Shown: positions 1 to 64,000 of the stretch, one piece after another | Layout: each line of letters opens with the position of its first letter | How positions within the stretch are numbered: the first letter of the stretch is position 1 | DNA from: a virus | Lineage: Duplodnaviria > Caudoviricetes | Virus record (IMG/VR): IMGVR_UViG_3300031993_000016 | Strand: one strand, 5' to 3' | Length of the DNA: 64,000 bases | Position numbers and translations under genes: made by a program | The notes under the pieces: model-generated | The model's input: the letters and a program-made list of their open reading frames with translations, nothing else | Databases searched by the model: none | What the model was told of the DNA's origin: nothing

Positions 1-553
1 AGTTAGGTTTCCAATCATAGCTCAATATTACGTCATCAATTATAACTTCGTTCCAATCAAAATTGTCCTCGCTCTGTATACGAAATTCGACTATTCGGCC
101 TGTAACAGATAGTTTGACAAAATTATCTTTTAACCAAGTATAATACTCATCATTTAAACGATAAAAATCTACTCTATCATCATCTGACAATCTGCCGTAG
201 AACTCTTTCATATGACTTGTAAATATACTATGTGCAGATGATGAATACTTTAATTCTGCCCAACTCATAAATGATGTTAAATCTAACATTGAAGGTTTGA
301 ATACATTGGTCTCGTGTAACTCAGTTTTGAGATATTTTGCTAACCAATACTGCAACACAACTAATACTTCATCTTCATCAAACTCTCGAATATCAAATAA
401 AAATCCTGCATCAATAGGGGCAAGTAAATGAAGTCCTCTATCTAAGAAAGTAGTAGATGGTACATGCATTGTTACGTCATACAAGTTACCGCCCCTATCT
501 ACTAGATATGACCCATTTAAATATTTAGTTGTAGATGACGTATATCTTTTCAT
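1..553 (-). CDS. Hypothetical protein with MKRY leader, runs off the window edge; paralog of 41795..42205
   Basis: Hand translation MKRYTSSTTKYLNGSYLVDRGGNLYDV...FRIQSEDNFDWNEVIID; GAGGA RBS upstream; not in ORF track. Confidence 0.8.
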   Translation of the reverse strand, partial: MKRYTSSTTKYLNGSYLVDRGGNLYDVTMHVPSTTFLDRGLHLLAPIDAGFLFDIREFDEDEVLVVLQYWLAKYLKTELHETNVFKPSMLDLTSFMSWAELKYSSSAHSIFTSHMKEFYGRLSDDDRVDFYRLNDEYYTWLKDNFVKLSVTGRIVEFRIQSEDNFDWNEVIIDDVILSYDWKPN

Positions 554-570
554 GTACTTATCCTCGTATC

Positions 571-750
571 TTACAATGAGCTGATATCACAGCATCCGTT
601 ATAATGACTGTTACCATACTGAAGAGCTTCTCCGTAAGTAGTAAAATAATGGACGTCTTCTTCATATGGGTCATCCCATGAAACTACTTTGTAGTTCTTA
701 TAATATGGGCTAGTATCGGAATCTAAACTTGCATTGATATATCTTTTCAT
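571..750 (-). CDS. Small protein with MKRYINAS leader (59 aa)
   Basis: Hand translation MKRYINASLDSDTSPYY...DISSL*; GGGGG RBS. Confidence 0.7.
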   Translation of the reverse strand: MKRYINASLDSDTSPYYKNYKVVSWDDPYEEDVHYFTTYGEALQYGNSHYNGCCDISSL

Positions 751-762
751 AGTTAACCCCCT

Positions 763-918
763 TCAGCCTATCAAATCAACTTCAACTATTTCATCCCCTA
801 CATACCCTACACTTGGTGCAACCAAATCTGCATACTCGCCATAACCATCAAAGACTTGAACATCTATATCTTCTACACCATTTGCAACTGCCCACTCAAA
901 TAATTCTCTAATTGTCAT
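763..918 (-). CDS. Small acidic protein, tandem paralog of 945..1112
   Basis: MTIRELFEWAVANGVEDIDV...EVDLIG*; GGAGG RBS. Confidence 0.7.
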   Translation of the reverse strand: MTIRELFEWAVANGVEDIDVQVFDGYGEYADLVAPSVGYVGDEIVEVDLIG

Positions 919-944
919 GTTATGAACCTCCTTATATTGATAGT

Positions 945-1112
945 TTATTGAATCAACTCAACTTCGTATTCGCCACCATTTTCAAAGATACTGCCAGTAG
1001 CAACGAATGGATCGGTTAATGGTGAAATATCACCATAATTATTATATATCTTGATCTCAAGATCAAGTGCGTCCTCTGTTTTAGCCCATTGGTATAATTC
1101 TCTAATTGTCAT
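945..1112 (-). CDS. Small acidic protein, tandem paralog of 763..918
   Basis: MTIRELYQWAKTEDALDLEI...EVELIQ*; GGAGG RBS. Confidence 0.7.
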   Translation of the reverse strand: MTIRELYQWAKTEDALDLEIKIYNNYGDISPLTDPFVATGSIFENGGEYEVELIQ

Positions 1113-1135
1113 GTAAAGTATCCTCCTTGTTTTTT

Positions 1136-1729
1136 TTACTGTATTTCAACATACCAGCAGTCAGGCTCATGATAATTATGAGCTTTACCTGCTTTTACAT
1201 GTACGCCTGTGTCAGATAACAGATCCCAAGCAGTCCAGCTACCTCCACGACCTGTTCCATAGTACTTACCGTCTATTGCATCTACTATGCTATCTACAAA
1301 TTCAACTACATTTTCATTATCAGAAATTGGTTCAATTATCCAAGAGTACTGTGTTGGCTCATCTATTACATTGTAATTAGCATCTAAGAAATCATTAAGT
1401 TGAAGCTTCAATACAGAAGCTTTTATTGTATAATCTTGATCTTTTTCGCGTTCAGCTTTAAGATCTTTGATTGTATCATGTATATTATCAATCAGATAAT
1501 CTATAACATCTTCTATAGAATTTTGAGAATTCATTTGCTTTTCTGCAATATCAGACCAGAAAGTATATGACTCCCACTTGATATTTAGTATATCATCTAC
1601 AGTAGCAACATCCGGATCTAATGCAGCTAACTTGCGTCTATCACGATTAAGGGCTAAGATAAGTTTGTTTAATCGTTCCAAATCGCGCTCAGCATACAAT
1701 GTAGATGTAGCTTTTATATATTTTACCAT
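1136..1729 (-). CDS. Hypothetical acidic protein with MVKYIKAT leader
   Basis: ORF track 1136..1765; GGAGG at ~1738-1742 favours ATG at 1729. Confidence 0.75.
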   Translation of the reverse strand: MVKYIKATSTLYAERDLERLNKLILALNRDRRKLAALDPDVATVDDILNIKWESYTFWSDIAEKQMNSQNSIEDVIDYLIDNIHDTIKDLKAEREKDQDYTIKASVLKLQLNDFLDANYNVIDEPTQYSWIIEPISDNENVVEFVDSIVDAIDGKYYGTGRGGSWTAWDLLSDTGVHVKAGKAHNYHEPDCWYVEIQ

Positions 1730-1956
1730 TACATGTTCCTCCGAGATTCTAATATGTGTTTGCACTGATTATACTTCTGACTATCTACATATTTTAGATC
1801 TTGTGTTATATAACGATGCACAGTAGTTTTGCTTATACCTATGTTTCGAGCAATTGTTCGTATACTCCAATTATACTGTATACAGTAGTTAGCACATTCT
1901 AAAATTATTTCTAATTTTTCACTACGATGTATTCGCATATCGAAACAAAACCTCAC
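1729..1956 (-). CDS. spoIIID: SpoIIID-like sporulation transcription regulator (HTH)
   Basis: SIRTIARNIGISKTTVHRYITQDLKYVDSQKYNQCKHILE resembles SpoIIID TVRVIAKEFGVSKSTVHKDLTERL..IN..L..EV.EIL. Confidence 0.75.
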   Translation of the reverse strand: MRFCFDMRIHRSEKLEIILECANYCIQYNWSIRTIARNIGISKTTVHRYITQDLKYVDSQKYNQCKHILESRRNM

Positions 1957-2055
1957 CGAATTATTCTATTAATATGAAAGGTTAATCAATTTGCTAAATG
2001 TCACAAATCAATTAACCTCAATACACTTAGATATATTAAGATAGATCCTAAGATC

Positions 2056-2448
2056 TTAACTAGATTTAACTGGAATCTTATATGCTTCAGCAACTGACAT
2101 CAACACGTCATATGCTGTACAATCTTCTGCAGTTGTCCAACAAGCTGAAGGGCTCATGTAAACTGCATCACATTTGCTTAATTCTTCAACCATTTTAGCA
2201 AGATAATGAATCTTAATGTTTTTAACACCGCGATCTTTCATCTTATCCTCTGACCACCAATCACCCTCAAACACATTGTAAGCAACTGCATGTCCTGCAT
2301 CTTTGAGCTGATGAATTATACTCATCCGCAATTCGTACAGTTCCTTATCCTTAAGTGAATTTAGCGGTAAAGCAATGAAGTATTTCATAGATGATTTCCC
2401 CCCTCTCCCTTTAGTTTTCATCTGAAACAATAGGGCATGTATATCCAC
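2056..2448 (-). CDS. DUF4406 / nucleoside 2-deoxyribosyltransferase-like protein
   Basis: KYFIALPL...YLAKMVEELSKCDAVYM..W pattern; likely start at MKYFIALP. Confidence 0.55.
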   Translation of the reverse strand: MDIHALLFQMKTKGRGGKSSMKYFIALPLNSLKDKELYELRMSIIHQLKDAGHAVAYNVFEGDWWSEDKMKDRGVKNIKIHYLAKMVEELSKCDAVYMSPSACWTTAEDCTAYDVLMSVAEAYKIPVKSS

Positions 2449-2629
2449 ATTTGATTAAGAATACACTGCGATCTGTGCTACCATATACATTACCGCAGCT
2501 AACACCAGCCACTGATGTACTGATTGTTGTCCCTTGATTACTACAATTGTAGCACATTGATGTTATAGGTGAGTAAATATCACCACAAATAGGGCACTGC
2601 CAACCTTGTGGTACAAGTCCATTAATCAT
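2411..2629 (-). CDS. Small Zn-ribbon protein
   Basis: GWQCPICGDIYSP...CYNC. Confidence 0.6.
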   Translation of the reverse strand: MINGLVPQGWQCPICGDIYSPITSMCYNCSNQGTTISTSVAGVSCGNVYGSTDRSVFLIKCGYTCPIVSDEN

Positions 2630-4077
2630 CTATCATTTACCTCCTTTGCATATGTAATCATCTAAGCACAGTCGATCCAGCTTGCCCCAAGCTTCAGATA
2701 TGCGGCTCAGAAGCAATTTAGCTTGAGTCTTTGTTGCAGGTACTCGAAGCAAGATGTGCATATTGTTATTCATTATGACAACACGATTGTCATCATAATC
2801 AATGGTAGAGGCATGATCCAAATTGATAATAATATTATCTGTCTCACTATATAGTATCACTCTTCGCACCTCGCTTTCAAAATTAGAATCGCATTATTTG
2901 CCAAAATGATCTAGCATACATCGTTTAACAGCCGATATGAGTTCATCTCCATCAACTGTGTATCGCTTCTCATCAACCTCAAGTTCTACTTGTCCGTGCA
3001 TAAACGCATTATGAATCTTTATAGGCATTTGTGCAGGATTTGAATAATCAGTTATTTCTGTCGTTATCTTCATTCTTTACCCTCCAATTTTGTTTTAAGT
3101 ATTTGAATTGCCTCAAAGCACTTGGTCGCTGATGATGTGTCGAAACTTGACAGCCATTCGTGGATACCGTTGTTAATCCTAATGTATTTCAAGGCATAAC
3201 AATAATCTATCTGTGCTTGGTCACAATGATTTCTGCAACAACAGTTATAACAAGTAATGCACTCTATTAAATCACTCATCATCCTCACCACCTATCTTTA
3301 ACCCAGATATCCAAAGTTGCTCTATATGCGCCAAATCTTTCGTCAAATTCTGTCTCTATAGGCATCTGCGTTATGTTGTCCGAAAAAGCCTTCACCAAGT
3401 TGTGTTTCAGTAAATCCATTTCCAAGTCTTTAGGCACAGAAGCAACCTCTTCTGCTCTAATTGACGCACACAATCGTAAATGATTTAATTCCGGTACTTC
3501 TCGTATGATTTTAATAGGCTGATGCTTTAAGAATCTTACTTCGTCCTTAAGCGCCCTGATAATATTCGTCTTGCGTTCTTTATTCATTGTCCACCCCTTC
3601 AATTACTGGTGCATTATTTATAATTCCGACTGCATAGCATAATCCCTTATGTATCGGCTTATTTCGTTTCCACTTAACATCGTCATTCGTCTCAAGAGAT
3701 TCTTGCAGTTCATGAATCTGCTGAACAAGCAAATCTTTATCTACTAAATTCCTTGATGGAGATTGTAAAGATTCAAGGCGTTTGATAGCACTGCCAAGAA
3801 CCTCCCAATAATACACATCTCCCCATGTTTCAGACGTGTTCCTCAATAGCATCAGTCCTGTGATAATCTCTTCATCATTCATCTCCCTCACCCCCCTCCT
3901 TTGCCTCTTCCATCTTATTCTTAAGCCATTCACCAACTCGGTCATGCACAAACATAAGGTCTAAAAATAATGCTATTGTTAATATCCAAGAGCTATTATA
4001 TTTGCAGATAAAATATGGAATTATAATTATTATGACCGAGATAATTGATGTTAATACTGCAATTAATATTCTCTTTA

Positions 4078-4398
4078 TCATTCCGCATCCCCCTCTCTGT
4101 ATGGTGATGGTAACTCTCGCCATGCTATAACGCCAAAGTCATTCCAGTCTGTTTCGCCCTCGTCATATATCCAAAACCAACTTGTATCGACTTCATACAT
4201 ACCACCGCTATACATCGTCACAAGATACTTTCCCTCTTCACTCGGAAGTCGTTCTGAACACGGAATCCACCGCTGTGATTCAAGTGCTTGGATTGCCGAT
4301 ACTAAGAATTGCCTAGCTTCTGACATCGGTTCATCTCCTCTACTCTCCAACGCTTTATCCCAATTAATTCCATATTGTATTAGTTCTTCATTCGTCAT
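4078..4398 (-). CDS. DUF551-like protein
   Basis: MTNEE...RWIPCSERLPSEEGKYLVT...VIAWRELPSPY. Confidence 0.65.
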   Translation of the reverse strand: MTNEELIQYGINWDKALESRGDEPMSEARQFLVSAIQALESQRWIPCSERLPSEEGKYLVTMYSGGMYEVDTSWFWIYDEGETDWNDFGVIAWRELPSPYREGDAE

Positions 4399-4403
4399 CT
4401 TCG

Positions 4404-4592
4404 TCACCCTCCTTTGTATGGGCTTGGTAACGGCATCCATGCAATTATATTTCTTTTCCAATGTTCTTCATCTTGTTTCCAAAAATACCTTGGATATACA
4501 ATCCTACTTTTCCCATCAGTACATATAGCTGTAACAATCACGTTCTCAGCATGTTTTGGTAATCTATCTTTCACTGAAATCCACTCACTCAT
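4404..4592 (-). CDS. DUF551-like protein
   Basis: MSEWISVKDRLP...IIAWMPLPSPY. Confidence 0.65.
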   Translation of the reverse strand: MSEWISVKDRLPKHAENVIVTAICTDGKSRIVYPRYFWKQDEEHWKRNIIAWMPLPSPYKGG

Positions 4593-5315
4593 TCCGCTCA
4601 CCTCCAATTAGCTTAATAAACCACTCAAATGTCTCTTGACTGTTAAAGCTTGCTATCTTAGTTTCGCAATTCCCTTCGAGAATTGAGATAGTCGGCTTCT
4701 TGCGATAAGGCTTGAATGTGGAATCTGAAAACATAATCTTGTATTTACCCATATTGATTGAACATGTCATTCCGCATCCTCCTCTCTGTATGGTGCGTTC
4801 CACCAGCTGCCACGAAAACTTGTAACATCATCTAAATTTGTTATGGCGATATAATCATCTTCAGCTATCATACTATTTGGAAACACCGCCTTAATAACAT
4901 CGCCATTCGTCACAGTTCCACGCTTATCAATCATTATCTGTATTGTTTTTGTCATCTTGCTCCTCCTCTCTGAATGGCTGTGGTAACTCACGCCATGCTA
5001 TAACGCCATAGCCTAAATTAGTAGTATTATTTAATATCCTAATTGCTCGGTCTTTCTCTTCTATGAACATATTCATAGGAGCTTCTGTATCTTCATTCGT
5101 CATTCGCTATCATTCCCTTCACATAAGCATCATATTTTTGCACAATAATTCTTCGTTTTTAAAAAATTTATTCTCAGCAAATCTTCCATATGGATTAGTC
5201 CATTTCAAATAAGTAAGGATTCCGCTTTTATATACTTTAATTACGTTATAGGCTAGTTCAGCAGAGTCATCATAAATCACATCATCTTCTTTTATTCGTG
5301 ATAATTCTTCATTCG

Positions 5316-5656
5316 TCATTCCGCATCTTCCTCGCTTTCTGCCTTATATGGTTCTAATAGTGGCATCCATGCAATAACGTCAGCACAATCCCATTCTTTC
5401 TGTTTTTTTCCCTGTACACAGCCATGTTGGTTTCTATATAAACATCTCCAGAATAACTACCTTTCCATTTAGTAGTGACAAGGTAACAATCCTGCTTTTC
5501 TGGCAACCTCTCGGTAACTGGAATCCACCGCTGTGCTTCAAGGGCTTGGATTGCTATTGTTAAAGCTTCGTGTATTGATGCCCTGTAATCTGTCAATACA
5601 AAGACATCATTATCTCGTTGGTCTTTTAATAATAAGATTGCTTCTTCATTCGTCAT
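5316..5656 (-). pseudogene. DUF551-like gene with a frameshift at an A7 run
   Basis: RWIPVTERLP in frame 0; VIAWMPLLEPYKAESEEDAE* continues in the -1 frame after 5403-5409. Confidence 0.6.
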
Positions 5657-6952
5657 CTTCGTTATCCTCCTATACATCAGCATATATTGCTATTACAGGT
5701 CTCCAGTATTTTTCATATTTCTGAAGCTCAGTCTCAACAAGTTTGTTCCATTCGTCATCAGAAATATATTCAACATCAATTTTGTTTCCGAGCATATATT
5801 CCAAATCCTCTTGAAATTCATCTCTATCTGAATATACTTTCGTTTCATCTACGTCCTGTTCACAATCAAGTATTTCACCTATTTTAAATTTAAGTTCTGG
5901 AGCATACCACCAACGATAATCATCATCCGTCGCAAACTCACTTCCAACTAATACTACTATTGGATAGTCTGGATGCTCTTTTATAAGCTCCTTTAATTCA
6001 TCTGTTTGCTTTGTAAACATATTTAATGGCTTGTATTCATTCGTCATCTTCGTCACCCTTTCCACTTGTATGTTTTCAACCTTCTGAACAATTCTACAAA
6101 GTCACCATCTAAATCAGCTAACCGTTTAATGGCTTTATCATAATTTCTTCTTATCCAAGCAATGGATTCACAATCCCTCGGACAGAACCAATCATTTGCG
6201 TTACATAGATAGCACAGATTCTTACACATTTGGTCGGCATCATAGCCGTATTCCTCTTTCGTCTCTTCAAGAGTCATCTTCGTCATCCCCCTTATCAATA
6301 TACGCTTGTGATGCTTTACAGAGAATTTCAGGATCATTTTCAAGTTCCTTAATACACTTCCAAACATAATTAGGAATTGCATTTGCATTGTGATCCCATG
6401 CACGCAGCTTTCGAATAAGCTTTTCCGAATCTATCAATTTCATTCGTCATCCTCCTCATAAGGATTGTAGTAATAATGCCAACCGTATCTCTCATAGTGT
6501 TCAAATCTACGCATGATGCACCTCCCTATAATTTACCTTTCAACCTCTGAGAACTCATCAAACAGATCCTCTAATTCTGTCATGTAATATGCATCCGACA
6601 TCTGTGCATCTACATCGTCTCGCCACGCTGTAATTACATCTTGACATCTCTGCAGGAATTCCTCAAGCTGAAATATCTTATAAGTAGCTGCATCGAAATC
6701 TTCACGAGGTACTGCAGCAATCAACGGCTGATTTTCTAAGAACCACTTAGCATCACGTATGTCTTGCGTAGTATCTATAACAGGTACTAATCCGCAATCT
6801 AAATCACGTATCGCCTTATCTATATCAATTAGTCTCATATTAGTTACACCTCCATTTGATAATTTGATAATCATAACGAATTTCTATGTAACACATAACG
6901 ATTTTACATAGAAATAGCCGATGAGTATTTCATCGGCTGATTCTGGTAGATA

Positions 6953-7279
6953 TCAATCTAACTTTACAACATCTTCAATTGACCATATTTCTGAATGCAT
7001 TTTAGATTTAGCTACTCGCTTAGCATCATTTTCATCTTTTGCATCTACATAGATGGAAGCTAAATTGCGTGTAGTGTTTAAATAATCAACCCGATACTTG
7101 TGTAAATGTTCAGCTGTAGTGGCTTGCATATCGTCAATATATTCGATAGCTTCTTTTGCATTACTGAAATCGGTACGGCCTGTACCATGTCGTCCAGTGT
7201 ATATGTAAAATACGCCATCTTTGTCATATATGGTTACACCTTTATATGTTTGATGTGCTGCTGAAATATATCGTTTCAT
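6953..7279 (-). CDS. Hypothetical protein with MKRYISAA leader
   Basis: ORF track; AAGGTG RBS before MKRY. Confidence 0.75.
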   Translation of the reverse strand: MKRYISAAHQTYKGVTIYDKDGVFYIYTGRHGTGRTDFSNAKEAIEYIDDMQATTAEHLHKYRVDYLNTTRNLASIYVDAKDENDAKRVAKSKMHSEIWSIEDVVKLD

Positions 7280-7298
7280 GTGATTCACCTTTCATATG

Positions 7299-7517
7299 TT
7301 ACATTGGATAGCTTTTCTCGGGTTCAATCTCGCCTTTGACAAATAACTGGCAATCATAGTAATCATCACCTCGTCTATCCAAGATCTTACCCTTCTCGCC
7401 ACGATGCAAGCAAGTTTGACCGGTTATCGATGCATAGTTACAATAGGTATTACCATCATTACCTCGATGATATATACATTTTCTACATCTTGTTTTACTG
7501 AATTTGTATTTATGCAT
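7299..7517 (-). CDS. Small Cys-rich protein
   Basis: CRKCIYH...YCNY...C; GGAGG RBS before MHKYKF. Confidence 0.6.
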   Translation of the reverse strand: MHKYKFSKTRCRKCIYHRGNDGNTYCNYASITGQTCLHRGEKGKILDRRGDDYYDCQLFVKGEIEPEKSYPM

Positions 7518-7539
7518 GGCCGCACCTCCATAAAATTTA

Positions 7540-7947
7540 TCAGAACAAAAAATCAAAATCTCCAAATGCTTTTGTAATTCTTTTAACGATTTTCTTATAA
7601 ACTATGTCATATGCTTCATTCATATTTGAAAATAATTCAAGTGGATATGTATCAAATCCTATGTTTTTCTCTTCTGGTGACATTTGATTGATATTAACTC
7701 GAATCTTATCTGCATAAGTTGTTATGTTGATGTCTAGTGACATTTCGTTTGTATCTGAATATAACTTATACATTTTAACGATTTCGCTAGGTATTGAATA
7801 GATTACAAGCGTATATACATCATACACATTAGGGCTTTTCTTAAAGCTATATGCCCCATCTAAGTGTCTATACAAGTATTTGCCAAGTTGATTTACAATT
7901 GTACCTGCAGGTATGTTGTTTGATTTTGATCCACATGTTATTCTCAT
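7540..7947 (-). CDS. Hypothetical protein
   Basis: 135-aa ORF coupled to the upstream tail gene. Confidence 0.7.
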   Translation of the reverse strand: MRITCGSKSNNIPAGTIVNQLGKYLYRHLDGAYSFKKSPNVYDVYTLVIYSIPSEIVKMYKLYSDTNEMSLDINITTYADKIRVNINQMSPEEKNIGFDTYPLELFSNMNEAYDIVYKKIVKRITKAFGDFDFLF

Positions 7948-9308
7948 AGTACATCCTCACACTTCACCCATTGTTTCACACCGTCAACAGTTTTACATAC
8001 ATATATTGGTTTAACCAAGTGCCATGCAAGTGGTTGTGACATATCAGGATTGTTTGGATCAGCTCCGTGTTGAGCTCTCCACACATAACCTTGACCTCCG
8101 GATGGGTCTGATGGTCTATATTGTTGCCAACCTGTTGATGTCATTATATGTATTGGGGATTTCAGATCCCATATTGCATAATATGCAGCATCTGCATCTG
8201 TTGTATAATTGAATGGTGGTATTGATATTGATGAGGGCGATACTGACTGTGTTGATAATCCAATGAAGTCATACCCAGATCGTTGAAAACTATTAGTAGT
8301 ATATGGTATCTGTAACGTTCTGCCAGATACTTTATATAAATATTGCGTAGCTGTTGTCCAATAAGGTGTACCACTTTGGTTGTATGCTTGTATCTTACCG
8401 CCATTTGGATCAGTGCTTATAGTGTATACAGGAATACCTTCACCAAGTAATGATGTGCTACATACAGAACCTGCCCAATCAACTACAGAACTATCTGCAT
8501 TAAGGATACAAACAATACTAGTATGCGAGCCGTCTGGATCATCTACTGGAGGTGTTGTATCATCTCGTCTATATATCTTATTGTTAGAATCAATAGTTAA
8601 CCAATGTCCTCCGGTAGGATTTACAACATATACATCATTATTGAATCCGGACACTAAATCAACAGATTCATTTCTTACACGACTGCTACCTGTATCAGAT
8701 CCAGTGTTTACATCATACAGCATATCTATATCATTGAATGGATATGCGAATGTTTCACTAGATGATGTGGTGTTTGATATACTGAATGTAATCCTTGCAG
8801 ATACACCTACAAGTCGACGATCCCCTGATTCATTATCTCCAGAAAATCTCTGTGTTAATGACTGTATCCAGAAACCTGTTTCGTATCCACTAGCTGTGCT
8901 ATCTGTAAGATTTATAACTGGTATGTATCTTGAATAGCTGCTGCGAGTACCTGCGGAAATGTTACTTATTTGTATAGTTAAATCATGTAAAGTACCTTGT
9001 GTAATATGCTGAGCAGCTTCATGGAATACTAAAGTTATTGTGTGATTTGACCAAGATTGATTGTAATAAGAATCTCCGCTTGGTACTGCTTGTATATCAA
9101 ATCCCCATACATGTTCATTGTACATGTGGATATTCTGTTGAGATTCTGTATCTGTTAATAATATTTCAATATTGGATTTCTCAACCCAACTACTTCCAGA
9201 AGTTGTAACAGATGCATTACTGTATGTTAGCTTACTTGGAATGATATAATATGTCGCAACACTTGCACCCGCTTGATATATATTATTATTTGGAACTAAT
9301 TGTGCCAT
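7944..9308 (-). CDS. Putative tail fibre / receptor-binding protein with an InlB-B (Listeria-Bacteroides) repeat-like module
   Basis: S/T-rich beta composition; YTISTDPNGG...RSGYDFIGLST...YYAIW; tail-gene context. Confidence 0.5.
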   Translation of the reverse strand: MAQLVPNNNIYQAGASVATYYIIPSKLTYSNASVTTSGSSWVEKSNIEILLTDTESQQNIHMYNEHVWGFDIQAVPSGDSYYNQSWSNHTITLVFHEAAQHITQGTLHDLTIQISNISAGTRSSYSRYIPVINLTDSTASGYETGFWIQSLTQRFSGDNESGDRRLVGVSARITFSISNTTSSSETFAYPFNDIDMLYDVNTGSDTGSSRVRNESVDLVSGFNNDVYVVNPTGGHWLTIDSNNKIYRRDDTTPPVDDPDGSHTSIVCILNADSSVVDWAGSVCSTSLLGEGIPVYTISTDPNGGKIQAYNQSGTPYWTTATQYLYKVSGRTLQIPYTTNSFQRSGYDFIGLSTQSVSPSSISIPPFNYTTDADAAYYAIWDLKSPIHIMTSTGWQQYRPSDPSGGQGYVWRAQHGADPNNPDMSQPLAWHLVKPIYVCKTVDGVKQWVKCEDVL

Positions 9309-9327
9309 GTGAGTAACCTCTTAAATT

Positions 9328-11472
9328 CTATGATGAAAATCCCCAACCAATACCAATTGAACCTTCAGGTACATCTGTTATATTAGGTGCTGTGTTTGAG
9401 ATATACAACCGCATTGGGGCAGCTATTGGAGTACCGCTATAGCCTTGATAAGATGTTGTTGCATCATGCCATTCATAAACGTGGTCATAATAATCACCTG
9501 GAGTTTTTACACGATATACAAATCCGGGAAGCGGTGTAGATGCATTAGCAGCGGTAGGTGTTGAGAATGTAGATAACCATGTCTTAGAATACAACGTTGC
9601 GCCGGATACAATCCATGCATCTACACAATTAGTATTTGGACCGAATTCAAGATATGGGCCATAACTGTAATTATAAGTTAAGGTTTCTTTTGCTGATTTC
9701 AATCTCAGACCTAATATGTCGATGGCTCTGTTGTTTCTAAGAGCATTTAGTAATGCTGCCCAAGATAAATCATTATCCGAATTACCATGTGTAAGACGAA
9801 TAGGTGCAGTACCGATGTTGTTTTGATTAGACGGATTAGAAGAAATCTTCATACCTAATACATTTTGATTAAATTCACTTTCGCTTAAATCACGAAGCTG
9901 TGTATCTAATAGTAATGTAAGTGCTGATTGCTTGCCGACTTTTGTCTTAAATACTGTTGGTCTACCTGCACCTTCAAGTGTATCTTGATAGTTATTTGTT
10001 GCACTGATTCCAGGAGCTATGAATACTTGGTCAGAATAACTAGTTCCCGAATCAACTGCAGTATACATATCTGAATAAGTGTTTGAATAGTTGTATACGT
10101 AGAACTGCTCTACGTCAGCTACGTAGAATGAAGTGTACTGTGTCTTATCTGTGTATGCTTGTCCGACACCAGTTTGCACAATCATCTGAAGTCTGCCATC
10201 AGCTCCTCTACTTATTGCATGTGTACCAGGAAATGTAGCCTCATATTGGTATAATCCGTCACGTCCTTGATCACTCATCATTTTAATGGTACCCGGAGCC
10301 ACCACATCTAAAGGATTAAGGAAATGTGCACCAGTTGCATTGATGAATGTACCGTATAATGCTGGTGGGTATATTCCGTTTCTTTGATAAACTGTTAAAA
10401 CAGATTCGCCATCATCTGGAACAGTACCTAATGTAGAAAAATTAGTTACATCATATTGATATCTAGGATTATGCGGATTATCAGAAAATCTTTCCATTCT
10501 ATCTTGATAATATGAATCAGGATTGTAGAACGTTTCAGGTTTACTTGCTTGCATATCTATTACAGATATATCTTTGATACCTTTGTAGGTTGGATCTGCT
10601 ATCTGACCAGTCTCAGGGTCTATAGTAGATGCTGTAGGTGTTACAAGGCCACGTTCATATCCGCTAGTAGCAAAATATCCAATATAAGAATTAGGTACAC
10701 TGAATACAATTTTAGCTGCCCAAGGGAACACTGCAGGACCTAAGAAATCTCCATCAGATGGTGAATTAGTATCGAGTGTAGTATCTGTACCAGAAATACC
10801 TGCAAGTACAGATCTTATGCTAAATCCCGTGAGTAGTACTAATGGATTGCTGGTTATTTTACCTCGTACATGTAGACGAATGGTTGGGTATGAATTTGCA
10901 CCCAAATTAGCTTGGAAATCACTTTGAGGTGGTTGAAATTCTTGATCAGCTTCGCTCCATACACCTGGTTGTAATACAACGCCATCTACAATTTTCAAAT
11001 AATCTACTAACTGCTGCTTCTTAGTAGTATTCCAATCTTGTAATGTTTTTATAGGAACTTTGTTAGTATCTAAATTATCCGCAGATGTCATTTCACCATC
11101 CGGTGCATTTCCTGTACCTGCATAATTAGCAATCAAGCTTCCATAATCTGTAATGCGCGTTGCCCAGTTATTAACAAATACACTACTATCTACATCACCG
11201 TCAAAGAACTGAGCTACAATAGTATTTGCTGCAGCTAATCTAGATGTTGCAGGTAACTGTATCTGTAACATGGTATGACCATCATCGGCAAGTGATGGAT
11301 CAGTATTAGGTACTTTCAATAACATTGAACTACCATTAGTTAAACTTGAAGCTAACCATTCACGTTCTGTTGCAGGCGGCGTGTCTGGATCTTCGCTAAG
11401 ATGCTGTTTTACATATACCTCGTACGCAGAGAGCCCGCACACTCTACCTTCTGACCAAATTTCTTTAGGCAT
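9328..11472 (-). CDS. Putative tail/baseplate structural protein (714 aa)
   Basis: GLSAYEVY...TEREWLASS motif typical of tail-fibre N-termini; C-terminal RLYISNTAP...PEGSIGI. Confidence 0.55.
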   Translation of the reverse strand: MPKEIWSEGRVCGLSAYEVYVKQHLSEDPDTPPATEREWLASSLTNGSSMLLKVPNTDPSLADDGHTMLQIQLPATSRLAAANTIVAQFFDGDVDSSVFVNNWATRITDYGSLIANYAGTGNAPDGEMTSADNLDTNKVPIKTLQDWNTTKKQQLVDYLKIVDGVVLQPGVWSEADQEFQPPQSDFQANLGANSYPTIRLHVRGKITSNPLVLLTGFSIRSVLAGISGTDTTLDTNSPSDGDFLGPAVFPWAAKIVFSVPNSYIGYFATSGYERGLVTPTASTIDPETGQIADPTYKGIKDISVIDMQASKPETFYNPDSYYQDRMERFSDNPHNPRYQYDVTNFSTLGTVPDDGESVLTVYQRNGIYPPALYGTFINATGAHFLNPLDVVAPGTIKMMSDQGRDGLYQYEATFPGTHAISRGADGRLQMIVQTGVGQAYTDKTQYTSFYVADVEQFYVYNYSNTYSDMYTAVDSGTSYSDQVFIAPGISATNNYQDTLEGAGRPTVFKTKVGKQSALTLLLDTQLRDLSESEFNQNVLGMKISSNPSNQNNIGTAPIRLTHGNSDNDLSWAALLNALRNNRAIDILGLRLKSAKETLTYNYSYGPYLEFGPNTNCVDAWIVSGATLYSKTWLSTFSTPTAANASTPLPGFVYRVKTPGDYYDHVYEWHDATTSYQGYSGTPIAAPMRLYISNTAPNITDVPEGSIGIGWGFSS

Positions 11473-11483
11473 GGTATGTCCTC

Positions 11484-12290
11484 CTATTCATCTATCTTAA
11501 ATGTTAAGTCTTTAGCTTTTCGATTCTCTTTTATTGCAAGATTAATAGTTTCTACGTCCATATTATTATCTCTAGCAGCTGCGGATCGACTAGAATAATG
11601 AATATCTCGTTCAACACAATATATCTTAACTGCTCGTCCTTGAGATTTTATTCTCTGTCGTATTGCAGCATGAATTTTATTGCATCTGTCTACATCTACT
11701 ATATCATCTTTATGAAGTTGATAATAATCTTCGGATATGATATGAAACATCCAACCTCGCCCATTATGGGACCTCTTATGTTTATGAATATTATCATGTA
11801 TGCATTCAGATTTTATATATTTCTCTGCAGATTTAATAGATTCAAATATCTCACCTGTGTCATCACATTGAACACGAATTGCAACTACATCTGTTGCTTT
11901 GCATCCGTTTATTCTAGATTGTTCAGGATTAAATAAACCCGTAGCAATTGCATGTTGAGTATTATCTACATAAGTTATCCATTCTAAATTATCTATTGAA
12001 TTGTTTTGTTTATTTCCATCTATATGATTTACACAAGGTAGATTATTTGGATTAGGTAGGAACGTCATTGCTATTAATCTATGAACAGGATATGTTGTTT
12101 CTACACCAGATTTATTCAGTGTTATGTTGTAGTATCCTTGATTTTCAAATGGTGCACGAACAACACCTTTTCGAACATATACATATTTACCATGTTTAAC
12201 TTCCCTATCTAAGCTTCTTATCCTACCTTGATCAGAAGCTTGATAGTAGCTTTCATATCCTGGTATATCTGACCAAATTTCTTCAGGCAT
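11484..12290 (-). CDS. NUMOD4-HNH homing endonuclease
   Basis: EEIWSDIPGYESYYQASDQGRIRS (NUMOD4); VHRLIAMTF...VNHIDGNKQNNSIDNLEW (HNH); C-terminal NUMOD1-like repeats; RBS favours ATG 12290. Confidence 0.9.
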   Translation of the reverse strand: MPEEIWSDIPGYESYYQASDQGRIRSLDREVKHGKYVYVRKGVVRAPFENQGYYNITLNKSGVETTYPVHRLIAMTFLPNPNNLPCVNHIDGNKQNNSIDNLEWITYVDNTQHAIATGLFNPEQSRINGCKATDVVAIRVQCDDTGEIFESIKSAEKYIKSECIHDNIHKHKRSHNGRGWMFHIISEDYYQLHKDDIVDVDRCNKIHAAIRQRIKSQGRAVKIYCVERDIHYSSRSAAARDNNMDVETINLAIKENRKAKDLTFKIDE

Positions 12291-12417
12291 GTAACATGTA
12301 CCTCTTAATGACATATGATAAAAAAGAATCACCCTATATAAGTTATTTGTACTTATATAAGGTGATCCAGTTGATAAGAAGAGAGAAGTGACAGACATAT
12401 CACTGATATTCATATTA

Positions 12418-13575
12418 TTAAGAAACTACTGTCCAAGTTGCAATAGCTGCAGCCGCCGATCCATATGCATCATACGTGTTAGGTGCAATAGAACCAGAAA
12501 TTGCAGACACTTGTCCATTTGTTGTTGTTACAGATAGTGCTAATCCATCCGCACCCGCTGCTTGTGTTTCTGCATGTGCTGCGATATTTAATTTAGATGA
12601 TGTAACACCACCATCTACTAATACTGCAGATATTACATTATTTTGGTCAATAGTTAATTGAACTTGCGTAGCATTCTGTTCTGTGGTATATACATCTACA
12701 AGTGATTTAGCTGCAATGTACAATATATCATCTGTAGCATTTGCAATAACAAGTTTAATGTACTTACCAGCATCTGCAGAAGTTGCTGTGCCGCCAGCGC
12801 CTTTAATAAGTTCAGTTACATCGGTACCTGTAGTATTAAGTACATAGGTTGTATTAGATGTATCCCAATCATACATCTTATTCTGATATTCACCAGCAGT
12901 TGCTACTTTATACACTGTACCTTCTACAGGAGTTAATGGTTCACCACCATCTGTTAAAGACAACCATCCCGCAGATAATGCAGTAGCGCCATCAACAATG
13001 TAAGCTGTGGTGAATATAGATGCATCCCAAAGTTTATTGTTACTGTATGTAATGTCTACAACTGTACCCGATTCAACTACCATATCCTTTGGTATGTTGA
13101 TTTTAGCACCTACAGCTGTTGAACCTTGATAAAGCTGATATGTTGCAGAATATCCAGCATCTGGTGTACCCTCTCGTACAATAGTATATCCAGGTATTTC
13201 AATTGCATCACCTTCCGCAACACCATCTTTTAAAAGTTCATAAGTTGCAATACTACCAGCAGTTGGTGTTGATTTTTCTGTCATTGTGTAAGCTGCAGCG
13301 GCAGGCAAACTTGACATAGTAAGTGTAAGTGTATTAGTAGAAGAATCAAATTGTGCATTAGATACTACATTACCTGAACCTGTAATAACTACAGAAATCT
13401 GTGCATCTACTAATGCTTGTATTTCAGATGCATAATCTTTAGAAATAAGATCAGCACCTACATATATTTGCTTTTCATCTACCGCAAAATAGATAGTATT
13501 TGCATCTCTGACGGATGGTACTGTTTTGCCTGTAGGTACATAGCTAAATAGTACTCTGGAATCTGCAGAAGCCAT
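12418..13575 (-). CDS. Putative virion structural/tail-associated protein
   Basis: A/T/G/V-rich; DANTIYF...IYVG N-terminus; INIPKDMVVESG motif. Confidence 0.55.
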   Translation of the reverse strand: MASADSRVLFSYVPTGKTVPSVRDANTIYFAVDEKQIYVGADLISKDYASEIQALVDAQISVVITGSGNVVSNAQFDSSTNTLTLTMSSLPAAAAYTMTEKSTPTAGSIATYELLKDGVAEGDAIEIPGYTIVREGTPDAGYSATYQLYQGSTAVGAKINIPKDMVVESGTVVDITYSNNKLWDASIFTTAYIVDGATALSAGWLSLTDGGEPLTPVEGTVYKVATAGEYQNKMYDWDTSNTTYVLNTTGTDVTELIKGAGGTATSADAGKYIKLVIANATDDILYIAAKSLVDVYTTEQNATQVQLTIDQNNVISAVLVDGGVTSSKLNIAAHAETQAAGADGLALSVTTTNGQVSAISGSIAPNTYDAYGSAAAAIATWTVVS

Positions 13576-13603
13576 ATATTAAACCTCCTATGATGTATTT
13601 CTT

Positions 13604-14494
13604 CTATGTAGTAACAACATGCCATGTAGGTATGTCGTTTATTCTTGCAATATCCGGATCATTATCGATTACAAGCTGTGCGGTATCTGCAACTGCTTCA
13701 GTAATATCAGCAATTTCAGCTGTAGAAACATGACCGAATTCATCTACCGATACACTGCTGATTAATTCTAGCAAAGTTGCACCGGTGTATGTTTGACTAG
13801 AACCTGTACCAGTATTGTCGTGAGATAACGTTATGCTATTATCAAGTGTTCCGCCTCCAGCTAATCCTGAGCCTGCAGCAACCTCTACATGACTTAGATA
13901 AGCTTGTAGCAGCTCATCTAAAATATCTGCCGTAATTAAATCAAAATTTCTCCAGCAGTTTCCTTCTTCAAACCATTCATAATATTTTGGCTTGCCTAAT
14001 ACATCATTTACTCGAACAATCTTACCATCAGGTACGTTCTTAATTGCATCGCGTTCCTCTACAGTCGCTACAGATATAAAGGCTTGTTCTAATTGTGTTT
14101 TAAGTGCTTGTGAGAAGAATGCTGGTAATCTTTCAGGTGGTATAGGTTCAGGTGTCGGTGGTTCAGGGGGAACCGGTGGTGGTGGCGGTGGCTCTGGAGG
14201 ACACGGTGGTAACGGATTCACTGGAGGATATTGTGGCTCATCTAAATAAGGATAAGGTGGTAATGCATCGTTGTATTTTGTTGATACAATTACTACGCCT
14301 TCTAGTTCCTCTTCAGTGATTGGTAAAACTGTTTCATCAGTTTCGGATGTAATATACCACCCATCTACCATATCACCTTGATACTCATACCAACCATTGT
14401 TTAGAATCCATTTAATTGTTGGATATTTCTGAAGGATTATCACGTTACCTTCAACTAAGCGTATATCGGAATCAGGTACACGTAGGTACTTCAA
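13604..14494 (-). CDS. Putative tail-associated protein with proline-rich linker
   Basis: PPEPPPPPPVPPEPP linker; VATVEERDAI...GKIVRV; AGSGLAGGG.L...TLSH...VDEFGHV fibre motifs. Confidence 0.55.
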   Translation of the reverse strand: MKYLRVPDSDIRLVEGNVIILQKYPTIKWILNNGWYEYQGDMVDGWYITSETDETVLPITEEELEGVVIVSTKYNDALPPYPYLDEPQYPPVNPLPPCPPEPPPPPPVPPEPPTPEPIPPERLPAFFSQALKTQLEQAFISVATVEERDAIKNVPDGKIVRVNDVLGKPKYYEWFEEGNCWRNFDLITADILDELLQAYLSHVEVAAGSGLAGGGTLDNSITLSHDNTGTGSSQTYTGATLLELISSVSVDEFGHVSTAEIADITEAVADTAQLVIDNDPDIARINDIPTWHVVTT

Positions 14495-14519
14495 AGCTTA
14501 TGCACCCCCTCTTCAGAAA

Positions 14520-14774
14520 TTAAATTTCTGCAAAATATATGTCATCGAGATCAGTTTTCTGCAGAGGTTTAATATCACAAGGATTTGCCATGTTAATTAA
14601 ATACCAACCACATACAGGACGATTTCCTCCCCAAGAATACCAACCATGTGACACAATCCAAATAGTTGAATCAAATCTACCAAGTTTGACTCTAGATCCG
14701 TCAAACAGTGTCATGTTGAATTCAGGGATCTCTATAAATAGACGATCAGGCTGTTGTGGATGCTGTTCTGCCAT
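14520..14774 (-). CDS. Small protein, paralog of the N-terminal domain of 13604..14494
   Basis: LFDGSRVKL...WIVSHGWYSWGG...GWYL vs LVEGNVIIL...WILNNGWYEYQG...GWYI. Confidence 0.65.
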   Translation of the reverse strand: MAEQHPQQPDRLFIEIPEFNMTLFDGSRVKLGRFDSTIWIVSHGWYSWGGNRPVCGWYLINMANPCDIKPLQKTDLDDIYFAEI

Positions 14775-14859
14775 AGAAAAAGACCTCACTTTCTAATCTG
14801 AATCTTCACAAATATTAAAGGTTCTTCAGATCAAAAGTAAGGTCTAGCTGCATGCAATT

Positions 14860-15375
14860 TCATATTAATGATTTAGGTCGAGTCGATCTTAGACGTGTAC
14901 GGCAAGTTGGGCATTCTACCCAATCTAGCTCGATAGCTTGTCCACAAACTTTGCAAGTATAATAATCAGCACCAACTGGATCATCTTGCCAACGTCCTGT
15001 AGTTAACATGTTATATACGTAATCTTCGTTTTCTGTTCCATGTTTCTGTGCGATCCTCAATACAATCTGTGTAGTAATTTCATCTAGTTTCTGAGCATTA
15101 GGACATCTTAATCTACACTCTTTGTACCCATCAGATTTCTTAGTTAATGCCCTTCCTAGACGGTGTTGGCGAATTACATCCTCGATGATTTTATCATTCT
15201 TAGCACCGATGATATGACGGATTGGGCTGTACCCTAATCCGCAAGTTATATATAATGTAAGAATATCTACACCCGTATCATGATCTAACTTCTTTTGATC
15301 ACCTTCATAATACACAGGTCGGAATTTAACTACGTCTAGTTCAGTGAATCTAGTTCGTCTTGCCATATCACCCAC
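14860..15375 (-). CDS. Hypothetical protein with C-terminal Zn ribbon
   Basis: CKVCG...CPTC. Confidence 0.65.
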   Translation of the reverse strand: MGDMARRTRFTELDVVKFRPVYYEGDQKKLDHDTGVDILTLYITCGLGYSPIRHIIGAKNDKIIEDVIRQHRLGRALTKKSDGYKECRLRCPNAQKLDEITTQIVLRIAQKHGTENEDYVYNMLTTGRWQDDPVGADYYTCKVCGQAIELDWVECPTCRTRLRSTRPKSLI

Positions 15376-15709
15376 CCCCTACAATATGTCATGAATGTAA
15401 TCCATCTCAAGCCCTAACTCACAATACATAATATCTTCTATTTCGTCATAATCTCCGCCACATTCAAGCACATCATTGATTTCTGCTCGAACGCTATCTA
15501 AAAGACTTTCAGCTTCACTTCGGGTCATATTATCTCGTGACATTAGTATTTCAACTACTTTGTTGATCTTATTTGACATAACATCTGCCTCCTTAGAGCA
15601 TTGATCGTATTTGTTACATCTACATTAACGAAATTACTTTATAAAATTTGAGTCAGAAAACCAATTACCTTCAGGTGATTGGATGAATGGTTATTCTTTT
15701 TGCTATCGC

Positions 15710-16981
15710 CTAAGCGATAGCAGTTGACACTAGAACTGTATCTCTTGCAGACAGTCTTGTTAAGTTATTTAATTTCGGCGTTTTGAAACCTTTCGGCATT
15801 GATGAAAAATCTATTTTGTTACCGCGTGCATTCATAAGAATTGCATATCCAGAAGACATCCTTCCTTGTATGAAATACTCTTTGCCAAAATATTTGACCT
15901 TATCAAATTTTCTGAAGCCACGTATCTTCCCTGTCGGAATTTTCTGCTGGCTTCTAATTCCTTTAGTTTGTTGATAATCTCCTTTAGATACACTCTTTTT
16001 AATATAGACATAGTTTGTTGCAAATAGAGGCTGTTTACCCTCAGATGCAATGACACATGCATCTAAATGGTGGTCTTTAACAATACCTTTCAACGCAAGT
16101 CTGTTAGCTTTTGTCACATAACCAAATGTTTCTGTTGCTCTTGAATATCTTTTTAACAATTGACAGCGAACACTATTCATCTGTGTAGCATACTTAAGTT
16201 GTCCTTTAGCTTTACCACCAAAATTAACTTTGATGCGACCTGCATGTAATGCAGAATGACAAGTATGACAAAGAGTAATCAGATTATCTGCTTCATCACT
16301 GCCACCTTGACTGCGATAGACGATGTGATGAACTTCTAATTTAGAATCTTTGTGTTTACCTTTACATATCTGGCACTTGTAGCTATCTCGATTAAGAACC
16401 CTTGCTTTAGTGTCTTCAAAGCCATAATTAGCGCCTTGCTGGTATCCCCAATGTTTTACTTTTTCATCGGCAAGAGCAGGATTCTTCATCAGATGGCAAT
16501 CAAATGTTGCTGTTTCTAAAACAAGCATCGATATAAGTAATATTGACTTGATATACTCAATCTCTTTGATATGACTGTTCAGTTTACTAATCATTGTAGG
16601 ACTAAATCGGTCTTTCTTGATGCTGTTTCTGCGATTGAGCCATCTCGCTTTGCGGTAGCGTGTTTTTCTGTTTCTGCGATTTCTACGATAGCTTGCTCGC
16701 TGTGTCATTTTGTCTGTGATATCATTTCTGACAATAACTTTTGACATATAAACAATCTTTCCGTCATTAGTAGAAACTGCTGCACCTAATGTTCCAGAAC
16801 CTGTATCAACCCCTAAAGTTAAACTTTGCGTATATTCTGTAGTATCGTAAGTTAACTTGATTGTAAATGGCTCTCGCTTCTTAACTTTTGCTTTGCCTTG
16901 TTTAAGCAATAATCTTGCTATTACATTCGTGCAAGGCATAAGCGGTTTGTTGTCTTTTGACAGAACATAAACCATATACAA
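15710..16981 (-). CDS. iscB: RNA-guided endonuclease IscB
   Basis: PLMP N-terminus; RuvC-I GVDTGS; Arg-rich bridge helix RRNRRNRKTRYR; RuvC-II LVLE; HNH CQIC...EVHH...NLITLCHTCH; RuvC-III HHLDA. Confidence 0.95.
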   Translation of the reverse strand: MYMVYVLSKDNKPLMPCTNVIARLLLKQGKAKVKKREPFTIKLTYDTTEYTQSLTLGVDTGSGTLGAAVSTNDGKIVYMSKVIVRNDITDKMTQRASYRRNRRNRKTRYRKARWLNRRNSIKKDRFSPTMISKLNSHIKEIEYIKSILLISMLVLETATFDCHLMKNPALADEKVKHWGYQQGANYGFEDTKARVLNRDSYKCQICKGKHKDSKLEVHHIVYRSQGGSDEADNLITLCHTCHSALHAGRIKVNFGGKAKGQLKYATQMNSVRCQLLKRYSRATETFGYVTKANRLALKGIVKDHHLDACVIASEGKQPLFATNYVYIKKSVSKGDYQQTKGIRSQQKIPTGKIRGFRKFDKVKYFGKEYFIQGRMSSGYAILMNARGNKIDFSSMPKGFKTPKLNNLTRLSARDTVLVSTAIA

Positions 16982-16994
16982 GTCCTCCTTGTAA

Positions 16995-17263
16995 ATACTC
17001 TGCTTTATGGCAGGTGATGCGTATTCTTATACTGTACCATATAAGAAATCCGACCTCCTCTCGACAATGATAATTAGGCTTTTTACACATATAACACAAG
17101 GCTGTTTTTACTCTCACCTAACTTAATGATATATGACAGAGCAACGGTCTGAGGCGACAACCGTAGGTGTCATGACCTAACTATCGTAGTTAAGATTTCT
17201 CTTAACTTAGTCTGTTGACGCATTTAAGAGAATCCCATTGGCTTTAGCCGATGGGTACGTCAA
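16995..17263 (-). ncRNA. omegaRNA (HEARO-like) scaffold of IscB
   Basis: Non-coding leader of iscB with TTGACG/CGTCAA stem, CAGACTAAG, CTACGATAG, GACACCTACGGTTG...GACCGTTGCTCTGTC and ATTGTCGAG segments; 3' boundary approximate. Confidence 0.8.
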
Positions 17264-17577
17264 GGATATATTGTTCTTTTGTAACAAGTTATCATATTTA
17301 TGTCGGAGTTGCATTCGCAAGTGCTGTCATTCATTGGAAAGAATGTTATCTGTTCTTCGGGTACCTGTAACTCCATAATAACTAGTCGTTTATCATTCTT
17401 TTCTTTGATGAAATTTCGAGCGTGTTGCTCTTGTAAAAAGAATGTTTTACGACCTGTAATCTCTCGTATGATATGTTCACGAATGTATGTAGTAACATCA
17501 TCTCTGTTACATACTAAGTAGCATGTTACAAATCTACCAGATGCTACAGATTTCTTCTTTTTGAATATATTAAACAT
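17260..17577 (-). CDS. Hypothetical protein; its stop codon lies inside the IscB element end
   Basis: ORF track; TGA overlaps TTGACG. Confidence 0.65.
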   Translation of the reverse strand: MFNIFKKKKSVASGRFVTCYLVCNRDDVTTYIREHIIREITGRKTFFLQEQHARNFIKEKNDKRLVIMELQVPEEQITFFPMNDSTCECNSDINMITCYKRTIYP

Positions 17578-17608
17578 ATGATCACCTTCACAATATATTT
17601 GTATGTAT

Positions 17609-17682
17609 CAGCCCTAGTTGGATTTGAACCAACGAATGCAGGAGTCAAAGTCCTGTGCCTTTAACCGCTTGGCGATAGGGCT
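17609..17682 (-). tRNA. tRNA-Gln(UUG)
   Basis: Acceptor AGCCCTA/TAGGGCT; anticodon arm CAGGA-CTTTGAC-TCCTG; T loop TTCAAAT; no encoded CCA. Confidence 0.92.
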
Positions 17683-17818
17683 ATTTTTGATATGGTGACT
17701 CAAAGCTATGCCTCCGCTACGTTTTATCTCCATATCTATTCGTCAAGTGTGTTGACCTTGACGACCTTACGGTGGTTTTTTACATATCGCATAACAACAC
17801 TTGCGGTATGAAGCTCTT

Positions 17819-17900
17819 TGCAGGTAGAGGGACTCGAACCCTCAAGCAAAATTGCGTGCGAGCTTAAATCGCATGTGTATTCCAATTCCACCATACCTGC
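17819..17900 (-). tRNA. tRNA-Leu(UAA)
   Basis: GCAGGTA/TACCTGC; TGCGA-TTTAAGC-TCGCA; long variable arm; GAGGG-TTCGAGT-CCCTC. Confidence 0.92.
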
Positions 17901-17911
17901 TTAAGTTTAAG

Positions 17912-18017
17912 GGCTGATGGTAGGATTCGAACCTACGATGTTCCACTATCAACAAGTTGATCAGTCTTGTATCACTTAGCTTCTCTAAGGCAGCTCGTCC
18001 ACTACTGCTACATCAGC
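17912..18017 (-). ncRNA. tRNA-like RNA with non-canonical anticodon loop and oversized variable region
   Basis: GCTGATG/CATCAGC acceptor; GCAG/CTGC D stem; GTAGG-TTCGAAT-CCTAC T arm; CTTAG-AGAAG-CTAAG in the anticodon position. Confidence 0.75.
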
Positions 18018-18021
18018 TTCG

Positions 18022-18102
18022 TACATCTGGAGGGACTCGAACCCTCAAGCTAACTGCGGCAGATTTTGAATCTGCTGTGTTTACCAGTTTCACCACAGAT
18101 GC
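18022..18102 (-). tRNA. tRNA-Leu(CAA)
   Basis: GCATCTG/CAGATGT; GCAGA-TTCAAAA-TCTGC; GAGGG-TTCGAGT-CCCTC. Confidence 0.92.
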
Positions 18103-18297
18103 GTGTTGACGGCTGTTTCTAAATAAGATCTAGGTTCAATTTAACCAGGAAAGGCAAGGAACTATGAAATCCTATAAAGCTGATTCAATCTACGTCCTGT
18201 ATCTTATCTAGACATTTAACTATTAACTAGCACCGCCTTGCTTGTTTCATATAACGATTTTAGCATTTTTTAGAAGAGGCTGTTACCTTATTTGGAA

Positions 18298-18600
18298 TGA
18301 CGAACCCATCAACTAAAGTTAATGGGATTTCGTGAGAAGTTTGTCAAAAGACCTTATTCTCACAGGCATCGCCAAGATGCCTTTATACAGTTACCAAAAT
18401 CGGTTTCTGCTTACATTTTCCTTATTTAGCAGGCATTTGTTCCCCAAATCATTACGCTCTGTTCTCGTCCTGTTGCCTCAAAATTTAATGTATAGAATCA
18501 AATCAATTGTGGTATTGCATCTGCTCTACGTTTTATGGGGTTTTACTCTGGACATTGGTCATTTAACTAACAAAGCAGTTAGCACCTCTTAGTTACGTCA
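18298..18600 (-). ncRNA. Orphan IS200/IS605 (TnpB-type) right-end / reRNA-like region
   Basis: Minus strand ends GAAATCCCATTAAC-TTTA-GTTGATGGGTTCGTCA; upstream hairpins GGCATC/GATGCC and GTGAGAA/TTCTCAC; no convincing ORF. Confidence 0.5.
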
Positions 18601-18736
18601 CAAACTATAACGAAATTACTATTTCAAAGCTTCGGAACATTTAGCTGTATACTCTCGAATGTATTCAAGAGCTTCACTGTAATTGCTAGATGTCAGATCA
18701 TTTACAGTAATTCTACGAACTTCTCATTAAATTGAT

Positions 18737-19114
18737 TTAGATCTTTGATGTATTTTTTATAATACACCGCTTGTCTTTGTTATATTTTCGATGAATCTTT
18801 CTATCCCTTCCGTCAGGTTTAGGTAAGTATCTTTCTAACAAAGTATCAAAATCTTGATTAGCTTCTTCTTCAATGAGCTTGTCTATATCTACATTACGAC
18901 GTGTGAGTTCTATTGCTTTAACTTTACCAGGAATTGCAAGTACTTCGCACGTGTCACCAATACTAACATATTTAGATACATCTTGAACAAATTCATCTGC
19001 GATGTTTGAGATATGAAGCAGATATGTAGATTCATCACTGAACTTAAGCACTGCCCCATATGGTTTGATTTCAATTACTTCCCCTAAATACCTTTCCCCA
19101 ATAGTAAAATGCAT
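18737..19114 (-). CDS. S1 RNA-binding domain protein (YugI/YabR-like)
   Basis: IGERYLGEVIEIKPYGAVL...LLHISNIADEFV.DV...VSIGD. Confidence 0.85.
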   Translation of the reverse strand: MHFTIGERYLGEVIEIKPYGAVLKFSDESTYLLHISNIADEFVQDVSKYVSIGDTCEVLAIPGKVKAIELTRRNVDIDKLIEEEANQDFDTLLERYLPKPDGRDRKIHRKYNKDKRCIIKNTSKI

Positions 19115-19337
19115 ATGATTCTCCTACAAATGTAATATTCGAGCTAGCTTGTATTCGTCACCGAACCATCCGTTATCATGTAAATCATGCTTAAATTTTT
19201 CATAATCGTGATAATTTGTATGACGTCCTAGTAGCTTCGTGTTTTTATAGAAGGTTCTTGCATCTTCTAAAATGTCTTCAGAACTCCTTCGTGTAGTATT
19301 TTGTAACATCAATTGCTGTGACACTGCTGGTTCCATG

Positions 19338-21248
19338 TTATTTAGTTACCTCCACTGTTATGTTATTTATCTTTACAGGCTTAACACCTGCAAATATCAT
19401 CTGGATATTATCAATTTTTGATAAAGATTCAAACAGCTTATCAAGATTAACATCATCTAAATGGTCTAATAAGTCATCTACCATGACTAATTTAAGTGGA
19501 GATGGTGATACTTCCGTAAGACTTAACATGAGAGCTAAAGTATACATGCACTTTTCACCGCTAGAAAGTAAATTAAATGGTATATACTTACCATCTCGTG
19601 TAACACCAAAACTGAAACTATTGGCCTTAGCCTCTAGATTGAATTTAGATACGATATCCGATCCAAATACTGCTTGTAAATACTTATCCATTTGTGCTTG
19701 CAGATCTATGAAAGGTTTAATTGCAGTATCATCATTCTGTAAGCCATTTACACCTATTAAATTGATCCAGGATTTATATAATAGGATGCGTTCTTCTATC
19801 TGATATTTATCTGCTGTGAGTTTATCTATGAGCTCGTTGTATCGCTTATTAGCTTCATACTTAACTTGAATTTCACGAAGTTCTGCAAGTCGGTCTGTAT
19901 AGTCTGCTTCTGCTACCTCTGGTACAACAACGATATCTGCATTCAGTCTAGCTTTTGTTGTGTACCTATACTGAATAGTTGATATAGTAGATGTATAATC
20001 AGCTTTAGCATCGCCAAGATCTTTGATTTTAGCATTAAGTCTGTGAATTTCTGCATCAGTTTCTTCCATCTGAGCTTTAGCATCAAAATAATTTTTTCTA
20101 ACACCATCTAATTGCTGTTCCAATGCAGTAATTTCTGTAGTATACTGCTTAATCAAAGGTTGTACAGACTCACATTTGAGTTTTGTAAATGGGCAGAAAC
20201 CGCCATTATCTACTATTTCTTTTTTGGTCTTAATGATAGCAGATATCTCCCCATCATCCTTACTTAATTTAGATAGCTCCGTACGAATTTCATTCATAGC
20301 TGATTGTAATTCAATGATATCTTGCTGATACTTGCATATTGTATCCGACGCTTCATTATAGTGTTTAGTAGCTTCTATGTATCTAGAATCTACTTCGTAA
20401 CTATCAGCGTTACAATCGTCATAGTCCCTTAACTGCATGTATATACGGTCATTCTTCTGTTTAGCTCTAGCGTAATCTGTGGCAGCTAACTGAGCAGCTT
20501 CACATGACTTGATTTCAGCTAAAACAGTATCGATTGAAAGTGACGTATCTATATCATCATGATAAATAAGTGACTGAATTGTAGATTGTGCTCGCTCTAA
20601 TTCTTGTTTGCTGTATGATAAACAATCTTTAAGATATGTGTTAACGTCTCGTATAAGATCTGAACCAGTAGATTTAAGATTATTTTGAATGTAGGTTACA
20701 ACTTCGTTTACAAGCTTATCTACATTAGACATATTTGTAACACCTACTTTAGACGCATCATCTGCAAGCACCTGTTTCCAATCAATGAGCATATCTGCAG
20801 ATGGCAAGAAATTAATGAACCAATCTTTCATCTTATTAGCTGTAAGGTCCATAAAATCATTAAAATTAAATATTGGCAATTCTAATGATGCAATTATTTC
20901 TGGCAGATTCTTTGCATAGATTTTAGGTTCAATGTCTACATCATACGAAATACTTGAGGCTACACTTGATGCTACACCTGACCAGACCCTGCTTATCGTA
21001 ACTGGGGTACCATTATCATCTAAATGAAGTGTAACCGCTAATGCATGTCCATTTGAGTGCTCAAATATTGCACTTTTAGAAGCTTTGCTTGTACCAGGTA
21101 TGTACCCAAGTAATGCAAGCTGTATAGCTTCCATAACAGTCGATTTGCCTGCACCGTTAGATCCATGCAAATAAGTTAAATTATTGAAGGTATAAGTTTT
21201 CAATACAACGTTGTGCATACCTTCAATCACTACCTTAGTTATACGCAT
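19338..21248 (-). CDS. SbcC/Rad50 (gp46-like) SMC-family ATPase
   Basis: Walker A GSNGAGKS; coiled coil with central CPFTKLKC; signature LSSGE; Walker B/D-loop VMVDDLLDHLD. Confidence 0.9.
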   Translation of the reverse strand: MRITKVVIEGMHNVVLKTYTFNNLTYLHGSNGAGKSTVMEAIQLALLGYIPGTSKASKSAIFEHSNGHALAVTLHLDDNGTPVTISRVWSGVASSVASSISYDVDIEPKIYAKNLPEIIASLELPIFNFNDFMDLTANKMKDWFINFLPSADMLIDWKQVLADDASKVGVTNMSNVDKLVNEVVTYIQNNLKSTGSDLIRDVNTYLKDCLSYSKQELERAQSTIQSLIYHDDIDTSLSIDTVLAEIKSCEAAQLAATDYARAKQKNDRIYMQLRDYDDCNADSYEVDSRYIEATKHYNEASDTICKYQQDIIELQSAMNEIRTELSKLSKDDGEISAIIKTKKEIVDNGGFCPFTKLKCESVQPLIKQYTTEITALEQQLDGVRKNYFDAKAQMEETDAEIHRLNAKIKDLGDAKADYTSTISTIQYRYTTKARLNADIVVVPEVAEADYTDRLAELREIQVKYEANKRYNELIDKLTADKYQIEERILLYKSWINLIGVNGLQNDDTAIKPFIDLQAQMDKYLQAVFGSDIVSKFNLEAKANSFSFGVTRDGKYIPFNLLSSGEKCMYTLALMLSLTEVSPSPLKLVMVDDLLDHLDDVNLDKLFESLSKIDNIQMIFAGVKPVKINNITVEVTK

Positions 21249-21534
21249 TATTTATTCTCCTTCCGCACTATTTGAATCATCAGATGCAGCCTGCAATGGC
21301 TGATCATCTAAAAATAACGATTGAAAATGTTCTTTAGTCATAACTAATAAATATGGATTGTATGAATCAGTTTCAATGCACTGAACAGCTACACCTGTAG
21401 GCAGCTTGTTGCAATTGAATATAGCAATCTTTGGTGTAATTCTATCGCCAATTTGAACATTGAAATTAATTGTTTGAATATGTGAGAAATCTGTAACCAT
21501 GTTTATATGTACCTCCTCAGTATCTGTAACGAAT

Positions 21535-21933
21535 TTAGATTAATCGTATCCATTTTCTACGCTTCTCATCTACGGATAGCTTATATTGATACACACCAGG
21601 TGTTAGTGTATCTGGTTTGAATACAGCATGGCCATATTCGTTCAGACCATTGAATACAGAGTTATGAAATCGGGTGATAAGTATATAATCCAGCACACCG
21701 ACTAAATCTGTTTTCTTTCTATGATGTATATCTGGATATATTTCATAATTAGGCAATATGAATACTCTGTCCGCAGATTTCATATCTAGTACATTAGAGT
21801 GATGAGCTTCTGCCTCAGATCTAGGCGCACGTCCTATGTATATAATATACTGTACTTTCTTACAATCTGTTCGACCTGACAAGCGTTCTGCAACTGCTTG
21901 AAGAAATTCTTCTGTGTGATCCTTTGCTTTCAT
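21535..21933 (-). CDS. Hypothetical protein
   Basis: ORF track; GGAGG RBS before MKAKDH. Confidence 0.65.
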   Translation of the reverse strand: MKAKDHTEEFLQAVAERLSGRTDCKKVQYIIYIGRAPRSEAEAHHSNVLDMKSADRVFILPNYEIYPDIHHRKKTDLVGVLDYILITRFHNSVFNGLNEYGHAVFKPDTLTPGVYQYKLSVDEKRRKWIRLI

Positions 21934-21943
21934 ATCGCACCTC

Positions 21944-23563
21944 CTATCCAGCAAAGTATATGAATAGATTAGTTTTTGCCCTTGTTACGGCTACATAAAA
22001 CAGATTTTGATTATCTTCTATATTTAATGGCCAGCTTCGGCTTTTAGGCCCTATAACATATACGTTATCATATTCTAGACCCTTTACCGAATGCACTGTG
22101 CCTACATATAGTCTGCAAGCGTCAGATGAGTATGATTCTAATTCATCGGCTAATTTATCTAATACATCGGATAATTTCTTAGCGTCTGAAACATCTATTT
22201 TCAAACTATTATCATACCCTAGTATTCTTAAGATATCACGTTGTTTGGCTGCAATTGATGTAGAAGCTCGACAAACCTTTCGCAAACGATATAGCTTATC
22301 TACATTTAATTTTATTTCTGAATTTGTACCAAATTCTTCTATGAATTCAGATAAACTATATGCAGCATTCTGCTGTTTACGGACCGCACTTCTACGGATA
22401 AACTCTGAATACAACTCAGCAGATAAGTATGTAGCTAACCATTCGGCTGCATAAGTGTCATCAAATACCGATTTGAGCAGGTTGTGTGCATTCGATGTAG
22501 TTCGTTTTGACATGAATGGTGTGTTTGTCTCACGTAATCGAGCTTGTATAGAAGCAACTTCTGCATTAGTACGAACTAACACAGCTGTTACACCTGTTAA
22601 TGTTGTTGAGTTATGACTTACAATCAGATCTACTAAAGATTCGGGGACAGTACCTCGATATTCAGGATAATAATGTTCTACAGTAACGGAAGCACCAGTG
22701 TCTTTAGTAGACTCAATCGCGATTCGATAACTTTCCTTGGCATAAGATTTGCTATATTTATTAGCGTAATCACATATAGATTTAGTTGATCTATAATTTT
22801 CATATAGTTTAATAGTTTCCCAATCTGCATCTTCAGCAAGTGCTTTGATCATTTCTGAAGATGTGCCGCGAAACGCATATAGATTCTGTAATGCATCACC
22901 AACAACAAATATATGTGAATCTTTAAAAGACAGCACAAACTCATGTTGACACTTATCGCTATCTTGATACTCGTCTGCAAATACATACACGAATTGTTTC
23001 TTATACTGTGCGATAAGCGGATCATCTGCAACAAACAAATTACACACCTCACTACATAATTTATCAAATGTAATGAGGTTTCGCTGTTTCATCAATCTAT
23101 CTGCAGCTTTAAGTATAAGCATAAGGTCATAAGCTTCTTGTTGCGTCAAAGTACTTTTTTCAAATATTTTCTTATCAGATAACTTGATCCCTGTTTGCAT
23201 CTTTGCTTCAGTGATTATGCGTTTTTCAGCAGCAGGTTCCGCAATAGACGGAATTGAGCTATAACCTAGCTTCATCCGGATTGTAGGATCTATTGTAAGT
23301 ATGTGATAACAGAAACTGTGAAATGTTCGGAATTCTGGAATCTTATCAGAACCTTTATGATCTTTGAGATATCGATCTTTCATTTCAAATGCAGCTGCAT
23401 TAGTAAAAGTTAAAGCTAATATATGTTCTGGTTTAACACCTTCAGACACTAATCTAGATATTCGTGCTAATAAAGTTGTGCTCTTACCTGTACCGGCACC
23501 TGCTAAGCATACAATACGCTTATTATTGGAATCTACAGCTTTCTGCTGTGCTTCATTTAACAT
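21944..23563 (-). CDS. UvrD/PcrA-like SF1 helicase
   Basis: LNEAQ; AGAGTGKS; LTFTNAAA; TFHSF; DEYQD; VGDALQNLYAFRG; ENYRS; TVHSVKGLEYD; YVAVTRAK. Confidence 0.95.
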   Translation of the reverse strand: MLNEAQQKAVDSNNKRIVCLAGAGTGKSTTLLARISRLVSEGVKPEHILALTFTNAAAFEMKDRYLKDHKGSDKIPEFRTFHSFCYHILTIDPTIRMKLGYSSIPSIAEPAAEKRIITEAKMQTGIKLSDKKIFEKSTLTQQEAYDLMLILKAADRLMKQRNLITFDKLCSEVCNLFVADDPLIAQYKKQFVYVFADEYQDSDKCQHEFVLSFKDSHIFVVGDALQNLYAFRGTSSEMIKALAEDADWETIKLYENYRSTKSICDYANKYSKSYAKESYRIAIESTKDTGASVTVEHYYPEYRGTVPESLVDLIVSHNSTTLTGVTAVLVRTNAEVASIQARLRETNTPFMSKRTTSNAHNLLKSVFDDTYAAEWLATYLSAELYSEFIRRSAVRKQQNAAYSLSEFIEEFGTNSEIKLNVDKLYRLRKVCRASTSIAAKQRDILRILGYDNSLKIDVSDAKKLSDVLDKLADELESYSSDACRLYVGTVHSVKGLEYDNVYVIGPKSRSWPLNIEDNQNLFYVAVTRAKTNLFIYFAG

Positions 23564-23569
23564 TTACGC

Positions 23570-23947
23570 CTACCCTTCTATATCATATCTAGAATACTGG
23601 TCATAAGTATCCTGAACATCTATGTAACAATCTATATAACTACCGGCCATTTTCTTTATCTTATAGCATCTACGAAACAGATACTTCCCTGAATGCGTAT
23701 GACGAATGATAGGTTTAAATGCTTTATAGATCATTGCACCAAAGCATACAAATAAAGGTACGAGCCGTCTATAGTATATTCTTGGATCATATAAATAGAC
23801 GATAAGCATAAATGATATGATTCCGATTGTAGCGAGCAATGACAACCAACCGGTAGGCATTAGTTCACCTAATATCATAAGTATAAATGATATGAACAAT
23901 ATGACTATTAGTAGTTTGAATAAGATTTTTCTTAAAGTTTCTATCAT
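23570..23947 (-). CDS. Membrane protein
   Basis: Two or three hydrophobic N-terminal segments. Confidence 0.65.
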   Translation of the reverse strand: MIETLRKILFKLLIVILFISFILMILGELMPTGWLSLLATIGIISFMLIVYLYDPRIYYRRLVPLFVCFGAMIYKAFKPIIRHTHSGKYLFRRCYKIKKMAGSYIDCYIDVQDTYDQYSRYDIEG

Positions 23948-24038
23948 ATCTATGCCCTCCTCAACAAAATAGTTAGTGAGGTTTTATCGCCTCACTAACT
24001 ATAACGATTTTCTCTTAAATTGGGTGCTGAAATGTCAA

Positions 24039-25280
24039 TTAAGCTTCTGCATAAGAGAATCCGGATATTGCAGAGTCCCGATAATCCAATTTAGCATTTG
24101 CACGATCCGGATTGTATTCAATATCATAATCCTCTGGACCTTTACCCCAAATATCATGTTCTTCAAGTAAGCCAGTTATATTGTATTTTAATGATACTTT
24201 ACCGTATACTTTATAATTACCTGGATCTCGTGGCATCAGCGGTTCAAGTAAATCTGCAGTATCATCTACGATTGACATACTATCTACAATAGTAACACCA
24301 GGATATTCGTGGGATTCAGCATCAACTTCATCACCCCAATCTGGATATCTACCATCCTCCCGGAATTGAATAGAACCATCCTCTGTTACAATTACAAGTA
24401 TCCCGTCTAGATCGAACTCTATCCAATCCGTAAATTTAGGGATTTGTATTGCTTCATCAAAATCTTGATAAGGATCGTTCACACTAGTTATGGTTGTAGT
24501 AGCATATAAACTTGAATCATAATGTTCAAGAAATTCTTCTTTAAGTTTATCTACTACCTGCTCGGTGTATTTGGAAATATCCGTAGGTTTTTGAATACGT
24601 CGCATATCAATTATAACACTACAATCTAAATCAAGATCATGATTGCTTATCTGTATGTAGAATTGTTTTGGTGTGTCAAAATATGCATCTATTAACTCCC
24701 ATTTCGGGCCGTTATAATCTACATAAGGGCTAGTTAGTAATGTATTGAAATTAGTTAAAATATCGTCACACCATTCTAGCATCTCGTCTTTTGTAAAGAA
24801 CTCGTCATCATATTCACTCAACCAATCATTTGCTTGAATCGCTGTAGAATCCATTATATCATCGCTATATGATGGAAGTTGCTTCTTCAAGAAATCAAGT
24901 TCGTTATCTGATGCTTTATCATAATCAGGTATACCCATATCATCTGCAATAGAATCGATATACATTTGATTGCTGTGCCCTATACTATTGTACCAGCTAT
25001 AGAACTCATCTATATTGATATTACCAAATAATGCTCTACCAAGTTCTCTACTAAGCTTATGCGCATTAGATTCATGTTCGGTAATAGGTTGATATCCTAA
25101 TGCTTGTTCGTATGTAATAGAAAATGGTGGATAGTTTTGTTCACGATCTTGTGCAACCCATACACCTTTATCATCTACAATCTTTCTATATATGTCATAT
25201 TCGTTATCTGGGCTGGTCATCAGTGTGTATTCATCTAAATCAATAGCAGATGCTGTGATTTTAGATCGATGTATTTTCAT
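24039..25280 (-). CDS. Large, highly acidic multidomain protein with MKIHRSKITAS leader
   Basis: 413-aa D/E-rich ORF with RBS. Confidence 0.75.
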   Translation of the reverse strand: MKIHRSKITASAIDLDEYTLMTSPDNEYDIYRKIVDDKGVWVAQDREQNYPPFSITYEQALGYQPITEHESNAHKLSRELGRALFGNINIDEFYSWYNSIGHSNQMYIDSIADDMGIPDYDKASDNELDFLKKQLPSYSDDIMDSTAIQANDWLSEYDDEFFTKDEMLEWCDDILTNFNTLLTSPYVDYNGPKWELIDAYFDTPKQFYIQISNHDLDLDCSVIIDMRRIQKPTDISKYTEQVVDKLKEEFLEHYDSSLYATTTITSVNDPYQDFDEAIQIPKFTDWIEFDLDGILVIVTEDGSIQFREDGRYPDWGDEVDAESHEYPGVTIVDSMSIVDDTADLLEPLMPRDPGNYKVYGKVSLKYNITGLLEEHDIWGKGPEDYDIEYNPDRANAKLDYRDSAISGFSYAEA

Positions 25281-25296
25281 CTATACATGTCCTCCT

Positions 25297-25662
25297 TTAA
25301 TTGTAACTCATTTGAGGTTTTACATCTTTATTAGCTTCTATCAGAGCTAAATATGCGATGTCAAGACACTCGTTGTAATATTCGATTACATCTTCATAGA
25401 TTTCATCATCAAAATCAGGTACAGGTAATGAAGATATTCTGCGGCCATCTTTATAGATGTTGAATGATGTTGGTGAAACTTTCTTAGCCCATGCATAGTC
25501 AGCTTCATCATACGGATGTACTTCCAAGATTTCAAACATAAATTGAGATGGATCTTCATAGATTGTAGTGCTAACACGAAACTTTGTACCAGATCTAGTA
25601 ATAGTAAAGCTTTGAGTATCTGGTGCAGAATCTCTATCAAATTTACTGTACCGTTTCATCAT
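25297..25662 (-). CDS. Hypothetical protein (MKRYS start)
   Basis: ORF track; RBS. Confidence 0.7.
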   Translation of the reverse strand: MMKRYSKFDRDSAPDTQSFTITRSGTKFRVSTTIYEDPSQFMFEILEVHPYDEADYAWAKKVSPTSFNIYKDGRRISSLPVPDFDDEIYEDVIEYYNECLDIAYLALIEANKDVKPQMSYN

Positions 25663-25902
25663 AATTCCTCCTGAGATATTTGTGACATAGTTTCAACAAT
25701 TTGTTTATCTACTTCTGCAAAGATGCGGTCTGCAGCATCAAACGCTTCAGCATCTATTAACTCTTTTAATTTATAATAGCAGTTATAGCAACAGAAATGA
25801 CGCGTCCGCTTCTTATATACAAGTTTGTAAATGTTCCCAGGGCGTCTATAGTGTGATTTACCACAAGCGTCACAAATATATTTGTTAGTTTCCACTAACG
25901 AT

Positions 25903-26259
25903 TTACTCAACCGGATGTACCACCCATCGTAGATATTGATCAGTTTCCTTTTCACACAGTGGACATACTCCCGAAATCTTTTCAACTATCTGATCAGATT
26001 CTACCATAGCTGAAATGAATATGCCATGACACTTTTCGCATTCTGCAATATAGTGATTATCAATATTGTTATCTGCTTCGATATCAACGTCATCTTCTTC
26101 GACTTCGTCTAATGTATCTTGCATGTCTTCAATACTATCTTGCATATCATCTAAAGTGTCATCAAATGTATCTGTGTCATCTACCATATCAAAATCGTCA
26201 AACCGCTCATCTTCGTCAGCAGCTACGATTCTAGCACCACGTCTAATATGTATTGACAT
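25903..26259 (-). CDS. Acidic protein with C-terminal Zn ribbon
   Basis: D/E tract, then CEKC...CPLC. Confidence 0.7.
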   Translation of the reverse strand: MSIHIRRGARIVAADEDERFDDFDMVDDTDTFDDTLDDMQDSIEDMQDTLDEVEEDDVDIEADNNIDNHYIAECEKCHGIFISAMVESDQIVEKISGVCPLCEKETDQYLRWVVHPVE

Positions 26260-26548
26260 ATTAATGTACCTCCTGTATTAATATACAGTATACAAGGTTA
26301 CTTTTTAGTGATTTTGACGATTCGCATATTATCTAACTCCCGCACTTCGCCTACCAAGCTACCCGTACAATTTAATTTACATTGATCATATTCTGAGATT
26401 ACTTCTACAGAACCATCTACAGACGTGATTTCGGTTCTATCAAATACATGATTATTCCAATCATATCCAGCACCTGGTGGCAAGATACGACTGTCATACA
26501 TAAGTGTAGTATGTGTATCGTTCAATATTAACATATGCAAGAACCTCC

Positions 26549-27460
26549 TTAGTATCGTGTTATAGATAACTGATCGGCAAACTGGATAAGATGCACTAGC
26601 GGATATGTTTCGTTAGCTTGTTGTAATTCATTTATCTCTGCTTCACAGCAATTCCAGTGTGCCATATGCCAGCGTATTGCTGCAGCTACGTCAATAGAGA
26701 TGTTGAAAAACTTCATAACAAGATACATAGATGATACACCATGACCTAAACATATTGTACGATCGTCTACTCGCTTGTATGCATCTTCTTGATGCCATTG
26801 ACCTGTAGTATCATCTTTCACGTTTTTCTTATAAGAAGTATATAATCCAATCTTGCACCAATCGTGGACGAGGGCTACAAAAATTGCATCCTCTAAGCTT
26901 GCATCTCGAAACGTAGGAGCATCATGCAATTCTACTGCTTTATCAGCTACACGTAATGAATGGTTTAGTAATCCGCTAGGTTTTGCGTCATGATATTGAG
27001 TAGATGCTGGACAGGTATAAAAATCTGTACTACGGAGCCAAGTTAAACACTTGCTTAGCTTCTTCCAGCAATCATCAGGATTCCTACCACATTTGAATTC
27101 TTTCAAGAAGACAGACCCAATGAGCTTGATATCATATTCATCTACCATAGACACAGAATTATCTATAACTGTAAATATACTACTTTCAGGACGTTTGACA
27201 TACAAATCCCAATCAGCTAATATATCATTAACCACATCCGCCCCAATGCGACCTATTGTATCCGATGTAATTACCAACTTATTTCCGTCAGATGATAAAT
27301 TTATCACATCTACCAACCCAATTGCTGCATCTCGATATGAAGTATCTTCTAGCATGTGCTTGTCAATAACATAAACAAGCTGATATGTTGCAGGTACAAA
27401 CCAATAAGACTTAATATCGGTGTATTTTGGCATAGCATCAAATGACTCTTGTGTAAACAT
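26549..27460 (-). CDS. HD-domain phosphohydrolase
   Basis: PASTQYH...GLLNHS...LVHDWCKIG...GHG...IRWHM...AD. Confidence 0.85.
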   Translation of the reverse strand: MFTQESFDAMPKYTDIKSYWFVPATYQLVYVIDKHMLEDTSYRDAAIGLVDVINLSSDGNKLVITSDTIGRIGADVVNDILADWDLYVKRPESSIFTVIDNSVSMVDEYDIKLIGSVFLKEFKCGRNPDDCWKKLSKCLTWLRSTDFYTCPASTQYHDAKPSGLLNHSLRVADKAVELHDAPTFRDASLEDAIFVALVHDWCKIGLYTSYKKNVKDDTTGQWHQEDAYKRVDDRTICLGHGVSSMYLVMKFFNISIDVAAAIRWHMAHWNCCEAEINELQQANETYPLVHLIQFADQLSITRY

Positions 27461-27867
27461 ATTCCCTCCTTTATGCATCTGTAATTGATGTGAATTGATC
27501 TAGATAGTAACGTTTGTTGTCCAATATGATAAATAATTTATTGTTTCGAACATTACAACCTGTTCTAACTTTACGATACTTTTTAGTTGTTCCATATGTC
27601 TCTGTAACATATGCAGTACTGTCATCGTTGTAACTGTAAATAGTTATGACATAGTCACCAAATTCATTGAACTCGCTTATAGGTCTATGTGTTTCGCAGT
27701 AATTCTTTACATCAGCTTGTACAGACATATATGTTACCTCCTATATCGGTTATAACGATTTTAGTTGTATACATGGAAATAGACGAATCGAGGGTGTATC
27801 TCAATTCGTCTATCTCGAGGAGTGTTTGGTTATGAGTATCAAAGAGATCAAGCAAGGGATTGGATAC

Positions 27868-28248
27868 TTAATTCTCTGTTGAACCTTCATCTACGGCTTC
27901 TGCAGCGTCATCTACAGATATATCATCTACACCAGGAATTGCTTCCGGCTCAATTACATGACCTGTATCAGCATCTGAAGCTTTATTTTTTGTAAGCTGC
28001 TTATAAATTTGATGTGCACCTGTAGCAGCAAGACCAGATACTGCACCTACAGCTGCTGCATTAAGTATGTCATTAGCTGGAAAATCAGGTATCTTAATAA
28101 GAAATGCAACAATTCCGAGGATAGTACCAAATACCATGCAAATTGTAGGTATCCATTTGTCATTAAGTTTATCAGCTGTTTTCCAAGCATATCCAACTAT
28201 AAAAGCAAGTACAGATATAGCAGCATAGCTTGCGATTCCAAAATCCAT
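27868..28248 (-). CDS. Phage holin
   Basis: Three TM segments; NDKWIPTI...G.VSGLAATGAHQIYKQ, a Bacillota phage holin signature. Confidence 0.85.
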   Translation of the reverse strand: MDFGIASYAAISVLAFIVGYAWKTADKLNDKWIPTICMVFGTILGIVAFLIKIPDFPANDILNAAAVGAVSGLAATGAHQIYKQLTKNKASDADTGHVIEPEAIPGVDDISVDDAAEAVDEGSTEN

Positions 28249-28261
28249 ACAACGTCACCTC

Positions 28262-28588
28262 CTATTTTAAATTTTCACCATTGGCAAATCGATTCCATTC
28301 ATCGGTAGTTAACTCTGTCAATGTATACTGATTGTTCCAATCACCTACCCATTCAAGAGCAAGTTCGGCAGCATCTTCCATGCCCCAATCATCTTCTTGA
28401 TTGTTGTCTATAATATACTGATAGAGGGCATCACGAAGTACATTCAAATCCTTCTTTGTATTTCTACAATCTTTAAGTCTATCAAGCACATCTTCTGGAA
28501 TATAATTGTCCCATGAGATTCTCTGCAAACTAAATTCAGTGTTTGTAGCTGTAATTTCAGTAGTTGCGGATTTAATATAACGTTTCAT
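28262..28588 (-). CDS. Acidic protein with MKRYIKSA leader
   Basis: ORF track. Confidence 0.75.
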   Translation of the reverse strand: MKRYIKSATTEITATNTEFSLQRISWDNYIPEDVLDRLKDCRNTKKDLNVLRDALYQYIIDNNQEDDWGMEDAAELALEWVGDWNNQYTLTELTTDEWNRFANGENLK

Positions 28589-28939
28589 CTAGAAGTCCCC
28601 CTCATCATACTCTGAATTCAAATCTTGTTCGAATGGTCTACGAGACATTTCATTGACCCAAGCACCAAGCTTAACCCATCTTTCTAATATGTAGTAAATA
28701 GTTTTACCGATCAGCTCACTACTATCGAGGGTAGGAAACTCAATAACTGGTAGGAATGATGTATAATTAGTTTCACCATCGCTGTAAAGCTCAACTTCAA
28801 ATGTAATTGTTGGTGGATAATCACCATATTCGGAAATATCTGTAATTACGCCTAATGTCCCATGATTGTTATACACCTCTATCCCATATTCATAAGAGAT
28901 GTCGTTAATAGATTCTACGTATTCATCAAAACTACTCAT
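28589..28939 (-). CDS. Acidic hypothetical protein
   Basis: ORF track; coupled to recU. Confidence 0.7.
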   Translation of the reverse strand: MSSFDEYVESINDISYEYGIEVYNNHGTLGVITDISEYGDYPPTITFEVELYSDGETNYTSFLPVIEFPTLDSSELIGKTIYYILERWVKLGAWVNEMSRRPFEQDLNSEYDEGDF

Positions 28940-29417
28940 CTAATAGATCCTCCACTTCTCCAGCATAGTCCAAATATTTTTTGCGACTATTAGGTACAGT
29001 CTTCAATTCTTTATATGGTATCGGCCATCTATCAAGCTTCTTTATGTTTAACGATTTTTGGCCATTATTTTCTAACTCAACTATATCTCGTATATCTAAT
29101 TTGAAAGCTCTTTTATATGATGCAAAGAGTATAATTATCCACCCATAACTGCCAGCAATTTTAGATTTCTTTAGTAATCCCTCTTTCTGATGTGGTTGTA
29201 TCATGCTGAAAGGGAAGTTATTTGACCAGGTTGCTTTTGATTCTATGTAGTAGATATTAGGATATTTATAGCAGACAAAATCACATATATTTCGGCTAGT
29301 TAGATAGTAACCAGATAATTGGTCATAGAACCTATCAAAAGAATATCCATCATCAGGTCTATCCAACCATTCCCATATTTTCTTTTCTGCGTCTTTACCT
29401 AATCTATCGTCACCCAT
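28932..29417 (-). CDS. recU: RecU-like Holliday junction resolvase
   Basis: CDFV.Y...YIESKAT...FPFSMIQPHQ...L motif; RBS favours MGDDRLGK start. Confidence 0.8.
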   Translation of the reverse strand: MGDDRLGKDAEKKIWEWLDRPDDGYSFDRFYDQLSGYYLTSRNICDFVCYKYPNIYYIESKATWSNNFPFSMIQPHQKEGLLKKSKIAGSYGWIIILFASYKRAFKLDIRDIVELENNGQKSLNIKKLDRWPIPYKELKTVPNSRKKYLDYAGEVEDLLDE

Positions 29418-29419
29418 GT

Positions 29420-30043
29420 TTACCTCAAATCTAAATTTTGACGTCGAAGTGCGGTGTTGACCCACGTTACAATTCGCTCATCTAAACTATCACGAATCTC
29501 TGCAAGAGCTTCTTCATAATAACGATGCATAATATACTCTGGTACATATATTGATACATCAGGATAACTGCGTTGAATATCAGATCTTCGATATGTATAT
29601 TTCTGCTCATTTTGTCGGATGAAATTTCGATGCAGGTCATCACCATAATCATTCAATTCATGGTCAGACACCCTTATGTGTATAAAACAGTAGATATCAC
29701 CTAGATTACTTAAATCGATATTAGTACGACCTCTTCGATGTAACGCATCCATGCTATTCTTTAAATTATAATAAGTATCAAAGTATATCGATGTACTATC
29801 TTGCCTATTAGATGTATAGCCTTTTTGTTTTACACCGTCATATGTATCTTCAATGACCTCAAATCCGTAATCATCTTCTAACATAGATAATATGTCTTGT
29901 TTAAATATATCAATTCCAGGAAATCTGGACGCAGTTGTTGCTACAATATATTTAGATATTGGAATATTAATATCAATAATTAATATATCATCAAATACTA
30001 TAGTATTATTCACATATGATGATGTTGTTACATATCGTTTCAT
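29420..30043 (-). CDS. R(I/V)S(N/D)H-motif family protein with MKRYVTTS leader
   Basis: STSIYF...FIHIRVSDH; similar to 30815..31375 and 40616..41185. Confidence 0.7.
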   Translation of the reverse strand: MKRYVTTSSYVNNTIVFDDILIIDINIPISKYIVATTASRFPGIDIFKQDILSMLEDDYGFEVIEDTYDGVKQKGYTSNRQDSTSIYFDTYYNLKNSMDALHRRGRTNIDLSNLGDIYCFIHIRVSDHELNDYGDDLHRNFIRQNEQKYTYRRSDIQRSYPDVSIYVPEYIMHRYYEEALAEIRDSLDERIVTWVNTALRRQNLDLR

Positions 30044-30072
30044 AGTTGTACCTCTTGTTAATATTTAAGGTT

Positions 30073-30339
30073 CTAACCATCAACTTGAGTTAATATTAGC
30101 TGTAATTCTTCCTTTGCAAGTGTCAACAGAAACAAGTCGCCTAAGTATAATGATATCTTATCACCATTTACAACAAATGAAAAATCTTCTTGATATGGTG
30201 GAAGATCTTCATCACATTCTGTAAGTAGATCACCAAACATGCTTACAGCACCTTCTTTGCAGAATATTGTACCTGAAGCATCTGCTACAATAGCGTAACC
30301 ATATTCCGATACAAGTTCTGATGTAATCAATTTATCCAT
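30073..30339 (-). CDS. Hypothetical protein
   Basis: ORF with RBS and AACCTT motif upstream. Confidence 0.65.
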   Translation of the reverse strand: MDKLITSELVSEYGYAIVADASGTIFCKEGAVSMFGDLLTECDEDLPPYQEDFSFVVNGDKISLYLGDLFLLTLAKEELQLILTQVDG

Positions 30340-30383
30340 TGAGAGTTCACCTCCTATAGAGATTATAGAAGGTTCGTTGTCAG

Positions 30384-30707
30384 CTATCTGGCTAGATAAT
30401 CTCGTATTTCAAGGATAGTAGGCCATCGCTTGTCCCATTCACACCATAAGAATTCTCTGTAGTAATCTGCATCAGATTTTGGATCACGCATATTATTTTC
30501 AGTTGCTGTAGCGTAGTATACAACCCTACCATCGAAATCTCGTACATATATATCAAGTTCTGCTTGAAATCCATTCTTTATACAGGCAGGTGTATAAGTA
30601 TAATGATGGAATTCATATGCAGATGTTCCATGGTCAATAGAAACTTTGCCCTTTCGAGTCATTATATCTAATCGAGCTTTTAAGCTTTCTGGTGTTCTTA
30701 GTCTCAT
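30384..30707 (-). CDS. Hypothetical protein
   Basis: ORF with RBS. Confidence 0.7.
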   Translation of the reverse strand: MRLRTPESLKARLDIMTRKGKVSIDHGTSAYEFHHYTYTPACIKNGFQAELDIYVRDFDGRVVYYATATENNMRDPKSDADYYREFLWCEWDKRWPTILEIRDYLAR

Positions 30708-30733
30708 ATAGTTACCTCCCTATTTAAAATAAA

Positions 30734-30779
30734 TGACCTTTTCATCTACTATTAACGAAATTAGTAGACGAAAAGGTCA
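30734..30779 (-). repeat. 18-bp-arm hairpin with the TCGTTA motif in its loop (copy 1)
   Basis: TGACCTTTTCGTCTACTA / TAGTAGATGAAAAGGTCA. Confidence 0.8.
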
Positions 30780-30814
30780 AATACATGTATGCAGTAAGGA
30801 TTTATAAATGTATG

Positions 30815-31375
30815 CTAATGTTTACGACGAGTCATTATATCTACTACTCGTTCGATAATAGCATCTACTTTCATGTATGCTTCTTCATAAGAGTCTACTT
30901 CTTCAGCATTGACAGTGATTATCTTTGTAATAGGGCGAGGTTTTTTACCTTGAGTAATCTGATTCAATGCGGCTTGTCGTTCTTTCTTGTGCTTTTGAGA
31001 ATTTTCACTTCTATGCGGTTCATGATTAGATATTCGTAAACTAAAATCAAAATCAAGAACAACATTCCCTTCACAGTCCTTTGCAAGCATACCAAAGTAA
31101 CAAGAATGATATGGTGATACATTTTTATAGTAGATTTCAAGATCATAATACTCTGTGCATAGATCTTCTACAGATTCAAGAAAGGCATCAAAATCAGCAA
31201 TTGCTTGAGAATCTAAGATTGCATCGGGTATGCCAGTAATAACAGGCCCATCTGGTATTGAAAATCCTTTATACTCTGCAGCTGCGACAGGTACTGGATC
31301 ATAATATTCTATTTCTACTACAATATCAATATGTACAGGTAATATAGAATCTGAAGTTTTTATATAAGTTTTCAT
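30815..31375 (-). CDS. RISNH-motif family protein with MKTYIKTS leader
   Basis: HSCYF...FSLRISNH. Confidence 0.7.
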   Translation of the reverse strand: MKTYIKTSDSILPVHIDIVVEIEYYDPVPVAAAEYKGFSIPDGPVITGIPDAILDSQAIADFDAFLESVEDLCTEYYDLEIYYKNVSPYHSCYFGMLAKDCEGNVVLDFDFSLRISNHEPHRSENSQKHKKERQAALNQITQGKKPRPITKIITVNAEEVDSYEEAYMKVDAIIERVVDIMTRRKH

Positions 31376-31398
31376 AATAACCTCCAAGTATAAAATGT

Positions 31399-31447
31399 AT
31401 TGACCTCTTCACCTACTATAACGAATCTAGTAGACAAAGAGGTCAAT
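31399..31447 (-). repeat. 20-bp-arm hairpin with the TCGTTA motif in its loop (copy 2)
   Basis: ATTGACCTCTTTGTCTACTA / TAGTAGGTGAAGAGGTCAAT with three G-U pairs. Confidence 0.8.
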
Positions 31448-31487
31448 GTTTAGAAGAAGATGTATTTGAAAGACGTTGTTCTTGTAG

Positions 31488-31739
31488 TTACTTCAGATCT
31501 ATTTTGATAGCCCTATACAGTTCTTGTAATATTTCAACAGCACTTGATAGATTCTCCAACTCATCATGAGAAATGTAATCAGGTAATTGATATTCATATT
31601 CCGCTCTATGAAATGAATCCATATAAGATAACAAATCTTCTAAAGAATTAGCAACTTGTTGACTACGTCTGCATATCTGCATTAATTCTTGTTTACCTTC
31701 AGATTGTATTGAACTAGCTGATGTAATTGCTATTTTCAT
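31488..31739 (-). CDS. Small helical protein with MKIAITSA leader
   Basis: ORF with RBS. Confidence 0.7.
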   Translation of the reverse strand: MKIAITSASSIQSEGKQELMQICRRSQQVANSLEDLLSYMDSFHRAEYEYQLPDYISHDELENLSSAVEILQELYRAIKIDLK

Positions 31740-31760
31740 AGTAATATACCTCCTAATGTA

Positions 31761-32429
31761 TTATATCCATGGTGAAAATTCATCATTGAAATCATTGAAC
31801 AGTTCACGCAATCCATATAGGTAGTTAAGATCAACACCTGGAAGCTTCTTGAGTTCTGCATAAAGCTGTTCTGGTGTCAGGTTTATATCATTCATTTCGC
31901 CTGCATCAAGATCCTCAGTACACCAGAATTTTCCATCATATCTGTAAGTATCTTCATCATACTGGCTTTCATCCCAGATACCTAATTTCCAAACACCTTT
32001 TGAATCTTGCCAGAAGTTTGCTGTACCATCATCAAAGAATACATGAGCAGCTATGCCTTCATCCTCATAGTACTCTGGATAAGTTTCTGCTACATCAATA
32101 TACATTGCAGTAGCAGTATCTGGCGGAAGTATCTCTACAACATCTCTTTCACCATATCTACTATTTAATGCGGTTGCAGATTCAACTTCATCATAGTCAT
32201 CCAGCACCTCATTGAGTGTACGCTGACCCATTCGATGGTATCTACCACGATTAGTTTTGGATCCATTATAATTTTTCACTTCACCTTCCGGTGTATCCCA
32301 TTTCATATATTGACGAGCAACAGTATGTCCATCATCATACTTTTTCATTTCAATGAATTTATTCGGATTACGCTTATTCTGATAAGTTTTATCGGGAGCA
32401 ACTGCATTACTCTTGATATACTTTTTCAT
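31761..32429 (-). CDS. Two-domain protein with MKKYIKSN leader
   Basis: Basic N-domain and acidic C-domain joined at VESATALNS. Confidence 0.75.
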   Translation of the reverse strand: MKKYIKSNAVAPDKTYQNKRNPNKFIEMKKYDDGHTVARQYMKWDTPEGEVKNYNGSKTNRGRYHRMGQRTLNEVLDDYDEVESATALNSRYGERDVVEILPPDTATAMYIDVAETYPEYYEDEGIAAHVFFDDGTANFWQDSKGVWKLGIWDESQYDEDTYRYDGKFWCTEDLDAGEMNDINLTPEQLYAELKKLPGVDLNYLYGLRELFNDFNDEFSPWI

Positions 32430-32475
32430 GTATATACCTCCTATATGTAGTATTGAGTTCTACTAATATAGAAGG

Positions 32476-35400
32476 TTATTTCAAATCGATGAAATTTTTT
32501 AAATAAGATAGGAACCAGCTAGTTCTTTTTAATACGTTGTATTTGAGTGCTTGTGAGTAATCACCAGCTTCAACTACAGCAGTTATCTGCTCTAAAACTG
32601 TACCATAGTCAAGTCCCACATCAGCAATTATCATATTGAGCATACTATCTAATGTTTCTTTATCCTTTGCTATCATATTTGGGCCATATTTATTTCTTAT
32701 CATGATATTAACTCCTTGACTTACTATGAAATTACAAGGTCTAATTTAGCGCTCCCACCATTCCTCAACTTCGCCGTCAAGCCAATAAGTGTGATGGCAC
32801 ATCCAACCTCTGCTGTCAATCACAGCTACATCTACGTTATCTTCAACCGCAGCTACAAGAATATCATTCCCGTTTCCATCGTTACCTGACAAAGGAAACT
32901 TATCATTCTTGTGTGTTGCAATATAGGACTTCAAGTAAGAACGATTTCTGAAATCCAAGTCTATCGATTTTGATTCTACATACATGTTATTATCCTCCTA
33001 GATTTTTGATATGTGTAATATAACGAATTTCGGCTATCACAACGTGTAATCAGAATTCATGTATTATTTCATTGAACTTATCTCCATTGCATTGCATCTG
33101 AATTGGTAACCCGATTCGGATGTTTTCCAGCTGTCTCATTATGCTTCCGACACTTTCTATATGCTGTAGCGTAATGCTGAAGTAGTTCACAGTAGTCTAG
33201 AATTGCATTGCCATACGCATCAGATGCACAGCTCACGTTTTCCATGATATCTACGATCTCATCCTCATCAAAGTTATCTGATACAAGTATGACATACAAA
33301 TCAACATCACGCTCGCATGCATCATACAAGCCTTCTTCTGTATATAGGCCTTTATGCCATTTAGCTACAGCTCGAAGTAACTTGTGCTTTTTAAGATAAT
33401 CAGCATAATCAAAGTTCTTATATGCATTGTAGAGATCTTTTAAATCATTGTAATCATTTCTATCTTCAACATGCACCGTAACAACTCCAGAATCTGCATG
33501 ATAATTTCGCATTTCATCATCTAGTAAGATTAGAAATCTATCTATCATATTCTTTTCAGATTTATTATGAGTTATGATAGCTGATCTATGATTAACATCC
33601 TTTGAATCTCCTTTATACTTTATATTCATGCAGATTCTTCCTCCTTTTCATTTTTGATCTTTTCTATTTCTTTGATTAATTTCTTGCGAAATGCATCAAA
33701 TGTCATTGGTACGAATGTACCTTTGGTGTTTTCATATCCCATATATGATTTATCTCCATAATCTCTATAGAAAACCGGATCATAATTATGTTCATAACAC
33801 CAACCATTGAATACCTCTTCACCAATATTTATGTCAGCATTGTCAGGTGAATATATGTATGCCTGATATCTTATAATATCTCGCCAACTGATATCATGAA
33901 AATAATCATCTGCAAACTTATCATCATCAAATAGATAATATTTATAGCCATCTGGTACCTTATCCATCGGCACATTGTCAGCTACATATCTAGTGATTTT
34001 ACCGCCACAACTAGGGCAGTATCTTGTAGGTCTGCTCTGAAATTTGAATCTAACACCGCAGTCACAAGTCACAGTAAACTGATCTTTAAATAACCCGTCA
34101 TAGTGTATTGTAACATTTTCTCTATCCATATACCTGACCCCCTATCTTGTTTGTATCAATGTATTAATCTAGTCGACGTATTGTTGTTTTCTCATGCATC
34201 AAAGTGAATTTATAATTATCATCATAGTTTGATTCTAACAATTGTTTGATTTTTGTGTATTCTGTTATTGCAGATTCTTCTGAATTTACTACATCATCAG
34301 AAAACCTAATAGTTGCAAACACGGCGTAATCGATATCATCACTAAGATGTGGGCAGATTTCTTGTTTCTTCATAACTGTAATATAGTAACTTATGATTCA
34401 CATCCCCTATTAGTATTAAAATGATGTTATGACGTGTTTTCCACCAACTTCACACCAGATTACATTACTGTTGTTAATTGTCTCAAGCCGCTTAGTAAGC
34501 TTATTTTTTAGATCATTGCGAAAATCATCCATCAACTGCTGTGCCGTAGACGCATCTGATGTGTAATATACATAGATTTCATCACCGATTTCTAGGAGTC
34601 TATTTTGTTGACCTATAGTAACTCGTGGTGTCGATGTACTTCGACTTGTAAATAGTGGAAAAGGTACGCCAACAGTACCGTCTAACAGCATAGTTGCTTC
34701 ATACATATTCACCTTGTATTTACCTTTATTTACATCTATGAATCCTGCATACAGTATCATATTAATCACCCCCCCCCTTTTTTTTTATACTATCTGTTCA
34801 CTCAGCACTCGTATATGCTGATTTCATATGTATTTTTGGTTATATTGACAAAGCCTGCGTACATTTTCATATTCTGTATCTCCTTGCATTAATTTCTAAT
34901 ATTTATATCAACTTCGTATACAATCATTTAACTGGAGTTCTTCAACCCATAGCCCATATTGTCGATCCATATCATGTATATCATGATAAAATGTAGGTTT
35001 AAATGTAGGATCAGCATACATCACCCGAACTTGAAATGCGTTCCACTTTCTACGTAATGCCTCTTCAGCCTGAGCTTTTGTAGAACCTGTAGCCATCCAG
35101 TTAAAATGTTCGCTCCGCATGAATATTACAAACATATAACTACCTCCTACACAATACTTGCAAGTAACTTGCGAACTTTATCTTTGTCTACTGATTCCTG
35201 TGCTATACTATCTGAATACTGTTTATTTAATTTAGCTACTGCATCTCGACATGCATGCCAAGCATCATCCCAATCGGCTCCTACTGGTTCTTCTAAATCA
35301 GCTAGATCCCAAGATAAACTAGAAAGTACAATCACAATAGCTGTAAGCATTTCATCAGTATTAAATGTAATATCATCTTCCATAACTAACACCTCCTATG

Positions 35401-35668
35401 TGTACGTGCTATAACGAGTTTATGTTTAATTCAAGTCGAAGTATGTAATGTTGTCTATCAACGTACCGTCGGACAATTCAACATCTATGAACACTTCTAC
35501 ACCTTCTCGCATACCAAAATCTATGAAATGTTCTCGCACAATACGGCATCGTGTACCAGCTAAGTAAGTACGACCATATTTGGTGATATCACGCTTAAGT
35601 GTACGATTATATCTTTCATCACCCTGTATAATTAAATCATCATACATTTGACTCCACATAACTAACAC
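32476..35668 (-). other. Cluster of small hypothetical genes (32476..32703, 32746..32985, 33078..33629, 33626..34129 Zn ribbon, 34164..34373, 34416..34769, 34908..35135, 35147..35392, 35426..35668)
   Basis: Co-oriented ORFs, most with RBS; no recognisable families. Confidence 0.6.
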
Positions 35669-35758
35669 CTCCTGTTTATTTTATCACATATAACGAATTT
35701 TACATAAAAAGAGGTGCATTTCTGCACCTCTGCAATAACACTTATTCAGTTGTAGAAA

Positions 35759-37576
35759 CTATACACGGAATTCATCAGGTCTATCTATCACTACAACATA
35801 TTCAGAAGACTTTCTAAAATGCGATTTCGACTTCAATTCTTCTACCACATTATCTTTATACTTCTCAGTTTTATCTACAACAAATACATATCGCTTACAC
35901 TTATAATGCTCTAATACAATATCAATCCATTCGTCACAAGTGTGAAATTCAGTTTCATTGTTATAGATTTCTTTTTTGTTATATGGTGGGCAGGTAAGTA
36001 GGCACGAGTATTCATAGTAGCTATCTAAAATGTTTTCAACAGTGACAGAAGCATTTGTTAAGCTGAAAAATTTTAATATCTCATGACTTTCAGATACTGC
36101 AGTTGAATTTAAATCTCGGCCTACATATTGTTTACCTGTAGAGCATACACCTAACAACCGTCCAGAAAATCCGGAAAACGGATCACAGATACAATCAAAA
36201 TCATTTAAGTATTTCAATGTTAAGTATTTAGCTAATATAGGATTAAACACAGACACTTTAGGTGCAATCTTAGATATGTTGAAACCGCTAAGTACTTTAG
36301 ATGGATCAACATCATTTTGATATATTAATCGGTTAGCTATACACTTCTTAAGCAATTCATCAGATTGCCATGCTTCATATGGAGATACATGACCATCGAC
36401 TTTACAGTGATAAATTGACGGATGAAACTTACGAATAACCGATATCCCCAGTTTGCAATACGGATTGTAAGATGTTGATGTATAGTCACACAGATGTGCA
36501 TAATCATAATAGAGTCGATCATCTGTGTAATTAGGGTACGGAAATTCAACAGACCTACACCAACTAAATATATGAGAATCATAATCAAATAAGTTATTAT
36601 CTATTTGCTTCAACATGTAAATCAAGTTAGATAATCCAGATTCAAAATCAGATTCTATTAACAACACAAATATATGATCATCTGGCACAAGTGAAACGCG
36701 AACATCATCATAATCATCTCGAACCTTCTCGCCACCAGGATCACTTATGTAAGAATGCCAATATATTCCATCACAGTCTATGAGCATCTTATATTTTGGT
36801 AAATACACATCAAATTCGTGCGAGCATGTACCATCGGTTAGCACATGATGCTCAACACAGTCAATGTTGAACTCTTGTAATATTGAATGTAATCGAGATT
36901 CCAGTTTGCTTAAGTTTTTAGAATTCCGTGATTGTTTAGCACGAAGCTCAGGGCACTGCATAGCATAAGGATAACCTGTGCGACTTATATTAGTTTGCAT
37001 AGTTTGCGCAATACATGCTGAACTTGTAACTGTATCGCGTATCTTGTCTCGTACTTCTGGTACCTGAGCAATATTAGTATATTTCGTCCCGTATTTCATT
37101 TGGATTGTTTTTATTTTAGCTGGTTCATTAGATATCGCTTTATCATGCAATAGCTGTCGAACAGAACTAGCTTGTGAAGCAACTTTAACACCATATTTTG
37201 CTAAACAGGTTTGTTCTCGGAGCTTATTTGAACATGCTTGAGAACAACATCTAATAGGGTCATATTCTAATTTTATTTCAACAGGAGTGCCGCATATAGG
37301 ACACGGATTAAAATGTTTATTGTCACAATAGCGTTGCATGCTACTTCTAGGTGCAAATAATTTACCGCATAGTTCACATTTCTTTAAAGTTTTAGCAATA
37401 GTTTGTTTACGAAGCTGTGCTGCACATTTTTTAGAACAGCATTGTTTAGGATGTTTATAATTCCATATGAAGCTAGATTGACATACAATACATCTTCGAT
37501 AATGAACATTGTTGCAATAAGCAGCAGTACCAACTCCTTCAAATGGTTGACCGCATTCTTTACAATATTTTATCAC
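35759..37576 (-). CDS. Zn-finger + Vsr/DUF559-like endonuclease + amino-DNA-methyltransferase-like fusion
   Basis: CxxC repeats; EFDVYLP...IDCDGIYWH; motif I DPFSGFSGRLLG...GRDLN; motif IV-like TCPPY. Confidence 0.75.
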   Translation of the reverse strand: MIKYCKECGQPFEGVGTAAYCNNVHYRRCIVCQSSFIWNYKHPKQCCSKKCAAQLRKQTIAKTLKKCELCGKLFAPRSSMQRYCDNKHFNPCPICGTPVEIKLEYDPIRCCSQACSNKLREQTCLAKYGVKVASQASSVRQLLHDKAISNEPAKIKTIQMKYGTKYTNIAQVPEVRDKIRDTVTSSACIAQTMQTNISRTGYPYAMQCPELRAKQSRNSKNLSKLESRLHSILQEFNIDCVEHHVLTDGTCSHEFDVYLPKYKMLIDCDGIYWHSYISDPGGEKVRDDYDDVRVSLVPDDHIFVLLIESDFESGLSNLIYMLKQIDNNLFDYDSHIFSWCRSVEFPYPNYTDDRLYYDYAHLCDYTSTSYNPYCKLGISVIRKFHPSIYHCKVDGHVSPYEAWQSDELLKKCIANRLIYQNDVDPSKVLSGFNISKIAPKVSVFNPILAKYLTLKYLNDFDCICDPFSGFSGRLLGVCSTGKQYVGRDLNSTAVSESHEILKFFSLTNASVTVENILDSYYEYSCLLTCPPYNKKEIYNNETEFHTCDEWIDIVLEHYKCKRYVFVVDKTEKYKDNVVEELKSKSHFRKSSEYVVVIDRPDEFRV

Positions 37577-37707
37577 TATAAATACCTCCTAACTAGACAC
37601 AAAATTATGTCACTAACTTTACATATATTTAACGATTTTATAGAAAAATGTCGACCACAATTGACTGCGGTCGACATATAATGAATCAACAACTTACTTT
37701 AAGAATT

Positions 37708-38936
37708 TTAGACTCTGAATTCATCTGGTCGCATGTAAATCGCTCTTGAAATTACAAGTGTTGTCTGGACTTTTACAAGGCCGCCTTCCTGATTCATGGT
37801 ACCGTTACTAAGACCTTGAATCCAGACACCTGGACACTTTATTACATCTCTTGCATTACCTTGACCATCATATTTGATAAAATACGCCTGCCTCATGTAC
37901 TCAGACGGCAGACCCATTTTTTCTGTCACCGGATTGTATACCTGCTTGCGCCATGCACGTAAACTCTCAAGAACGTTTGGCTCACAATAGCAGTTAAGTG
38001 TCCAATCAACATCTGCAAATGAAACTTTTCCAGGGAACTTGATGATTCCATTTCCATAATGTACTGTGATTGAGTCTTGGTCTTCTTTGATCTCACCTAC
38101 TTCGTCTGTTGAGAGTGTAAGTAGGTCACTGAATTCTGTTGGGGAACTTCCGTCCATATTGTATCTAATATCTTCAAATAGATTCGTGACATCTATCCGG
38201 CCTGTTACGGCTCCTCTTATTTTCATAAGATGTAGAGACTATATCATCACCTCATGTTGTTATGGGGGCTCGGCGCTACCACACGATTTTGTGGACTATA
38301 GTCGTTGAACCTTCCTCAGATCTTAAGGCTTGGCTGCTGATTGTCTAATCCAACTACTTTTTAAGCATTCACATCTATCTTTCTAGATTATGTTGTAGCA
38401 AGTTGGCTCTAAAGATTTTCCAGCAATTCACCGAGTTATTCGAAACATATTACTATGTTAAGGGACTAGATAAGTTAATCCTGATCTCGAAGTTATTTTG
38501 TGTCAATGGGACGAAGTTGTCGATACCTAACCAAGTTTGTTACGATGGCTCGCTACACCATCTCTCTTGCTTTCACAAGACGTTCAGACTATATTATCAT
38601 CTTAATATTAAGATGCTCACCCCTTCGAAGACGCTTGTCCTCTACTCCTTTCGGATAGTCGTTGAACCTTCCCTTACAGGCTTGGCTGCTGATTGCCTAT
38701 TGTATACGTGTTTAGGATTTAACCTTGCACTATCTAGATAAATTTTTTCTACTTTCGTCACCATCACGTTTACATCTAAATTAGATATTGCGTTGTGGTT
38801 TATCTAGCTTTAAGGTGTTCCAGCAATTCGATGAGTCTTTTATCATACAGATTTCTCTATACGCATACCTTAGATCACTTTAGCACTTTAAAGTGTTAAA
38901 AATATGGTTTGTGCCCATATAAAGTGGACTAAACAT
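37708..38936 (-). CDS. Tail tube protein (T4 gp19-like), spliced: join(38902..38936, 38478..38531, 37708..38164), 181 aa
   Basis: Spliced MFSPLYMGTNHMLGIDNFVPLTQNNFEIRIYNMDGSSP...YGNGIIKFPGKVSF...W; AGGAGG RBS before 38936; exons total 546 nt, in frame. Confidence 0.85.
38165..38477 (-). mobile_element. Group I intron 2 (IA-type, 313 nt, no ORF)
   Basis: Exon ends in U, intron ends in G; P GAATTGCTGGAA 38418-29; Q AATCAGCAGCC 38332-42; R GGTTCAACGACTA 38299-311; S GATATAGTC ~38237-45; P1 GGAU/GUCC. Confidence 0.9.
38532..38901 (-). mobile_element. Group I intron 1 (IA-type, 370 nt, no ORF)
   Basis: Exon ends in U, intron ends in G; P 38818-29; Q 38684-94; R 38656-68; S AATATAGTC 38587-95; P1 CAUAU/GUAUG. 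Confidence 0.9.
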
Positions 38937-39049
38937 ATTTTTTACCTCCTTGTGTATGTTTTATTTATACAAACATATATAAGGATGATGATAAAAATTT
39001 AATTTTGCATCGGTCATATATTTATTTACAAAGAAAAATTAAATATCAC

Positions 39050-39078
39050 TTGACAGTTTTAGAAAACAGCCATATAAT
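39050..39078 (+). promoter_or_regulatory. Perfect sigma-A/sigma-70 promoter
   Basis: TTGACA-17 nt-TATAAT, then GGAGG and ATG at 39104. Confidence 0.85.
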
Positions 39079-39103
39079 TATTATAGAGAGGAGGTGTAGT
39101 TAC

Positions 39104-40509
39104 ATGAAGTTTTGCACAAATTGCGGCGCACAGCTACCTGAATCAAATCGTCAGGACGATGTCGATCGTGTGCACAGAAAGCAGCAGTATCTAAACGAGA
39201 AGCTACATGTTTAGCACGATATGGTGCTAGAAATGTGATGCATATTGATAGGTTTGTTAAGAAAATCCAGCATACATTCTTAGAACGATACAATACAAAA
39301 TGTGCTATGGATGTACCTGAATTCAAACAAAAACAAGAAGATACTATGATAAAACTATATGATGTAAAATCGTATGTGCTTACAGATGAATATATGCAAA
39401 ATGCACATTTTAGAGAATCTAATACGCAGAAAGCTATAGCATCTAAATTGAATCAGATAAATATTCAAACAGGGTCAGAACTTTTGCTAGATGATAAAAA
39501 ATTTGATATCCCTATCTTAGGCACAAACATATTACTGGAAATAGATCCGTCGTACACGCATAACATAATCGGGAATCACTGGAATAAGAAAGGGTTAGAG
39601 GAAACCTATCATCTAAATAAAACAGCAATTGCAGCATCGCATGGCTATCACTGTTTACACGTATTTGATTGGGATAACATAGACGAAATAACTAGTAGAT
39701 TATGCATAACACAGAAAATAGCAGCAAGAAAATGTAAGGTGATCTTCCACAATGAACCAACTCCTACAGTCAATTTAATATATGAAGATAAAGTCATTCT
39801 ATCTGTACAAGCTCAGTTATCAAATATAGCAGCATACGAATATGAATTAACAATGATGTTTAAACCAAACATACAAGTGGTTGGTGGTGTAAGTCGAGCT
39901 ATCAAGCATATCATGCAACATCTACACACAAATAAAATATTTATAAAGTGTGATTTGTCAAAATTTTCTGGTGAATGCTATGAGAAAGCTGGTATGAAAG
40001 CAGTTGCAATAATACCTCCACAAGAACATTGGTCTAAGAGCATGTATGAAATGCAAATAGATGATAAAATAAATGCTGAAAAACTAATACAAGATCATTG
40101 GTTACCGGTTTACGACTGCGGATATGTAATATATAGTTATGTTGATGGTTATCCTACACAAACATCTCAACCTTCATTAAAAGAATACTATCAAACTATT
40201 GCGAACAGCATATCTAAATCAAAAGAAAGATTATGTGACTTTTGTCATCAGCCATTTATACCAGCATCTAACAGACAACGATACTGTAAACGTGTGCATA
40301 AGAGAATATGCCCTGTATGCGGAAAAGAATATGTAGAAGATAATGTTGAAAATTTGAAACGACCTCCAGTTGCGTGTTCATATGCATGCAGGGTGAAGAA
40401 AACTCAATCCACTAGTCTTGAACGATATGGATGCACCGCACCTGGTAATTCTACGCAAGCCAGAGAAAAAGCTAGAGAAACACGGCGAAACAAGCACATC
40501 TACAACTAG
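39104..40509 (+). pseudogene. Zn-finger/Vsr-like nuclease/GNAT-like family gene with a 1-nt frameshift near 39150
   Basis: MKFCTNCG...NR continues as SGRCRSCAQK...RYG in the -1 frame into ORF 39235..40509; LEIDPSYTH; WLPVYDCG; Zn fingers also at the C-terminus. Confidence 0.7.
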
Positions 40510-40532
40510 TCTATGTGATATAACACAAAATC

Positions 40533-40571
40533 ACCTCATATGTAGTCTTGTTATAAGATTACATATGAGGT
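40533..40571. terminator. Bidirectional terminator hairpin between convergent genes
   Basis: ACCTCATATGTAGTCTTG / TAAGATTACATATGAGGT. Confidence 0.7.
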
Positions 40572-40615
40572 AATATGTTAATGTTATGTGTTATATTTAT
40601 TTACGATGAGTTTTG

Positions 40616-41185
40616 TTATCTACGATGTAATGACTGCTGATATTTTTCAGCGCATTCACCTATGTAAGCAACTGCATCATCATAGTTAGTGAATATTTCA
40701 TCATTTATTCGTATATCTCTAACTTTCCATTTAACTCCAAGCTTTCTTGTAGTTGATTCACGGCGTTTTCGAATCCATTGTAATACATCTTCATCTTCAG
40801 TAGGTGAATGATTTGATATACGCAGGAATATCACGAATTTCATTGTACCTAGTACGTTTTGTTCTAGATCAGCTAATGTAAAGTATTTTGAAGTTTCGCT
40901 TGTCTTGCTTTCTGACTTTTCTAGAATAATTAGATTGTGATCTTCTAACTCTAAAATAGCTTCCGCAATGAATGCATGATAGTCTGCAAGTGTTTGAGCA
41001 TCTATTTTATCTCTATCGGCAGATATCATAGACGCAGCAACCTGTTCAACATCACGATCTAGTTCAACAATTATATCCATATTTAATTCATCGCTACGTA
41101 ACAATTTCTTCACAATCCTCCACCTCGCATCATATTTATCTTGAATACTATCAGTTTTGACTGATGGGTGTGTTATTGCATACAC
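40616..41185 (-). CDS. RISNH-motif family protein
   Basis: TSKYF...IFLRISNH; start uncertain. Confidence 0.7.
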   Translation of the reverse strand: MYAITHPSVKTDSIQDKYDARWRIVKKLLRSDELNMDIIVELDRDVEQVAASMISADRDKIDAQTLADYHAFIAEAILELEDHNLIILEKSESKTSETSKYFTLADLEQNVLGTMKFVIFLRISNHSPTEDEDVLQWIRKRRESTTRKLGVKWKVRDIRINDEIFTNYDDAVAYIGECAEKYQQSLHRR

Positions 41186-41195
41186 TATAACGATA

Positions 41196-41342
41196 TTACT
41201 TCTCAGATTTCTTAGCTTGTTGCTGTGATATCTTTATAGCTTGTCCTTGTTTAGTAGCTTTCTTTTTAGCATCTTTACCGTAATAGATTTTACCAGTTTT
41301 GCCGTATTGATAACCGCCTGATTTTGTTTCATGTACTGGCAT
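41196..41342 (-). CDS. Small basic protein
   Basis: MPVHETKSGGYQYGKTGKIYY...KQGQAI; GGAGG RBS. Confidence 0.65.
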   Translation of the reverse strand: MPVHETKSGGYQYGKTGKIYYGKDAKKKATKQGQAIKISQQQAKKSEK

Positions 41343-41347
41343 ATGAA

Positions 41348-41710
41348 TCACCTCCAAGCTACATTGAAATTCTTCTCTATGCCATTCCATAGATATGTGA
41401 GATGGCCATCTGGATATAAGCTGATATATGTAGAAGTAATCGGATTATTATCTTCTTGTGTTTGATAATAGCATCCATCGCCTTCATGTTCATACATCTT
41501 TGTGTATTCAACCCAAGTATTTGGATAGAGTTCGATTTCTATTGTTTGTGGATATTCTGCGTAATCGCAAAAGATATCATCAGTAGCTTCGATAGAATAA
41601 TTAGTTGCAGATTTGAAAGCATTAATCAAGTTCTTGGCTGCGATGCTACCATTTTGTATATTGTTCCTAGACTCATATAGAGCTTCAGGAACGTCTATGA
41701 TTACTTTCAT
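41348..41710 (-). CDS. Hypothetical protein
   Basis: RBS before MKVIIDVPE. Confidence 0.65.
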   Translation of the reverse strand: MKVIIDVPEALYESRNNIQNGSIAAKNLINAFKSATNYSIEATDDIFCDYAEYPQTIEIELYPNTWVEYTKMYEHEGDGCYYQTQEDNNPITSTYISLYPDGHLTYLWNGIEKNFNVAWR

Positions 41711-41739
41711 ATAATTACCTCCGTTTTTATGATTCCTTT

Positions 41740-41795
41740 TTGACGCACCCATCGGCTAAAGCCAATGGGATTCTTGCTTCACCGTGCGGTTGCAC
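41740..41795 (-). mobile_element. Orphan IS200/IS605 (TnpB-type) right-end remnant
   Basis: GTGAAGCAAGAATCCCATTGGCTTTAGCCGATGGGTGCGTCAA; 34/35 nt identical, inverted, to the IscB element end 17229-17263. Confidence 0.8.
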
Positions 41796-42205
41796 TATTC
41801 AGTAATTACTTTTGTAATTGCTTCTTCATATGAAATATTGTCCCAATATATTTTACCTGATTTATTTTCTACAGTTATTTTTGTGTTTCTAACAAATGGA
41901 CAAGTAAGTAAGAAATCTATGATTGGTTTGTACCAATTGAAATCTGCTGAAGTGATTCTGAATGTAAGCTTATTGTCCCACCATAATCTCACTTTGCACC
42001 AGTTTTGATTATATGTGTATAATATAGCTTGTTTTAATTCTTCAGCAGGGTTAGCTCGATATTGTTTGCAATTCCACTTGTCTAAATTAGAACCATATTC
42101 TGAAACTATATCTACAACGCTATCAAATTCAAATGATTCAGACGGATGCGCATATACATCTATGCAGTTGCCGGATCTATCTAATAACCATGCTCTGCTG
42201 AACAT
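41795..42205 (-). CDS. Hypothetical protein, leaderless paralog of 1..553
   Basis: WLLDRSGN..DV..HPS; FRITSADFNWYKPIID. Confidence 0.75.
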   Translation of the reverse strand: MFSRAWLLDRSGNCIDVYAHPSESFEFDSVVDIVSEYGSNLDKWNCKQYRANPAEELKQAILYTYNQNWCKVRLWWDNKLTFRITSADFNWYKPIIDFLLTCPFVRNTKITVENKSGKIYWDNISYEEAITKVITE

Positions 42206-42258
42206 ATTCTGTTACCTCCTTCATTATCTATAACGAATTTGATGTTGTAAAGTAGCTA

Positions 42259-42804
42259 TTAGAAAACTCCACCTTTATCAAAATAATCGTATTGACCTTC
42301 TTGAATACTTGTGCTATATATACGACATACACCTGGGTCACCAACTTGTAAGCAAGTGTTATATATGTACCAAGATTCAGCTAGCGGGTCAACATCTACT
42401 TCTTCAAAAGTTTCTTGGCTCCTTGGATCATCAACATATTTCATAAACGCATCGTTAACTGCATTTATAATCTGCATATCAGAACTGTATTGAGATGCAT
42501 CTATACCAAAAACTTCCTCTATATTCCAAGCCCACGCACCAAAATTGTTTATACTCCCGTTTCTAGGAGCTTCACCTACATAATAACCTTGATATGTAGG
42601 CCTATTACCGTTAGGAAATACTTCAACATAGAAAACATCCATATTACCTATTGATTTTCCTAAGACTTCAACTATAGCTTCGCTAGGATTATCACCACCA
42701 TACCACGTACTATATCCACTTTCATATCGTTCTCGATCGCATGTTACATAATCTTTGTTATCATCTGTATCTGTTACAGCAGATGATTTGATGTATCTTT
42801 TCAT
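42259..42804 (-). CDS. Acidic protein with MKRYIKSS leader
   Basis: ORF with RBS. Confidence 0.75.
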   Translation of the reverse strand: MKRYIKSSAVTDTDDNKDYVTCDRERYESGYSTWYGGDNPSEAIVEVLGKSIGNMDVFYVEVFPNGNRPTYQGYYVGEAPRNGSINNFGAWAWNIEEVFGIDASQYSSDMQIINAVNDAFMKYVDDPRSQETFEEVDVDPLAESWYIYNTCLQVGDPGVCRIYSTSIQEGQYDYFDKGGVF

Positions 42805-42819
42805 ACATATGTCTCCTTT

Positions 42820-43149
42820 CTATATCATATAATGACCACGTCTCTGCAAACTAGCTTTAGCTGCACGTTTTACACGACCCCAATCATGTGCTGCAAGATC
42901 TTCAAGAACTTCTACAGGTGTATTTGGATTATCAGCAACGCTGCGTCGCACATCTGGATAGTAATCATTTGCAAGTTTACTAAGGACGTCTGCAGGTGTA
43001 CCTGGATTTTGTGCAACCATTTGTCTTACAGCTACATGTTCATGACGTGCAAGTTGTGCAAGAATATCTGGAGCAGTTGTTTCATCTCTTGCCAGGTCAC
43101 GTATCTTATCTATACCTGTTAGGGTAGAAGATCTAATGTATCGTTTCAT
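42820..43149 (-). CDS. LRV/HEAT-like repeat protein with MKRYIRSS leader
   Basis: Three ~24-aa repeats, VR..VA.NP.TP..VL..LA.D. Confidence 0.8.
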   Translation of the reverse strand: MKRYIRSSTLTGIDKIRDLARDETTAPDILAQLARHEHVAVRQMVAQNPGTPADVLSKLANDYYPDVRRSVADNPNTPVEVLEDLAAHDWGRVKRAAKASLQRRGHYMI

Positions 43150-43372
43150 GCACTACCTCCTTGGACTGAGCTAATCTATCTACTATTGCATCATATGCTC
43201 TTCTTAAATCATCTTCAGACATTGTTACATAATATCTTACATAATATCCTTCATCTGGATCACTGTCGTCTTCAGAAGCACCATACTGGTCTAGAATAGA
43301 TTCTATAAGTTCATATTCATGAGATTCTTCAATCAACATATCTATCGCATCCATGTATTCTTCACGTGTCAT
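43133..43372 (-). CDS. Small acidic protein
   Basis: ORF with RBS. Confidence 0.65.
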   Translation of the reverse strand: MTREEYMDAIDMLIEESHEYELIESILDQYGASEDDSDPDEGYYVRYYVTMSEDDLRRAYDAIVDRLAQSKEVVHETIH

Positions 43373-43382
43373 ATTACACCTC

Positions 43383-43592
43383 CTACAAATATATTCGCTT
43401 ATCTCTACGAAGAGTACTTGTCATCTTCTCTACATCTTCGAGTACAGATGCAAGTCCCATATCAGTTAAATCATTTGCATGATTTGCAAACTCAGTTGCA
43501 TACTCTATAAGTTCTTGAAGTTCAATATCTAGATCATCTGCCATTCTAGATCTTGATCTAGCATCATTTGATGCTGTGATTATCTTTTTCAT
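43383..43592 (-). CDS. Small helical protein with MKKIITAS leader
   Basis: ORF with RBS. Confidence 0.7.
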   Translation of the reverse strand: MKKIITASNDARSRSRMADDLDIELQELIEYATEFANHANDLTDMGLASVLEDVEKMTSTLRRDKRIYL

Positions 43593-43646
43593 AAACTATC
43601 TCCTTATCTATCACCTTATATTTATTTACAAAGGTGGTGATTATTA

Positions 43647-44291
43647 TTGTACAATAACGAAAAACGCATTGAAACTAATCTACTTAAATATAAGGTTCAA
43701 AATGTAGCCCAGCTTCCAGAAATTCAAGAGAAGCGACGAAAGACATTTGAGACAAAGAGAACTACTATTCTATTCTATCAAGAGCCTCGTGTTAATGTGA
43801 TTGATGGACATGATTTAACTGTATATCGTCTCAATAAAGATGTAGCAGACTGTTGGCTCAATAAGTATCATCCATTTAAAGCTCCAAAAGGTAATGTGTT
43901 ATGTTTAGGGTTAGTTAAAGATGACATTATATATTGTATAATGACATTTAAGAAATCACGTGATTCTCAATATGTAGCAGAGTTATCTCGCCTTTGGATG
44001 CTTCCAACCTATCAAATTATAGGTGGATACGATATTCTTTCAAATGAAGCGTCTCAATTAGGCCTGTACAATATTGTTGCTTATGTCAATATGTCATTTG
44101 AGAATTATAAAGATTATGAGTCGATTGGTATGAAGTATGTTAGAGATGTGCAGAGAACGAAGTGGTGGGTTAGAGGTGATGCGAAGATATCAGATGCTTC
44201 TCGTCGTCAATCAAAATTAAAACAGGAAGATATGACCGCTTCTGGATATCTTCCTGTATATGATTGTGGTATTAGGGTTTATGTGGTGTGA
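43647..44291 (+). CDS. Stand-alone Mom-like GNAT-fold domain protein (no nuclease domain)
   Basis: KYKVQNVAQLPEI repeat; WLNKYH...LGL...MTF...ELSRL...IIGG...YLPVYDCG, matching the C-domain of 45419..46942. Confidence 0.65.
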   Translation: MYNNEKRIETNLLKYKVQNVAQLPEIQEKRRKTFETKRTTILFYQEPRVNVIDGHDLTVYRLNKDVADCWLNKYHPFKAPKGNVLCLGLVKDDIIYCIMTFKKSRDSQYVAELSRLWMLPTYQIIGGYDILSNEASQLGLYNIVAYVNMSFENYKDYESIGMKYVRDVQRTKWWVRGDAKISDASRRQSKLKQEDMTASGYLPVYDCGIRVYVV

Positions 44292-44312
44292 TCATTGATT
44301 CAAAGGCTGTGT

Positions 44313-44636
44313 TTACCTAACGAATCCAATCTCAAGTTCTCTGCATTTCTGCAGGAAAAGATCACGAAGTTCTTCAGTACCTTCATAATATTGAGCGATT
44401 TCAATTAATTCATCATCACCCCAATCATCAATATTGAATGTTATATTATTGACCATATGCTCAAATGTTTCATTATCTAAAGGTCCACCAATATCAAACT
44501 TATACCCCTCAAGAATGTCAGTAACTACATCTTCAAGTTCATTGACATTATAAACAGCATCCTCGCCTTTCACATACTTCTTATTTGTTCCGCATGATGC
44601 CTTTACACTCTGTGGATATACTTTAAATCTTTTCAT
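44313..44636 (-). CDS. Acidic protein with MKRFKVYPQSVKAS leader
   Basis: ORF with RBS. Confidence 0.7.
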   Translation of the reverse strand: MKRFKVYPQSVKASCGTNKKYVKGEDAVYNVNELEDVVTDILEGYKFDIGGPLDNETFEHMVNNITFNIDDWGDDELIEIAQYYEGTEELRDLFLQKCRELEIGFVR

Positions 44637-44720
44637 TGTTTGCGTTCCTCCTATATAATAATATGTAATATACCATGATCAACAGCTTCATTGATCTATA
44701 AATATAAGTTGAGCTAGAAT

Positions 44721-45014
44721 TTAAACTAACTCCATTATTTGCATCATTGTATGGGCCATCCTCTGATGTTTAGCTGAAACTTTTTCAGGTACTTTATCTT
44801 CAGGATATGCAGTGTTTAATGCATAAGTTATATCGTCTTCATCAATCGAACGAGCGTATTTTAAAGATGACTCTACAAGATCACATTTATAATAGCTCCA
44901 ATGATATTTGTCTCGGAGTATCATATATATTGCGCCGCGAATTTCAGCAACATTACTTGGGTCGTCTACTTTGTAGATGTTATTGTCTATTGTTGATTTG
45001 ATAAATCTTTTCAT
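44721..45014 (-). CDS. Protein with MKRFIKST leader
   Basis: ORF with RBS. Confidence 0.7.
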   Translation of the reverse strand: MKRFIKSTIDNNIYKVDDPSNVAEIRGAIYMILRDKYHWSYYKCDLVESSLKYARSIDEDDITYALNTAYPEDKVPEKVSAKHQRMAHTMMQIMELV

Positions 45015-45105
45015 TGTGCGTTTACTCTCCTTGTCTATTAGATTCTTCTACTTATATGATCTCTGTATCTTCTCTTTATACATCTGACGAACTTAATCAT
45101 TTATA

Positions 45106-45313
45106 TTAAAGGTTGTTATTAAGTTGATATTCCCATCTTATTACTCCGGAATCAAATACTTGAACATATCCGTGAGACTCCATGACTCCTCGCTCTGTAT
45201 AGTTAGCGTCATGTAAATCATCAAATAAGTTTGGTAAATTAGATTTTTGACATTAATCTACGTGATGATTTAGTTTCAAATTCATCACCGCATATTGCAC
45301 AGATTCGTTTCAT
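45106..45313 (-). pseudogene. Internally deleted relic of the Zn-finger/nuclease/GNAT family
   Basis: RBS + MKRICAICGDEFETKSSR joined out of frame to CQKSNLPNLFDD...ESHGYVQVFDSGVIRWEY, matching the C-terminus of 46954..48852. Confidence 0.85.
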
Positions 45314-45348
45314 TATAGATACCTCCATGAAAGTTTATATTGAAAGGA

Positions 45349-45388
45349 AGTAATCTAGAATTCATGGCTTCTAGAAACACTGGCCGGT
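45349..45388 (-). repeat. Conserved ~40-nt element, copy A
   Basis: ACCGGCCAGTGTTTCTAGA-N10-TCTAGATTACT. Confidence 0.85.
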
Positions 45389-45418
45389 GCTGTCCTTCCT
45401 ACAATATCTGTAACGATT

Positions 45419-46942
45419 TTAGGTTAAACTACCATATACATACACCGCTTGTCCGCAATCATAAACTGGTAACCACCCGTTATCTAACATGAGCTGCTCA
45501 TTAGAAGTACCTTTACCATAATTGGCACCAAATAACTGATCATAACCACGCTGATTAAGCAGATTCTGTGTGATCTTTTTATCATCTTTTGACCATATTT
45601 TATTAGGTTCAGCAATGTATGTCAATTGCATACCAATTGCTTCATATACATCCCCACGAAACTTTGCTAAATCGCAATATGATATAACAGAATCATTCAG
45701 ATGATCTGATCGAAAATGTTTGAATAGTTTAGACGCGCCTCCTATGATTCTATACCTTGAACGCGTACATAATCTAAGTAATTCAAAATTATACTTATTA
45801 TTATATCTAGGTTTTCCAAATGTCATCAATTGCATAAGCTGATTGTCATAATATAACCCATAACAAATCTCTTGCCCTTTACAACTACCCTGAATATGAA
45901 ATTGCGCTGTAAATTTATTAGCATCAGATTTAGATACCTGTCGAATTTCACAATTTCTTGCATAAATAGATGTCTTAGGTATTAGCATATTAAGAATATC
46001 ATCCCAATTATCCCAATCAAATACATGAATACATCTGTACCCATTATCTAAAGCAAGTTTAGTCTTAGTTAAATGATAATTAGGATCTAATCCATCAGAA
46101 TCCCAATGATTACCAAAAGAATTATGCGTATATGTAGGATCAATTTCAATGAGTATGTCACCTGATTTAAGATCATAAGAACATTTATCTATGTGAAATT
46201 CAAATTCAAATTCAATGTTATTCGCTTCAAGCACGTCTCCGAAGCGTTTATTTATATTAGAAATAACAGATGAAGCATTTCGGCATTCGTCTCGCATACA
46301 ATTATAAGGTACACCATATTTATCTAAGCAAACTTGGGTAATCTTTTGCTTTACAATAGGATTTTGCGATGGATTAGAATAACCCGTTTCACGTAGCCGA
46401 TTTGATACAATCTTTGAGCGAATTTCAGGTACAGCTAACACGTTTTCGTAGCCGTATCTTTCTAAATTGGTTTGTTTGGCCTTTTCATGTATTGTATCAC
46501 ATTGAAGCGGGACTCTTACACCATAATGAGATTCAACCGAATCCTGTTGTTTAGAATGAATTTCAGATACTTGCATTGGGTTATCTACACCATACGTATC
46601 TTGAAAATGTTGTTTTATTTTTGATTGAATCAAGACAGATTTACTAGGATTATCAACACCATAGCGTTCTATACAAGTAGCTCTTATCCTTGCTTTAACT
46701 TCTTGCAACTGATTTGGATTATCTACACCATATTTCAATTGCATAGTTTTCTTACGAGATAGATTACCTAATTGTTGCCCACATTTCAATGAACAAGTTT
46801 TAGATGTGTATGGAGGTTTTCGTATAAAAGTTTCTCCACATACACAACAAACAGAAGTGTGCTCAGATTTACACACTTCTGCTCGTTTACTTTTAGCAAC
46901 AAATTGTTTACCACACAATTTACATATCTTAATATATTCCAT
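45419..46942 (-). CDS. Zn-finger + YGV.NP repeats + Vsr-like endonuclease + Mom-like GNAT domain (Hef-like)
   Basis: CKLCG; (K/R)YGVDNP repeats; YDL...IEIDPTYTH; YARNCEIR...HIQG...ELLRLC...GGASKLF...WLPVYDCG; RBS favours ATG 46942. Confidence 0.75.
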   Translation of the reverse strand: MEYIKICKLCGKQFVAKSKRAEVCKSEHTSVCCVCGETFIRKPPYTSKTCSLKCGQQLGNLSRKKTMQLKYGVDNPNQLQEVKARIRATCIERYGVDNPSKSVLIQSKIKQHFQDTYGVDNPMQVSEIHSKQQDSVESHYGVRVPLQCDTIHEKAKQTNLERYGYENVLAVPEIRSKIVSNRLRETGYSNPSQNPIVKQKITQVCLDKYGVPYNCMRDECRNASSVISNINKRFGDVLEANNIEFEFEFHIDKCSYDLKSGDILIEIDPTYTHNSFGNHWDSDGLDPNYHLTKTKLALDNGYRCIHVFDWDNWDDILNMLIPKTSIYARNCEIRQVSKSDANKFTAQFHIQGSCKGQEICYGLYYDNQLMQLMTFGKPRYNNKYNFELLRLCTRSRYRIIGGASKLFKHFRSDHLNDSVISYCDLAKFRGDVYEAIGMQLTYIAEPNKIWSKDDKKITQNLLNQRGYDQLFGANYGKGTSNEQLMLDNGWLPVYDCGQAVYVYGSLT

Positions 46943-46953
46943 ATTGATACCTC

Positions 46954-48852
46954 CTACATAGGTATAATAAGAGAGTAATCTAGATGATGTAGGCATCTAG
47001 AAACACTGGCCGGTTGATTAGAGGAAGGCGTGTATTCCCATCGGATAACTCCTGAGTCAAATACACGACCATATCCATGAGCTGTCATTATTTCAACTTC
47101 AGTATTGTGTTCGACATCAATAGTATCATCGCGAAGCAGCTTCTTAAGATTAGATTTCTGACATGTTACTCGATTATAATAGCATTCAGAATTCGGATCA
47201 ACCCATACGTATCCCGGATCTGATCGATGTATTTCAACAAAGCCTAAAATCTTGTAAAGATTTCCAGAAGTAGTGGCAATATCGGAAAAAGAAACGATTT
47301 TATCAGGATACCAATGTCTACAGAAGTAGCTGAATAGTTTGCTTGCACCTCCTACAACATTGTAATTTAACTTAGAACAAAATCTAGACAACTCCCAGCT
47401 ATCTTCATTGTTGATCCGACCACTTAAATTTCGCATTTTACCAAATGTCATGAGAGAAACTAATTCATCGTTATCATAAAGACCTAACCGTATGGAACAC
47501 GTAGTAGGACCTTGTCTATGATTGATGCGAAGAAACTCTCGAGCATCTGACCAACTAACTTCTCTTAGGTGCAAGTTCCGTGCAAATAGTTTACGAGTTG
47601 TGTTACCTAATGCATTTCGTAACATGGAAACCATGATATCTTTATGATTAACCCAATCGTATCCAAATACATGTATAAGTCGAATACCTGCTTGCTGTGC
47701 CAAATCTGACTTATCCTTATGATAAGATTTAGGTACAATATTACCTTCATGCATGAATGCAATATCGGAATTGTGCGTCCATGTAGGATTACACTCAATT
47801 CCAAGCTTATAATCCGGCAAGTAAATATCAATTTCATAAGGGCTTATGATAGATCTAGAATGCGGTATAATAACTGCATCAGGTACGGTTGTATGTATGA
47901 TGTTGGTGATATCTTGCTCCATATTAGATATGTTACATTGTACCAAATCATGTAAACAGTATTTTACTATGTAATATGATATAGTTGTGTCACAGACTCC
48001 AGTAGATTCGGATAGTTCCTTATAAGTTGGTTTATGATCAAATTGAGTTAGTATGTAATTTTTAGGATCTGATTTAAATTGTTCGTAGTAGTTATATCTA
48101 TCGGGATTTACTACAGTTGTTTTCAGATACTCCGGTGAAAATATATAAGCAGGGCCTCCATATTTTTTAAAGTTAGTTTCAGTGCGTTGTTTGATGATTT
48201 CATCAGCTTGTGCTGCATATTCTACACCATAACGCTTTAAGCATGTAGCTTTCACTTTAGCTTGAATATCTTCATTGGATAGCGCATTCTCATGACCATA
48301 ACGTTCTAAATTAGTGGATTGTATATGTTGTCGTAACTCCTCAGATTGCATAGGTGATGCAACTCCATATTTATCTAGCATACCTTGCACCATTCGAGCC
48401 CGTATTTCCGGATCTTTAGAATAATGATCTACACCATAAAGTTCTAAACTATGTTGTTTTATTCTTTCTTGAATCTCAGCACTTTGAGATAAATTATCTA
48501 CACCATATCGAGATTTTACAGTCTGATGAACCTTTTCTTTAATATCACTGCGCTGTAGTGGATTAGCTGCTCCATATCGTTCTAAATTAGTAGCTTCTCG
48601 TTTCTGTTGAGCTTGTAATTTAGCTTCAGCAGATCTATTTTGATGTCCCTCGGAAATAACAATCTTTCGGCATTCTGAACATGTTCGAGGCCCATATTTC
48701 ATATAATTTACATAAGATTCTTTTACTAACAACGGTTGGCCGCATCGAGCGCATGGTCTATAATGATCATCTCCACAAGACTGTGCTTTTGCAGAATGCG
48801 CCATAAAAACTTTACCACACCATACACATTTTCTTTCACCATAGTTTCGCAT
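46954..48852 (-). CDS. Zn-finger + YGV.N repeats + Vsr-like endonuclease + Mom-like GNAT domain (Hef-like)
   Basis: CVWCG; about seven (R/K)YG repeats; EIDIYLP...IECNPTWTH; HRQG...ELSRFC...GGASKLF...VFDSG. Confidence 0.75.
   Translation of the reverse strand: MRNYGERKCVWCGKVFMAHSAKAQSCGDDHYRPCARCGQPLLVKESYVNYMKYGPRTCSECRKIVISEGHQNRSAEAKLQAQQKREATNLERYGAANPLQRSDIKEKVHQTVKSRYGVDNLSQSAEIQERIKQHSLELYGVDHYSKDPEIRARMVQGMLDKYGVASPMQSEELRQHIQSTNLERYGHENALSNEDIQAKVKATCLKRYGVEYAAQADEIIKQRTETNFKKYGGPAYIFSPEYLKTTVVNPDRYNYYEQFKSDPKNYILTQFDHKPTYKELSESTGVCDTTISYYIVKYCLHDLVQCNISNMEQDITNIIHTTVPDAVIIPHSRSIISPYEIDIYLPDYKLGIECNPTWTHNSDIAFMHEGNIVPKSYHKDKSDLAQQAGIRLIHVFGYDWVNHKDIMVSMLRNALGNTTRKLFARNLHLREVSWSDAREFLRINHRQGPTTCSIRLGLYDNDELVSLMTFGKMRNLSGRINNEDSWELSRFCSKLNYNVVGGASKLFSYFCRHWYPDKIVSFSDIATTSGNLYKILGFVEIHRSDPGYVWVDPNSECYYNRVTCQKSNLKKLLRDDTIDVEHNTEVEIMTAHGYGRVFDSGVIRWEYTPSSNQPASVSRCLHHLDYSLIIPM
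46974..47014 (-). repeat. Conserved ~40-nt element, copy B
   Basis: ACCGGCCAGTGTTTCTAGA-N11-TCTAGATTACT. Confidence 0.85.
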
Positions 48853-48917
48853 AGATAACCTCCTTTAATAAATAAAAGGTTTGTTGATTTGATTACTATA
48901 ACGAATTTAACAAAAAA

Positions 48918-48943
48918 CAAGACCCAGATTGCTCTGAGTCTTG
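48918..48943 (-). terminator. Intrinsic terminator after tail sheath
   Basis: CAAGACTCAGA-GCAA-TCTGGGTCTTG followed by a T run. Confidence 0.75.
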
Positions 48944-48970
48944 TGTTGAAACAAATTGTATCAAGTATGA

Positions 48971-51151
48971 TTAGCTTAATGAACTAAGATCAATACCTGC
49001 ACCGGCAGGTAATGCAATAAGATCTACGTAAATATCGTTTATAACTCCATTTACTAGGAGCCAAATTTTTCCAATAACAGTGTTAGCATTAACATGATCT
49101 AATTCATCAATGTCCGCTGACATCTGAACACGATAGCCATCGATTGCACCAACATTCTTCATTGTATCAAGAAGTGGTGTCACACCTGCATAAAACTTAT
49201 TATAAGCCTGACCATTATTATATTGGAATGTGATGCTTATTCCGCATTTGTAAACTACATCTTCTACTGCATTTACTAAGAAACGAGTTGAAAGATTTGC
49301 AAGTGCCTGATAAGTTGCAGGAGGTACTTCAAATAATGTTGAGTTACCCCAGATGTTTGTGCCGAGGTCTGGGATTGTTGTAAGTACGTTTACAGATACT
49401 CCGTCAAGTTTCTGCCATTTATCAAGTAATTTCTTTGGTACTGTGTAATCAAGTTTTCCAATTCTTACATTGTGTTGTCTATTTGTTGGAAGTGCCCATT
49501 CATACTGTGTAGGCTGATTGAGGATCTGTGCTCTTTGTATCATAAGTGCTGCGAATGAAGGAGATGCTTCACTCATTCTGCTTGTACCTACATACTGGAA
49601 TTGTGTCCATGGTGCAAAGAATCCACAATGTGTGTGGAAGAGTGATCCATTTACATCAAGTGCTGCGTTTACAGGTGTTACACGAGCTAACATCTGTACA
49701 TAACCTGCACGATCTGGATTAGCTTCATCCTCAATGTGAACGAACTTTCTTTCTACCATATGCGGTACATCAATGTAACCTGTTGCACATCTGCTGTAGT
49801 ATGCTACGTCCATTATCTTAAGGTTAAGCGGAGAGACTGGAATTGGACAAGATCCTGATGATGGTGTAGGATAATATGTACTGATGATTGTAGAATTATC
49901 TGTATACATGAAATAATCTTGATCATCCCAACCTGGGCTTATTACACGATTCGGGTTGTAAGAAAGTTTGTCTTTGAGAAGATCAAATACACCACCTACA
50001 GGCTGTCCATTTGAATCAACATAAGTACCGCCTACAAGATGTGTAAATAACCATTCTCTATAGTATAATGAACATTTTGTATCGTCATCAAGTGCAGCTT
50101 GTACAGTTGAATCAGCAACAGCGGTTGGATACGTATAAGTAGCTGAATTTGCAGCTACTTGGTAAGCTTCTGCCCAATCATATCTAGGTTTTGCAATGTT
50201 TTCAAATGACATTGTTCCGCTAGTATATGTTGTGATATAATCTGTACCAGCAGTAGCTGTTGTACTTCCAAGTATAGCAGCTGTACCAGTTGATGGAACT
50301 TCATCCCACTTTGTAGCGTCCCAGGCACCTGTTGTATCATCAGCCTTGCATTTATATACGTTACATTCATGATATACAAGTGCATCTTTTGCATATGTAG
50401 CAGTTGCATCAAATGCTGTAACCCCTGCAGTAGATACTACAATGTCCGCAGAAGTTGAAGACTCATCAACTGTACCAGTGATATTTGTAATATCCCAGAA
50501 CTTAGATTCAACTTCTTTGTAGTAAAGAATACTGTCTGTTGAATTAGCAGCATTGAATACAAGTGTCTTTGACTCAGCTGCAGTTTTTACACCACTAGAA
50601 TCTACAATATAAGTAATAATGTTCCAATAGAACTTAGTTGTTTGTGACTCCCTATCATAATAAGCAACTTTGCTAACTACAATCTGGAGATTATTTCCAA
50701 ATGTTCCAGGATACTTTGCTCTGAAACTGATAGTAGCTGCACTATCTGTATTATTCTTATACTGATACTGCGTAAAGCTGCCCTGTGCATAAGTTCCAGG
50801 GCACAGACGACATACAAGTATATCATAACCAGCAGTGAGTAATGTAGTTGCTATCTGATATGAATAATCTTTTGCAAGTCTATAACCTGCAGCAGGTCCA
50901 CGATAAGTAGATACAAATGCATCAAGTCCTGCCTGTGTAGCAGGAAATCGCTGCCAAGCGGTTTGCTCAAGCATATCGCTTACAGCATCACCATATCCAG
51001 CCCCACTTGGCTGAATACCAGAAGCAGCAGTTGGATCAAAGTATCCAGGACCCCAGCAAGATGTAATTGGAAGTGCTACGGTAGCATATCCACCATCTCC
51101 AACAGCCCAAGAATAATTTGTGCTGATTTCATTTATGACAATTTTAGCCAT
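48971..51151 (-). CDS. Tail sheath protein
   Basis: WGP; AKYPGTFGNNLQI; IWGNSTL...LSTRFL...FQYNN...GAIDGYRV...GKIWL C-terminal sheath domain. Confidence 0.9.
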   Translation of the reverse strand: MAKIVINEISTNYSWAVGDGGYATVALPITSCWGPGYFDPTAASGIQPSGAGYGDAVSDMLEQTAWQRFPATQAGLDAFVSTYRGPAAGYRLAKDYSYQIATTLLTAGYDILVCRLCPGTYAQGSFTQYQYKNNTDSAATISFRAKYPGTFGNNLQIVVSKVAYYDRESQTTKFYWNIITYIVDSSGVKTAAESKTLVFNAANSTDSILYYKEVESKFWDITNITGTVDESSTSADIVVSTAGVTAFDATATYAKDALVYHECNVYKCKADDTTGAWDATKWDEVPSTGTAAILGSTTATAGTDYITTYTSGTMSFENIAKPRYDWAEAYQVAANSATYTYPTAVADSTVQAALDDDTKCSLYYREWLFTHLVGGTYVDSNGQPVGGVFDLLKDKLSYNPNRVISPGWDDQDYFMYTDNSTIISTYYPTPSSGSCPIPVSPLNLKIMDVAYYSRCATGYIDVPHMVERKFVHIEDEANPDRAGYVQMLARVTPVNAALDVNGSLFHTHCGFFAPWTQFQYVGTSRMSEASPSFAALMIQRAQILNQPTQYEWALPTNRQHNVRIGKLDYTVPKKLLDKWQKLDGVSVNVLTTIPDLGTNIWGNSTLFEVPPATYQALANLSTRFLVNAVEDVVYKCGISITFQYNNGQAYNKFYAGVTPLLDTMKNVGAIDGYRVQMSADIDELDHVNANTVIGKIWLLVNGVINDIYVDLIALPAGAGIDLSSLS

Positions 51152-51407
51152 TTACGGATTCCTCCTTTTCTTCATTTTTTGTTGATTTATTTTGAGACTC
51201 TGATTCAGATTTCTTAGATTCAACTGAAGGTTTAGTTGATGATTTTGTAGTAGACTTAGGCGCTTGCTTAGGAGCAGGTGCAATAGGTCTTTCGCAACGT
51301 TGGAAATCCTTATCATTTATGTATCCAGGTACTTCTTTGATTTCACCTGGATTGAAGGTTACGCCGTAAAAGGTTTTTGTGGCTATTGACATGTTTTTAT
51401 AAAACAT
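51144..51407 (-). CDS. Small protein with K/S-rich tail upstream of the sheath
   Basis: ORF with RBS. Confidence 0.65.
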   Translation of the reverse strand: MFYKNMSIATKTFYGVTFNPGEIKEVPGYINDKDFQRCERPIAPAPKQAPKSTTKSSTKPSVESKKSESESQNKSTKNEEKEESVNG

Positions 51408-51448
51408 ATTTGTACTCTACCTCCTCATTTGATAACATTATTAAAGGT

Positions 51449-52051
51449 TCATTCTTGTATATCTACTTCGTGCGCCATTCGTTTTAATTTAGCTGGTGTA
51501 TAAGTTACTAAAACGGCACCATCAATATGTAGTTGAATTGTAGCTGAATAGAGCTTGCCCTCTTGTAGATAATTAGATGAAGTAGTTTGACGTTCTATAT
51601 TTGTAGATGGATCAATTCTAACACCAAATCGAATCTTACGCTTAGATTCATAAGGTATTTTAAATGTTATGAAATACTGACTTGTGTATTTAAATAATAA
51701 TTCACGAATCAATTCATCAATATCTGCAGTATTTGTAGCCATACATACAAGATCATAATCTAGTTTAATTGGAAGTACTTTCTCATAGTATAATTCATTA
51801 GTTTTCTTGTCAAATACAGTGGCAACACCTTCATGTAACCTAGTGTAGTTTAGTCGATCGTTATCAACAGGTGTATCGTCATGTCGGTTAACTGCAATCA
51901 CAGGAAACTTGATTTTGTCTTCTTGTACCTGTGCTGCAATAGTTAACACACTATCAGGTGATACTATATACACTGCAGGCTCTTGTCCAGGTTCTACTGC
52001 AAAAGATTGTCGTAAATCTGCAACTATTGCGTTATCGTATGCCCAAAGCAT
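51449..52051 (-). CDS. Putative tail terminator / neck protein (gp15-like)
   Basis: IKFPVIAVNR...PIKLDYDL...DELIRELLF; between portal and sheath. Confidence 0.55.
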   Translation of the reverse strand: MLWAYDNAIVADLRQSFAVEPGQEPAVYIVSPDSVLTIAAQVQEDKIKFPVIAVNRHDDTPVDNDRLNYTRLHEGVATVFDKKTNELYYEKVLPIKLDYDLVCMATNTADIDELIRELLFKYTSQYFITFKIPYESKRKIRFGVRIDPSTNIERQTTSSNYLQEGKLYSATIQLHIDGAVLVTYTPAKLKRMAHEVDIQE

Positions 52052-52623
52052 TAATTATCACCTCGCTTCTGTCCAGTGAAATTAGGATCTTGATCTTCTG
52101 CAGCTGTATGATAATTCCCTCGATAATCTACATTTGGTTTTAAGAAATTGTTAGATTTATCGAATTTCTTCTCAACTTCTTTCTTAGTATATCCTGTAGG
52201 TTGTTTCTCATCATATACAGGAATAACCTGAGCCACGAGGTGATCTGGTGCGGCAATATCATATGTAATTTCTGTAACACGAAACAATCTATCAGGTAAT
52301 TCACTGTATTGACCAGATATTCTAAACAGACAATCCTTTTGCATATGTGGCAGATGAAAACTGCAATGAATTAAGAATGGGAGGTTCTGATCATTTTCAA
52401 CTACCCAACCATATCGCTTAAATGTTTTCACTTTCGGATTACCTTCAAAGAATATGTGAGTGTTGATATATTCTGAATAAGAATCTATTACAGTTTCACC
52501 TTGAGCATTGGGCTCAGGTTTAAGTGGATACTGATAGATAGCTGATATACCTTGAAGCTGCAATGCTTCATCATACCTGTTTCGCATTAATTTTATGTCA
52601 GGACCGATAAGATTAACTGCCAT
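52051..52623 (-). CDS. Putative head-completion / neck protein
   Basis: Position in head-tail module; KTFKRYGW...LFRVTEI. Confidence 0.45.
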   Translation of the reverse strand: MAVNLIGPDIKLMRNRYDEALQLQGISAIYQYPLKPEPNAQGETVIDSYSEYINTHIFFEGNPKVKTFKRYGWVVENDQNLPFLIHCSFHLPHMQKDCLFRISGQYSELPDRLFRVTEITYDIAAPDHLVAQVIPVYDEKQPTGYTKKEVEKKFDKSNNFLKPNVDYRGNYHTAAEDQDPNFTGQKRGDN

Positions 52624-53588
52624 CACTATCACCACTTTCAGCTGCATTTTGAGCAATGATATCATCTATGCTATCAACTTCATCCATAAGCCAATCCCAT
52701 CTATACTGCTTGGTTTCACTCATATTAGTTAAATTAATTGCAGTACCTTCGATGAGAGCATCAGTGAATTCCTTTTCGCTAGGACTGTATCCGTTATTCA
52801 ACCAATCACCTAATGGATTAGATTGAAATGCTACAATTTTTGGCTCCCATTGTTGTACATGATTTTTATAATGCCATGTATTGATTATGCGAATTTTGTC
52901 ATAGCCTAATCCTCGAAGTGTCATCAGATATTCAATCTGAGGTCCGCTGATTCCTAATTTCTGTGCAAATTCAATTATGAATCCATATCTGCGAAGTTCA
53001 TTGAGAATAGCTTCTGCAGATAACTCTTCAGGACTATACTCATCTACATCAGATACAAGTACACCATCTGCTTCTAATACACATGCAAACAATGTACCAA
53101 TTACTGGGTGATCTACGCTTATGCGAAATCCTGTAAGTAAATCATTATTGAATAAATCCGCTATATGTATTCGTAATTCTCTGCTGTTATTAGATAAACA
53201 CTTTGGAAGATCTCTCCAATTAGTTATTCTATACTGCAGAGGCGGTTGATTCATCGTCACTATTACCACCTCTCATTTCTCTTACATGTCGTTTCAATTC
53301 AATCTGAAAAGGTTTCAATAAATCAAGATTGACACTTGGATATTCACTGAAGTAGGTAGCGATCATATCAATCTTGAGTTTGAAGTATAATACTCGTTTA
53401 TCTTCGGCACTGATTTCAGGATGCCGTTCAGCGAATATGAAATATCGAGTCACTACACTAGAAAATGCCTTATGTACTGTCGGATCATCTTGATCAAGCG
53501 TAGCTCGTTCAATAGTCCGGAAGTTACTTGAATTAAAATTTTTTAAATCCTTAAAGAAGAGTTGGGTTAACTCTAAACTAGAAAGCAT
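52613..53588 (-). other. Two hypothetical genes (52613..53254, 53229..53588) in the head module
   Basis: ORF track; overlapping and co-oriented. Confidence 0.6.
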
Positions 53589-55098
53589 TTGCCGGTCCTC
53601 CTTGTTCTGCAGATTCAGTTACGTCTACATTCCATTCTATTGCATTAGCACCAAGTTGTGGGAATACTTCAGAAAGAATTTCTACTAAAGCTGTTTGATA
53701 GTCTTTCTTATCAGATACACCTAAATTCTTAAGTAAATCTACAAGTGTTTGTGCTTGACTTAATGCGGAATCACGTTTTTCAAACTGTACAGTGGATTGT
53801 GTAGTGATAATTGGATTCATATGTAATTTGAACATATTAACAAATCCACTCATATTCCGTGCAATGAAATACTTGTTAATTGCGTCAGTCCAGCCCTGTA
53901 TGTATGCATTCTCAAGACGTTGTAAAGAATTAGCGTATAGTGCAGATCTTTGTGACAGTACAGAACCCGCACCACCTAAACCTTCATTAGATGAAAAGTT
54001 CATTGCTTCTTTCGGTACACCTAAAACTGATAACTTCTTATCCTGATAGTAATTAAGTAAATTATTATCAGCTTCGCTAGATTCTGCCATGTTTAAATCT
54101 GTAATAGATATTGCATCATTTCCATTTATCCTTGGAAGGTAAATGAGATTATTAGGGGATTGTGGGTTTACAAAACTCTGAGCATCTCCAGAAGCTGTAT
54201 TCAATGCTAACTGTTGCTCAATAGCATCTTTAATCTGCTGAAGAGCATCTCGAATCTCCTCCTCTTGCGTACCACATTCAACATTTAAAAATTTAATAGT
54301 TCTAGATAATGATGATAATACTACCGCATCTTCAAGTAACCCCAATGTTTGTGTAGGCTGTACAGCTCTAGACATAAGAGGTTCTGCAAACTGTATGTCA
54401 TAAGTTATAGGATCACCTTCAGAATCTACACTGTCAATCGTATAATCACCTAATAATCCACCTAATGTAAAATGTATACAAGCAGTTTCTGGAAGTATGA
54501 GTATCTCAGATTGTATAGCTTTATCATCCGGATCCATCAGATATCCAGTAGGCTCACCACGATGCCAAAGATGTATGATAGTTTCAGGTGGTATTTTATA
54601 CGATGGGATTATATCAAAATCTTCCTCTGGAATAGTATTATTATCAAGTGCAACATGCTTGTGTGTATACATTGAAGCACTGTCTTTGTATAAATAAGTT
54701 GTAGGTATGTAGAGATTACCAATGGTTGCTAATTCAAGTATATGATCTCTAGCATACTTATCAACTGCCCAACGTTTAAATAATGCGTTTACTATCTCAG
54801 CAGCTTGCTTACATTGTTTTGTATTATCTGCAGCTGTTGCCCATATGATCTCACCTGCAGTATTCGTTGTAGTAGCATCTGTTGCATAGTATGAAAGCGC
54901 TGTGCTGATCTGTGAATCATTTGCAAGTGCTCTCATAGTATCAATTTGAGTTTTAATATCTGCAAAACTTGTGTTACCGCGTATATCAGATATTCTATAT
55001 AAGGAACCTGTTATGACTGTTCTGAGCCAGGATTTCGGTCTATCTAGAAGCTTAGAACGTCTGGGCACTAATTTATCAAGCCATCGATTTTTCGCCAA
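53578..55098 (-). CDS. Portal protein (T4 gp20-like)
   Basis: MRALANDSQISTAL; LLEDAVVL; IYLPR.NG...ITDL; YYQDKKLSVLGVPK; near the terminase. Confidence 0.85.
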   Translation of the reverse strand: MAKNRWLDKLVPRRSKLLDRPKSWLRTVITGSLYRISDIRGNTSFADIKTQIDTMRALANDSQISTALSYYATDATTTNTAGEIIWATAADNTKQCKQAAEIVNALFKRWAVDKYARDHILELATIGNLYIPTTYLYKDSASMYTHKHVALDNNTIPEEDFDIIPSYKIPPETIIHLWHRGEPTGYLMDPDDKAIQSEILILPETACIHFTLGGLLGDYTIDSVDSEGDPITYDIQFAEPLMSRAVQPTQTLGLLEDAVVLSSLSRTIKFLNVECGTQEEEIRDALQQIKDAIEQQLALNTASGDAQSFVNPQSPNNLIYLPRINGNDAISITDLNMAESSEADNNLLNYYQDKKLSVLGVPKEAMNFSSNEGLGGAGSVLSQRSALYANSLQRLENAYIQGWTDAINKYFIARNMSGFVNMFKLHMNPIITTQSTVQFEKRDSALSQAQTLVDLLKNLGVSDKKDYQTALVEILSEVFPQLGANAIEWNVDVTESAEQGGPANAF

Positions 55099-55124
55099 TG
55101 TTCAATACCTCCTCTATAGAAATA

Positions 55125-56720
55125 TTAAAGGTTCTCAGCCAGATCTTTGTCGATATCATACTGTGTGAAGAATTCAGATTCAGACATGATAGGTACACGA
55201 CGCTTTCTAGCTTCAATAACAGCATGGCCATTGATGTTTTCTTGAGCATCACCAATAAGTACACAGTTAACATCATCAACTAATTCTGTTACAACATCTG
55301 CAGAATAACTACGCAGAATGTTGCTGATTTCATCAATGCTGCCATGCAAAAATGTTCCGGTAAGCATGATAAGTTTATCTCTAAATATTGGATCACCTTC
55401 AAACTTCTTAGTTTGTTTAACAAGATGAATGTTGCTAAGTTTGAAAAATTCTATGACATCCGAACAATTTTCATTATCAGATATCCAAGTGAAGAATCTA
55501 TTGAATGCACCGAGCTCTAATTCTAAATCTACTTTCATTCTATCAGGATGCTGCAGATAGTATTGTAAAGTCTGCATAGAATTGCTGCAAGCATCGCATA
55601 ACTGATTAATTTGAACCATGCTCGGAAGGATTGACTTCGGAATGATTGCCCTAAGCCCTTCAGATAATGTGACATCAACTTCACGATCTTTGTATGTAGC
55701 TTTATCAAATGTATCAAGTACAGAAAATATAGTACCAATTTCATCTGAATATACTCTATAGTCTTCAAATGACATAAGTGGAAGATGCAAACATTTACAT
55801 AACTGCAATACTCTAGGATATAATACAGAATTGCACTGAGGATCTGAGCATCTAACATTACCAGATGGTGGTACTACAATCTGTTTACCGCAGCATTCGC
55901 ATTGTATCTTATTAGATAACACAGAATCTCGCTTATTAGTAGATGCAGAAATACTATGGATTATAGCACTTTCAGAATTTCGAACTACTAAGCTGTCAAC
56001 TTGTACGTTGAATCTAACAATTGTAGAATATGGTACAGTCTGAATTTCATTAGTATCATAAGTTATGATACCAATAATATCACCAAATTCTGTGTATGTA
56101 CGAAGTACATCTACAACTATATCTTGTTTGAGTTGTATCTTTGGATAAGATATAGAATGGTCTCTGTGAAATACAATGTAGCTATCAATTAATGGGTAAG
56201 TAAATGGGTAGTTCTGTGTAACCATGTATCTGAATTTATCTTCAGTTATCTCACTAGGCATAACATATCCAGGAAGTAATGTAAATTTCGATGTAGATAA
56301 CCATTGTCTAGTAGCTACTGCACCCTTGAACTTAACTGATAAACTCTGGATGTCACCTGCATAGAACGTGAATGAATTTGGATCAGCTAAGTACAGCTGT
56401 TTGAATTCTGCTTGAATGGATTCTGGATGTTTTCGTAAAGACGACGCTACATCATTTGTTACAAATACACCACGAACATAAGACGTACCACCTGTAACCG
56501 ATATCTTATTAGGTATCTGCTTGTTTTTAAGAACAAGTGGTAGGATGGATTCAGTCTCATCTACCCATTCATCTTGTTCATGATTGAGCATAACTTTCTG
56601 GATCAATCCTTTATCACTATATTGAATAGTGACTGCTAATCCAAATGGTACAAGTGCTACATATTCACCTGACTGTAGTGACACCTCTCGACCTGATTGT
56701 AGAAGGTTTCTTACAAACAT
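55125..56720 (-). CDS. NAD-dependent DNA ligase-like protein, apparently catalytically inactive, with C-terminal BRCT
   Basis: YVALVPFGLAVTIQY where KxDG is expected; VRGVF; CECCG...CSDPQC; IMLTGTF...VLIGD...EARKRRVPIMSESEF. Confidence 0.7.
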   Translation of the reverse strand: MFVRNLLQSGREVSLQSGEYVALVPFGLAVTIQYSDKGLIQKVMLNHEQDEWVDETESILPLVLKNKQIPNKISVTGGTSYVRGVFVTNDVASSLRKHPESIQAEFKQLYLADPNSFTFYAGDIQSLSVKFKGAVATRQWLSTSKFTLLPGYVMPSEITEDKFRYMVTQNYPFTYPLIDSYIVFHRDHSISYPKIQLKQDIVVDVLRTYTEFGDIIGIITYDTNEIQTVPYSTIVRFNVQVDSLVVRNSESAIIHSISASTNKRDSVLSNKIQCECCGKQIVVPPSGNVRCSDPQCNSVLYPRVLQLCKCLHLPLMSFEDYRVYSDEIGTIFSVLDTFDKATYKDREVDVTLSEGLRAIIPKSILPSMVQINQLCDACSNSMQTLQYYLQHPDRMKVDLELELGAFNRFFTWISDNENCSDVIEFFKLSNIHLVKQTKKFEGDPIFRDKLIMLTGTFLHGSIDEISNILRSYSADVVTELVDDVNCVLIGDAQENINGHAVIEARKRRVPIMSESEFFTQYDIDKDLAENL

Positions 56721-56735
56721 TTAATTACCTCTCTT

Positions 56736-58646
56736 TCATCTTTTATATTTTGTATATGGGCCGGAAAACATTGACAAACCTTTGTATGCTGCATTCCGGT
56801 TATTAACAGATGCAATTGCAGAAGCTACATGACTTGGTTGCGGAGTTGGTTGTGAATGCTCAAGTGTGAGTGTGTAGCATGCTCCGCATACACAATCTGC
56901 TACGTCCTTTGACCCATTTGCAGGGTGATCTATTTTATTATTTACACGTTGCAAGTGAATTAATTCGTTATCACGTAATTCATTAGCAACTAATTCTATA
57001 CGTTGATCATATAATATGTTTTTCAAACCGATATATGGCTCTTCGGACCTATCAACTGAGATTTTAGCTGTTTTGAACCCTTGACCACTGAGTACTTCTC
57101 TCATATAACTAGACTGATACTGGTCAGTTGAAATTGTTCCTATGTTGAACCCGTTTCGTCGTAACCAAAGTATGAAATTAACTACTTTCTGAAAGGATAA
57201 TCTATCCCCTGTCGGTCGTTGTATACCTACAGAAAATATCTCTTTGAAGTATGGCATACTGATTTTTCTACCTTCAAAATCAGTCACTACCTTACTGCCG
57301 TCTACGCATACACCTGCCATACCTGTTCTGTCACCAGTTTCAGATAAGTCAAGATGTATATTTAGTAAACAACTTTTCAATCGACTAGGTACTGCTTCAA
57401 GATGAAAAAATTCTTCTATTGTATTTTTATCTTGAGTTCCTACTTCTATAACATCAGTATAAAACGGGTTATGCCGAGTATCTGTAATATTAGGGGTAAT
57501 AGCTGCTTGCGTGATAAATCCCATAGCACCTATGATAGAAATACCTGCGACATCTCTTAAAGATATGTCATAATCTGCAAGAAATCGAGTTCGCAGATCT
57601 GCAGGAGCTTCGATAACTTGATAACCTTGACGAATGTATTCTTGCCGATGTTCTTCGTCATCATTTTCTTCTGGTATAACAAACCCTTTCTTGTATCGAT
57701 CTCCTACCGTAAAATGAAATACTTCTTTGCTGAATCGTTCTTTAGGTAATACCTTCCATTGAGGTTGATCTACTAAATAAAGATGAGAATTACCTGCATT
57801 CATCTGCGTTTCGATATGATCAGACAAGAAATCCGAATCTGTATTTTTTGACGAAGCTGCTACAATCTTTCCATAAACTTCTCCGTTCAAAGAAAACGTA
57901 CCAGCAATACGTGCATTAATAGTGTCATATAAACTTTTCATATGTTGCTTTGCTAACGATATGTCTTTTATACCAGATTTAGCAAAGTTGCATTCGTCAA
58001 TAACGCAACAAAATGTAGTTTTTCCTAAGAAATTTGTTGCAGATGATCCAGCAACAATTTCTATATCGCCGCTATCTGGAACATATATCTGGTTTACAGT
58101 GCCTCGATTCATTGCACCATGATCCATGAACCAAGGTGAATGTTTCATTGTTTGATTAAAATCTGCAAATGCTACCCCCTCAGCTAAATCTTTTGTAAGA
58201 TTAGCAAATGCTATTGTCATCTTAGCAGTAGGCTGCAGATGAAAATACTTTTGCGGCTGTCGATACAACATCAATTTATATAACATATATGCAACGATTT
58301 TGACAGCAGTTGCACTTTTGCCCAAACGCGTAGCTCCTGACAAAATTATCTCATTATACTGATTGCCATGGTTGAATATATCTGTTAAAGTTTTTCGCCA
58401 AAACGGATAAACTTGTGCGCCATTATCAGTACTTTGACCTAAATAGTAAGGATCACTTATAAAACGGTCAATAGAAACTGGCACTTCTGTAAAATCCGCA
58501 AGCCATATATCTCGATATGTTTGAGATTCTCCATGTGTTGCAACTTCTTCAAGTATTTGGCGTAATATAACCTGTTCTGCAGGGGGTGAAGATGCATATA
58601 TGCTTTGGATACGTTCAATTACATTTTCATCAATTAAATCTGCCAT
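56736..58646 (-). CDS. terL: Terminase large subunit
   Basis: Walker A GATRLGKS; Walker B CVIDE; nuclease IHLDLS..GD; STDQYQS; KIDHP..GSKDVAD. Confidence 0.92.
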   Translation of the reverse strand: MADLIDENVIERIQSIYASSPPAEQVILRQILEEVATHGESQTYRDIWLADFTEVPVSIDRFISDPYYLGQSTDNGAQVYPFWRKTLTDIFNHGNQYNEIILSGATRLGKSATAVKIVAYMLYKLMLYRQPQKYFHLQPTAKMTIAFANLTKDLAEGVAFADFNQTMKHSPWFMDHGAMNRGTVNQIYVPDSGDIEIVAGSSATNFLGKTTFCCVIDECNFAKSGIKDISLAKQHMKSLYDTINARIAGTFSLNGEVYGKIVAASSKNTDSDFLSDHIETQMNAGNSHLYLVDQPQWKVLPKERFSKEVFHFTVGDRYKKGFVIPEENDDEEHRQEYIRQGYQVIEAPADLRTRFLADYDISLRDVAGISIIGAMGFITQAAITPNITDTRHNPFYTDVIEVGTQDKNTIEEFFHLEAVPSRLKSCLLNIHLDLSETGDRTGMAGVCVDGSKVVTDFEGRKISMPYFKEIFSVGIQRPTGDRLSFQKVVNFILWLRRNGFNIGTISTDQYQSSYMREVLSGQGFKTAKISVDRSEEPYIGLKNILYDQRIELVANELRDNELIHLQRVNNKIDHPANGSKDVADCVCGACYTLTLEHSQPTPQPSHVASAIASVNNRNAAYKGLSMFSGPYTKYKR

Positions 58647-58654
58647 ATTATCAC

Positions 58655-59170
58655 CTAACTTGCACTATCAACGGTTTCAAGTGCTCGGAGTACTTGTTGT
58701 GCACTAGTTCTAAGTGTTTCTCTAGACTCTTTTGTAAGTACACCAGCTGCATTTGTTTCTGATTGCTCTATAACTGCAGGAGAGAGTGTTTCGATATTAA
58801 ATAACTCGCTGTTTAAATATGGTTCAAGTAACTTATGAGACTCAATCATATTTTTCTGTAGTTTCTCTTGTATAGTTAAAAGTGACATCCATGTAGTTGG
58901 GTTATCATCATCCATCATATCAATAGATGCATCAATTGCTTTATACAATTTGTCTTCAATCTTATCCATCATCTCAATATATTTAATAATTCTAGATACT
59001 TGATGATATACTCGAAGTATTGTTATATTTTTGATAGCTTGTCCTGCTGAATATATGTCTTCATTACAACACAATAAGGACGCACGCATCTTTGCGACGT
59101 CCTCTTTTTGTTTATGTATTAATGGATCGGTTGATATGATGCTTTGATTGACGGTTTCAATATTCGGCAT
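58655..59170 (-). CDS. Helical protein, candidate terminase small subunit
   Basis: Size and position directly upstream of terL only. Confidence 0.35.
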   Translation of the reverse strand: MPNIETVNQSIISTDPLIHKQKEDVAKMRASLLCCNEDIYSAGQAIKNITILRVYHQVSRIIKYIEMMDKIEDKLYKAIDASIDMMDDDNPTTWMSLLTIQEKLQKNMIESHKLLEPYLNSELFNIETLSPAVIEQSETNAAGVLTKESRETLRTSAQQVLRALETVDSAS

Positions 59171-59208
59171 ATTCGTTCTCCTAATTATTCAGATTTAAGA
59201 TGAAAAAT

Positions 59209-59466
59209 TTACTCAGATTGAAGATCGAGTAATACTACACTGAGGTTTGCAATAGCTTCTTTAGCCTTTGAGTCACCAGTTTCGTTTGCACAAACTGCTA
59301 AACAATCAATTGCTTGATGGATATGCTCAATGCAATCACTATAGCAAGGTGCAGCTGTCGGAGCTTCTTCGATCACCTCTAATTCAGTTACCGGAGCTTC
59401 ATCGACGGTTTCAAGTGTCTCATCAATGAACTCATCTGCTTTAATATTCTTCTTTGATATCTTCAC
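59209..59466 (-). CDS. Acidic protein with MKISKKNIKAD leader
   Basis: ORF track. Confidence 0.65.
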   Translation of the reverse strand: MKISKKNIKADEFIDETLETVDEAPVTELEVIEEAPTAAPCYSDCIEHIHQAIDCLAVCANETGDSKAKEAIANLSVVLLDLQSE

Positions 59467-59761
59467 TACTAATCACCTCATTTACTTTATTTAACTTCAC
59501 ATAAGTTGTATCATCGCTGTTAATTAGTTTTTGGAAGTTTATAACAGCTTTATCTAGATCTTCATCTTCAACTTGTATATCATGAGCATATAGAAGGAAT
59601 TTATCTAATGCTTGTGATATTTCTGGAAGATCTTGACAAGTACGATAACACGCAATCTCCAGATCTGCTAAAGCTTCAACTGCAGGAAAATCCCACAGAT
59701 ACTTGCGAACTTCCTTATATAATTTATTATAAGAATTTTGTATATCTGCGTAACTAATCAT
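59441..59761 (-). CDS. Hypothetical protein
   Basis: ORF track. Confidence 0.65.
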   Translation of the reverse strand: MISYADIQNSYNKLYKEVRKYLWDFPAVEALADLEIACYRTCQDLPEISQALDKFLLYAHDIQVEDEDLDKAVINFQKLINSDDTTYVKLNKVNEVISSEDIKEEY

Positions 59762-59920
59762 ATCTGCAAATTCCTCAATTCATTAGATGTAAGTTTATCT
59801 ATATCAAGAGATGAAAGAAAATTGTTTCTGAGAAGAAAACTCACCTCGTTGTCAATATTAGTATCCTGTATCTGCATAACATATTCAGTAAAGTATTGTT
59901 CAAATGTTATAGAAGGTAAA

Positions 59921-60259
59921 TTAATTATTGTCTGCTTCATCGTTTCTAGCATCGAACACCTCTGAAATCTTACGAACAAGTCGACGTAGATTAAATGGTA
60001 TATCTTCAGGTGACTTTGTATGTTTCATATTAACATCATAGAACCATTGTAATGCGTCTATACTCTCAACAAGTTGATCCAAGGTAGGTATCTGAATAGT
60101 TTCTCCACCAGCATATTTACATAACAATATGAGTTTTTCATGTCCGATGATAGAGAATAATTCAGGTAACCAACTGAATTCCGCTATGTTATGTAGCGGA
60201 GGCATGAGTTCTAGTAAGCAAGCAAAATCTAATTCCTCTGTAGTAGGAAGTTTACTCAT
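59921..60259 (-). CDS. Mor-like transcription regulator
   Basis: IIGHEKLILLCKYAGGETIQIP resembles the Mor dimerisation motif IG......L...GG...YIP. Confidence 0.55.
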   Translation of the reverse strand: MSKLPTTEELDFACLLELMPPLHNIAEFSWLPELFSIIGHEKLILLCKYAGGETIQIPTLDQLVESIDALQWFYDVNMKHTKSPEDIPFNLRRLVRKISEVFDARNDEADNN

Positions 60260-61019
60260 TTATATGACCTTTCAAAGGCTGTGTTTGTTTAAACACAGGT
60301 GAAATTGTAAATACAATTGCATTTTCTGTTCTAGCTAATCTATTGAAATCTAAATTGCCGTATCCTGCAGCATTAAGGAGTGCAATTGCAGGTTCCATAA
60401 CATTGTTAAGATTTATGTTATCGTTATAATGAATCCAAATCTCAGAATCTTTAATAATAGCTCTACATACACCTTTTGTATCATCTCTAGCATTAAGCGC
60501 ACCAATAATGGAATCTACGGATAAAGATGTGTTAATTGCAGGAATTACTACAATTGAATCGGAAGCAGTTACAGGAGTAGCTGATATATCCAATCGTACA
60601 CTTTCTTCAACATCTTTCGATTCTGATTCAGGTGCTGATTCAGGTGCTGATTGAACTTCAAATGTTTTCTTTTCTGGATTAAGCGCTTCATCACGTTCTT
60701 TATCGACTTCTGCAGCAGCTTCGCTCAAATGATGATCAGGTGCCGATTTAGGCGGTGCAGGTTTACTAGAAGTTGTACTAGGACGAATAACTTCTTTTTC
60801 AGACTCCTCAGCGTCTTCAGCAAGTGCAGATTCATCTGATATAGTATCTTCAACCTCATCAACTTGTTCTTGTAAAGTATCTAAATCATTTTCATTGAGA
60901 TACTCTTTAAGCTGTGTAACAAGTTCTGTATTGATAGGATTAGCTAATGCAGCTTTTATCTTATCTTTATGCTTACTTGCTCTATAAAGTTTAGATGCAA
61001 ATATTGCATTCATGCTCAT
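60252..61019 (-). CDS. Protein with acidic low-complexity linker
   Basis: E/S/P-rich centre with SAPESAPES. Confidence 0.7.
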   Translation of the reverse strand: MSMNAIFASKLYRASKHKDKIKAALANPINTELVTQLKEYLNENDLDTLQEQVDEVEDTISDESALAEDAEESEKEVIRPSTTSSKPAPPKSAPDHHLSEAAAEVDKERDEALNPEKKTFEVQSAPESAPESESKDVEESVRLDISATPVTASDSIVVIPAINTSLSVDSIIGALNARDDTKGVCRAIIKDSEIWIHYNDNINLNNVMEPAIALLNAAGYGNLDFNRLARTENAIVFTISPVFKQTQPLKGHINE

Positions 61020-61042
61020 AATCTATTACTCCTTCTATACTA

Positions 61043-62116
61043 CTAATAATCCCAACCAGGTCTAGAAAAATCTTCTTTGTACATTTCAAACTGATTTCTC
61101 AGATCCTTCAATGAGTCAGCTTCAAACGTTACTGCATTGTTGTATCGATCTGTGCGAGGGTCATCCGGTAATGGAACCATGTTAATTTCATATCGTGGCC
61201 AATAGTTATATGACTCTTGACTCATCACAGAACCACGATCATGTGCATATGTAATAAGTGGACGAGCCCACTCCGGACATTGAATCAACAGCTTTTTATC
61301 TCCATAGAATCCAGAACGTGCTTCTGCAGCTTCAGCTTTTGCCGATTTAGTTATATCATCCTTAATATTATATAACCAATCATAAGCTTTCTGTTTACAC
61401 TTCTTTGTAAGTGATTGAGTATTCTCCTCTTCAGAAAGCCTTGGATTCATTTTCAGGATTATAAAGTTACCATAAGTTCGATTACTCCAATATTTACTAC
61501 TTCTAGGAACATCACCAAGTTTGCAGGTCATATATATTTTATAAGTGTGAATATTACCGCCGTATCTAGCTATAGATTCACATTCAACATCCATACAGTC
61601 AAGCTGCTTAGGTTTAAGTATATTCATAACATATGTATATACACTGTTTGCAACATCAGCAGCAACTGCTTTCCAATCAGCTTCGTAAACTTCAGATCGT
61701 CCTGTAGATACAGTTGCATAATTCTTGACATAATATTCAAGCGAATTCCAGCTATCATATATGTCGCCATTTACAACAGCAATCATATGAGTTGTGTCTC
61801 TGTTATTAGGATTCTTACCTGCTAGTAACAAGTATACACCATTTGGATGAGTCTCTCCAAATTCCTCTACCGTTACATAATTATTAGGATGAACTGAATT
61901 GAAGGCATCACCACGTAGTTTCATAAATAAATTAAATACACGCGGTTCGTTAAACTCGTCACAACCTAAGTTTCGTTTGATTCGATTCAATTCTGTGCTT
62001 ACTGCATCGTAGTCCATACTGTATGCAACAGATAAACTTCGCTTTACACAATCACCTACATGATTATTACGAGAATTTGCATTATATCTAATTAAAGCCG
62101 CTTTTATATCATCCAT
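61043..62116 (-). CDS. Protein with putative papain-like Cys-His-Asp N-terminal domain
   Basis: YNAN...VGDCVKRSLS...THMIAVVNGDIYDSW. Confidence 0.45.
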   Translation of the reverse strand: MDDIKAALIRYNANSRNNHVGDCVKRSLSVAYSMDYDAVSTELNRIKRNLGCDEFNEPRVFNLFMKLRGDAFNSVHPNNYVTVEEFGETHPNGVYLLLAGKNPNNRDTTHMIAVVNGDIYDSWNSLEYYVKNYATVSTGRSEVYEADWKAVAADVANSVYTYVMNILKPKQLDCMDVECESIARYGGNIHTYKIYMTCKLGDVPRSSKYWSNRTYGNFIILKMNPRLSEEENTQSLTKKCKQKAYDWLYNIKDDITKSAKAEAAEARSGFYGDKKLLIQCPEWARPLITYAHDRGSVMSQESYNYWPRYEINMVPLPDDPRTDRYNNAVTFEADSLKDLRNQFEMYKEDFSRPGWDY

Positions 62117-62787
62117 CGCAATTACACTCCCGATTATACTTATCCATGTAGTTGTAAGGTTGTTCCGGTTTGTTGTTTTGAATCACATATGAAATATATA
62201 ATGTGCATGTATCATCTGCGTGACGACTCATGAAAAGAAGTCGATACATATGATAACCAGTATCTAGATTGAGCTTATCTGTGCGAAATTTATACCATTT
62301 ACGGAATGGGTCGTGCTCCCATAAATCTTCATCACTGATAGCTACTACTTCATCACTGACCTCACTTACTTGACAGAGTTCAAATCTCTTAGCAACGTCT
62401 ACAGGTACTTCTACAAATAGAAAATATTCTACTTCAGAAATACTAAATACTCTGCTAAAAGAACTTGCATGCTTATAAGGTACGGCATCAAGTTTAAATA
62501 CTGGGGCAGGAAATTTTCTAAAATCCTCCAATAGTCCAAGAGAAATCGGGATCAGCTGCACGAGTGTTACGCGTTACTGTGTAACCCTGACCCTTAAGGA
62601 CAACTTGTATAGCATCGCTTAGAGATTTACTCCAAGTAATTGAGTGCTGACCTGTATTTGCAGCACTGTTGATCGCAGCCGCTACGGCTTGTTCTTCTAA
62701 TATCTTAACAGCTTCGTCTGCTACAGCTTTAACATCAGTAGCAGGCTTAAGGTCTGTTAATTCATCAATAGGAATTAATGTTGCCAC
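62109..62787 (-). other. Two hypothetical genes (62109..62561, start uncertain; 62518..62787)
   Basis: ORF track; behind the AACCTT motif at 62875. Confidence 0.6.
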
Positions 62788-62918
62788 AGATATGACCTCC
62801 TATTCAGTATTTTTTGTGTATTCATCCAAGAAACTGAAGTTTCTTGGTTTTCTACCTGCCTTCCATATAAATAAAAGGTTGACCTCAATGATCAACCTTT
62901 CATAGTAAATTTGTGTAA

Positions 62919-63401
62919 TTAATTGACGCTACGAAGCTTATTTGTAGTGTTGTGGTAGTTCTGTTTACGCTTCTCTTGTGTCTGTAAAATTTCTAAACTT
63001 GCTTTAGAATGTCCATTGCCTGTAAGTATCGCGTTCTGGATTTCGCCTAAAGTAAATTGGTTTGATTTTTCTTGAGCAAGTATCTCACGAAGCGATTTGT
63101 CGATAGATGCAAGTAATGTCAAAATATTCTCATAATTGAGATTGTCTACCTGCTTAATGATTGCAGCTTTTTCAGCTTCTTCGGTTATGACATAATCTAT
63201 TTTATCTAAGTCGTAAAATGTGCATAGCTTATCTAGTACGTTTTCTTCCATGCTATTCTTACATATACATTGTGCATAGTATGATTTAGCACGACCCATG
63301 ATGATTGTACTTATATTACTTTGATTATATCTATTGCCTTCAGCTTTCCTGATGTCTGTATCTAAAGCTTCGCCATTGATCTTAATATTTGGTTTTCTCA
63401 T
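62919..63401 (-). CDS. XRE-like HTH protein
   Basis: QSNISTIIMGRAKSYY...LDKLCTFYDL. Confidence 0.45.
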   Translation of the reverse strand: MRKPNIKINGEALDTDIRKAEGNRYNQSNISTIIMGRAKSYYAQCICKNSMEENVLDKLCTFYDLDKIDYVITEEAEKAAIIKQVDNLNYENILTLLASIDKSLREILAQEKSNQFTLGEIQNAILTGNGHSKASLEILQTQEKRKQNYHNTTNKLRSVN

Positions 63402-63443
63402 ATTATATCCTCCGCACCGAACATTACTAAATTGTTTGTGGTG

Positions 63444-63662
63444 TTATGCATTTGGTGTTAATTGTCTGAACCACTTTTCTGTCTTGCATACAACACCTGT
63501 GTCATCCATCAATACACATACAGCAATTTTGCACTTATCATTAGCTACTGCGCTGGCCATAGTGGAATACATTGCAGAAGTAGCTTCTTCAGTTGTATGA
63601 TATGCAAGTAACTGACGTGCTACAGTGTCATCTACAAGTGTCATGAGTGATATTAGATTCAT
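63444..63662 (-). CDS. Small hypothetical protein
   Basis: ORF with RBS and CACCTT motif upstream. Confidence 0.6.
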   Translation of the reverse strand: MNLISLMTLVDDTVARQLLAYHTTEEATSAMYSTMASAVANDKCKIAVCVLMDDTGVVCKTEKWFRQLTPNA

Positions 63663-64000
63663 ATTATGTGCCCTCCTAAATATATTTAGATTCTGTAAAT
63701 ATATAAGGTGTTCAATCCTCTATTACATATACTTCAGCAGTCTGCCTACCAAATTGGTAGCAAGCCTCGACATCACCCATGTAGATATCTATGACGTTAT
63801 TGCTCATTCCTCCTGTGTCTGTTACAACTCTTTCACCTAAGCCTTCAATGTAAAGCCTAGTACCAATAGGATAGTAGTTACTAGCACATGTATAGCCTAC
63901 TACAGGATATTCGCCATTAGCACATGTATTACCTGTCCATTCATAAGCGGTAAGTTCAAATACACCGCCAGCTAATGTTTGTGCATAATCACCAATAGCA

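Follow-up and report, generated by a model that had tools for sequence, protein, structure and literature searches.

A short N-terminal tag on unrelated proteins of T4-type gut and rumen phages: a probable capsid-targeting peptide with a predicted cut after Ala or Ser

About one protein in eight in the window (the whole stretch of 64,000 nucleotides analysed here, from a large uncultured gut or rumen phage) had a common start of 7-8 residues, MKRYIK-S/A-S/A. The second half of this tag matches the cleavage site predicted for the T4-type head protease of this phage, and the tagged proteins are therefore probably loaded into the capsid and clipped. We give a probability of about 70% to the reading, drawn from sequence patterns, that the tag is a T4-style capsid-targeting sequence which acts with a protease cutting after Ala/Ser, as in herpesviruses, on a much enlarged cargo set. 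On a wider scale, we put at somewhat better than even the chance that an entire, abundant clade of uncultured gut and rumen phages with more than 1,200 protease clusters (T4-type heads, 120-250 kb) has switched the P1 residue of its gp21-type protease from Glu to Ala/Ser, like assemblin, and loads dozens of mutually unrelated proteins and polyproteins (5-13% of genes) into its capsids by means of the 7-residue tag. If this is true, sequence alone would reveal which proteins are packaged and, probably, injected.

The motif MK[RK][YF][IV][KR][SAT][SA] opened 9-13 of the approximately 110 window proteins, with 0.006-0.14 expected. A core pattern, K[RKT][YF][IV][KRTSN] at residues 2-6, was used for searching and matched 9 of the 110 called proteins. 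It occurred at one of 18,485 internal positions, giving an expectation of 0.006 at starts, while the product of the N-terminal column frequencies gave 0.14; the motif was thus above background, as originally predicted. The pattern followed none of the 340 internal Met residues of the window proteins. In the relative G001 there were 26 core hits, against 0.02-0.39 expected. Tag matches were confined to the coding strand in the window and its relatives, and reversed patterns gave no matches in G001, G005 and G006 and 0-2 in G010-G014. The 13 core starts of the original prediction were all ATG codons of minus-strand ORFs and read as listed, and each had a Shine-Dalgarno-like GGAG or GAGG 5-12 nt upstream.

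The tag was composed of two parts, a MK-R/K-aromatic start and a cleavage part, [IV]-x-[AS]↓[SATG] (the arrow marks the predicted cut). The aromatic residue 4 had no counterpart at internal, capsid or scaffold sites, and the first part is therefore N-terminus-specific. The two parts, the predicted cut after Ala/Ser rather than Glu and the cleavage rule shared by looser variants had not been noticed originally.

All genes described below are on the minus strand. The canonical tag was that of a 181-aa protein without Pfam or PHROG match (42259..42804, MKRYIKS↓SAV). Its neighbour at 42820..43149 (109 aa, MKRYIRS↓STL) had homologues in G005 with a longer leader type, M-x-x-F-T-x-x-P-K..[IV]x[AC][AS]. 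Further tagged proteins were encoded at 43383..43592 (69 aa, MKKIITA↓SND, residue 4 not aromatic), 44721..45014 (97 aa, MKRFIKS↓TID), 31761..32429 (222 aa, MKKYIKS↓NAV), 31488..31739 (83 aa, MKIAITS↓ASS), 29420..30043 (207 aa, MKRYVTT↓SSY), 28262..28588 (108 aa, MKRYIKS↓ATT), 6953..7279 (108 aa, MKRYISA↓AHQ), 1136..1729 (197 aa, MVKYIKA↓TST) and 571..750 (59 aa, MKRYINA↓SLD). The leader of a 186-aa protein (30815..31375, MKTYIKT↓SDS) was kept in all its homologues, in G001, G002, G006 and G008. The start MKRYTSS of the ORF at 2..553, which runs past the window end, was degenerate, yet a G005 relative (43% identical) reads MMKRYITAN. Arrays of tagged genes were frequent.

Between four and six of the looser variants proposed originally obeyed the same rule as the core tags. 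They included a 107-aa protein with a long leader of a type also found in G005 (44313..44636, MKRFKVYPQSVKA↓S), a 413-aa protein with a propeptide-like leader and no family or fold found (24039..25280, MKIHRSKITA↓S) and an 85-aa acidic protein with homologues in G001 and G006 (59209..59466, (M)KISKKNIKA↓D). The last of these begins with GTG and not with the ATG first assigned to it. Two other variants were not secure: the gene starting at 25659 (MKRYSKF, with no [IV]-x-[AS] half) probably does not belong to the set, and the one at 7947 (MRITCGS) is doubtful.

The claim that the downstream domains are unrelated held, as BLASTP searches without the first 12 residues found almost no similarity among the tagged proteins. 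A few were paralogues (pairs within G001, and 31375 and 32429 of the window with G001 relatives). Their bodies had been described as mostly acidic, which is a weak tendency (median pI 4.8, versus 5.3 in other proteins). Searches, Pfam and PHROG included, gave no match of a cargo protein to any known family or fold, and none resembled a known internal or anti-defence protein. Portal, sheath and terminase were untagged in the window, as was the capsid protein in the relatives, and the helicase (23563) and the SbcC-like protein (21248) lacked the leader, as had been stated. The peptide and not the DNA was conserved, again in agreement with the original reading: Arg was encoded by CGA, AGA, CGT or CGC, Tyr by TAT or TAC and Ile by ATT, ATC or ATA.

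Relatives were found with the large terminase subunit of the window (56736..58646). The tag was present on 22-30 proteins in a 253-kb phage, on 20-27 in 171-kb and 163-kb phages and on fewer in other gut and rumen phages; tagged genes numbered 20-50 per genome, or 5-13% of genes. The eight tag residues persisted despite codon drift between phages with terminases of only 58-75% identity. In G002 the tags had shifted in concert to MKRWIHA[SAT] or MKRVI[RK]AS and retained [IV]-x-A-[SAT]. Both observations argue for selection on the peptide.

All of these phages had a T4-type head, with a gp20-like portal, a gp23-like capsid protein and a gp21-type protease-scaffold fusion. A PF03420 protease fused to a coiled-coil scaffold, together with a PF07068 capsid protein, was identified in G001, G005 and G006, and the capsid protein additionally in G009, G010, G013 and G014. 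The PF03420 score was 36.4 bits in G005 (cut-off 27) and just below the cut-off in G001 (25.6) and G006 (24.7); the family was precomputed for most of the 120 listed protease homologues. In Listeria phage LIS04, the protein annotated as "peptidase U9, T4 prohead protease" aligned with the protease domain.

Capsid and protease evidence for the cut site came from the relatives and from capsid protein P0182, which probably belongs to the window's own genome. Counted per position, the motif [IV][KRTQMH][AS][SATG] had a density of 0.050 in capsid propeptides (35-fold, p 1e-18) and 0.0175 in scaffold halves (12-fold, p 2e-13), compared with 0.0024 in the mature capsid protein, 0.0020 in the protease domain and a background of 0.0014. 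A further 120 protease-scaffold proteins gave 0.0134 in the scaffold half versus 0.0019 in the protease domain. At the border between propeptide and mature protein, [IV]-[TM..]-[AG]-A preceded TNT[TS]NI... in 120 out of 120 capsid proteins. P0182 had ISAA, VTAS, VTSG and VMAS, followed by ITAA↓TNTTNI at the border. The coiled-coil scaffolds also contained much [IL]-x-E (0.017 per position), and the scaffold count alone therefore cannot exclude cutting after Glu; the capsid propeptides do, since 113 of the 120 lacked [ILV]-x-E and 14 lacked Glu altogether. The N-terminus of the clade's protease read I-K-A↓T, I-V-A↓D or I-V-S↓D. In three cultured distant relatives, Bacillus HSE3, Listeria LIS04 and Streptococcus GXN1, the aligned N-terminal site of the protease was [IV]-x-E, and the corresponding border in the capsid protein was marked by a T4-like L-x-E↓S/T. 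The shared tag was absent from the first 50 kb of HSE3.

The site also recurred inside one family of tagged proteins. In the protein at 31761..32429 the tag is followed by a conserved basic core (YQNKRNPNKFIE..) and then by a second domain. Thirty-nine homologues were found, 38 of them with the core motif used for counting; of these, 34 had a leader variant at the start and 37 had a site at most 22 residues before the core. Longer homologues, with an extra module between leader and core, had another site, placed 8-14 residues ahead of the core (for example VMSA↓S, ITGA↓S, IQSA↓T and IKAS↓Q). An AF2 model of the window protein (pLDDT 80.7) had residues 1-9 disordered.

We suggest that the shared N-terminus is a short propeptide working like the T4 capsid-targeting sequence. 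By analogy with T4, residues 1-4 (M-K-R/K-aromatic) probably dock the new protein on the scaffolding core of the assembling prohead. Residues 5-8 ([IV]-x-[AS]↓[SATGND]) would be where the gp21-type prohead protease of the phage itself cuts; judging from motif positions, this enzyme seems in the present lineage to take a small residue (Ala/Ser/Gly) at P1 instead of Glu. The 7-residue tag would be removed once the head is assembled. The density of further sites in the tagged bodies equalled background (0.0015 versus 0.0019 per position), and the bodies should therefore remain intact within the head, probably leaving it with the DNA at infection. We infer cleavage, packaging and ejection or injection from these patterns, and an effector role of the cargo, such as the originally suggested injection of anti-defence proteins, would be hypothetical; the original proposal of a T4-like capsid-targeting tag cut by the prohead protease finds support in the T4-type head module and the motif match. 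If all 20-50 tagged proteins of a genome are packaged, the head cargo would be very mixed, perhaps with low copy numbers.

In T4, the sequence MKTYQEFIAE on IPI, IPII and IPIII (and Alt) is removed by the prohead protease gp21 (PMC8442874, PMC9026906, PMC3012670). Targeting uses residue 7 and residue 4, a Tyr that matters for it, and processing uses residues 8 and 10 (PMC9026906). The internal proteins are "cleaved only once" (PMC8442874) and differ among related phages (PMC8442874, PMC9026906, PMC3012670). The tag resembles this sequence as a short N-terminal peptide on unrelated proteins, opening with M-K-x-Y and ending in a gp21-type site with an aliphatic P3 (I-A-E↓ in T4, I-K-A/S↓ here). 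Likeness to MKTYQEFIAE is limited to M-K-x-Y and this P3; the Glu at P1 is absent. As in T4, a single cut with retention of the protein is predicted, and gp20, gp21 and gp23 homologues are present. Unlike in T4, the tag has seven residues and not ten, Ala/Ser/Gly at P1 and not Glu, and 20-50 tagged genes per genome instead of 3-4; the protease is fused to the scaffold and some cargo is polyprotein-like with internal sites.

To our knowledge, all characterised S77 (T4 gp21) proteases cut after Glu, at [LI]-x-E or [ASG]-x-E, in contrast to the Ala/Ser/Gly at P1 of the sites predicted here. Head propeptides of phiKZ, 201phi2-1 and SPN3US are cut by gp175/gp245 at A/S/G-x-E, and this gp21-type protease trims many head and ejection proteins (PMC10052503). 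The phiKZ-type phages thus share with the present clade a gp21-type protease and N-terminal propeptides, the long ones holding several sites (PMC10052503). They differ in cutting after Glu, in propeptides of 20-254 residues without a uniform tag and in having about nine known substrates per phage, most head proteins being uncut.

Assemblin and gp21 share a common fold and a Ser-His-His triad. The herpesvirus assemblin R-site, Y-[VL]-[KQ]-A↓[ST], and M-site, V-x-A↓S, are nearly identical to Y-I-K-A↓S here; in pseudorabies virus the sites are YLQA-T and VQA-S (PMC4498786). The tag, Y-[IV]-[KR]-[AS]↓[SA], resembles assemblin-type sites in motif only: it fits their consensus [VLI]-x-A↓[ST], including the Tyr that the release site has at P4. 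Assemblin is likewise fused to a scaffold, which is cut near its C-terminus, but its sites serve internal self-processing and not N-terminal sorting of cargo. The clade's protease was not found to belong to S21 (assemblin) and scored as Pfam S77 (gp21), and the assemblin-like specificity may be convergent. In phage P1, the first 30 residues of DarB, with residues 6-10 critical, suffice for capsid targeting of this anti-defence protein and of a reporter (PMC9024508). The DarB signal, among the Dar anti-restriction proteins, differs in belonging to one protein only, with no shared cleavable consensus tag and in another head system.

The tagged proteins could instead be prohead protease substrates that act as assembly or core helpers and are expelled or degraded in maturation, which we consider unlikely. 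A small protein at 25903..26259, another of the looser variants, combines a basic propeptide (MSIHIRRGARIVA↓A) with a very acidic body, as would be expected of a core protein like T4 gp67/gp68. It was conserved in five of five relatives, with a basic N-terminus ending in [IV]-x-A-A in four (the G006 call starts differently), and probably belongs to the prohead core, not to the variable cargo. In addition, tagged genes varied no more between genomes than their neighbours. Against this explanation, most tagged proteins are unrelated and lineage-specific, which ill suits conserved assembly factors. Furthermore, their bodies have 0.0015 sites per position against 0.013-0.018 in scaffolds and should therefore survive maturation intact.

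An expression feature, such as a translational ramp (Lys and A-rich codons, with Tyr/Ile at codons 4-5) or a stabilising N-terminus for high yield, is improbable. The AAA or AAG at codon 2 and the A/T richness of codons 3-6 are well-known marks of efficient initiation, and Lys/Asn-Tyr and Lys/Asn-Ile are reportedly favourable at codons 3-5. However, the untagged portal, sheath, terminase and relatives' capsid protein include genes expected to be most strongly expressed, and codons vary synonymously while the peptide is retained. Residues 7-8 (small-small) play no part in such models, and the four-residue core recurs far from start codons, in capsid and scaffold proteins and where modules meet inside a protein.

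Still less credible is a tag for another machine, whether export or membrane insertion, a host protease (Prp-like or signal peptidase) or an N-degron timing protein lifetime. Positions -1 and -3 are small, much as at signal peptidase I sites, and A↓S is also where the host enzyme Prp cleaves the capsid proteins of staphylococcal phages. Nevertheless, polar or acidic residues follow residue 8 of the tag where a hydrophobic segment would be expected (the core of at least 10 residues after a basic N-terminus seen in Sec or lipoprotein signal peptides was not found), and the Phe-Phe of Prp sites is missing. The motif tracks the phage head proteins and not a host feature, being of the Glu type in HSE3, LIS04 and GXN1 and of the Ala/Ser type in this clade. 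A functionless remnant of common descent or gene-family recombination, which the few paralogues and the arrays might suggest, is highly improbable, because most bodies are dissimilar at E 1e-3 and the eight residues outlast codon drift and shift in concert in G002.

A late-type promoter-like motif, ACCTTNWATAW, had 12 hits in the window versus 1.2 expected, all on the coding strand. It lay directly upstream of the T4 gp20-type portal gene (53578..55098, PF07230 E 6e-14, phrog_213; motif at 55122-55132), the operon of the tail sheath (48971..51151, phrog_23; 51438-51448) and the tagged genes starting at 45014 (45103-45113), 32429 (32466-32476) and 30043 (30061-30071). The claim that nearly all tagged genes lie in units headed by this motif applied to several of them, but the overall association was not significant. 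Close variants preceded 26259 and 1938, the latter directly upstream of the tagged gene 1729, and some of the remaining tagged genes lay behind a TCGTTATA-type motif.

The 13 core and six looser tag starts of the original prediction were all present on the minus strand of the window, with a Shine-Dalgarno-like site ahead of each. They were ATG starts as claimed, except for 59466, which starts with GTG. Among the looser variants, that at 25659 lacked the second half of the tag (MKRYIK-[SA]-[SA]) and that at 7947 was doubtful. The pattern K[RKT][YF][IV][KRTSN] at residues 2-6 was found in nine of the 110 called window proteins, where internal positions predict 0.006 and column frequencies 0.14, so the tag was commoner than background as predicted. 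An internal methionine followed by the pattern occurred in 0 of 340 cases in window proteins. In 39 tagged proteins pooled from the window and G001, a related phage genome, conservation was confined to residues 1-8, which read M, K, R/K, Y (36 of 39), I/V, K/R, S/A/C/T and S/A/N/T, and was lost beyond them. The bodies behind the tag, with 12 residues removed, were almost all dissimilar in BLASTP, and codons varied synonymously across the tagged genes, bearing out the claims that the downstream domains are unrelated and that the peptide is kept and not the DNA. Their supposedly acidic character amounted to a small difference (pI 4.8 for tagged proteins versus 5.3). When 20 proteins, tagged ones or their neighbours, were scanned against Pfam and PHROG, the sole match was a BspA-type LRR in one cargo protein of the relative G005; an ESM Atlas look-up for the 24039-25280 protein gave none. 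Apart from that match, no known family or fold was matched by any cargo protein in Pfam, PHROG, ESM Atlas or Foldseek. We read the tag as a T4-style capsid-targeting sequence, with a probability of about 0.7.

Relatives recovered via the terminase were IMG/VR contigs from rumen metagenomes, with 58-75% identity. A DNA pattern of Shine-Dalgarno site and tag was found in 58 stretches in IMG/VR, mostly on large contigs of rumen and gut origin. G001 (253.5 kb, rated complete) had 26 matches, all on the coding strand, and none to the reversed pattern; there were 21 in G005 (171 kb), 22 in G006 (163 kb, with terminal repeats), six in G008 and three to seven apiece in G010-G014 (125-145 kb). In our own gene calls, the number of tagged proteins, from strict to loose criteria, was 8-10 of 110 in the window, 22-30 of 406 in G001, 20-25 of 243 in G005, 22-27 of 208 in G006, 17-18 of 170 in G002 and 9-12 of 250 in G008. 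The tag took the forms MKRWIHA[SAT] and MKRVI[RK]AS in G002, and the extra form MVRYI in G008; the invariant part across these was [IV]-x-A/S-[SAT]. Tagged proteins varied no more from genome to genome than untagged proteins did (Fisher p 0.3-0.8). A longer leader type, M-K-x-F-T-x-x-P-K-x-x-[IV]-x-[AC]-[AS], which ends in the same putative cleavage core, was found in G005 (e.g. 9435-10220, 10945-11190, 35075-35563 and 58572-59075) and in the window at 44313-44636. The tagged genes at 11203-11523 and 248497-248817 of G001, near opposite ends of the contig, encode proteins that are 91% identical, and there were other similar pairs, which suggests terminal redundancy or duplicated cargo arrays.

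G001, G005 and G006 encode a gp23-type capsid protein (PF07068, 57-61 bits), also present in G009, G010, G013 and G014. In the first three it directly follows a protein of ~500 aa, the first 170 residues of which match the gp21 prohead protease (PF03420), while the remainder is a coiled coil ending in LVTL. This protein is a protease-scaffold fusion. A profile search against PDB sequences gave only coiled-coil noise for its scaffold half. The fusion (G001 168897-170420 and homologues P0040-P0159) retrieved 1,231 clusters at E<=1e-5 from a set of 5.8 billion proteins, many of them on gut contigs of ~145 kb, with conserved C-termini, LVTL or IVTI. In G008, the gene calls did not give one continuous ORF for the protease stretch that precedes the scaffold ORF (81100-82000); a frameshift, an insertion or faulty assembly may be the cause. 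A complex prediction that paired the protease domain of G001 with a tagged protein of 68 aa, run without controls, scored 0.00 and is given no weight on either side.

Every expected substrate of this protease carries a putative cleavage motif that, judged by sequence, is the same as the last four tag residues. The N-terminal stretch of the capsid protein is variable, basic and 67-94 residues long, with three or four copies of ITAS/ITAG/VTAA, the last of which falls exactly at the onset of strong conservation (..[IV]-T-A-A-TNT[TS]NI..). Counted per position as [IV][KRTQMH][AS][SATG], the motif had a density of 0.050 in capsid propeptides (35-fold over background, p 1e-18) and 0.0175 in scaffold halves (12-fold, p 2e-13), as against 0.0024 in the mature capsid protein, 0.0020 in the protease domain and 0.0014 in all other proteins. 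In 120 further protease-scaffold proteins it was 0.0134 in the scaffold half versus 0.0019 in the protease domain. The border in 120 further capsid proteins read I/V (120), T/M (116), A/G (120) and A (120), then TNT. Since 113 of these 120 propeptides lacked [ILV]-x-E, and 14 lacked any Glu, these capsid proteins cannot mature by cutting behind Glu as in T4. The capsid protein P0182, probably that of the window's own genome, has ISAA, VTAS, VTSG and VMAS, then ITAA/TNTTNI (slashes mark inferred cuts).

The nearest cultured phages, Streptococcus vB_SagM-GXN1, Bacillus vB_BceM-HSE3 and Listeria LIS04, have ~25% capsid identity and the same gene order as the uncultured clade. At the homologous capsid position they have classic T4-like sites (..MTE/ST, ..LLE/TT and ..LLE/ST), and at the aligned protease N-terminus SIVE/S or TLVE/G, where the clade has TIKA/T, PIVA/D or KIVS/D. 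The site type thus shifts in step, from Glu-type to Ala/Ser-type, in three independent substrates. No common leader was found among 71 starts in the first 50 kb of HSE3. Beside the catalytic Ser the clade has GISVRGAGD and Glu-type relatives have GISSRG[SA]G[RQ], a candidate pocket difference that may go with the proposed Glu-to-Ala switch.

Among known systems, the T4 capsid-targeting sequence (MKTYQEFIAE) comes closest; it is removed by gp21, is enough to load foreign proteins and occurs on diverse internal proteins (PMC8442874, PMC9026906, PMC3012670). The likeness lies in the M-K-x-Y start, the aliphatic P3, the predicted single cut and the T4-type head; the tag differs in its seven residues, Ala/Ser at P1, its 20-50 genes per genome, the protease-scaffold fusion and the polyprotein forms. 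In giant phages the proteases, for example SPN3US gp245 (A-x-E), have kept cleavage after Glu (PMC10052503), unlike the inferred Ala/Ser cut. The nearest match to the clade's putative cleavage motif is that of the herpesvirus assemblins, with the pseudorabies R-site YLQA-T and M-site VQA-S, and there too the protease is fused to the scaffold (PMC4498786). P1 DarB is also directed to the capsid by an N-terminal signal (PMC9024508), but this is not a shared tag.

Some tagged proteins may be assembly helpers that are not retained and injected. A translational-ramp effect is improbable as the source of the tag: it leaves the small residues at positions 7-8 unexplained, portal, sheath, terminase and capsid protein have no tag, and the core motif also occurs internally and in capsid proteins. 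Slightly less probable still is an export or host-protease signal, as the defining features of such signals are missing from the tag and the motif tracks phage head genes, not the host. That the tag simply reflects common descent of the tagged genes is the least credible, given unrelated bodies, drifting codons and a tag that changed in concert in G002.

The aromatic residue of the tag was missing from internal cargo sites and from the capsid and scaffold sites, so M-K-R/K-Y is specific to true N-termini. In the T4 sequence, residues 4 and 7 serve targeting and residues 8 and 10 processing (PMC9026906), and an N-terminus-specific M-K-R/K-Y with a separate cleavage core would, by analogy, fit this division of labour. 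Site density in tagged bodies was that of background (0.0015 versus 0.0019), with no enrichment of internal sites. This points to a single cut each, and tagged proteins would be cut once, like T4 internal proteins (PMC8442874). The family of the 31761-32429 protein had 39 members in the protein collection, 38 of which had the conserved core motif used for counting, and 34 of these 38 started with a leader variant. In members with an extra module between leader and conserved basic core (YQNKRNPNKFIE..), a second site lay 8-14 residues before the core (VMSA/S, VISA/S, IRGA/T, ITGA/S, ITSA/S, IQSA/T, IKAS/Q or IEAS/Q); a site lay <=22 residues from the core in 37 of 38 members. In the AF2 model of the 31761-32429 protein (pLDDT 80.7), residues 1-9 were disordered, and a disordered linker connected the two domains; Foldseek against the PDB and viral models matched this model only to uncharacterised phage proteins. 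The small acidic protein at 25903-26259 was kept in five of five relatives, with a basic propeptide ending in [IV]-x-A-A in four (the G006 call starts differently); from its sequence it looks like a core component and not variable cargo.

If the capsid-targeting reading is true, the proteins that these uncultured gut and rumen phages, a large and common group, carry in the capsid could be listed from sequence alone by means of the tag, and the list would supply candidates for anti-defence functions and for host take-over in the first minute. The T4 principle, which is known from three or four proteins, would scale to dozens per genome and to cleavable polyproteins. The gp21/assemblin protease family would show a specificity change towards the herpesvirus rule, bearing on the relation of phage and herpesvirus maturation systems. 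The tag, a 7-residue loading signal whose cut site is defined, would also be of practical use for protein delivery by phages that infect gut Firmicutes-like hosts.

The motif ACCTTNWATAW, likely a late promoter element, had 12 matches in the window versus 1.2 expected, on the coding strand only, between 12353 and 63709 (e.g. 55122-55132, 51438-51448, 45103-45113, 32466-32476 and 30061-30071). It lay 28-99 nt ahead of the portal, the sheath operon and the tagged genes 45014, 32429 and 30043, and close variants precede 26259 and 1938. A second, distinct promoter-like motif, AAWTCGTTATAG, lay 30-80 nt ahead of nucleases, tRNAs, replication genes and some tagged genes such as 31375 (minus-strand sites e.g. 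48904, 42236, 35696, 33026, 31424, 27758, 24007, 18613, 18257 and 6901). The claim that tagged genes share motif-headed units with portal and sheath was thus only partly borne out: it held for 45014, 32429 and 30043 but not for those behind AAWTCGTTATAG, so that tag and late-type motif go together only in part. A preference of tagged genes for the late-type motif was not found (10/41 versus 9/64, not a clean comparison). Genes of T4 internal proteins show mixed early and late transcription, with which a partial link would be compatible by analogy.

The window has a GC content of 36% and almost all its genes on the minus strand, including the large terminase (56736-58646), a T4 gp20-type portal (53578-55098; PF07230, E 6e-14) and the tail sheath (48971-51151). 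Its GC content, together with strong Shine-Dalgarno sites, suggests a Firmicutes-like host. No cultured phage close to it at the DNA level was found. Further genes encode a UvrD-type helicase, an SbcC-like ATPase, HNH/DUF7487 nucleases, three tRNAs and many small ORFans. The tRNAs, tRNA-Gln(ttg), tRNA-Leu(taa) and tRNA-Leu(caa), lie at 17608-18102 on the minus strand. Large Zn-finger/DUF7487/HNH nucleases are found at 45419-48852 and 35759-37576, one with a weak Mom-like C-terminal match, and homing endonucleases of Campylobacter T4-like phages resemble them at the DNA level (~73% over 150 bp). A second recurring N-terminus, MTNEE/MNDEE/MTNED, marks an array of ~8 small ORFs (58-125 aa) at 3580-6050 on the minus strand, probably a paralogous family.

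What the first reader, a model, noticed from the sequence alone, without database searches (positions are those of the whole stretch)
17912..18017. tRNA mimic with intact elbow and acceptor but no usable anticodon loop
Seen: 7-bp acceptor, canonical T arm and a D arm with GG. The anticodon arm has a 5-nt purine loop (AGAAG, no U33), and the ~38-nt variable region has its own hairpin ACAAG/CTTGT. All stems pair, which argues against random decay. Inference: a non-decoding tRNA-like RNA, e.g. a decoy for anticodon nucleases, T-box/RelA sensing or synthetases.
Basis: partly seen in the sequence, partly recalled or inferred. Interest (0 to 1): 0.7.

Follow-up and report, generated by a model that had tools for sequence, protein, structure and literature searches.

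The report
Conserved non-decoding tRNA-shaped phage RNA
A phage tRNA operon carries a 106-base gene that keeps a tRNA's outer frame but has a nearly invariant 53-base two-hairpin module where the anticodon arm and variable loop should be; a distant relative has the same design, so it is probably a working RNA that does not read codons, and its job is unknown.

Summary
On the minus strand, 18017..17912 folds as a 7-bp acceptor, a D arm with GG and a canonical T arm. Between them lie a 5-bp hairpin with the 5-nt loop AGAAG and a second hairpin with a 9-nt loop. It starts 4 nt after tRNA-Leu(CAA) and ends 11 nt before tRNA-Leu(UAA).

ARAGORN misses it. Rfam's tRNA model gives 30.5 bits, and only on a local scan.

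One related phage lineage (L045, from metagenomes; SbcC-like protein 55% identical) has the same gene in the same slot. Seven of the 16 frame base pairs differ between the two copies and all still pair. The 53-nt middle differs at only 3 positions (Fisher p = 1e-4). This rules out decay.

Ten other syntenic relatives have nothing, or different tRNAs, in that slot. None has a normal tRNA counterpart.

No single excision gives a convincing tRNA. The best one (nt 29-47) leaves a marginal Ile(GAU)-like form.

My reading is a non-decoding RNA on a tRNA chassis. The module's sequence also fits a box C/D-type kink-turn and carries a palindromic loop. That part is inferred, not shown.

The specific decoy roles are untested. 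Only two lineages are known and there are no expression data.

The parts
17912..18017 (-). Whole tRNA-shaped gene X (106 nt, RNA nt 1-106)
   Evidence: Sequence; fold; Rfam tRNA 30.5 bits on a local scan; own model R1 gives 128.9 bits here and 133.5 bits on the orthologue.
18011..18017 (-). Acceptor stem, 5' strand (nt 1-7)
   Evidence: Seven pairs with 17913-17919. In L045, 3 pairs changed on both sides and 1 on one side, and all still pair.
17990..18008 (-). D arm (nt 10-28): 4-bp stem and an 11-nt loop with GG
   Evidence: One pair is compensated in L045 (G-C to A-U) and the loop length differs by 2 nt.
17937..17989 (-). Near-invariant 53-nt module (nt 29-81) that replaces the anticodon arm and variable loop
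   Evidence: Differs from L045 at 3 of 53 positions, against 20 of 55 in the frame; Fisher p = 1e-4. It is a single copy in the window.
17975..17989 (-). Hairpin H1 (nt 29-43): 5 bp with the loop AGAAG
   Evidence: The pairs never vary.
17952..17970 (-). Hairpin H2 (nt 48-66): 5 bp with a 9-nt loop that holds the self-complementary hexamer UGAUCA and a GAU triplet after a U
   Evidence: The only substitution is in the loop (C54 to G). The pairs never vary.
17945..17980 (-). Candidate box C/D-type kink-turn. C-stem: nt 38-41 with 70-73. Bulge: nt 42-44. Tandem G.A/A.G: 45.69 and 46.68. U.U: 47.67. H2 then continues the helix. This fold excludes H1.
   Evidence: Read from the sequence and compared with the published definition (PMC5689011). 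The U73-to-C change in L045 turns G38.U73 into G38-C73. No experimental or covariation proof.
17920..17936 (-). T arm (nt 82-98): 5 bp with a UUCGAAU loop
   Evidence: Two pairs are compensated in L045.
17912..17919 (-). Acceptor 3' strand (nt 99-105) and the unpaired nt 106 (C). No CCA is encoded.
   Evidence: The L045 copy has A at the unpaired position.
18022..18102 (-). tRNA-Leu(CAA), which ends 4 nt upstream of X
   Evidence: The order and the 4-nt spacer are the same in L045.
17819..17900 (-). tRNA-Leu(UAA), which starts 11 nt downstream of X
   Evidence: It is 82/82 identical in L045.
18250..18258 (-). Promoter-like motif ATCGTTATA, about 150 nt upstream of the array
   Evidence: 6 copies in the window against 1.07 expected. 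The same motif heads the arrays of relatives. Its promoter function is inferred.

Best explanation
X is a functional, non-decoding tRNA-shaped RNA.

It is transcribed with the phage's Leu(CAA)-X-Leu(UAA)-Gln operon. Its acceptor, D and T arms form a normal tRNA elbow and minihelix. The host's tRNA-processing enzymes (RNase P, 3' trimming, CCA addition) would therefore cut it out and stabilise it like its neighbours.

The part that does the work is the near-invariant 53-nt module that sits where the anticodon arm and variable loop should be. It cannot present an anticodon in the normal way. Its conservation is at the level of sequence rather than pairing, which points to specific recognition by a protein or another RNA.

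My preferred reading of the module is a single bent arm: a box C/D-type kink-turn (3-nt bulge, tandem G.A/A.G, U.U) leading into hairpin H2, whose loop exposes a palindromic hexamer. This arm competes with hairpin H1 for the same three bases. That competition would explain why neither helix is free to vary.

Shown:
- the frame and its compensatory changes;
- the invariance of the module;
- the position inside a tRNA operon;
- failure of tRNA detectors.

Inferred:
- transcription, processing and CCA addition;
- the kink-turn and a protein partner.
For: - The orthologue in L045 keeps all 16 frame pairs although 7 of them changed (6 on both sides). Control shuffles reach this in 8 of 500 trials, and slid pairings give 19-51% paired against 100%.
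- The module differs at 3 of 53 positions against 20 of 55 in the frame, p = 1e-4. Zero of 10 module pairs changed against 7 of 16 frame pairs, p = 0.02.
- The divergent T arm and 3' acceptor strand lie between the invariant module and the invariant tRNA-Leu(UAA). One recent transfer of the block therefore does not explain the pattern.
- Tight tRNA-like spacing: 4 nt after Leu(CAA) in both phages.
- ARAGORN misses both copies. The Rfam tRNA model gives 30.5 bits for the window copy and no full-length match for L045.
- The acceptor pairs and the discriminator are free to change, as expected if only the shape matters.
- The module has little Watson-Crick stability of its own, -6.1 kcal/mol.
- Its sequence fits the standard kink-turn definition, including the U:U at 3b:3n that is typical of box C/D (PMC5689011).
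- Both module substitutions break the extra pairs that RNAfold adds in its minimum-energy fold. They are compatible with H2 and with the G38-73 pair.
Against: - Only two lineages are known, so nothing inside the module is tested by covariation.
- There are no expression, end-mapping or aminoacylation data.
- The kink-turn was recognised after the fact from sequence alone, and it excludes the perfectly paired H1.
- No L7Ae-type gene turned up among the roughly 40 window ORFs scanned, out of 102 candidate ORFs.
- Related phages do carry genuinely interrupted tRNA genes.
- After removing nt 29-47, the window copy passes ARAGORN at 110% of its threshold, the same level as the window's real tRNAs.
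Confidence: 0.45

Rival explanations
1. X is an interrupted tRNA gene. Hairpin H1 plus the UGAU linker (nt 29-47) is a short intervening sequence between the D arm and the anticodon arm. After its removal, H2 serves as the anticodon arm of a tRNA reading Ile codons with anticodon GAU.
For: - In the excision scan, nt 29-47 is the best single deletion. It gives 'tRNA-Ile(GAU)' in both copies, and the window copy still passes at 110% of ARAGORN's threshold, like the window's real tRNAs.
- Relatives carry tRNA genes with inserts of about 50 nt, one of them at this same junction: L057 7428-7546 (Tyr). L007 2836-2964 has one within the 5' strand of the anticodon stem (Lys).
- Conserved but unexplained tRNA introns are reported in gut megaphages (PMC6784885).
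- Two relatives have a tRNA-Ile(UAU) in this array.
Against: - The product would have an A.A mismatch closing the anticodon stem, a pyrimidine at position 37, and G at position 32 in L045. It would also have a 16-nt variable strand with no conserved stem.
- The L045 copy passes ARAGORN only at 100%. The truly interrupted genes of relatives pass at 120-125% after excision.
- The discriminator differs between the two copies.
- The supposed intron and the supposed exon parts of the module are equally invariant.
- To my knowledge, no bacterial or phage mechanism is known that removes a 19-nt hairpin at this position.
Confidence: 0.2
2. X is a decoy or sensor ligand: it soaks up a host tRNA-directed defence nuclease, or acts as an uncharged-tRNA mimic on T-box leaders, RelA or a synthetase.
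For: - The elbow and acceptor are intact and there is no decoding loop.
- It is conserved in a lytic-looking phage next to real tRNAs.
- Phage tRNA regions are known battlegrounds with tRNA-cleaving defences, for example the abstract of PMC13096335 listed.
- The host is probably a Firmicute (Hol44-type holin and RecU). From general knowledge, T-box control is common in that group.
Against: - No defence or target gene is linked to X here.
- The discriminator and acceptor stem vary between the copies. A T-box antiterminator or a synthetase would read them.
- The module resembles no anticodon stem-loop of a known nuclease target.
- X is absent from ten syntenic relatives, so it is not a general need of this phage group.
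Confidence: 0.15
3. X is a decaying tRNA pseudogene or a chance tRNA-like fold with no function.
For: - Standard detectors fail.
- The fold energy is not exceptional, z = -1.74.
- Its distribution among relatives is patchy.
Against: - Between phages whose SbcC-like proteins are 55% identical, every frame pair is kept through 7 changes and the middle is almost unchanged.
- A decaying gene would lose pairs and would not keep a 53-nt stretch nearly invariant.
Confidence: 0.04
4. The conserved middle works at the DNA level, as an operator or a nuclease recognition site made of inverted repeats, and merely lies inside a tRNA-like gene.
For: The module holds several inverted repeats, including a 6+6 repeat with a 2-bp spacer and a 6-bp palindrome with a GATC core.
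Against: - The repeats sit exactly between conserved, compensated RNA stems in a tRNA operon.
- No regulated gene follows: the next feature is a tRNA 11 nt away.
- The module occurs once in the window.
Confidence: 0.04

Closest known systems
Canonical long-arm (class II) tRNAs such as the flanking tRNA-Leu genes (Rfam RF00005)
   Same: 7-bp acceptor, D loop with GG, T arm with a UUCGAAU loop, a helix directly after the D stem and a second helix in the variable-arm position. Placed and spaced like a tRNA inside a tRNA operon.
   Different: The helix in the anticodon position has a 5-nt loop without U33. The 'variable' region is 38 nt. Missed by ARAGORN and marginal or absent with the Rfam model.
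tRNA genes with 'enigmatic', highly conserved introns in Lak megaphages of gut Prevotella (Devoto et al. 2019, PMC6784885)
   Same: Over-long tRNA genes in gut phages that bacterial tRNA finders cannot classify. The inserted sequence is nearly identical between divergent phages. No Rfam match and no known mechanism.
   Different: Lak inserts are 79-114 nt, lie after position 37, and leave a normal tRNA when removed. In X no anticodon arm remains outside the module, and excision gives only a marginal tRNA.
Interrupted tRNA genes of related phages found here (L057 7428-7546 and 7900-8018; L007 2836-2964)
   Same: Related phages carry them in the same kind of array (L057 is syntenic; L007 was found only by its identical acceptor and T arm). 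One insert lies at the same D-arm/anticodon-arm junction.
   Different: Their inserts are about 47-53 nt and unrelated in sequence. Removing them gives high-scoring Tyr and Lys tRNAs.
Phage T4 RNA species I and II (small stable RNAs of unknown function encoded in the T4 tRNA gene region; shown in Fig. 1 of PMC2330249, otherwise from my own knowledge)
   Same: Non-tRNA stable RNAs encoded inside a phage tRNA cluster and matured with the tRNAs. Function unknown.
   Different: No sequence relation was tested or expected. I did not compare structures.
tmRNA tRNA-like domain
   Same: An acceptor and T-arm minihelix with no anticodon arm, joined to a non-tRNA domain.
   Different: No G3.U70 pair (U-A and C-G here). 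Only 106 nt. Not called by ARAGORN's tmRNA search. Only a 14-bit T-arm fragment match in Rfam.
Box C/D-type kink-turn (PMC5689011)
   Same: A 3-nt bulge ending in GU, then tandem G.A and A.G, then U:U at 3b:3n, flanked by Watson-Crick stems on both sides.
   Different: A bacterial phage context with no known box C/D machinery. The fold is only read from sequence and competes with H1.
Engineered 'tRNA scaffold' for expressing recombinant RNAs (Ponchon and Dardel 2007; from my own knowledge)
   Same: A tRNA body used as a chassis for processing and stability, with a foreign functional RNA in place of the anticodon region.
   Different: That is a laboratory design that keeps the anticodon stem. 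X would be a natural counterpart.

Membership tests
tRNA (RF00005) | 7-bp acceptor stem, D arm with G18 G19, and T arm with the conserved loop | tested here: met
   Kept through compensatory changes in L045.
tRNA (RF00005) | 5-bp anticodon stem with a 7-nt loop, U33 and a purine at position 37 | tested here: not met
   H1 has a 5-nt loop without U33. H2 has a 9-nt loop; read as 7 nt it has an A.A closing pair, C37, and C or G at position 32.
tRNA (RF00005) | Recognised by standard detectors at their thresholds | tested here: not met
   ARAGORN misses both copies. Rfam on the whole window does not list it. A local scan gives 30.5 bits against 29 for the window copy and no full-length match for L045.
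Intron-containing tRNA gene | Removing one contiguous segment restores a canonical tRNA | tested here: inconclusive
   The best excision (nt 29-47) gives an Ile(GAU)-like form. It passes ARAGORN at up to 110% (window copy) but only 100% (L045 copy). Positive controls from relatives pass at 120-125%.
Intron-containing tRNA gene | Intron-less alleles of the same tRNA exist in relatives | tested here: not met
   No relative examined has an uninterrupted counterpart in this slot or elsewhere in the fetched loci.
tmRNA | G3.U70 alanine identity pair and a tag reading frame with pseudoknots | tested here: not met
   Pair 3-70 is U-A in the window and C-G in L045. The length is 106 nt. There is no tmRNA call.
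Kink-turn (box C/D type) | [quoted passage not shown] | tested here: inconclusive
   The sequence fits the definition in PMC5689011 at nt 38-52 and 62-73. The one substitution in the C-stem keeps pairing. The fold excludes H1, and nearest-neighbour energies do not decide: -20.9 against -23.9 kcal/mol, with non-canonical pairs not scored.
Kink-turn (box C/D type) | Kinked fold on binding an L7Ae-family protein | not testable with these tools
   Needs probing, FRET or binding assays.
Known Rfam families other than tRNA (Y RNA-like, ribozymes, T-box and others) | A covariance-model match | tested here: not met
   Nothing beyond chance-level matches at E up to 10.

The most novel reading that the evidence does not exclude
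X is a natural 'tRNA scaffold'. The phage uses the host's tRNA-maturation pathway to produce and stabilise a small effector RNA. The effector's invariant module switches between a closed hairpin (H1) and a kink-turn arm that recruits a host or phage protein, or pairs with a second copy through its palindromic loop. X would then be one member of a wider, unrecognised set of non-decoding or interrupted tRNA-shaped genes in the tRNA arrays of gut and rumen Firmicute phages.
Probability: 0.2. Interest if true: 0.75.

Novelty: new variant of a known kind. Interest (0 to 1): 0.55.

Why it matters
Phage tRNA genes are usually read as codon-usage helpers or as replacements for tRNAs destroyed by host defences. 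Here a conserved gene in such an operon keeps only the parts of a tRNA needed for processing and carries an invariant non-tRNA module. That would show that phages also use the tRNA pathway to deliver other small RNAs.

It also bears on annotation. Standard tRNA finders miss this gene, and they also miss at least five over-long tRNA-shaped genes in one related phage. The tRNA content and RNA biology of gut and rumen phages are therefore under-counted.

If the kink-turn reading holds, X would be a compact natural protein-binding RNA on a self-processing chassis, which is useful as a design template.

Tried and rejected
Searches for more homologues, all without result:
- Exact and degenerate pattern scans of IMG/VR: T arm plus acceptor, 5' half, and H2 region.
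- Two scans of JGI metagenomes. One found nothing; the other gave 59 hits, all chance.
- BLAST against cultured phages.
- Profile-guided locus searches in IMG/VR and in species-representative genomes gave only distant relatives without X.
- A pattern search with 3 mismatches in 401 genomes of the class of a MAG that holds a related phage contig found nothing in those searched.
- All twelve contig look-ups, made through the SbcC-like and S1-domain neighbours, were used. They yielded only one lineage with X.
- Models R1 (whole gene) and R2 (module alone) found no further copy in the window or in any relative.

Readings considered and rejected:
- Hammerhead or another small ribozyme. The CUGA-like stretch lacks the required G, it differs in L045, and Rfam gives no hit.
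- An archaeal bulge-helix-bulge splice motif. The bulges are not arranged that way (read).
- A tmRNA-like tag. There is no G3.U70 pair.
- The extra pairs in RNAfold's minimum-energy fold (nt 53-56 with 70-73). Both L045 substitutions break them.
- A shared AGAAG-loop hairpin in a different tRNA-like gene of L162. The heptamer is common in coding sequence and one coding copy has as many flanking pairs, so this may be chance.
- GAP32 'Sup-tRNA' and Klebsiella phage tRNA-Met. These are ordinary tRNAs that share only the T loop.

Full report
**What is there**

The window is part of a large, divergent tailed phage. Its GC content is about 35% and almost all genes lie on the minus strand. Recognisable genes include HNH endonucleases, an IscB with its HEARO guide RNA, a SbcC-like ATPase, a UvrD/Dda-like helicase, a T4-type portal, a Hol44-type holin and RecU. 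The holin and RecU families suggest a Firmicute host; this is an inference.

ARAGORN and Rfam find three tRNA genes on the minus strand: Leu(CAA) at 18102-18022, Leu(UAA) at 17900-17819 and Gln(UUG) at 17683-17608.

The finding, which I call X, fills the gap between the two Leu genes. It starts 4 nt after Leu(CAA) and ends 11 nt before Leu(UAA). The parts list gives the coordinates.

**Is it more than chance?**

The fold alone is not remarkable: z = -1.74, and 9 of 200 shuffles fold as well. ARAGORN does not call it. Rfam lists it only on a local scan, at 30.5 bits against a cut-off of 29, aligned over the acceptor and T arm but not the middle.

The decisive evidence comes from relatives. The phage has no close kin in cultured phages, IMG/VR or JGI metagenomes. 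Its SbcC-like protein, however, has hundreds of metagenomic homologues.

I fetched contigs for twelve of these and found a conserved block: helicase, SbcC, a small ORF and an S1-domain ORF, followed by a variable tRNA array.

One lineage has Leu(CAA), a 107-nt homologue of X and Leu(UAA) in the same order, with the same 4-nt spacer. This lineage is represented by L045, L046 and L047, from bovine and other metagenome assemblies, and its SbcC is 55% identical to the window's.

**Pattern of change between the two copies**

- In the frame, 20 of 55 aligned positions differ.
- Seven of the 16 frame pairs changed, six of them on both sides, and every pair is still standard.
- Shuffling partners reaches the observed values in 8 of 500 trials. 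Sliding the partners drops pairing to 19-51%.
- The 53-nt module differs at only 3 positions: one base in the H2 loop, one U-to-C at nt 73, and one deleted U near the T stem. Fisher's exact test against the frame gives p = 1e-4.
- None of the module's 10 pairs changed, against 7 of 16 in the frame (p = 0.02).
- The divergent T arm and acceptor 3' strand lie between the invariant module and the tRNA-Leu(UAA), which is 82/82 identical. The spacers on both sides also differ.

A single recent transfer of the block therefore cannot explain the conserved patches. Purifying selection on the module's sequence is the simpler account.

A decaying pseudogene is excluded. The frame is selected for shape and the module is selected for sequence.

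**What relatives have in this slot**

| Locus | Content of the array |
|---|---|
| L043, L155 | Run from the promoter-like motif and a leader straight into Leu(UAA). |
| L161 | Leu(UAA) then Ile(UAU). |
| L120 | Ile(UAU). |
| L060 | Only Gln. |
| L162 | Leu(UAA), odd tRNA-like genes, Tyr and Gln. |
| L057 | Five over-long tRNA-shaped genes. |
| L059 | None. |
| L121, L122, L154 | The contigs end too early to tell. |

None has a normal tRNA that corresponds to X. In the two lineages that have it, X comes together with Leu(CAA).

**Could splicing restore a tRNA?**

The question matters because related phages do have interrupted tRNA genes.

- In L057, Rfam aligns a Tyr(GUA) gene with a ~50-nt insert that it places within the D arm. 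By eye the insert lies between the D arm and the anticodon arm.
- In L057 there is also a Lys-like gene with a 49-nt insert in the anticodon loop.
- L007 has a Lys(UUU) gene whose acceptor and T arm are identical to X's, with an insert of about 53 nt in the 5' strand of the anticodon stem.
- Conserved, unexplained tRNA introns are also on record for Lak megaphages (PMC6784885).

I deleted every segment of 8-74 nt from X, from its orthologue and from these controls, and ran ARAGORN at rising stringency.

| Sequence | ARAGORN result |
|---|---|
| Controls after excision | Tyr and Lys tRNAs that still pass at 120-125% of the default threshold. |
| The window's three real tRNAs | Pass at 110%. |
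| X, window copy | The best excision is nt 29-47 (H1 plus the UGAU linker), giving an 'Ile(GAU)' form that passes up to 110%. |
| X, L045 copy | The same excision passes only at 100%. |

The Ile(GAU)-like form has an A.A mismatch closing the anticodon stem and a C at position 37. It has G at position 32 in L045 and a 16-nt variable strand without a conserved stem.

The discriminator is C in one copy and A in the other. I know of no bacterial mechanism that would remove a 19-nt hairpin at that junction.

If the hairpin stayed, it would project from the D-stem/anticodon-stem hinge. From general structural knowledge, that hinge contacts the large-subunit helix 69 on the ribosome. I therefore keep the interrupted-gene reading as the main rival, at about 0.2, but do not prefer it.

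**How the module may fold**

Nearest-neighbour energies are weak for the module alone (-6.1 kcal/mol) and do not separate the alternatives. Two features stand out in the sequence.

First, H2 is flanked on both sides by UGAU. The helix can therefore continue through U.U, A.G, G.A and U.U.

Second, if nt 38-41 pair with nt 70-73, then nt 42-44 form a 3-nt bulge directly before the tandem G.A/A.G pairs.

That arrangement is the standard kink-turn. With U:U at the next position and a bulge ending in GU, it is specifically the box C/D type, which folds on protein binding rather than with metal ions alone (PMC5689011).

The U73-to-C change in L045 turns a G.U into a G-C in that stem.

This fold and H1 compete for the same three bases, nt 39-41. 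Two overlapping structures that must both be kept would explain why neither helix varies.

The 9-nt loop of H2 exposes a self-complementary hexamer, which would allow loop-loop pairing between two molecules. All of this is inference from two nearly identical sequences. I give the kink-turn about 0.3.

**Most likely mechanism**

An over-represented motif, ATCGTTATA, has 6 copies in the window against 1.07 expected. One copy lies about 150 nt upstream of the array, and the same motif heads the arrays of relatives.

I infer that X is co-transcribed with the tRNAs. I also infer that it is released by RNase P and 3' processing because of its tRNA frame, then given CCA and made stable.

It then acts through the invariant module, most likely as a binding platform for a protein. 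The acceptor end is free to vary, so a conserved aminoacylation or T-box identity is unlikely.

The particular decoy roles remain open.

**Comparison with what is known, and novelty**

X works like a tRNA-processed small RNA. The closest analogues are:

- the stable RNA species I and II in the T4 tRNA region;
- the tRNA-like domain of tmRNA;
- the laboratory 'tRNA scaffold'.

X fails the membership tests for tRNA (anticodon arm, detectors) and for tmRNA (no G3.U70). It cannot yet be filed as an intron-bearing tRNA.

I found no description of this module in Rfam or in the papers searched. I rate it a new variant of a known kind, with moderate interest. It is a real, conserved and oddly built RNA, but it is known from two lineages only and has no functional data.

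Noticed in passing
L057 6783-8216 (+), a related 213-kb phage contig: At least five over-long (114-134 nt) tRNA-shaped genes that ARAGORN misses. Rfam aligns two of them as tRNAs with ~50-nt inserts: one at the D arm/anticodon arm (Tyr GUA) and one inside the anticodon loop. The inserts, and the spacers between the genes, share a hairpin followed by an ACAGCAA-like motif.
   Followed up: partly
L007 2836-2964 (-), an IMG/VR contig with 22 tRNA genes: A 129-nt gene with the same acceptor and T arm as X. Removing about 53 nt from the 5' strand of the anticodon stem leaves a clean tRNA-Lys(UUU), which passes ARAGORN at 120%.
   Followed up: partly
L162 6669-6771 and 7072-7177 (+); L057 6783-6898 (+): A different family of tRNA-like genes. 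They have a tRNA-Leu-type D arm, a 9-10-bp terminal stem in the two L162 genes, and an unusual T loop (UGCAAAU, G in place of the universal U55). Their middles are unrelated to each other. One carries a hairpin with the same AGAAG loop as X, which may be chance.
   Followed up: partly
window 17819-17900 (-) versus L045 11356-11437: tRNA-Leu(UAA) is 82/82 identical between two phages whose SbcC-like proteins are 55% identical, while the spacers on both sides differ. This is unusually strict conservation for a phage tRNA.
   Followed up: partly
window 18250-18258, 1809-1817, 24000-24008, 27751-27759, 41186-41194 (all -), 60420-60428 (+): The motif ATCGTTATA is over-represented (6 copies against 1.07 expected). 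The same motif precedes the tRNA arrays and leader RNAs of relatives, so it is probably a phage promoter element.
   Followed up: partly
window 15710-17263 (-): An IscB-like HNH/RuvC ORF (423 aa) directly downstream of a full-length HEARO (omega) RNA at 101.9 bits, inserted next to the tRNA array. Relatives carry TnpB genes at nearby positions (L043, L060).
   Followed up: no
window 38214-38487 and 38564-38883 (-): Two group I introns in tandem (90.8 and 71.8 bits), about 80 nt apart.
   Followed up: no
window 17741-17763 (-), in the 135-nt spacer between tRNA-Leu(UAA) and tRNA-Gln: A perfect 7-bp hairpin with a 9-nt loop. The spacer is not conserved in L045.
   Followed up: no
window RNA nt 14-20 and nt 70-76 of X (18004-17998 and 17948-17942, -): The D loop and the 3' strand of the module share the same heptamer beginning UAG. 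In L045 the fourth base is C in both places, against U in both places here. This is a parallel change I cannot explain. The second GG could offer an alternative partner for the T loop.
   Followed up: no

Follow-up and report, generated by a model that had tools for sequence, protein, structure and literature searches.

Free-standing Hef-type homing endonuclease genes with Mom-like or methyltransferase domains between the tail sheath and tail tube genes of an uncultured gut phage

Hef-type genes of the sheath–tube interval

The stretch of DNA analysed in this study (64 kb, hereafter the window) belongs to an uncultured gut phage. In the 13-kb interval between its tail sheath and tail tube genes, three intact genes, one frameshifted gene and one nuclease-less gene of the Hef-type family are found along with one deletion relic and one extra arm fragment. 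When 50,697 phage records were searched with this region by megablast, there were zero matches, indicating a phage without a close cultured relative, and matches of the tail sheath protein in IMG/VR were limited to an inserted sheath domain. The features of the interval are as follows.

35759..37576 (−): methyltransferase (MTase)-type gene, intact, encoding 605 aa and adjoining the tail tube gene on its 3' side; its arm has four CxxC pairs and three 34-aa repeats
~36656-36856, within it: Vsr-type nuclease with the D-C-D-G-x-Y-W-H motif
35762-36601, within it: helical domain and methyltransferase, C-terminal DPFSG...TCPPY
35759..35782 (−): second copy of RPDEFRV-stop, with which the MTase-type gene ends; a terminator hairpin comes next
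37708..37731 (−): end of the tail tube gene, RPDEFRV-stop (last seven codons and stop), left copy of the duplication
39104..40509 (+): Mom-type copy, frameshifted, in divergent orientation from the tube gene
40190-40509 (+): arm fragment of a further copy, fused in frame to the 39104 copy as its last ~100 residues
43647..44291 (+): nuclease-less gene, 214 aa, with one repeat and a Mom-like GNAT
45106..45334 (−): Mom-type deletion relic; leader, start codon and first zinc knuckle run directly into the last ~48 codons, in a different frame
45419..46996 (−): Mom-type Hef gene, intact (PHROG 3339, 1e-78; DUF7487, 2.7e-29)
46954..48852 (−): Mom-type Hef homing endonuclease gene, intact, encoding 632 aa and adjoining the tail sheath gene on its 3' side; zinc ribbons and seven 23-aa repeats (residues 85-245)
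~47611-47928, within it: nuclease core
~47017-47583, within it: Mom-like GNAT

All six family members that a preliminary description had claimed within these 13 kb are present, and the N-terminal arm fragment at 40190-40509 is a seventh piece. A tblastn search with the paralogs gave no further copies in the rest of the 64-kb window. Pairwise identity among the paralogs is only 22-30%, which excludes recent duplication and means that the copies are old or were acquired independently.

The proteins of the genes at 46954 and 45419 have the same organization, namely CxxC zinc ribbons, a set of seven repeats that are each exactly 23 residues long and have a (K/R)YG core, the nuclease core and the GNAT domain. 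The 46954 protein (AF2 model, pLDDT 88.8) matched PHROG 3339 'homing endonuclease' at 2e-110 and DUF7487 at 3.8e-34, and its ortholog lies at the equivalent place in the relative L007 with 76% identity. Neither the 45419 gene nor the 45106 relic is found at the equivalent position in L007. The true start of the 45419 gene is probably the ATG at 46942, preceded by GGAGG, which would give a product of 507 aa; the gene has its own leader of ~60 nt, which the leader alignment showed to be common to the relic. The earlier view of 45106 as a relic is confirmed, as an internal deletion in a 46954-like copy has brought residues ~20 and ~565 together out of frame, and its tail has 57% identity to residues 564-612 of the 46954 gene.

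The frameshift of the 39104 copy lies near 39142-39214, within the first zinc ribbon, and may be an assembly error. Its nuclease motif is intact and its GNAT is degenerate (R111->M in Mu Mom numbering, N-terminal strands missing). In the relative L008, the gene lying upstream of the tube has an N-terminus with 56% identity to the fused arm fragment, whereas the body of the 39104 copy has 26% identity to that gene. The gene at 43647, previously described as GNAT alone, was correctly seen to be without a nuclease; however, it also carries one repeat, and it is a conserved gene rather than a by-product. It has a C-terminal match to PHROG 3339 / 559, the substitutions S124->D and D149->N (Mu Mom numbering) in its GNAT and an ortholog in the relative L011 with 78% gapless identity. 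Its dN/dS is 0.14, compared to 0.056 for the tube gene. Being conserved and under purifying selection, it is no wreck, and it could be a trans-acting immunity gene or a regulatory offshoot.

Nuclease, Mom-like and methyltransferase domains

Sequence comparison assigns the genes to a known family, the Hef-type (Vsr-like, 'EDxHD') free-standing homing endonucleases. This family has more than 4000 metagenomic relatives, and 432 phage records matched in tblastn, frequently with the annotation 'Hef' or 'homing endonuclease'. The nuclease columns D, E/D, H and H are invariant in both homolog alignments, and the nuclease core in both AF2 models is formed by a helix, three strands, a helix and a strand. 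Pfam Vsr was matched by 21 of the 45 MTase-type homologs (best 5.2e-5), and a profile match to I-Bth0305I (3R3P) was obtained for the MTase type (E 0.019). Hef-type enzymes belong to the Vsr-like EDxHD family (PMC3239194), and the Hef of phage U5 cleaves nrdB (PMC2988022).

The C-terminal domain of the Mom-type proteins was compared with Mu Mom (PDB 8BV8), a Gly-tRNA-dependent adenine N6 modifier. The best two Foldseek matches were chains A and B of 8BV8 (1.5e-6). In VIA-align, a PDB-wide search with the Mom-type model gave a list filled by GNAT matches; the matches of the 46954 GNAT had Z values of 12-14, and Mom itself aligned with Z 12.2 (rmsd 2.8, 148 aligned residues, identity about 17-18%). 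More residues of the domain align to Mom than to ordinary GNATs. Structure search alone found Mom, which was not retrieved by PDB sequence searches with single proteins or with the Mom-type profile. Against Pfam Mom (PF25680) the window proteins scored 19.6-20.9 bits, below the gathering cut-off of 27.1, and 26 of 46 homologs matched it at E<=0.1 (best 9.7e-12); matches to PHROG 1384 'Mom-like' were found at 6e-10 and 3e-10. In Mu Mom, a helix-turn-helix-like insertion before the last strand is essential. In the Mom-type model, two helices (277-284 and 296-302) lie between strands where, judged by position, this insertion would be expected; the GNAT fold is common to both proteins, and a helical insertion between the last strands may be so too. 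In contrast to Mu Mom, the window domain is fused to a nuclease and has not kept R151 and Y59.

Residues of Mu Mom were mapped using hhalign with the family profile and a MAFFT alignment; hhalign, run with Mu Mom as a single sequence, aligned the two plausibly but without significance (probability 0.5%), and served for mapping only. The 46954 and 45419 proteins keep six of the seven functional residues, namely the counterparts of H58, R111, S124, D149, Y159 and W181, and these are invariant or at least 90% conserved in 46 homologs. The roles of these residues in Mu Mom, where R151 is also essential, are described in PMC13219725. The counterpart of R151 is missing in all four GNAT copies of the window (I, L, L and M), and most homologs have an R adjacent to the Asp at this position.

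The AF2 model of the 35759 protein (pLDDT 86) matched amino-methyltransferases in the Foldseek search of the PDB, the closest solved structures to the domain being the RNA amino-methyltransferases PH1948/METTL5, Trm11 and RsmD. In BFVD it matched viral N4-cytosine DNA methylases and a VSR endonuclease (5.7e-5). Pfam N6_N4_Mtase was matched at E<=0.1 by 41 of the 45 MTase-type homologs, and by the 35759 protein itself with 17 bits, below the cut-off of 26.7. The class-I SAM fold and motif I (DPFxG) of PF01555-like amino-methyltransferases are present, whereas motif IV is TC(P/S)PY, with Cys where (D/N/S)PP(Y/F) has D/N/S, so the chemistry of the methyltransferase may be unusual. DPFxG and TCPPY are invariant across the 45 MTase-type sequences, and TC[PS]PY is present in 234 of 267 MTase-type proteins. 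The module is matched at E<=1e-30 by 275 clusters (50% identity); the proteins have 450-830 aa, with the module almost always at the C-terminal end. The MTase version of these nucleases is widespread, and no description of it was found in the searchable literature. Hence, the domain calls of the preliminary description, which were a Vsr-like nuclease (Pfam Vsr in homologs, I-Bth0305I profile match and BFVD), a C-terminal GNAT (Mu Mom as best Foldseek match) and an alternative amino-methyltransferase of class I (Foldseek, Pfam in homologs and BFVD), are in agreement with our results.

Nuclease–modifier pairing, arm exchange and insertion sites

The Hef nuclease signature is present in 117 of 119 Mom-type proteins and the Vsr signature in none of the 119; among MTase-type proteins the Vsr signature is found in 174 of 266 and the Hef signature in 0 of 266. 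A mixed combination of nuclease subtype and modifier was not found among the 385 proteins. As the two types carry different nuclease subtypes, the modifier has not been swapped alone on a constant nuclease. The idea of an interchangeable modifier in the same slot, taken from the preliminary description, is imprecise, as the unit of exchange is the nuclease plus the modifier jointly. An example is the L011 gene on the 3' side of the tube. The arm of this gene is 50-53% identical to the same-site MTase-type arms, whereas its effector is 57% identical to the 45419 effector and unrelated to the MTase effector. Judged from these alignments, it is a natural chimera in which the zinc-finger/repeat arm belongs to the genomic site, while nuclease and modifier have been exchanged as a unit. 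Depending on the relative, the site 3' of the tube is occupied by an MTase-type gene, a 546-aa Mom-type gene or a 487-aa Mom-type gene. These differing occupants, together with insertion footprints and decay products, support the earlier reading of the genes as selfish elements.

The two RPDEFRV-stop copies are identical at 17 of 24 bases and all differences are synonymous. The copy at 35759..35782 is likely the tube 3' end in its original form and marks where the insertion took place; among the other 44 MTase-type homologs, a C-terminus no more than a few residues away from ...V(V/I)ID is found in most, and a tube-tail peptide ending in P0129 alone. A duplication of this kind is also present in the relative L010, there as an exact 27-nt repeat. 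The duplicated ends mark the likely target of the MTase type. Since the copies in the window differ at 7 of 24 bases, the sequence difference alone could confer immunity.

Proposed cut-and-protect function and its alternatives

The reading which we favour, and hold to be reasonably probable, is that these are free-standing Hef-type homing endonuclease genes which have repeatedly invaded the sheath–tube region of a widespread gut-phage clade and which act by cut-and-protect. The arm, consisting of zinc ribbons and 23- or 34-residue repeats, would most likely read a long DNA site in or beside a conserved virion gene. It is joined to one of two effector forms: in one, the nuclease is of the Hef subtype and the modifier is a Mom-type GNAT; in the other, a Vsr-subtype nuclease is accompanied by a helical domain and an amino-methyltransferase. 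During mixed infection, the nuclease would cut genomes without the gene, and repair would copy the gene in; on the carrier genome, the tethered modifier would mark a base in or close to the recognition site, and this modification is proposed to spare the carrier. The whole would resemble a type IIG restriction-modification enzyme made of one chain, but with a site of great length; cleavage specificity, DNA modification and protection are all three what we infer here. Points that count against this reading are the absent R151 counterpart, the scores of the window proteins below the Pfam cut-offs for Mom and N6_N4_Mtase, the Cys of motif IV and the immunity that the base differences between the tube-end copies could give by themselves. 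As a more tentative proposal, Hef-type enzymes in general might consist of an exchangeable locus-specific arm and a cognate effector, the nuclease subtype being matched to the modification that blocks it (Mom-type acylation or methylation); homing elements would then have, in site-directed base modification, a general means of self-immunity that has not been described before.

The coupling of nuclease and modifier would also suit a broad inter-genome weapon, in which genome-wide marking leaves the nuclease to degrade unmodified host or superinfecting-phage DNA, in the manner of classical restriction-modification, instead of performing site-specific homing. Such a function has been predicted in print for the jumbo-phage Mom-REase fusions (Iyer et al. 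2021; PMC7824862), and Mu Mom modifies many adenines (PMC13219725). However, the window genes show hallmarks of homing (free-standing genes beside virion genes, site replacement, end duplications and relics), their long locus-specific arms suggest long and rare sites, and six divergent systems in 13 kb would be odd for genome-wide marking, so that we consider a weapon unlikely. Another rather unlikely explanation is a modifier without protective role, serving as a base-flipping recognition or dimerisation module or acting on RNA, protein or host DNA. The proximity of the methyltransferase to RNA-modifying enzymes and the missing R151 are in line with it, and a nuclease-less copy which has two catalytic substitutions and is still under purifying selection implies that the fold is useful without Mom chemistry. 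Against this, the catalytic motifs of both types are (nearly) invariant in 45-46 diverse homologs, which at the sequence level argues for catalysis, and the best annotated viral-model matches are the N4-cytosine DNA methylases.

The modifier may further be seen as beneficial cargo, shielding the phage DNA from host restriction and fused so that selection retains the element. Anti-restriction is the known role of Mom (PMC13219725; PMC7261163), and homing endonucleases can help phages via linked genes (PMC13096335). This explanation appears very improbable, as free shuffling among nuclease types would be expected from it, yet mixed combinations are absent among the 385 proteins, and a tether to a site-specific arm would restrict genome-wide protection.

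The proposed cut-and-protect homing elements can be compared with several known systems. Known Hef and Hef-like enzymes include Hef of phage U5, F-LimIII/VII/VIII/X of Dickeya phage LIMEstone1 and those of Campylobacter CP220/CPt10 and Klebsiella RaK2/K64-1 phages. The Hef-like enzymes are homologous to the window Mom-type proteins over the whole protein (28-34% identity, 80-96% coverage) and have common PHROG/Pfam families and a Vsr-like nuclease with the window genes. In LIMEstone1 and the Campylobacter phages, as in the window, free-standing genes adjoin the sheath and tube genes. In contrast to the Hef-like enzymes, one window copy has a methyltransferase effector and a more canonical Vsr-type nuclease, a form which was not found in the literature. 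Fusion of such a nuclease to Mom, in multiple copies in large phages, and the restriction-modification-like 'momylation' prediction of cut-and-protect were already reported by Iyer, Anantharaman, Krishnan, Burroughs and Aravind in 2021 (PMC7824862). Their jumbo-phage fusions have the same REase-fold nuclease and Mom-family GNAT in several copies per genome; they were read as defence/offence systems, whereas the window genes are read here as homing elements, and that account is without the methyltransferase counterpart, the nuclease-modifier coupling and the arm/effector shuffling. Our study adds the MTase version, the strict pairing, the arm/effector chimera, the tube-end duplications and the conserved GNAT-only gene.

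Type IIG enzymes (BpuSI, MmeI) are the closest working analogy for cut-and-protect, and not a class to which these genes belong; in their genomes, the latter behave as homing elements. Both have a single chain with a PD-(D/E)xK-superfamily nuclease, a helical connector and an MTase with motif I before motif IV, and BpuSI (3S1S) aligned distantly with the 35759 model over 525 columns at rank 32 of the Foldseek search. Sequence homology to type IIG enzymes was undetectable, and no domain follows the MTase, hence a C-terminal target-recognition domain is lacking; here the zinc-ribbon/repeat arm at the N-terminus would provide recognition.

The usual view is that a homing endonuclease does not cut the genome that carries it because insertion or sequence drift destroys the target. 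Sandegren and colleagues reportedly found in 2005 that Hef cuts the DNA of its own phage as well as DNA without the gene, which counts against the cut-and-protect reading. The duplicated tail-tube 3' end is a concrete candidate target, which makes the cut-and-protect idea testable with cloned genes. If the target is instead protected by a tethered modifier in these very common phage elements, homing elements would be linked to restriction-modification systems. It would also give a second biological role to Mom-type DNA acylation and a natural two-part scaffold in which a programmable arm is joined to a cut-and-mark effector.

Homing endonuclease genes between tail sheath and tail tube

The window, with a GC content of 35%, comes from an uncultured tailed phage, and no close relative was found among the deposited phages searched with it. 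The coordinates of the six family members listed in the preliminary description were confirmed, and all lie inside or adjoining the interval between the tail sheath and tail tube genes, which are 11 kb apart on the minus strand. No family copy was found in the rest of the 64-kb window. The genes are named by their start coordinates.

48971-51151, minus strand: tail sheath gene
46954-48852: intact Mom-type gene (Hef-subtype nuclease with Mom-like GNAT domain)
45419-46996: intact Mom-type gene, start probably at 46942
45106-45334: relic with an internal deletion, out of frame
43647-44291: one repeat and GNAT domain, without nuclease
39104: gene with a frameshift in the first zinc ribbon and a degenerate GNAT domain
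37708-38226 and upstream, minus strand: tail tube gene
35759-37576: intact MTase-type gene (Vsr-subtype nuclease, helical domain and methyltransferase)

The structure of 45106 bears out its earlier description as a relic, and the GNAT domain said to stand alone at 43647 indeed lacks a nuclease and is accompanied by one repeat. The GNAT-like C-terminus claimed for 45419, 46954 and 39104 is present in all three, with that of 39104 decayed; the terminal ~100 residues of the 39104 gene are an arm fragment (N-terminal zinc ribbons and repeats) from a further copy. Identity between the window paralogs is only 22-30%.

The 46954 and 45419 proteins matched PHROG 3339 'homing endonuclease' at 2e-110 and 1e-78, respectively. 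Mom-type proteins match Pfam DUF7487 and 432 phage records, many labelled Hef, Hef-like or homing endonuclease, including Campylobacter CP220/CPt10, Klebsiella RaK2/K64-1 and Yersinia JC221, and a large protein collection contains 4072 relatives of the 46954 protein at E<=1e-5. A Vsr-like nuclease core is indicated because Pfam Vsr was found in 21 of 45 MTase-type homologs, a profile search matched 3R3P (E 0.019), a BFVD match is named 'VSR endonuclease' and the secondary-structure order in both AlphaFold2 models fits such a core. The Vsr-like EDxHD family takes in Hef-type enzymes and I-Bth0305I (PMC3239194), nrdB is cleaved by the phage U5 Hef (PMC2988022), and in Dickeya phage LIMEstone1 Hef-like genes are listed adjoining tail tube and baseplate genes (PMC3296691). 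We are confident that the window elements are homing endonuclease genes.

Both intact Mom-type proteins carry seven 23-residue tandem repeats with the core (K/R)YG-x-x-N/P, at residues 85-245 in 46954 (window 48120-48600) and 81-241 in 45419 (window 46274-46756), and three 34-residue repeats occur in the 35759 protein; counts among the paralogs are 7, 7, 3, 2 and 1. A leader of ~60 nt (ACCGGCCAGTGTTTCTAGA...TCTAGATTACT) is common to the 45419 gene and the relic immediately 5' of GGAGG, and the final 22 residues of the 46954 protein, of low confidence, are translated across it. At 40-90 nt 5' of homing endonuclease genes, the window and two other contigs have a short AATCGTTA(T/A) motif, possibly a common (late?) promoter element.

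45322-45400 and 46945-47010, minus strand: shared leader copies
~48880 and ~37620, minus strand: AATCGTTA(T/A) motif in the window
~4670 and ~6590 in contig L008, ~1030 in contig L010: AATCGTTA(T/A) motif

In the sheath, an inserted segment at residues ~203-289 is the sole part with IMG/VR contig matches (36-60% identity); the remaining sheath sequence gave no IMG/VR match. The window tube ORF (window 37708-38936 region) has a late start, with 172 aa against 181 residues in relatives, and spans ~92% of homologous tube proteins.

The Mom-like and methyltransferase domains

The 46954 protein was modeled with AlphaFold2 over residues 290-632 using 45 homologs (mean pLDDT 88.8). The GNAT/Mom-like nature of the C-domain was examined by structure search of this model, in which Foldseek placed both chains of Mu Mom (8BV8) at the top of the PDB matches (1.5e-6), with ordinary acetyltransferases below them. 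VIA-align gave a GNAT fold (Z 12-14), and the alignment to Mom (Z 12.2, 18% identity) was the longest of the top matches at 148 residues. Mu Mom moves glycine from Gly-tRNA onto adenine N6 and requires H58, Y59, R111, S124, D149, R151, Y159, W181 and a helical insertion (PMC13219725). In the 46-sequence alignment, six of these residues have counterparts in columns (H, R, S, D, Y, W) that are invariant or at least 90% conserved, and all six are present in 46954 and 45419. Owing to these residues and the best structural match being Mu Mom, the domain is a true Mom relative, and in the intact copies it is probably an enzyme. At the R151 position most homologs have an R beside the Asp, and the four window copies have I, L, L and M; the R111 counterpart is lost in the 39104 copy. 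In the 43647 gene (214 residues), S124 is replaced by D and D149 by N. Its ortholog in the related contig L011 is gapless and 78% identical, with a dN/dS of 0.14 versus 0.056 for the tube, and we judge from sequence that 43647 is a maintained gene despite the two catalytic substitutions.

At E<=1e-3, 631 relatives of the 35759 protein were found; identity to the best 120 is 40-58%, over ~79-100% of the 35759 sequence and for most of them over 88-100%. In the model of residues 206-605 (pLDDT 86), the nuclease core is accompanied by a helical domain and a class-I SAM fold. Structural neighbours of this model in the PDB are amino-methyltransferases (PH1948/METTL5, Trm11, RsmD), and BpuSI, a type IIG enzyme, ranks 32nd. 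The best annotated matches among viral models are N4-cytosine DNA methylases and Pfam N6_N4_Mtase is found in 41/45 MTase-type homologs, in agreement with the amino-methyltransferase call made earlier. DPFxG and TCPPY are invariant in the homolog alignment. Of 267 proteins, 207 have TCPPY as motif IV and 27 have TCSPY, with Cys at a position that is usually D, N or S. The helical-plus-methyltransferase module, searched against the full library, matched 275 clusters at E<=1e-30; it is almost always C-terminal, in proteins of 450-830 residues. Lak megaphages carry the same module on a zinc-ribbon protein without nuclease. In Prevotella phage Lak-C1 (L009, 1376-3280) this protein has 634 residues, with zinc ribbons, a K/E-rich linker, the module with motif TCSPY and no recognisable nuclease. 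Within the searchable library, we found no paper linking Hef/EDxHD enzymes with a fused methyltransferase, and none naming CPPY together with methyltransferase.

Insertion, exchange and the role of the modifier

RPDEFRV* closes both the window tube gene and the MTase-type gene; 7 of the 24 bases differ between the copies, every change being synonymous, and a separate hairpin and T-run follow each copy. In most MTase-type homologs the C-terminus is no more than a few residues from ...V(V/I)ID, and P0129 is the only one besides the window gene to finish in a tube-tail peptide. L010, an independent contig, has YLKPEDLR* at the end of both its tube and its MTase-type gene, and the encoding DNA is an exact 27-nt direct repeat. 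Because of these duplicated tube ends, the insertion is placed within the final 7-8 codons of the tube gene, where the target of the MTase-type gene probably lies. Across relatives, three different gene types occupy the site 3' of the tube. Contig L007 has the 46954 ortholog after the sheath, lacks the 45419 gene and relic there, and carries two HNH genes that the window is without; these HNH/NUMOD4 homing endonuclease genes (5034-5669 and 6249-6821) lie between conserved genes, with none in window 51452-53272, and are further evidence of a clade full of mobile nuclease genes. The proposal that the elements are selfish is sustained by insertion footprints, decay products and changing occupants at the tube site.

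Mom-nuclease enzymes are already published: Iyer et al. described five in one phage and proposed that phage DNA is shielded by momylation and that the nuclease is directed against host or superinfecting DNA (PMC7824862). The window analysis adds that, in the sequences compared, nuclease subtype pairs strictly with modifier type. E-x-(D/N)-P-x-x-(T/S)-H occurs in 117/119 Mom-type and 0/266 MTase-type proteins, whereas D-x-D-G-x3-H occurs in 174/266 MTase-type and 0/119 Mom-type proteins. In L011, whose tube is 85% identical to that of the window, a Mom-type gene lies 3' of the tube. The arm of this gene has 50-53% identity to the same-site MTase-type arms (window, L008 and L010) and only 31% to the 45419 arm, whereas its effector (C-terminal nuclease and modifier) has 57% identity to the 45419 effector and is unrelated to the MTase effector. 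By these comparisons, the arm tracks the locus and the effector is exchanged as one unit. The earlier suggestion of interchangeable modifiers calls for a correction: both types occur at the same tube site, and what is exchanged there is nuclease and modifier together.

Self-protection of the element has several points weighing against it, namely the missing R151 counterpart in the window copies, the recoded window tube end and the unusual methyltransferase motif. Hef, moreover, is said from the 2005 work of Sandegren and colleagues to cut the DNA of its own phage in vitro, which again weighs against it. A modifier with a non-protective role and a weapon acting genome-wide in the manner of restriction-modification are both improbable rivals, and carriage of the modifier as anti-restriction cargo is less probable still. 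We favour nuclease and modifier as a functional pair because the two are coupled and both catalytic centres are conserved, and we propose that self-protection through site-directed modification would be the simplest account of this pair.

Follow-up and report, generated by a model that had tools for sequence, protein, structure and literature searches.

A phage tail tube gene predicted to be split by two small group I introns without open reading frames

The 64,000-nt sequence analysed here (the window), from a large uncultivated phage, carries a tail gene whose listed reading frame appears to start in the wrong place, which raises the question of how a complete product is encoded, what interrupts the gene and how the interruptions came to lie there. 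An initial annotation, made from the letters alone, proposed a tail tube gene split by two group I introns that lack open reading frames (ORFs) of their own, and suggested that nuclease genes on both sides may mobilise these introns.

The 181-aa product that results from joining three predicted exons (Table 1) is a gp19-like tail tube protein, and the original assignment to the tail tube is upheld by sequence profiles, translated searches and fold comparison. Exon 3 matches phrog_4542 ('tail tube protein') with an E value of 4e-7, tblastn retrieves the tail tube proteins of phages SP-15 and LIS04 at 28-29% identity (for SP-15, 28% over 88% of the query, PF06841 being assigned in its record), and the AF2 model of the uninterrupted homologue P0015 matches T4 gp19 (5w5f, 5iv5), the KP1 tube and others with a probability of 1.0, the pLDDT of the model being only 56. 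A Pfam search with exon 3 (E <= 0.01) gave no match, PF06841 included, and a PDB sequence search with the tube profile gave no tube match; NCBIfam returned nothing useful and megablast of the whole locus against phage records found no match. Two observations would fit the main tube subunit as opposed to a tube-like paralogue of the baseplate or terminator, namely that the gene is the one tube-like ORF in the window and that its product has the size of gp19. Set against this, some 10 kb separate it from the sheath gene (48971-51151), downstream of which it lies.

The division of this gene by two group I introns is confirmed by comparison with its uninterrupted relatives. The exons of 35, 54 and 457 nt join in frame into the exact 181-aa protein that had been predicted, whose length is the most frequent one in the family, being shared by 49 of the 120 best hits. 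Residues 1-52 are identical to those of the equally long P0015, so that the sequence of exons 1 and 2 is present in a tube homologue that has no interruption. Exon 1, placed by spliced alignment to uninterrupted relatives, corresponds without a difference to residues 1-11 of P0015, and the same kind of ribosome-binding site precedes it in related loci. The short middle exon also stands: apart from portions of two split codons it encodes LGIDNFVPLTQNNFEIR, and it matches residues 12-30 of P0015 exactly, in the spliced alignment as well. Both introns follow the AT of a codon, as first noted, and the alignment rule that a U precedes and a G ends each intron sets the boundary between exons 2 and 3, the 3' end of intron 2 being fixed by homologues that read ...FEIR-I-YNMDG. 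The tail of intron 2 (..UUUGAAGAUAUUAG) resembles exon sequence of some relatives. A gene model in which this tail is coding (..NLFEDIR..) was rejected because its junctions lack the U and the G; the other reason was the motif GAAGAUA..G, which recurs at the 3' ends of related introns at other sites. The ORF track does mis-start the gene, as had been recognised, since its 172-aa ORF begins at an ATG (38226) within intron 2.

Table 1. Features of the tail tube locus and its flanks, with positions in the window.
Feature	Position	Strand	Match or basis
Downstream 605-aa gene, DUF7487-type 'homing endonuclease' family	35759..37576	(-)	phrog_3339, phrog_559
Duplicate of the tube-gene end (RPDEFRV + stop) that terminates the 605-aa ORF	35760..35781	(-)	direct repeat D4
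Exon 3, 457 nt including stop; body of the tail tube protein	37708..38164	(-)	
Intron 2, 313 nt; predicted ORF-less group I	38165..38477	(-)	RF00028, 90.8 bits
Exon 2, 54 nt; G + LGIDNFVPLTQNNFEIR + AT	38478..38531	(-)	
Intron 1, 370 nt; predicted ORF-less group I	38532..38901	(-)	RF00028, 71.8 bits
Exon 1, 35 nt; MFSPLYMGTNH + 'AT' of codon 12	38902..38936	(-)	
RBS AAGGAGG, 7 nt ahead of the exon 1 ATG	38944..38950	(-)	read from sequence
Upstream divergent DUF7487-type nuclease-like gene	39105..40509	(+)	Pfam DUF7487; phrog_3339, E 9e-18

Both interruptions are detected by the Rfam model RF00028 on the minus strand, at 38883-38564 (E 3e-16) for intron 1 and at 38487-38214 (E 6e-22) for intron 2. 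Both matches score above the gathering score of 50 bits and cover the full model length (1-253), and no other group I match was found within the 64 kb window. The matches end at P9; the true 3' ends, set by comparison with uninterrupted homologues, lie further on, past an extra P9.1/P9.2 hairpin. In intron 1, the IGS is located at 38871-38864, the two strands of P7 at 38660-38655 and 38592-38587 and the terminal G at 38532, and the corresponding positions in intron 2 are 38468-38463, 38303-38298 with 38242-38237, and 38165. The P1 helices pair CAUAU/UUU with AAGGUAUG in intron 1 and GGAU/UA with UAGUCC in intron 2 (slashes mark the splice sites), each placing the last exon base U opposite a G, and thereby bear out the U/G junctions and P1 pairings that had been read from the sequence. 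All assigned helices from P1 to P9.2 are complementary in both introns, the one exception, a C.A mismatch in intron 2 (P8), being absent from the related loci L049 and L050; P10 of intron 2 comprises 3 bp only. Intron 2 contains a P7.1 hairpin and intron 1 both P7.1 and P7.2. An in-frame stop occurs 7 codons into intron 1 and 8 codons into intron 2, and the coding strand of either intron holds no ORF of note, in line with the description of both as ORF-less. In an RNAalifold analysis of 13 related introns from 7 sites, P2, P3, P4, P6 and P9 were recovered, and 20 of the 31 consensus pairs keep their pairing through changes on both sides. The claim that the cores of introns 1 and 2 are near-identical holds for core segments (18 nt identical, 22 nt at 95% and 39 nt at 79%); the identity over the whole length is about 60%. 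BLASTN reveals a core similarity of 70-80% to introns of Staphylococcus (Kayvirus), Bacillus and Enterocloster phages. Phage introns of subgroup IA2 are found in T4 td, nrdB and sunY, in SPO1, in Twort and in Bastillevirinae (PMC11878797), and the introns of the window share with them the core motifs, the extra P7.1/P7.2, GNRA loops on P2 and P9, the small size and the early in-frame stop, but differ in that their host gene is structural and does not belong to nucleotide or DNA metabolism. Judged by these features and by core similarity, both of these small introns without ORFs probably belong to the phage (IA-like) type of group I.

Related tube genes place these two introns within a larger set. 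Interruptions are present in about half of the 120 best homologues, and at least nine different sites, all among the first 89 nt of the gene, are taken by related group I introns. Across about 55 loci, a span of 66 nt (nt 23-89) contains nine sites for group I introns and one for group II introns, the latter being present there in two relatives, and no intron site was found in the other 457 nt. One relative combines four introns and an 11-nt exon in a single tube gene. The two-intron layout of the window, with intact exons, recurs in L051, whereas L050 has three introns and L049 four; each of these three loci can be spliced in silico to a perfect 546-nt ORF. The presence of introns at identical sites varies among relatives. 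Compared with the same-site introns of L049 and L050, intron 1 is 91-94% and intron 2 96-97% identical, while identity drops to 74% for exon 3 (54% at third codon positions) and to about 50% for the 300 nt upstream. This disparity between introns and exon shows, as far as sequence comparison goes, that the introns pass between phages. The intron at site 72 of L028 is about 80% identical to the intron of the window at site 89 and carries a different guide sequence. Structural constraint could account for part of the high identity among introns. A co-conversion gradient was dropped as evidence, since exon 3 identity rises near the intron in the comparison with the uninterrupted L046 as well.

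ORF-less introns and annotated nuclease-like genes adjoining the host gene on both sides occur together at this locus. The downstream 605-aa protein combines zinc ribbons with a nuclease-like middle part and ends in a methyltransferase domain; Pfam yielded nothing for this protein. In its AF2 model the C-terminal domain matches SAM methyltransferases, and Foldseek gave methyltransferase matches only. The resemblance of the middle part to DUF559/Vsr-like clusters (Atlas, DUF559 at 0.85) is treated as a lead only. The duplicated end of the tube gene that is fused to this ORF has its partner copy at 37709-37730, with 18 of 22 nt matching, and the homologues of the 605-aa protein in L049 and L050 end in ..VIDR or ..IIDN, without the RPDEFRV tail. 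This scar shows that the downstream gene entered the tube gene at its 3' end, some 450 nt away from the introns. The upstream gene is frameshifted near 39160, leaving a zinc-ribbon piece (39105-39214) and a 424-aa ORF from 39235. Essential phage genes bracketed by homing endonuclease genes have been termed HEG islands (PMC10448857), and the tube locus resembles them in that nuclease-like genes lie on both sides of the tube gene in most loci and that their lineage turns over between relatives. The families differ, with DUF7487 proteins bearing Mom-like or methyltransferase C-terminal domains here and T5orf172 and IPA-HNH in the published study.

How the introns spread can be approached by asking what these neighbours contribute. 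In collaborative homing, the flanking DUF7487 proteins would cut uninterrupted alleles near the intron sites, and repair would copy the nuclease gene together with the introns. Precedents exist in the psbA intron of S-PM2 with F-CphI, the DNA polymerase intron of T3-like phages and the ICP1 terminase (PMC3984707, PMC6083498, PMC10448857). The lack of an ORF in the introns, the nuclease-like genes abutting the tube gene on both sides and the free-standing nuclease-annotated ORF that directly follows the tube introns of phage Twort are all consistent with this process. In the comparison set of 14 interrupted and 17 usable uninterrupted loci, a DUF7487 or phrog_3339 gene adjoins the tube gene in 13 and 12 cases, respectively (Fisher p 0.18); for the upstream, antisense gene the p value is 0.72, and the downstream, sense gene shows a weak trend (12/14 against 8/17, p 0.057), kinship being ignored in all three tests. 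Yet the same 12 uninterrupted alleles speak against homing, among them that of L046, the closest uninterrupted relative, which has a downstream nuclease-like gene. Conversely, L054, the closest intron-bearing relative, has the site-89 intron without such a downstream gene, and L039 has an intron and no nuclease-like neighbour whatever. Moreover, the downstream lineage beside the same introns differs between loci, being of the H605 type in the window, L049, L050 and L053 and of the H525 type in L051 and L052. The test for joint inheritance of intron and nuclease gene came out against it across the compared loci. Known collaborating nucleases cut the intron insertion site, whereas members of the family seen here lie beside uninterrupted alleles as well, and the downstream gene, by its scar, is linked to the tube 3' end rather than to the intron sites; in addition, the upstream gene of the window is frameshifted, and nuclease activity is known from annotation only. 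The initial suggestion that the flanking genes mobilise the introns thus finds no positive support among relatives, and collaborative homing is considered rather unlikely; it is possible that the introns hitch-hike on breaks made by the nuclease-like genes.

The clustering of sites invites a different role for nucleases, namely that each intron breaks the target site of a competing phage's nuclease, so that interrupted alleles survive mixed infections. The confinement of all sites to the 66-nt stretch would agree with such protection, as would the divergent nuclease gene often found about 150 nt upstream of the start codon. DNA conservation is unsupported as the cause of the cluster and, taken alone, leaves it unexplained, the early stretch (68-75%) being no more conserved than the rest of the gene (57-76%). 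Nevertheless, many phages keep uninterrupted alleles beside such nuclease genes, and the cluster would be explained just as well if one intron family had hopped locally among RAU/ sites that resemble one another; protection appears quite improbable. Similarly doubtful is a more specific proposal, by which the first 90 nt would form a selected landing pad where insertions destroy the targets of rival nucleases, and the lineage with introns after nt 23/24 would splice one base off the canonical U.G. An odd 5' junction was observed in this one relative lineage, of which L024 and L049 are examples. A further reading concerns the product: skipping of exon 2 would join exon 1 to exon 3 in frame (AU/A) and yield an additional 163-aa variant lacking residues 12-29. 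It draws on the shared codon phase and near-identical cores of the two introns, on the length of exon 2 (54 nt, 18 codons) and on Twort orf142, where the similar introns 2 and 3 skip the 23-nt exon between them (PMC10136302, PMC11878797). Residues 12-29, however, are among the most conserved of the family, with L13, G14, D16, P20, L21, T22, N24-E27 and R29 invariant, so a product without them would probably not function; the guide sequences of introns 1 and 2 also differ. Exon skipping is therefore viewed as very unlikely. Decay, in which the introns are relics and the tube gene a pseudogene, could be argued from the P8 mismatch and the short P10 of intron 2, but hardly agrees with a locus where every other helix is intact, the exons keep frame and conserved residues in the window as in L049, L050 and L051, no second tube-like ORF is available in the window, and diverged phages preserve the same introns at 91-97% identity; it is the reading given almost no credence.

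The explanation preferred over these readings, and considered very probable, is a gp19-like tube gene with two ORF-less group I introns of the self-splicing type that are selfish and mobile between phages. Each intron would fold into its ribozyme after transcription, P1 would present the U.G pair at the end of the exon for attack by GTP, and the freed exon would then attack after the terminal G, joining the three exons into an mRNA for the 181-aa tube protein. The early stops in both introns would keep ribosomes off the ribozyme cores. As selfish mobile elements of one intron family, the introns most likely spread between phages by recombination in mixed infections, possibly helped by breaks that the genes bracketing the tube gene as an HEG island introduce. 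Neighbouring RAU/ sites would have been colonised probably by reverse splicing or illegitimate repair, followed by a change of the guide sequence.

The closest known case is orf142 of Staphylococcus phage Twort, and the tube gene of the window is the same kind of thing. According to later papers that cite Landthaler & Shub 1999 (PMC11878797, PMC10136302), this tail tube gene contains three self-splicing group I introns, for which both splicing and exon skipping were demonstrated. An Rfam scan of the Twort genome (NC_007021) finds three RF00028 matches behind the tail sheath gene, with the 437-aa ORF018 coming next. In both large myoviruses, several small ORF-less group I introns cut the tail tube gene, a very short exon (23 nt in Twort and 54 nt in the window) lies between two very similar introns, and a free-standing nuclease-annotated ORF follows the tube gene. 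No significant similarity was found between ORF018 and the 605-aa protein of the window. The two cases differ in intron position, which in Twort is close to the 3' end of the tube gene (142 aa, Herelleviridae) and in the window at codons 12 and 30 of the gp19-like gene (181 aa), and in that splicing, shown in Twort, is predicted for the window.

Together with Twort, the present locus shows that unrelated myoviruses repeatedly harbour small group I introns without ORFs in their tail tube genes. With 0 to 4 introns, nine sites in 66 nt and micro-exons of 11-54 nt, the tube family represents a natural series that can be used to study how introns without ORFs reach neighbouring positions, how tandem ribozymes cope with very short exons and what role the neighbouring nucleases play. 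For genome annotation, an essential structural gene is hidden from automatic procedures in the window and in roughly half of the relatives listed in databases, and gene callers, protein clustering and proteomics searches will miss the true N-terminus of the tube protein. Interrupted relatives are listed as truncated proteins of 149-174 aa, e.g. a 170-aa 'Tail tube protein' in BFVD and the 172-aa ORF of the window.

Two matches to the Rfam group I intron model (RF00028), both spanning the full model and above the gathering score of 50, lie on the minus strand at 38487-38214 (90.8 bits) and 38883-38564 (71.8 bits), and Rfam returns no further group I intron match in the 64 kb window. They fall within the gp19-like tail tube gene (38936-37708), where the minus-strand sequence shows a ribosome binding site (AAGGAGG) ahead of an ATG at 38936. 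The frame opened by this ATG soon meets stop codons; the ORF track lists instead a 172-aa ORF starting at 38226, inside intron 2, a mis-start already noticed in the initial annotation. Relatives were sought by protein search with the exon-3 translation as query, and 181 aa is the commonest length among the 781 returned. One uninterrupted 181-aa homologue, P0015, begins MFSPLYMGTNH-M-LGIDNFVPLTQNNFEIR-I-YNMDG, and its three N-terminal pieces are encoded separately in the window (38936-38902, 38531-38478 and 38164 onward), the introns interrupting the M codon as AT|G and the I codon as AT|A. When the 35, 54 and 457 nt are joined, the 546-nt reading frame stays open and encodes 181 aa, of which residues 1-52 are identical to P0015. 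Since exon pieces and joined frame match this protein, the intron limits can be placed as listed in the table; they are recovered exactly by spliced alignment requiring U before the intron and G at its end. Beyond the end of the Rfam model, each intron continues through one further hairpin into a short tail whose last base is G. The gene model with two introns is secure, and the transcript would very likely be spliced. What had been observed here, namely two group I introns around a 54-nt exon, U/G junctions after the AT of a codon and an in-frame 181-aa product, is correct in every testable detail, and the exon 1-2 sequence is present in tube homologues, as both pieces in P0015 demonstrate.

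Exon 3 matches phrog_4542 ('tail tube protein') and, by tblastn, two tail tube proteins, one from Listeria phage LIS04 and one from Bacillus phage SP-15 (28-29% identity). In both phages the tail tube gene directly follows the sheath gene; its SP-15 record places it in Pfam Phage_T4_gp19, and a Pfam search with exon 3 gave no match. Although predicted with low confidence (pLDDT 56; ~70-80 in the core, 83-175), the AF2 structure of P0015 matches T4 gp19 (5w5f, 5iv5), the tube of Klebsiella phage KP1, many other tube or Hcp-like proteins and 'tail tube protein' entries in BFVD. No other tube-like ORF occurs within the window, where the sheath-tube gap of ~10 kb is filled by nuclease-like and small genes. 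Family entries of 149-174 aa (P0016, P0025 and others; BFVD A0A8S5Q740), among them one of 170 aa named 'Tail tube protein [Myoviridae sp. ctTRu92]', begin at intron breaks; these public entries are truncated annotations.

The Rfam alignments served for manual assignment of the helices, and a script checked each one. In intron 1, P1 is formed by CAUAU|UUU and AAGGUAUG, places U.G at the cut and contains an inserted hairpin; it is followed by P2 (GAAA loop), P3, P4, P6/P6a (GUAA loop), P7, P7.1, P7.2, P8, P9 (GAAA loop), P9.1 and a terminal G; a 4-bp P10 (UUAG/CUAA) with the start of exon 2 is possible. In intron 2, GGAU|UA pairs with UAGUCC in P1, again with U.G, followed by P2 (GUAA loop), P3, P4, P5/P5a, P6/P6a, P7, P7.1, P8, P9 (GAAA loop), P9.1, P9.2 and a terminal G, with a P10 of 3 bp at most. 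The P1 pairings and group I cores proposed initially hold, the sole mismatch noted being one C.A in P8 of intron 2. In-frame stops occur 7 (intron 1) and 8 (intron 2) codons beyond the 5' splice sites. The near-identity claimed for the two cores applies to core stretches (18 nt identical, 22 nt at 95%, 39 nt at 79%) and not to the introns overall, which are ~60% identical. RNAalifold, applied to an alignment of 13 related introns (seven insertion sites), recovers P2, P3, P4, P6 and P9, and pairing is kept through two-sided changes in 20 of 31 pairs. By BLASTN, the cores are 70-80% similar to introns carried by phages of Staphylococcus (Kayvirus and others), Bacillus and Enterocloster.

As the initial annotation stated, phage group I introns reside mostly in nucleotide or DNA metabolism genes (PMC11878797, PMC3984707) and structural exceptions exist; the best known is Twort orf142, later recognised as the tail tube gene (PMC11878797, PMC10136302). 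In the Twort record, the gene next after the sheath gene has three RF00028 matches directly past its first 121 codons; then comes a 437-aa ORF that stands free, outside the introns, and bears the annotation 'intron encoded nuclease'. The window has two introns and a nuclease-like 605-aa gene downstream. BLASTP detects no significant similarity between the Twort ORF and the 605-aa protein; a motif of the former (..LDFYF..AIEYMGRQH) is reminiscent of the nuclease-like motif of the window. A multi-intron tail tube gene is already a known kind, and what adds interest here is how dense and how varied the insertion sites are within the gene family.

Forty-three IMG/VR loci and nine Logan/ENA loci were examined using regular expressions on exon peptides, spliced alignment and Rfam. 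The tube gene is uninterrupted in ~30 of them, and the remaining ones carry introns at the sites in the table. L051 shares the two-intron layout of the window, L050 has three introns, and L049 (4562-6519) has four group I introns (404, 369, 326 and 313 nt) in the first 89 nt, its exons of 24, 11, 27, 27 and 457 nt joining into a perfect 181-aa frame. The group II site lies one base from the group I site of other phages. In every locus examined, the other 457 nt of the gene showed no intron. The N-terminus is uninterrupted in 61 of the best 120 protein matches, and most others begin at the listed breaks. At the DNA level, conservation in the intron-bearing stretch does not exceed that elsewhere in the gene.

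Features of the tube region and intron sites in relatives (L012-L054, loci from IMG/VR and Logan/ENA; L056, Twort segment; P, protein homologues; sites numbered on the tube coding sequence)
Feature	Location or carriers	Strand	Remarks
Intron 1	38901-38532	-	370 nt; from exon match to P0015
Intron 2	38477-38165	-	313 nt; from exon match to P0015
605-aa gene	35759-37576		
Direct repeat of last seven tube codons + stop	35760-35781 and 37709-37730		4 of 22 bases recoded
Two further DUF7487/phrog_3339 genes	45419-48852		525 and 632 aa; weak Mom-like matches; directly after sheath gene
Tail sheath gene	48971-51151		
Twort tube introns and 437-aa ORF	L056:4273-6968		NC_007021 16272-18967
Group I, after nt 23/24	L024:3541-3960; L041:3542-3960; L049:4562-5000; L027, L039, L040, L042		
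Group I, after nt 30	L012, L020, L053, L054		L053 and L054 by 3'-end similarity
Group I, after nt 35	Window, L049, L050, L051		
Group I, after nt 48	L040		
Group I, after nt 51	L025		
Group I, after nt 62	L049, L050		
Group I, after nt 72	L028		
Group I, after nt 75	L012, L025		
Group I, after nt 89	Window, L049-L054, P0002-P0014		
Group II, after nt 61	L032:3397-3971; L026:~1-418		Small, ORF-less; RF00029 and RF02004 matches; ends GUGCG...AU

The introns after nt 23/24 have a sole in-frame junction, ..AUGGG(G)|U...G|(U)ACM..., so the U pairing with the guide G is the first intron base and not the last exon base. Their conserved guide is UGCCC. Cutting at the canonical position would throw the reading frame off and lead to a stop after ~16 codons; exon 1 and the ribosome binding site are nonetheless conserved in all seven loci.

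Same-site introns of the window and L049/L050 are 91-97% identical, compared with 74% for exon 3 (54% at third codon positions) and ~50% for the 300 nt upstream of the gene, which argues for recent intron transfer between diverged phages. The intron family has also hopped between neighbouring, similar sites: the L028 intron is ~80% identical to intron 2 of the window and has a guide, CAGUUC, fitting its own site GAAU|UG (UAGUCC for GGAU|UA in intron 2), identity between the two L025 introns is 71%, and target sites mostly end in GAU or AAU.

Both flanking genes match phrog_3339 ('homing endonuclease') and phrog_559; the upstream, divergent 424-aa gene also matches Pfam DUF7487, and the downstream 605-aa gene has no Pfam match. 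The 605-aa protein comprises zinc ribbons, a middle part with D..(I/L)(D/E)xDG..WH, which the Atlas places near DUF559/Vsr-like clusters with a score that is a lead only, and, at the C-terminus, a DNA methyltransferase-like domain that contains DPFSG and CPPY and matches SAM methyltransferases (AF2 model); sister genes have a Mom-like domain in place of the latter. Nuclease activity of this family is putative, as annotated. The 605-aa ORF ends, as the tube gene does, in RPDEFRV and a stop, a direct repeat of 18/22 nt. The L050 and L049 homologues lack this tail, stopping just short of it, and in L049 the second nuclease-like gene terminates in a comparable scar (..FEDFR). The repeat, the tail-less homologues and the second scar show that the 605-aa gene was inserted into the tube gene 3' end, to which it brought a copy of its own. 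The upstream gene is frameshifted near 39160: in 39105-39240 its first zinc ribbon (MKFCTNCG..) is out of frame with the 424-aa body, and a single frameshift there would account for both frames.

Collaborative homing, described for S-PM2, T3-like phages and ICP1 (PMC3984707, PMC10448857), had been proposed for the introns through the nuclease genes on both sides. Among 31 non-redundant loci with enough flank, a nuclease-like neighbour accompanies 13 of 14 interrupted alleles and 12 of 17 uninterrupted ones (Fisher p, kinship ignored: 0.18 overall, 0.72 for the upstream gene, 0.057 for the downstream gene), and the relatives lend the proposal no positive support. L046 is uninterrupted, yet the downstream nuclease-like gene is present; L054 is interrupted without it, and L039, likewise interrupted by an intron, lacks any nuclease-like neighbour. 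The neighbour lineage also varies among loci carrying the same introns. Such a pattern fits an 'HEG island', in which essential genes are bracketed by interchangeable nuclease genes (PMC10448857), as the tube gene is here, better than a dedicated intron-nuclease partnership. Elsewhere on the minus strand, a HEARO RNA (RF02033, 101.9 bits) adjoins three tRNA genes (17049-17263 and 17609-18102).
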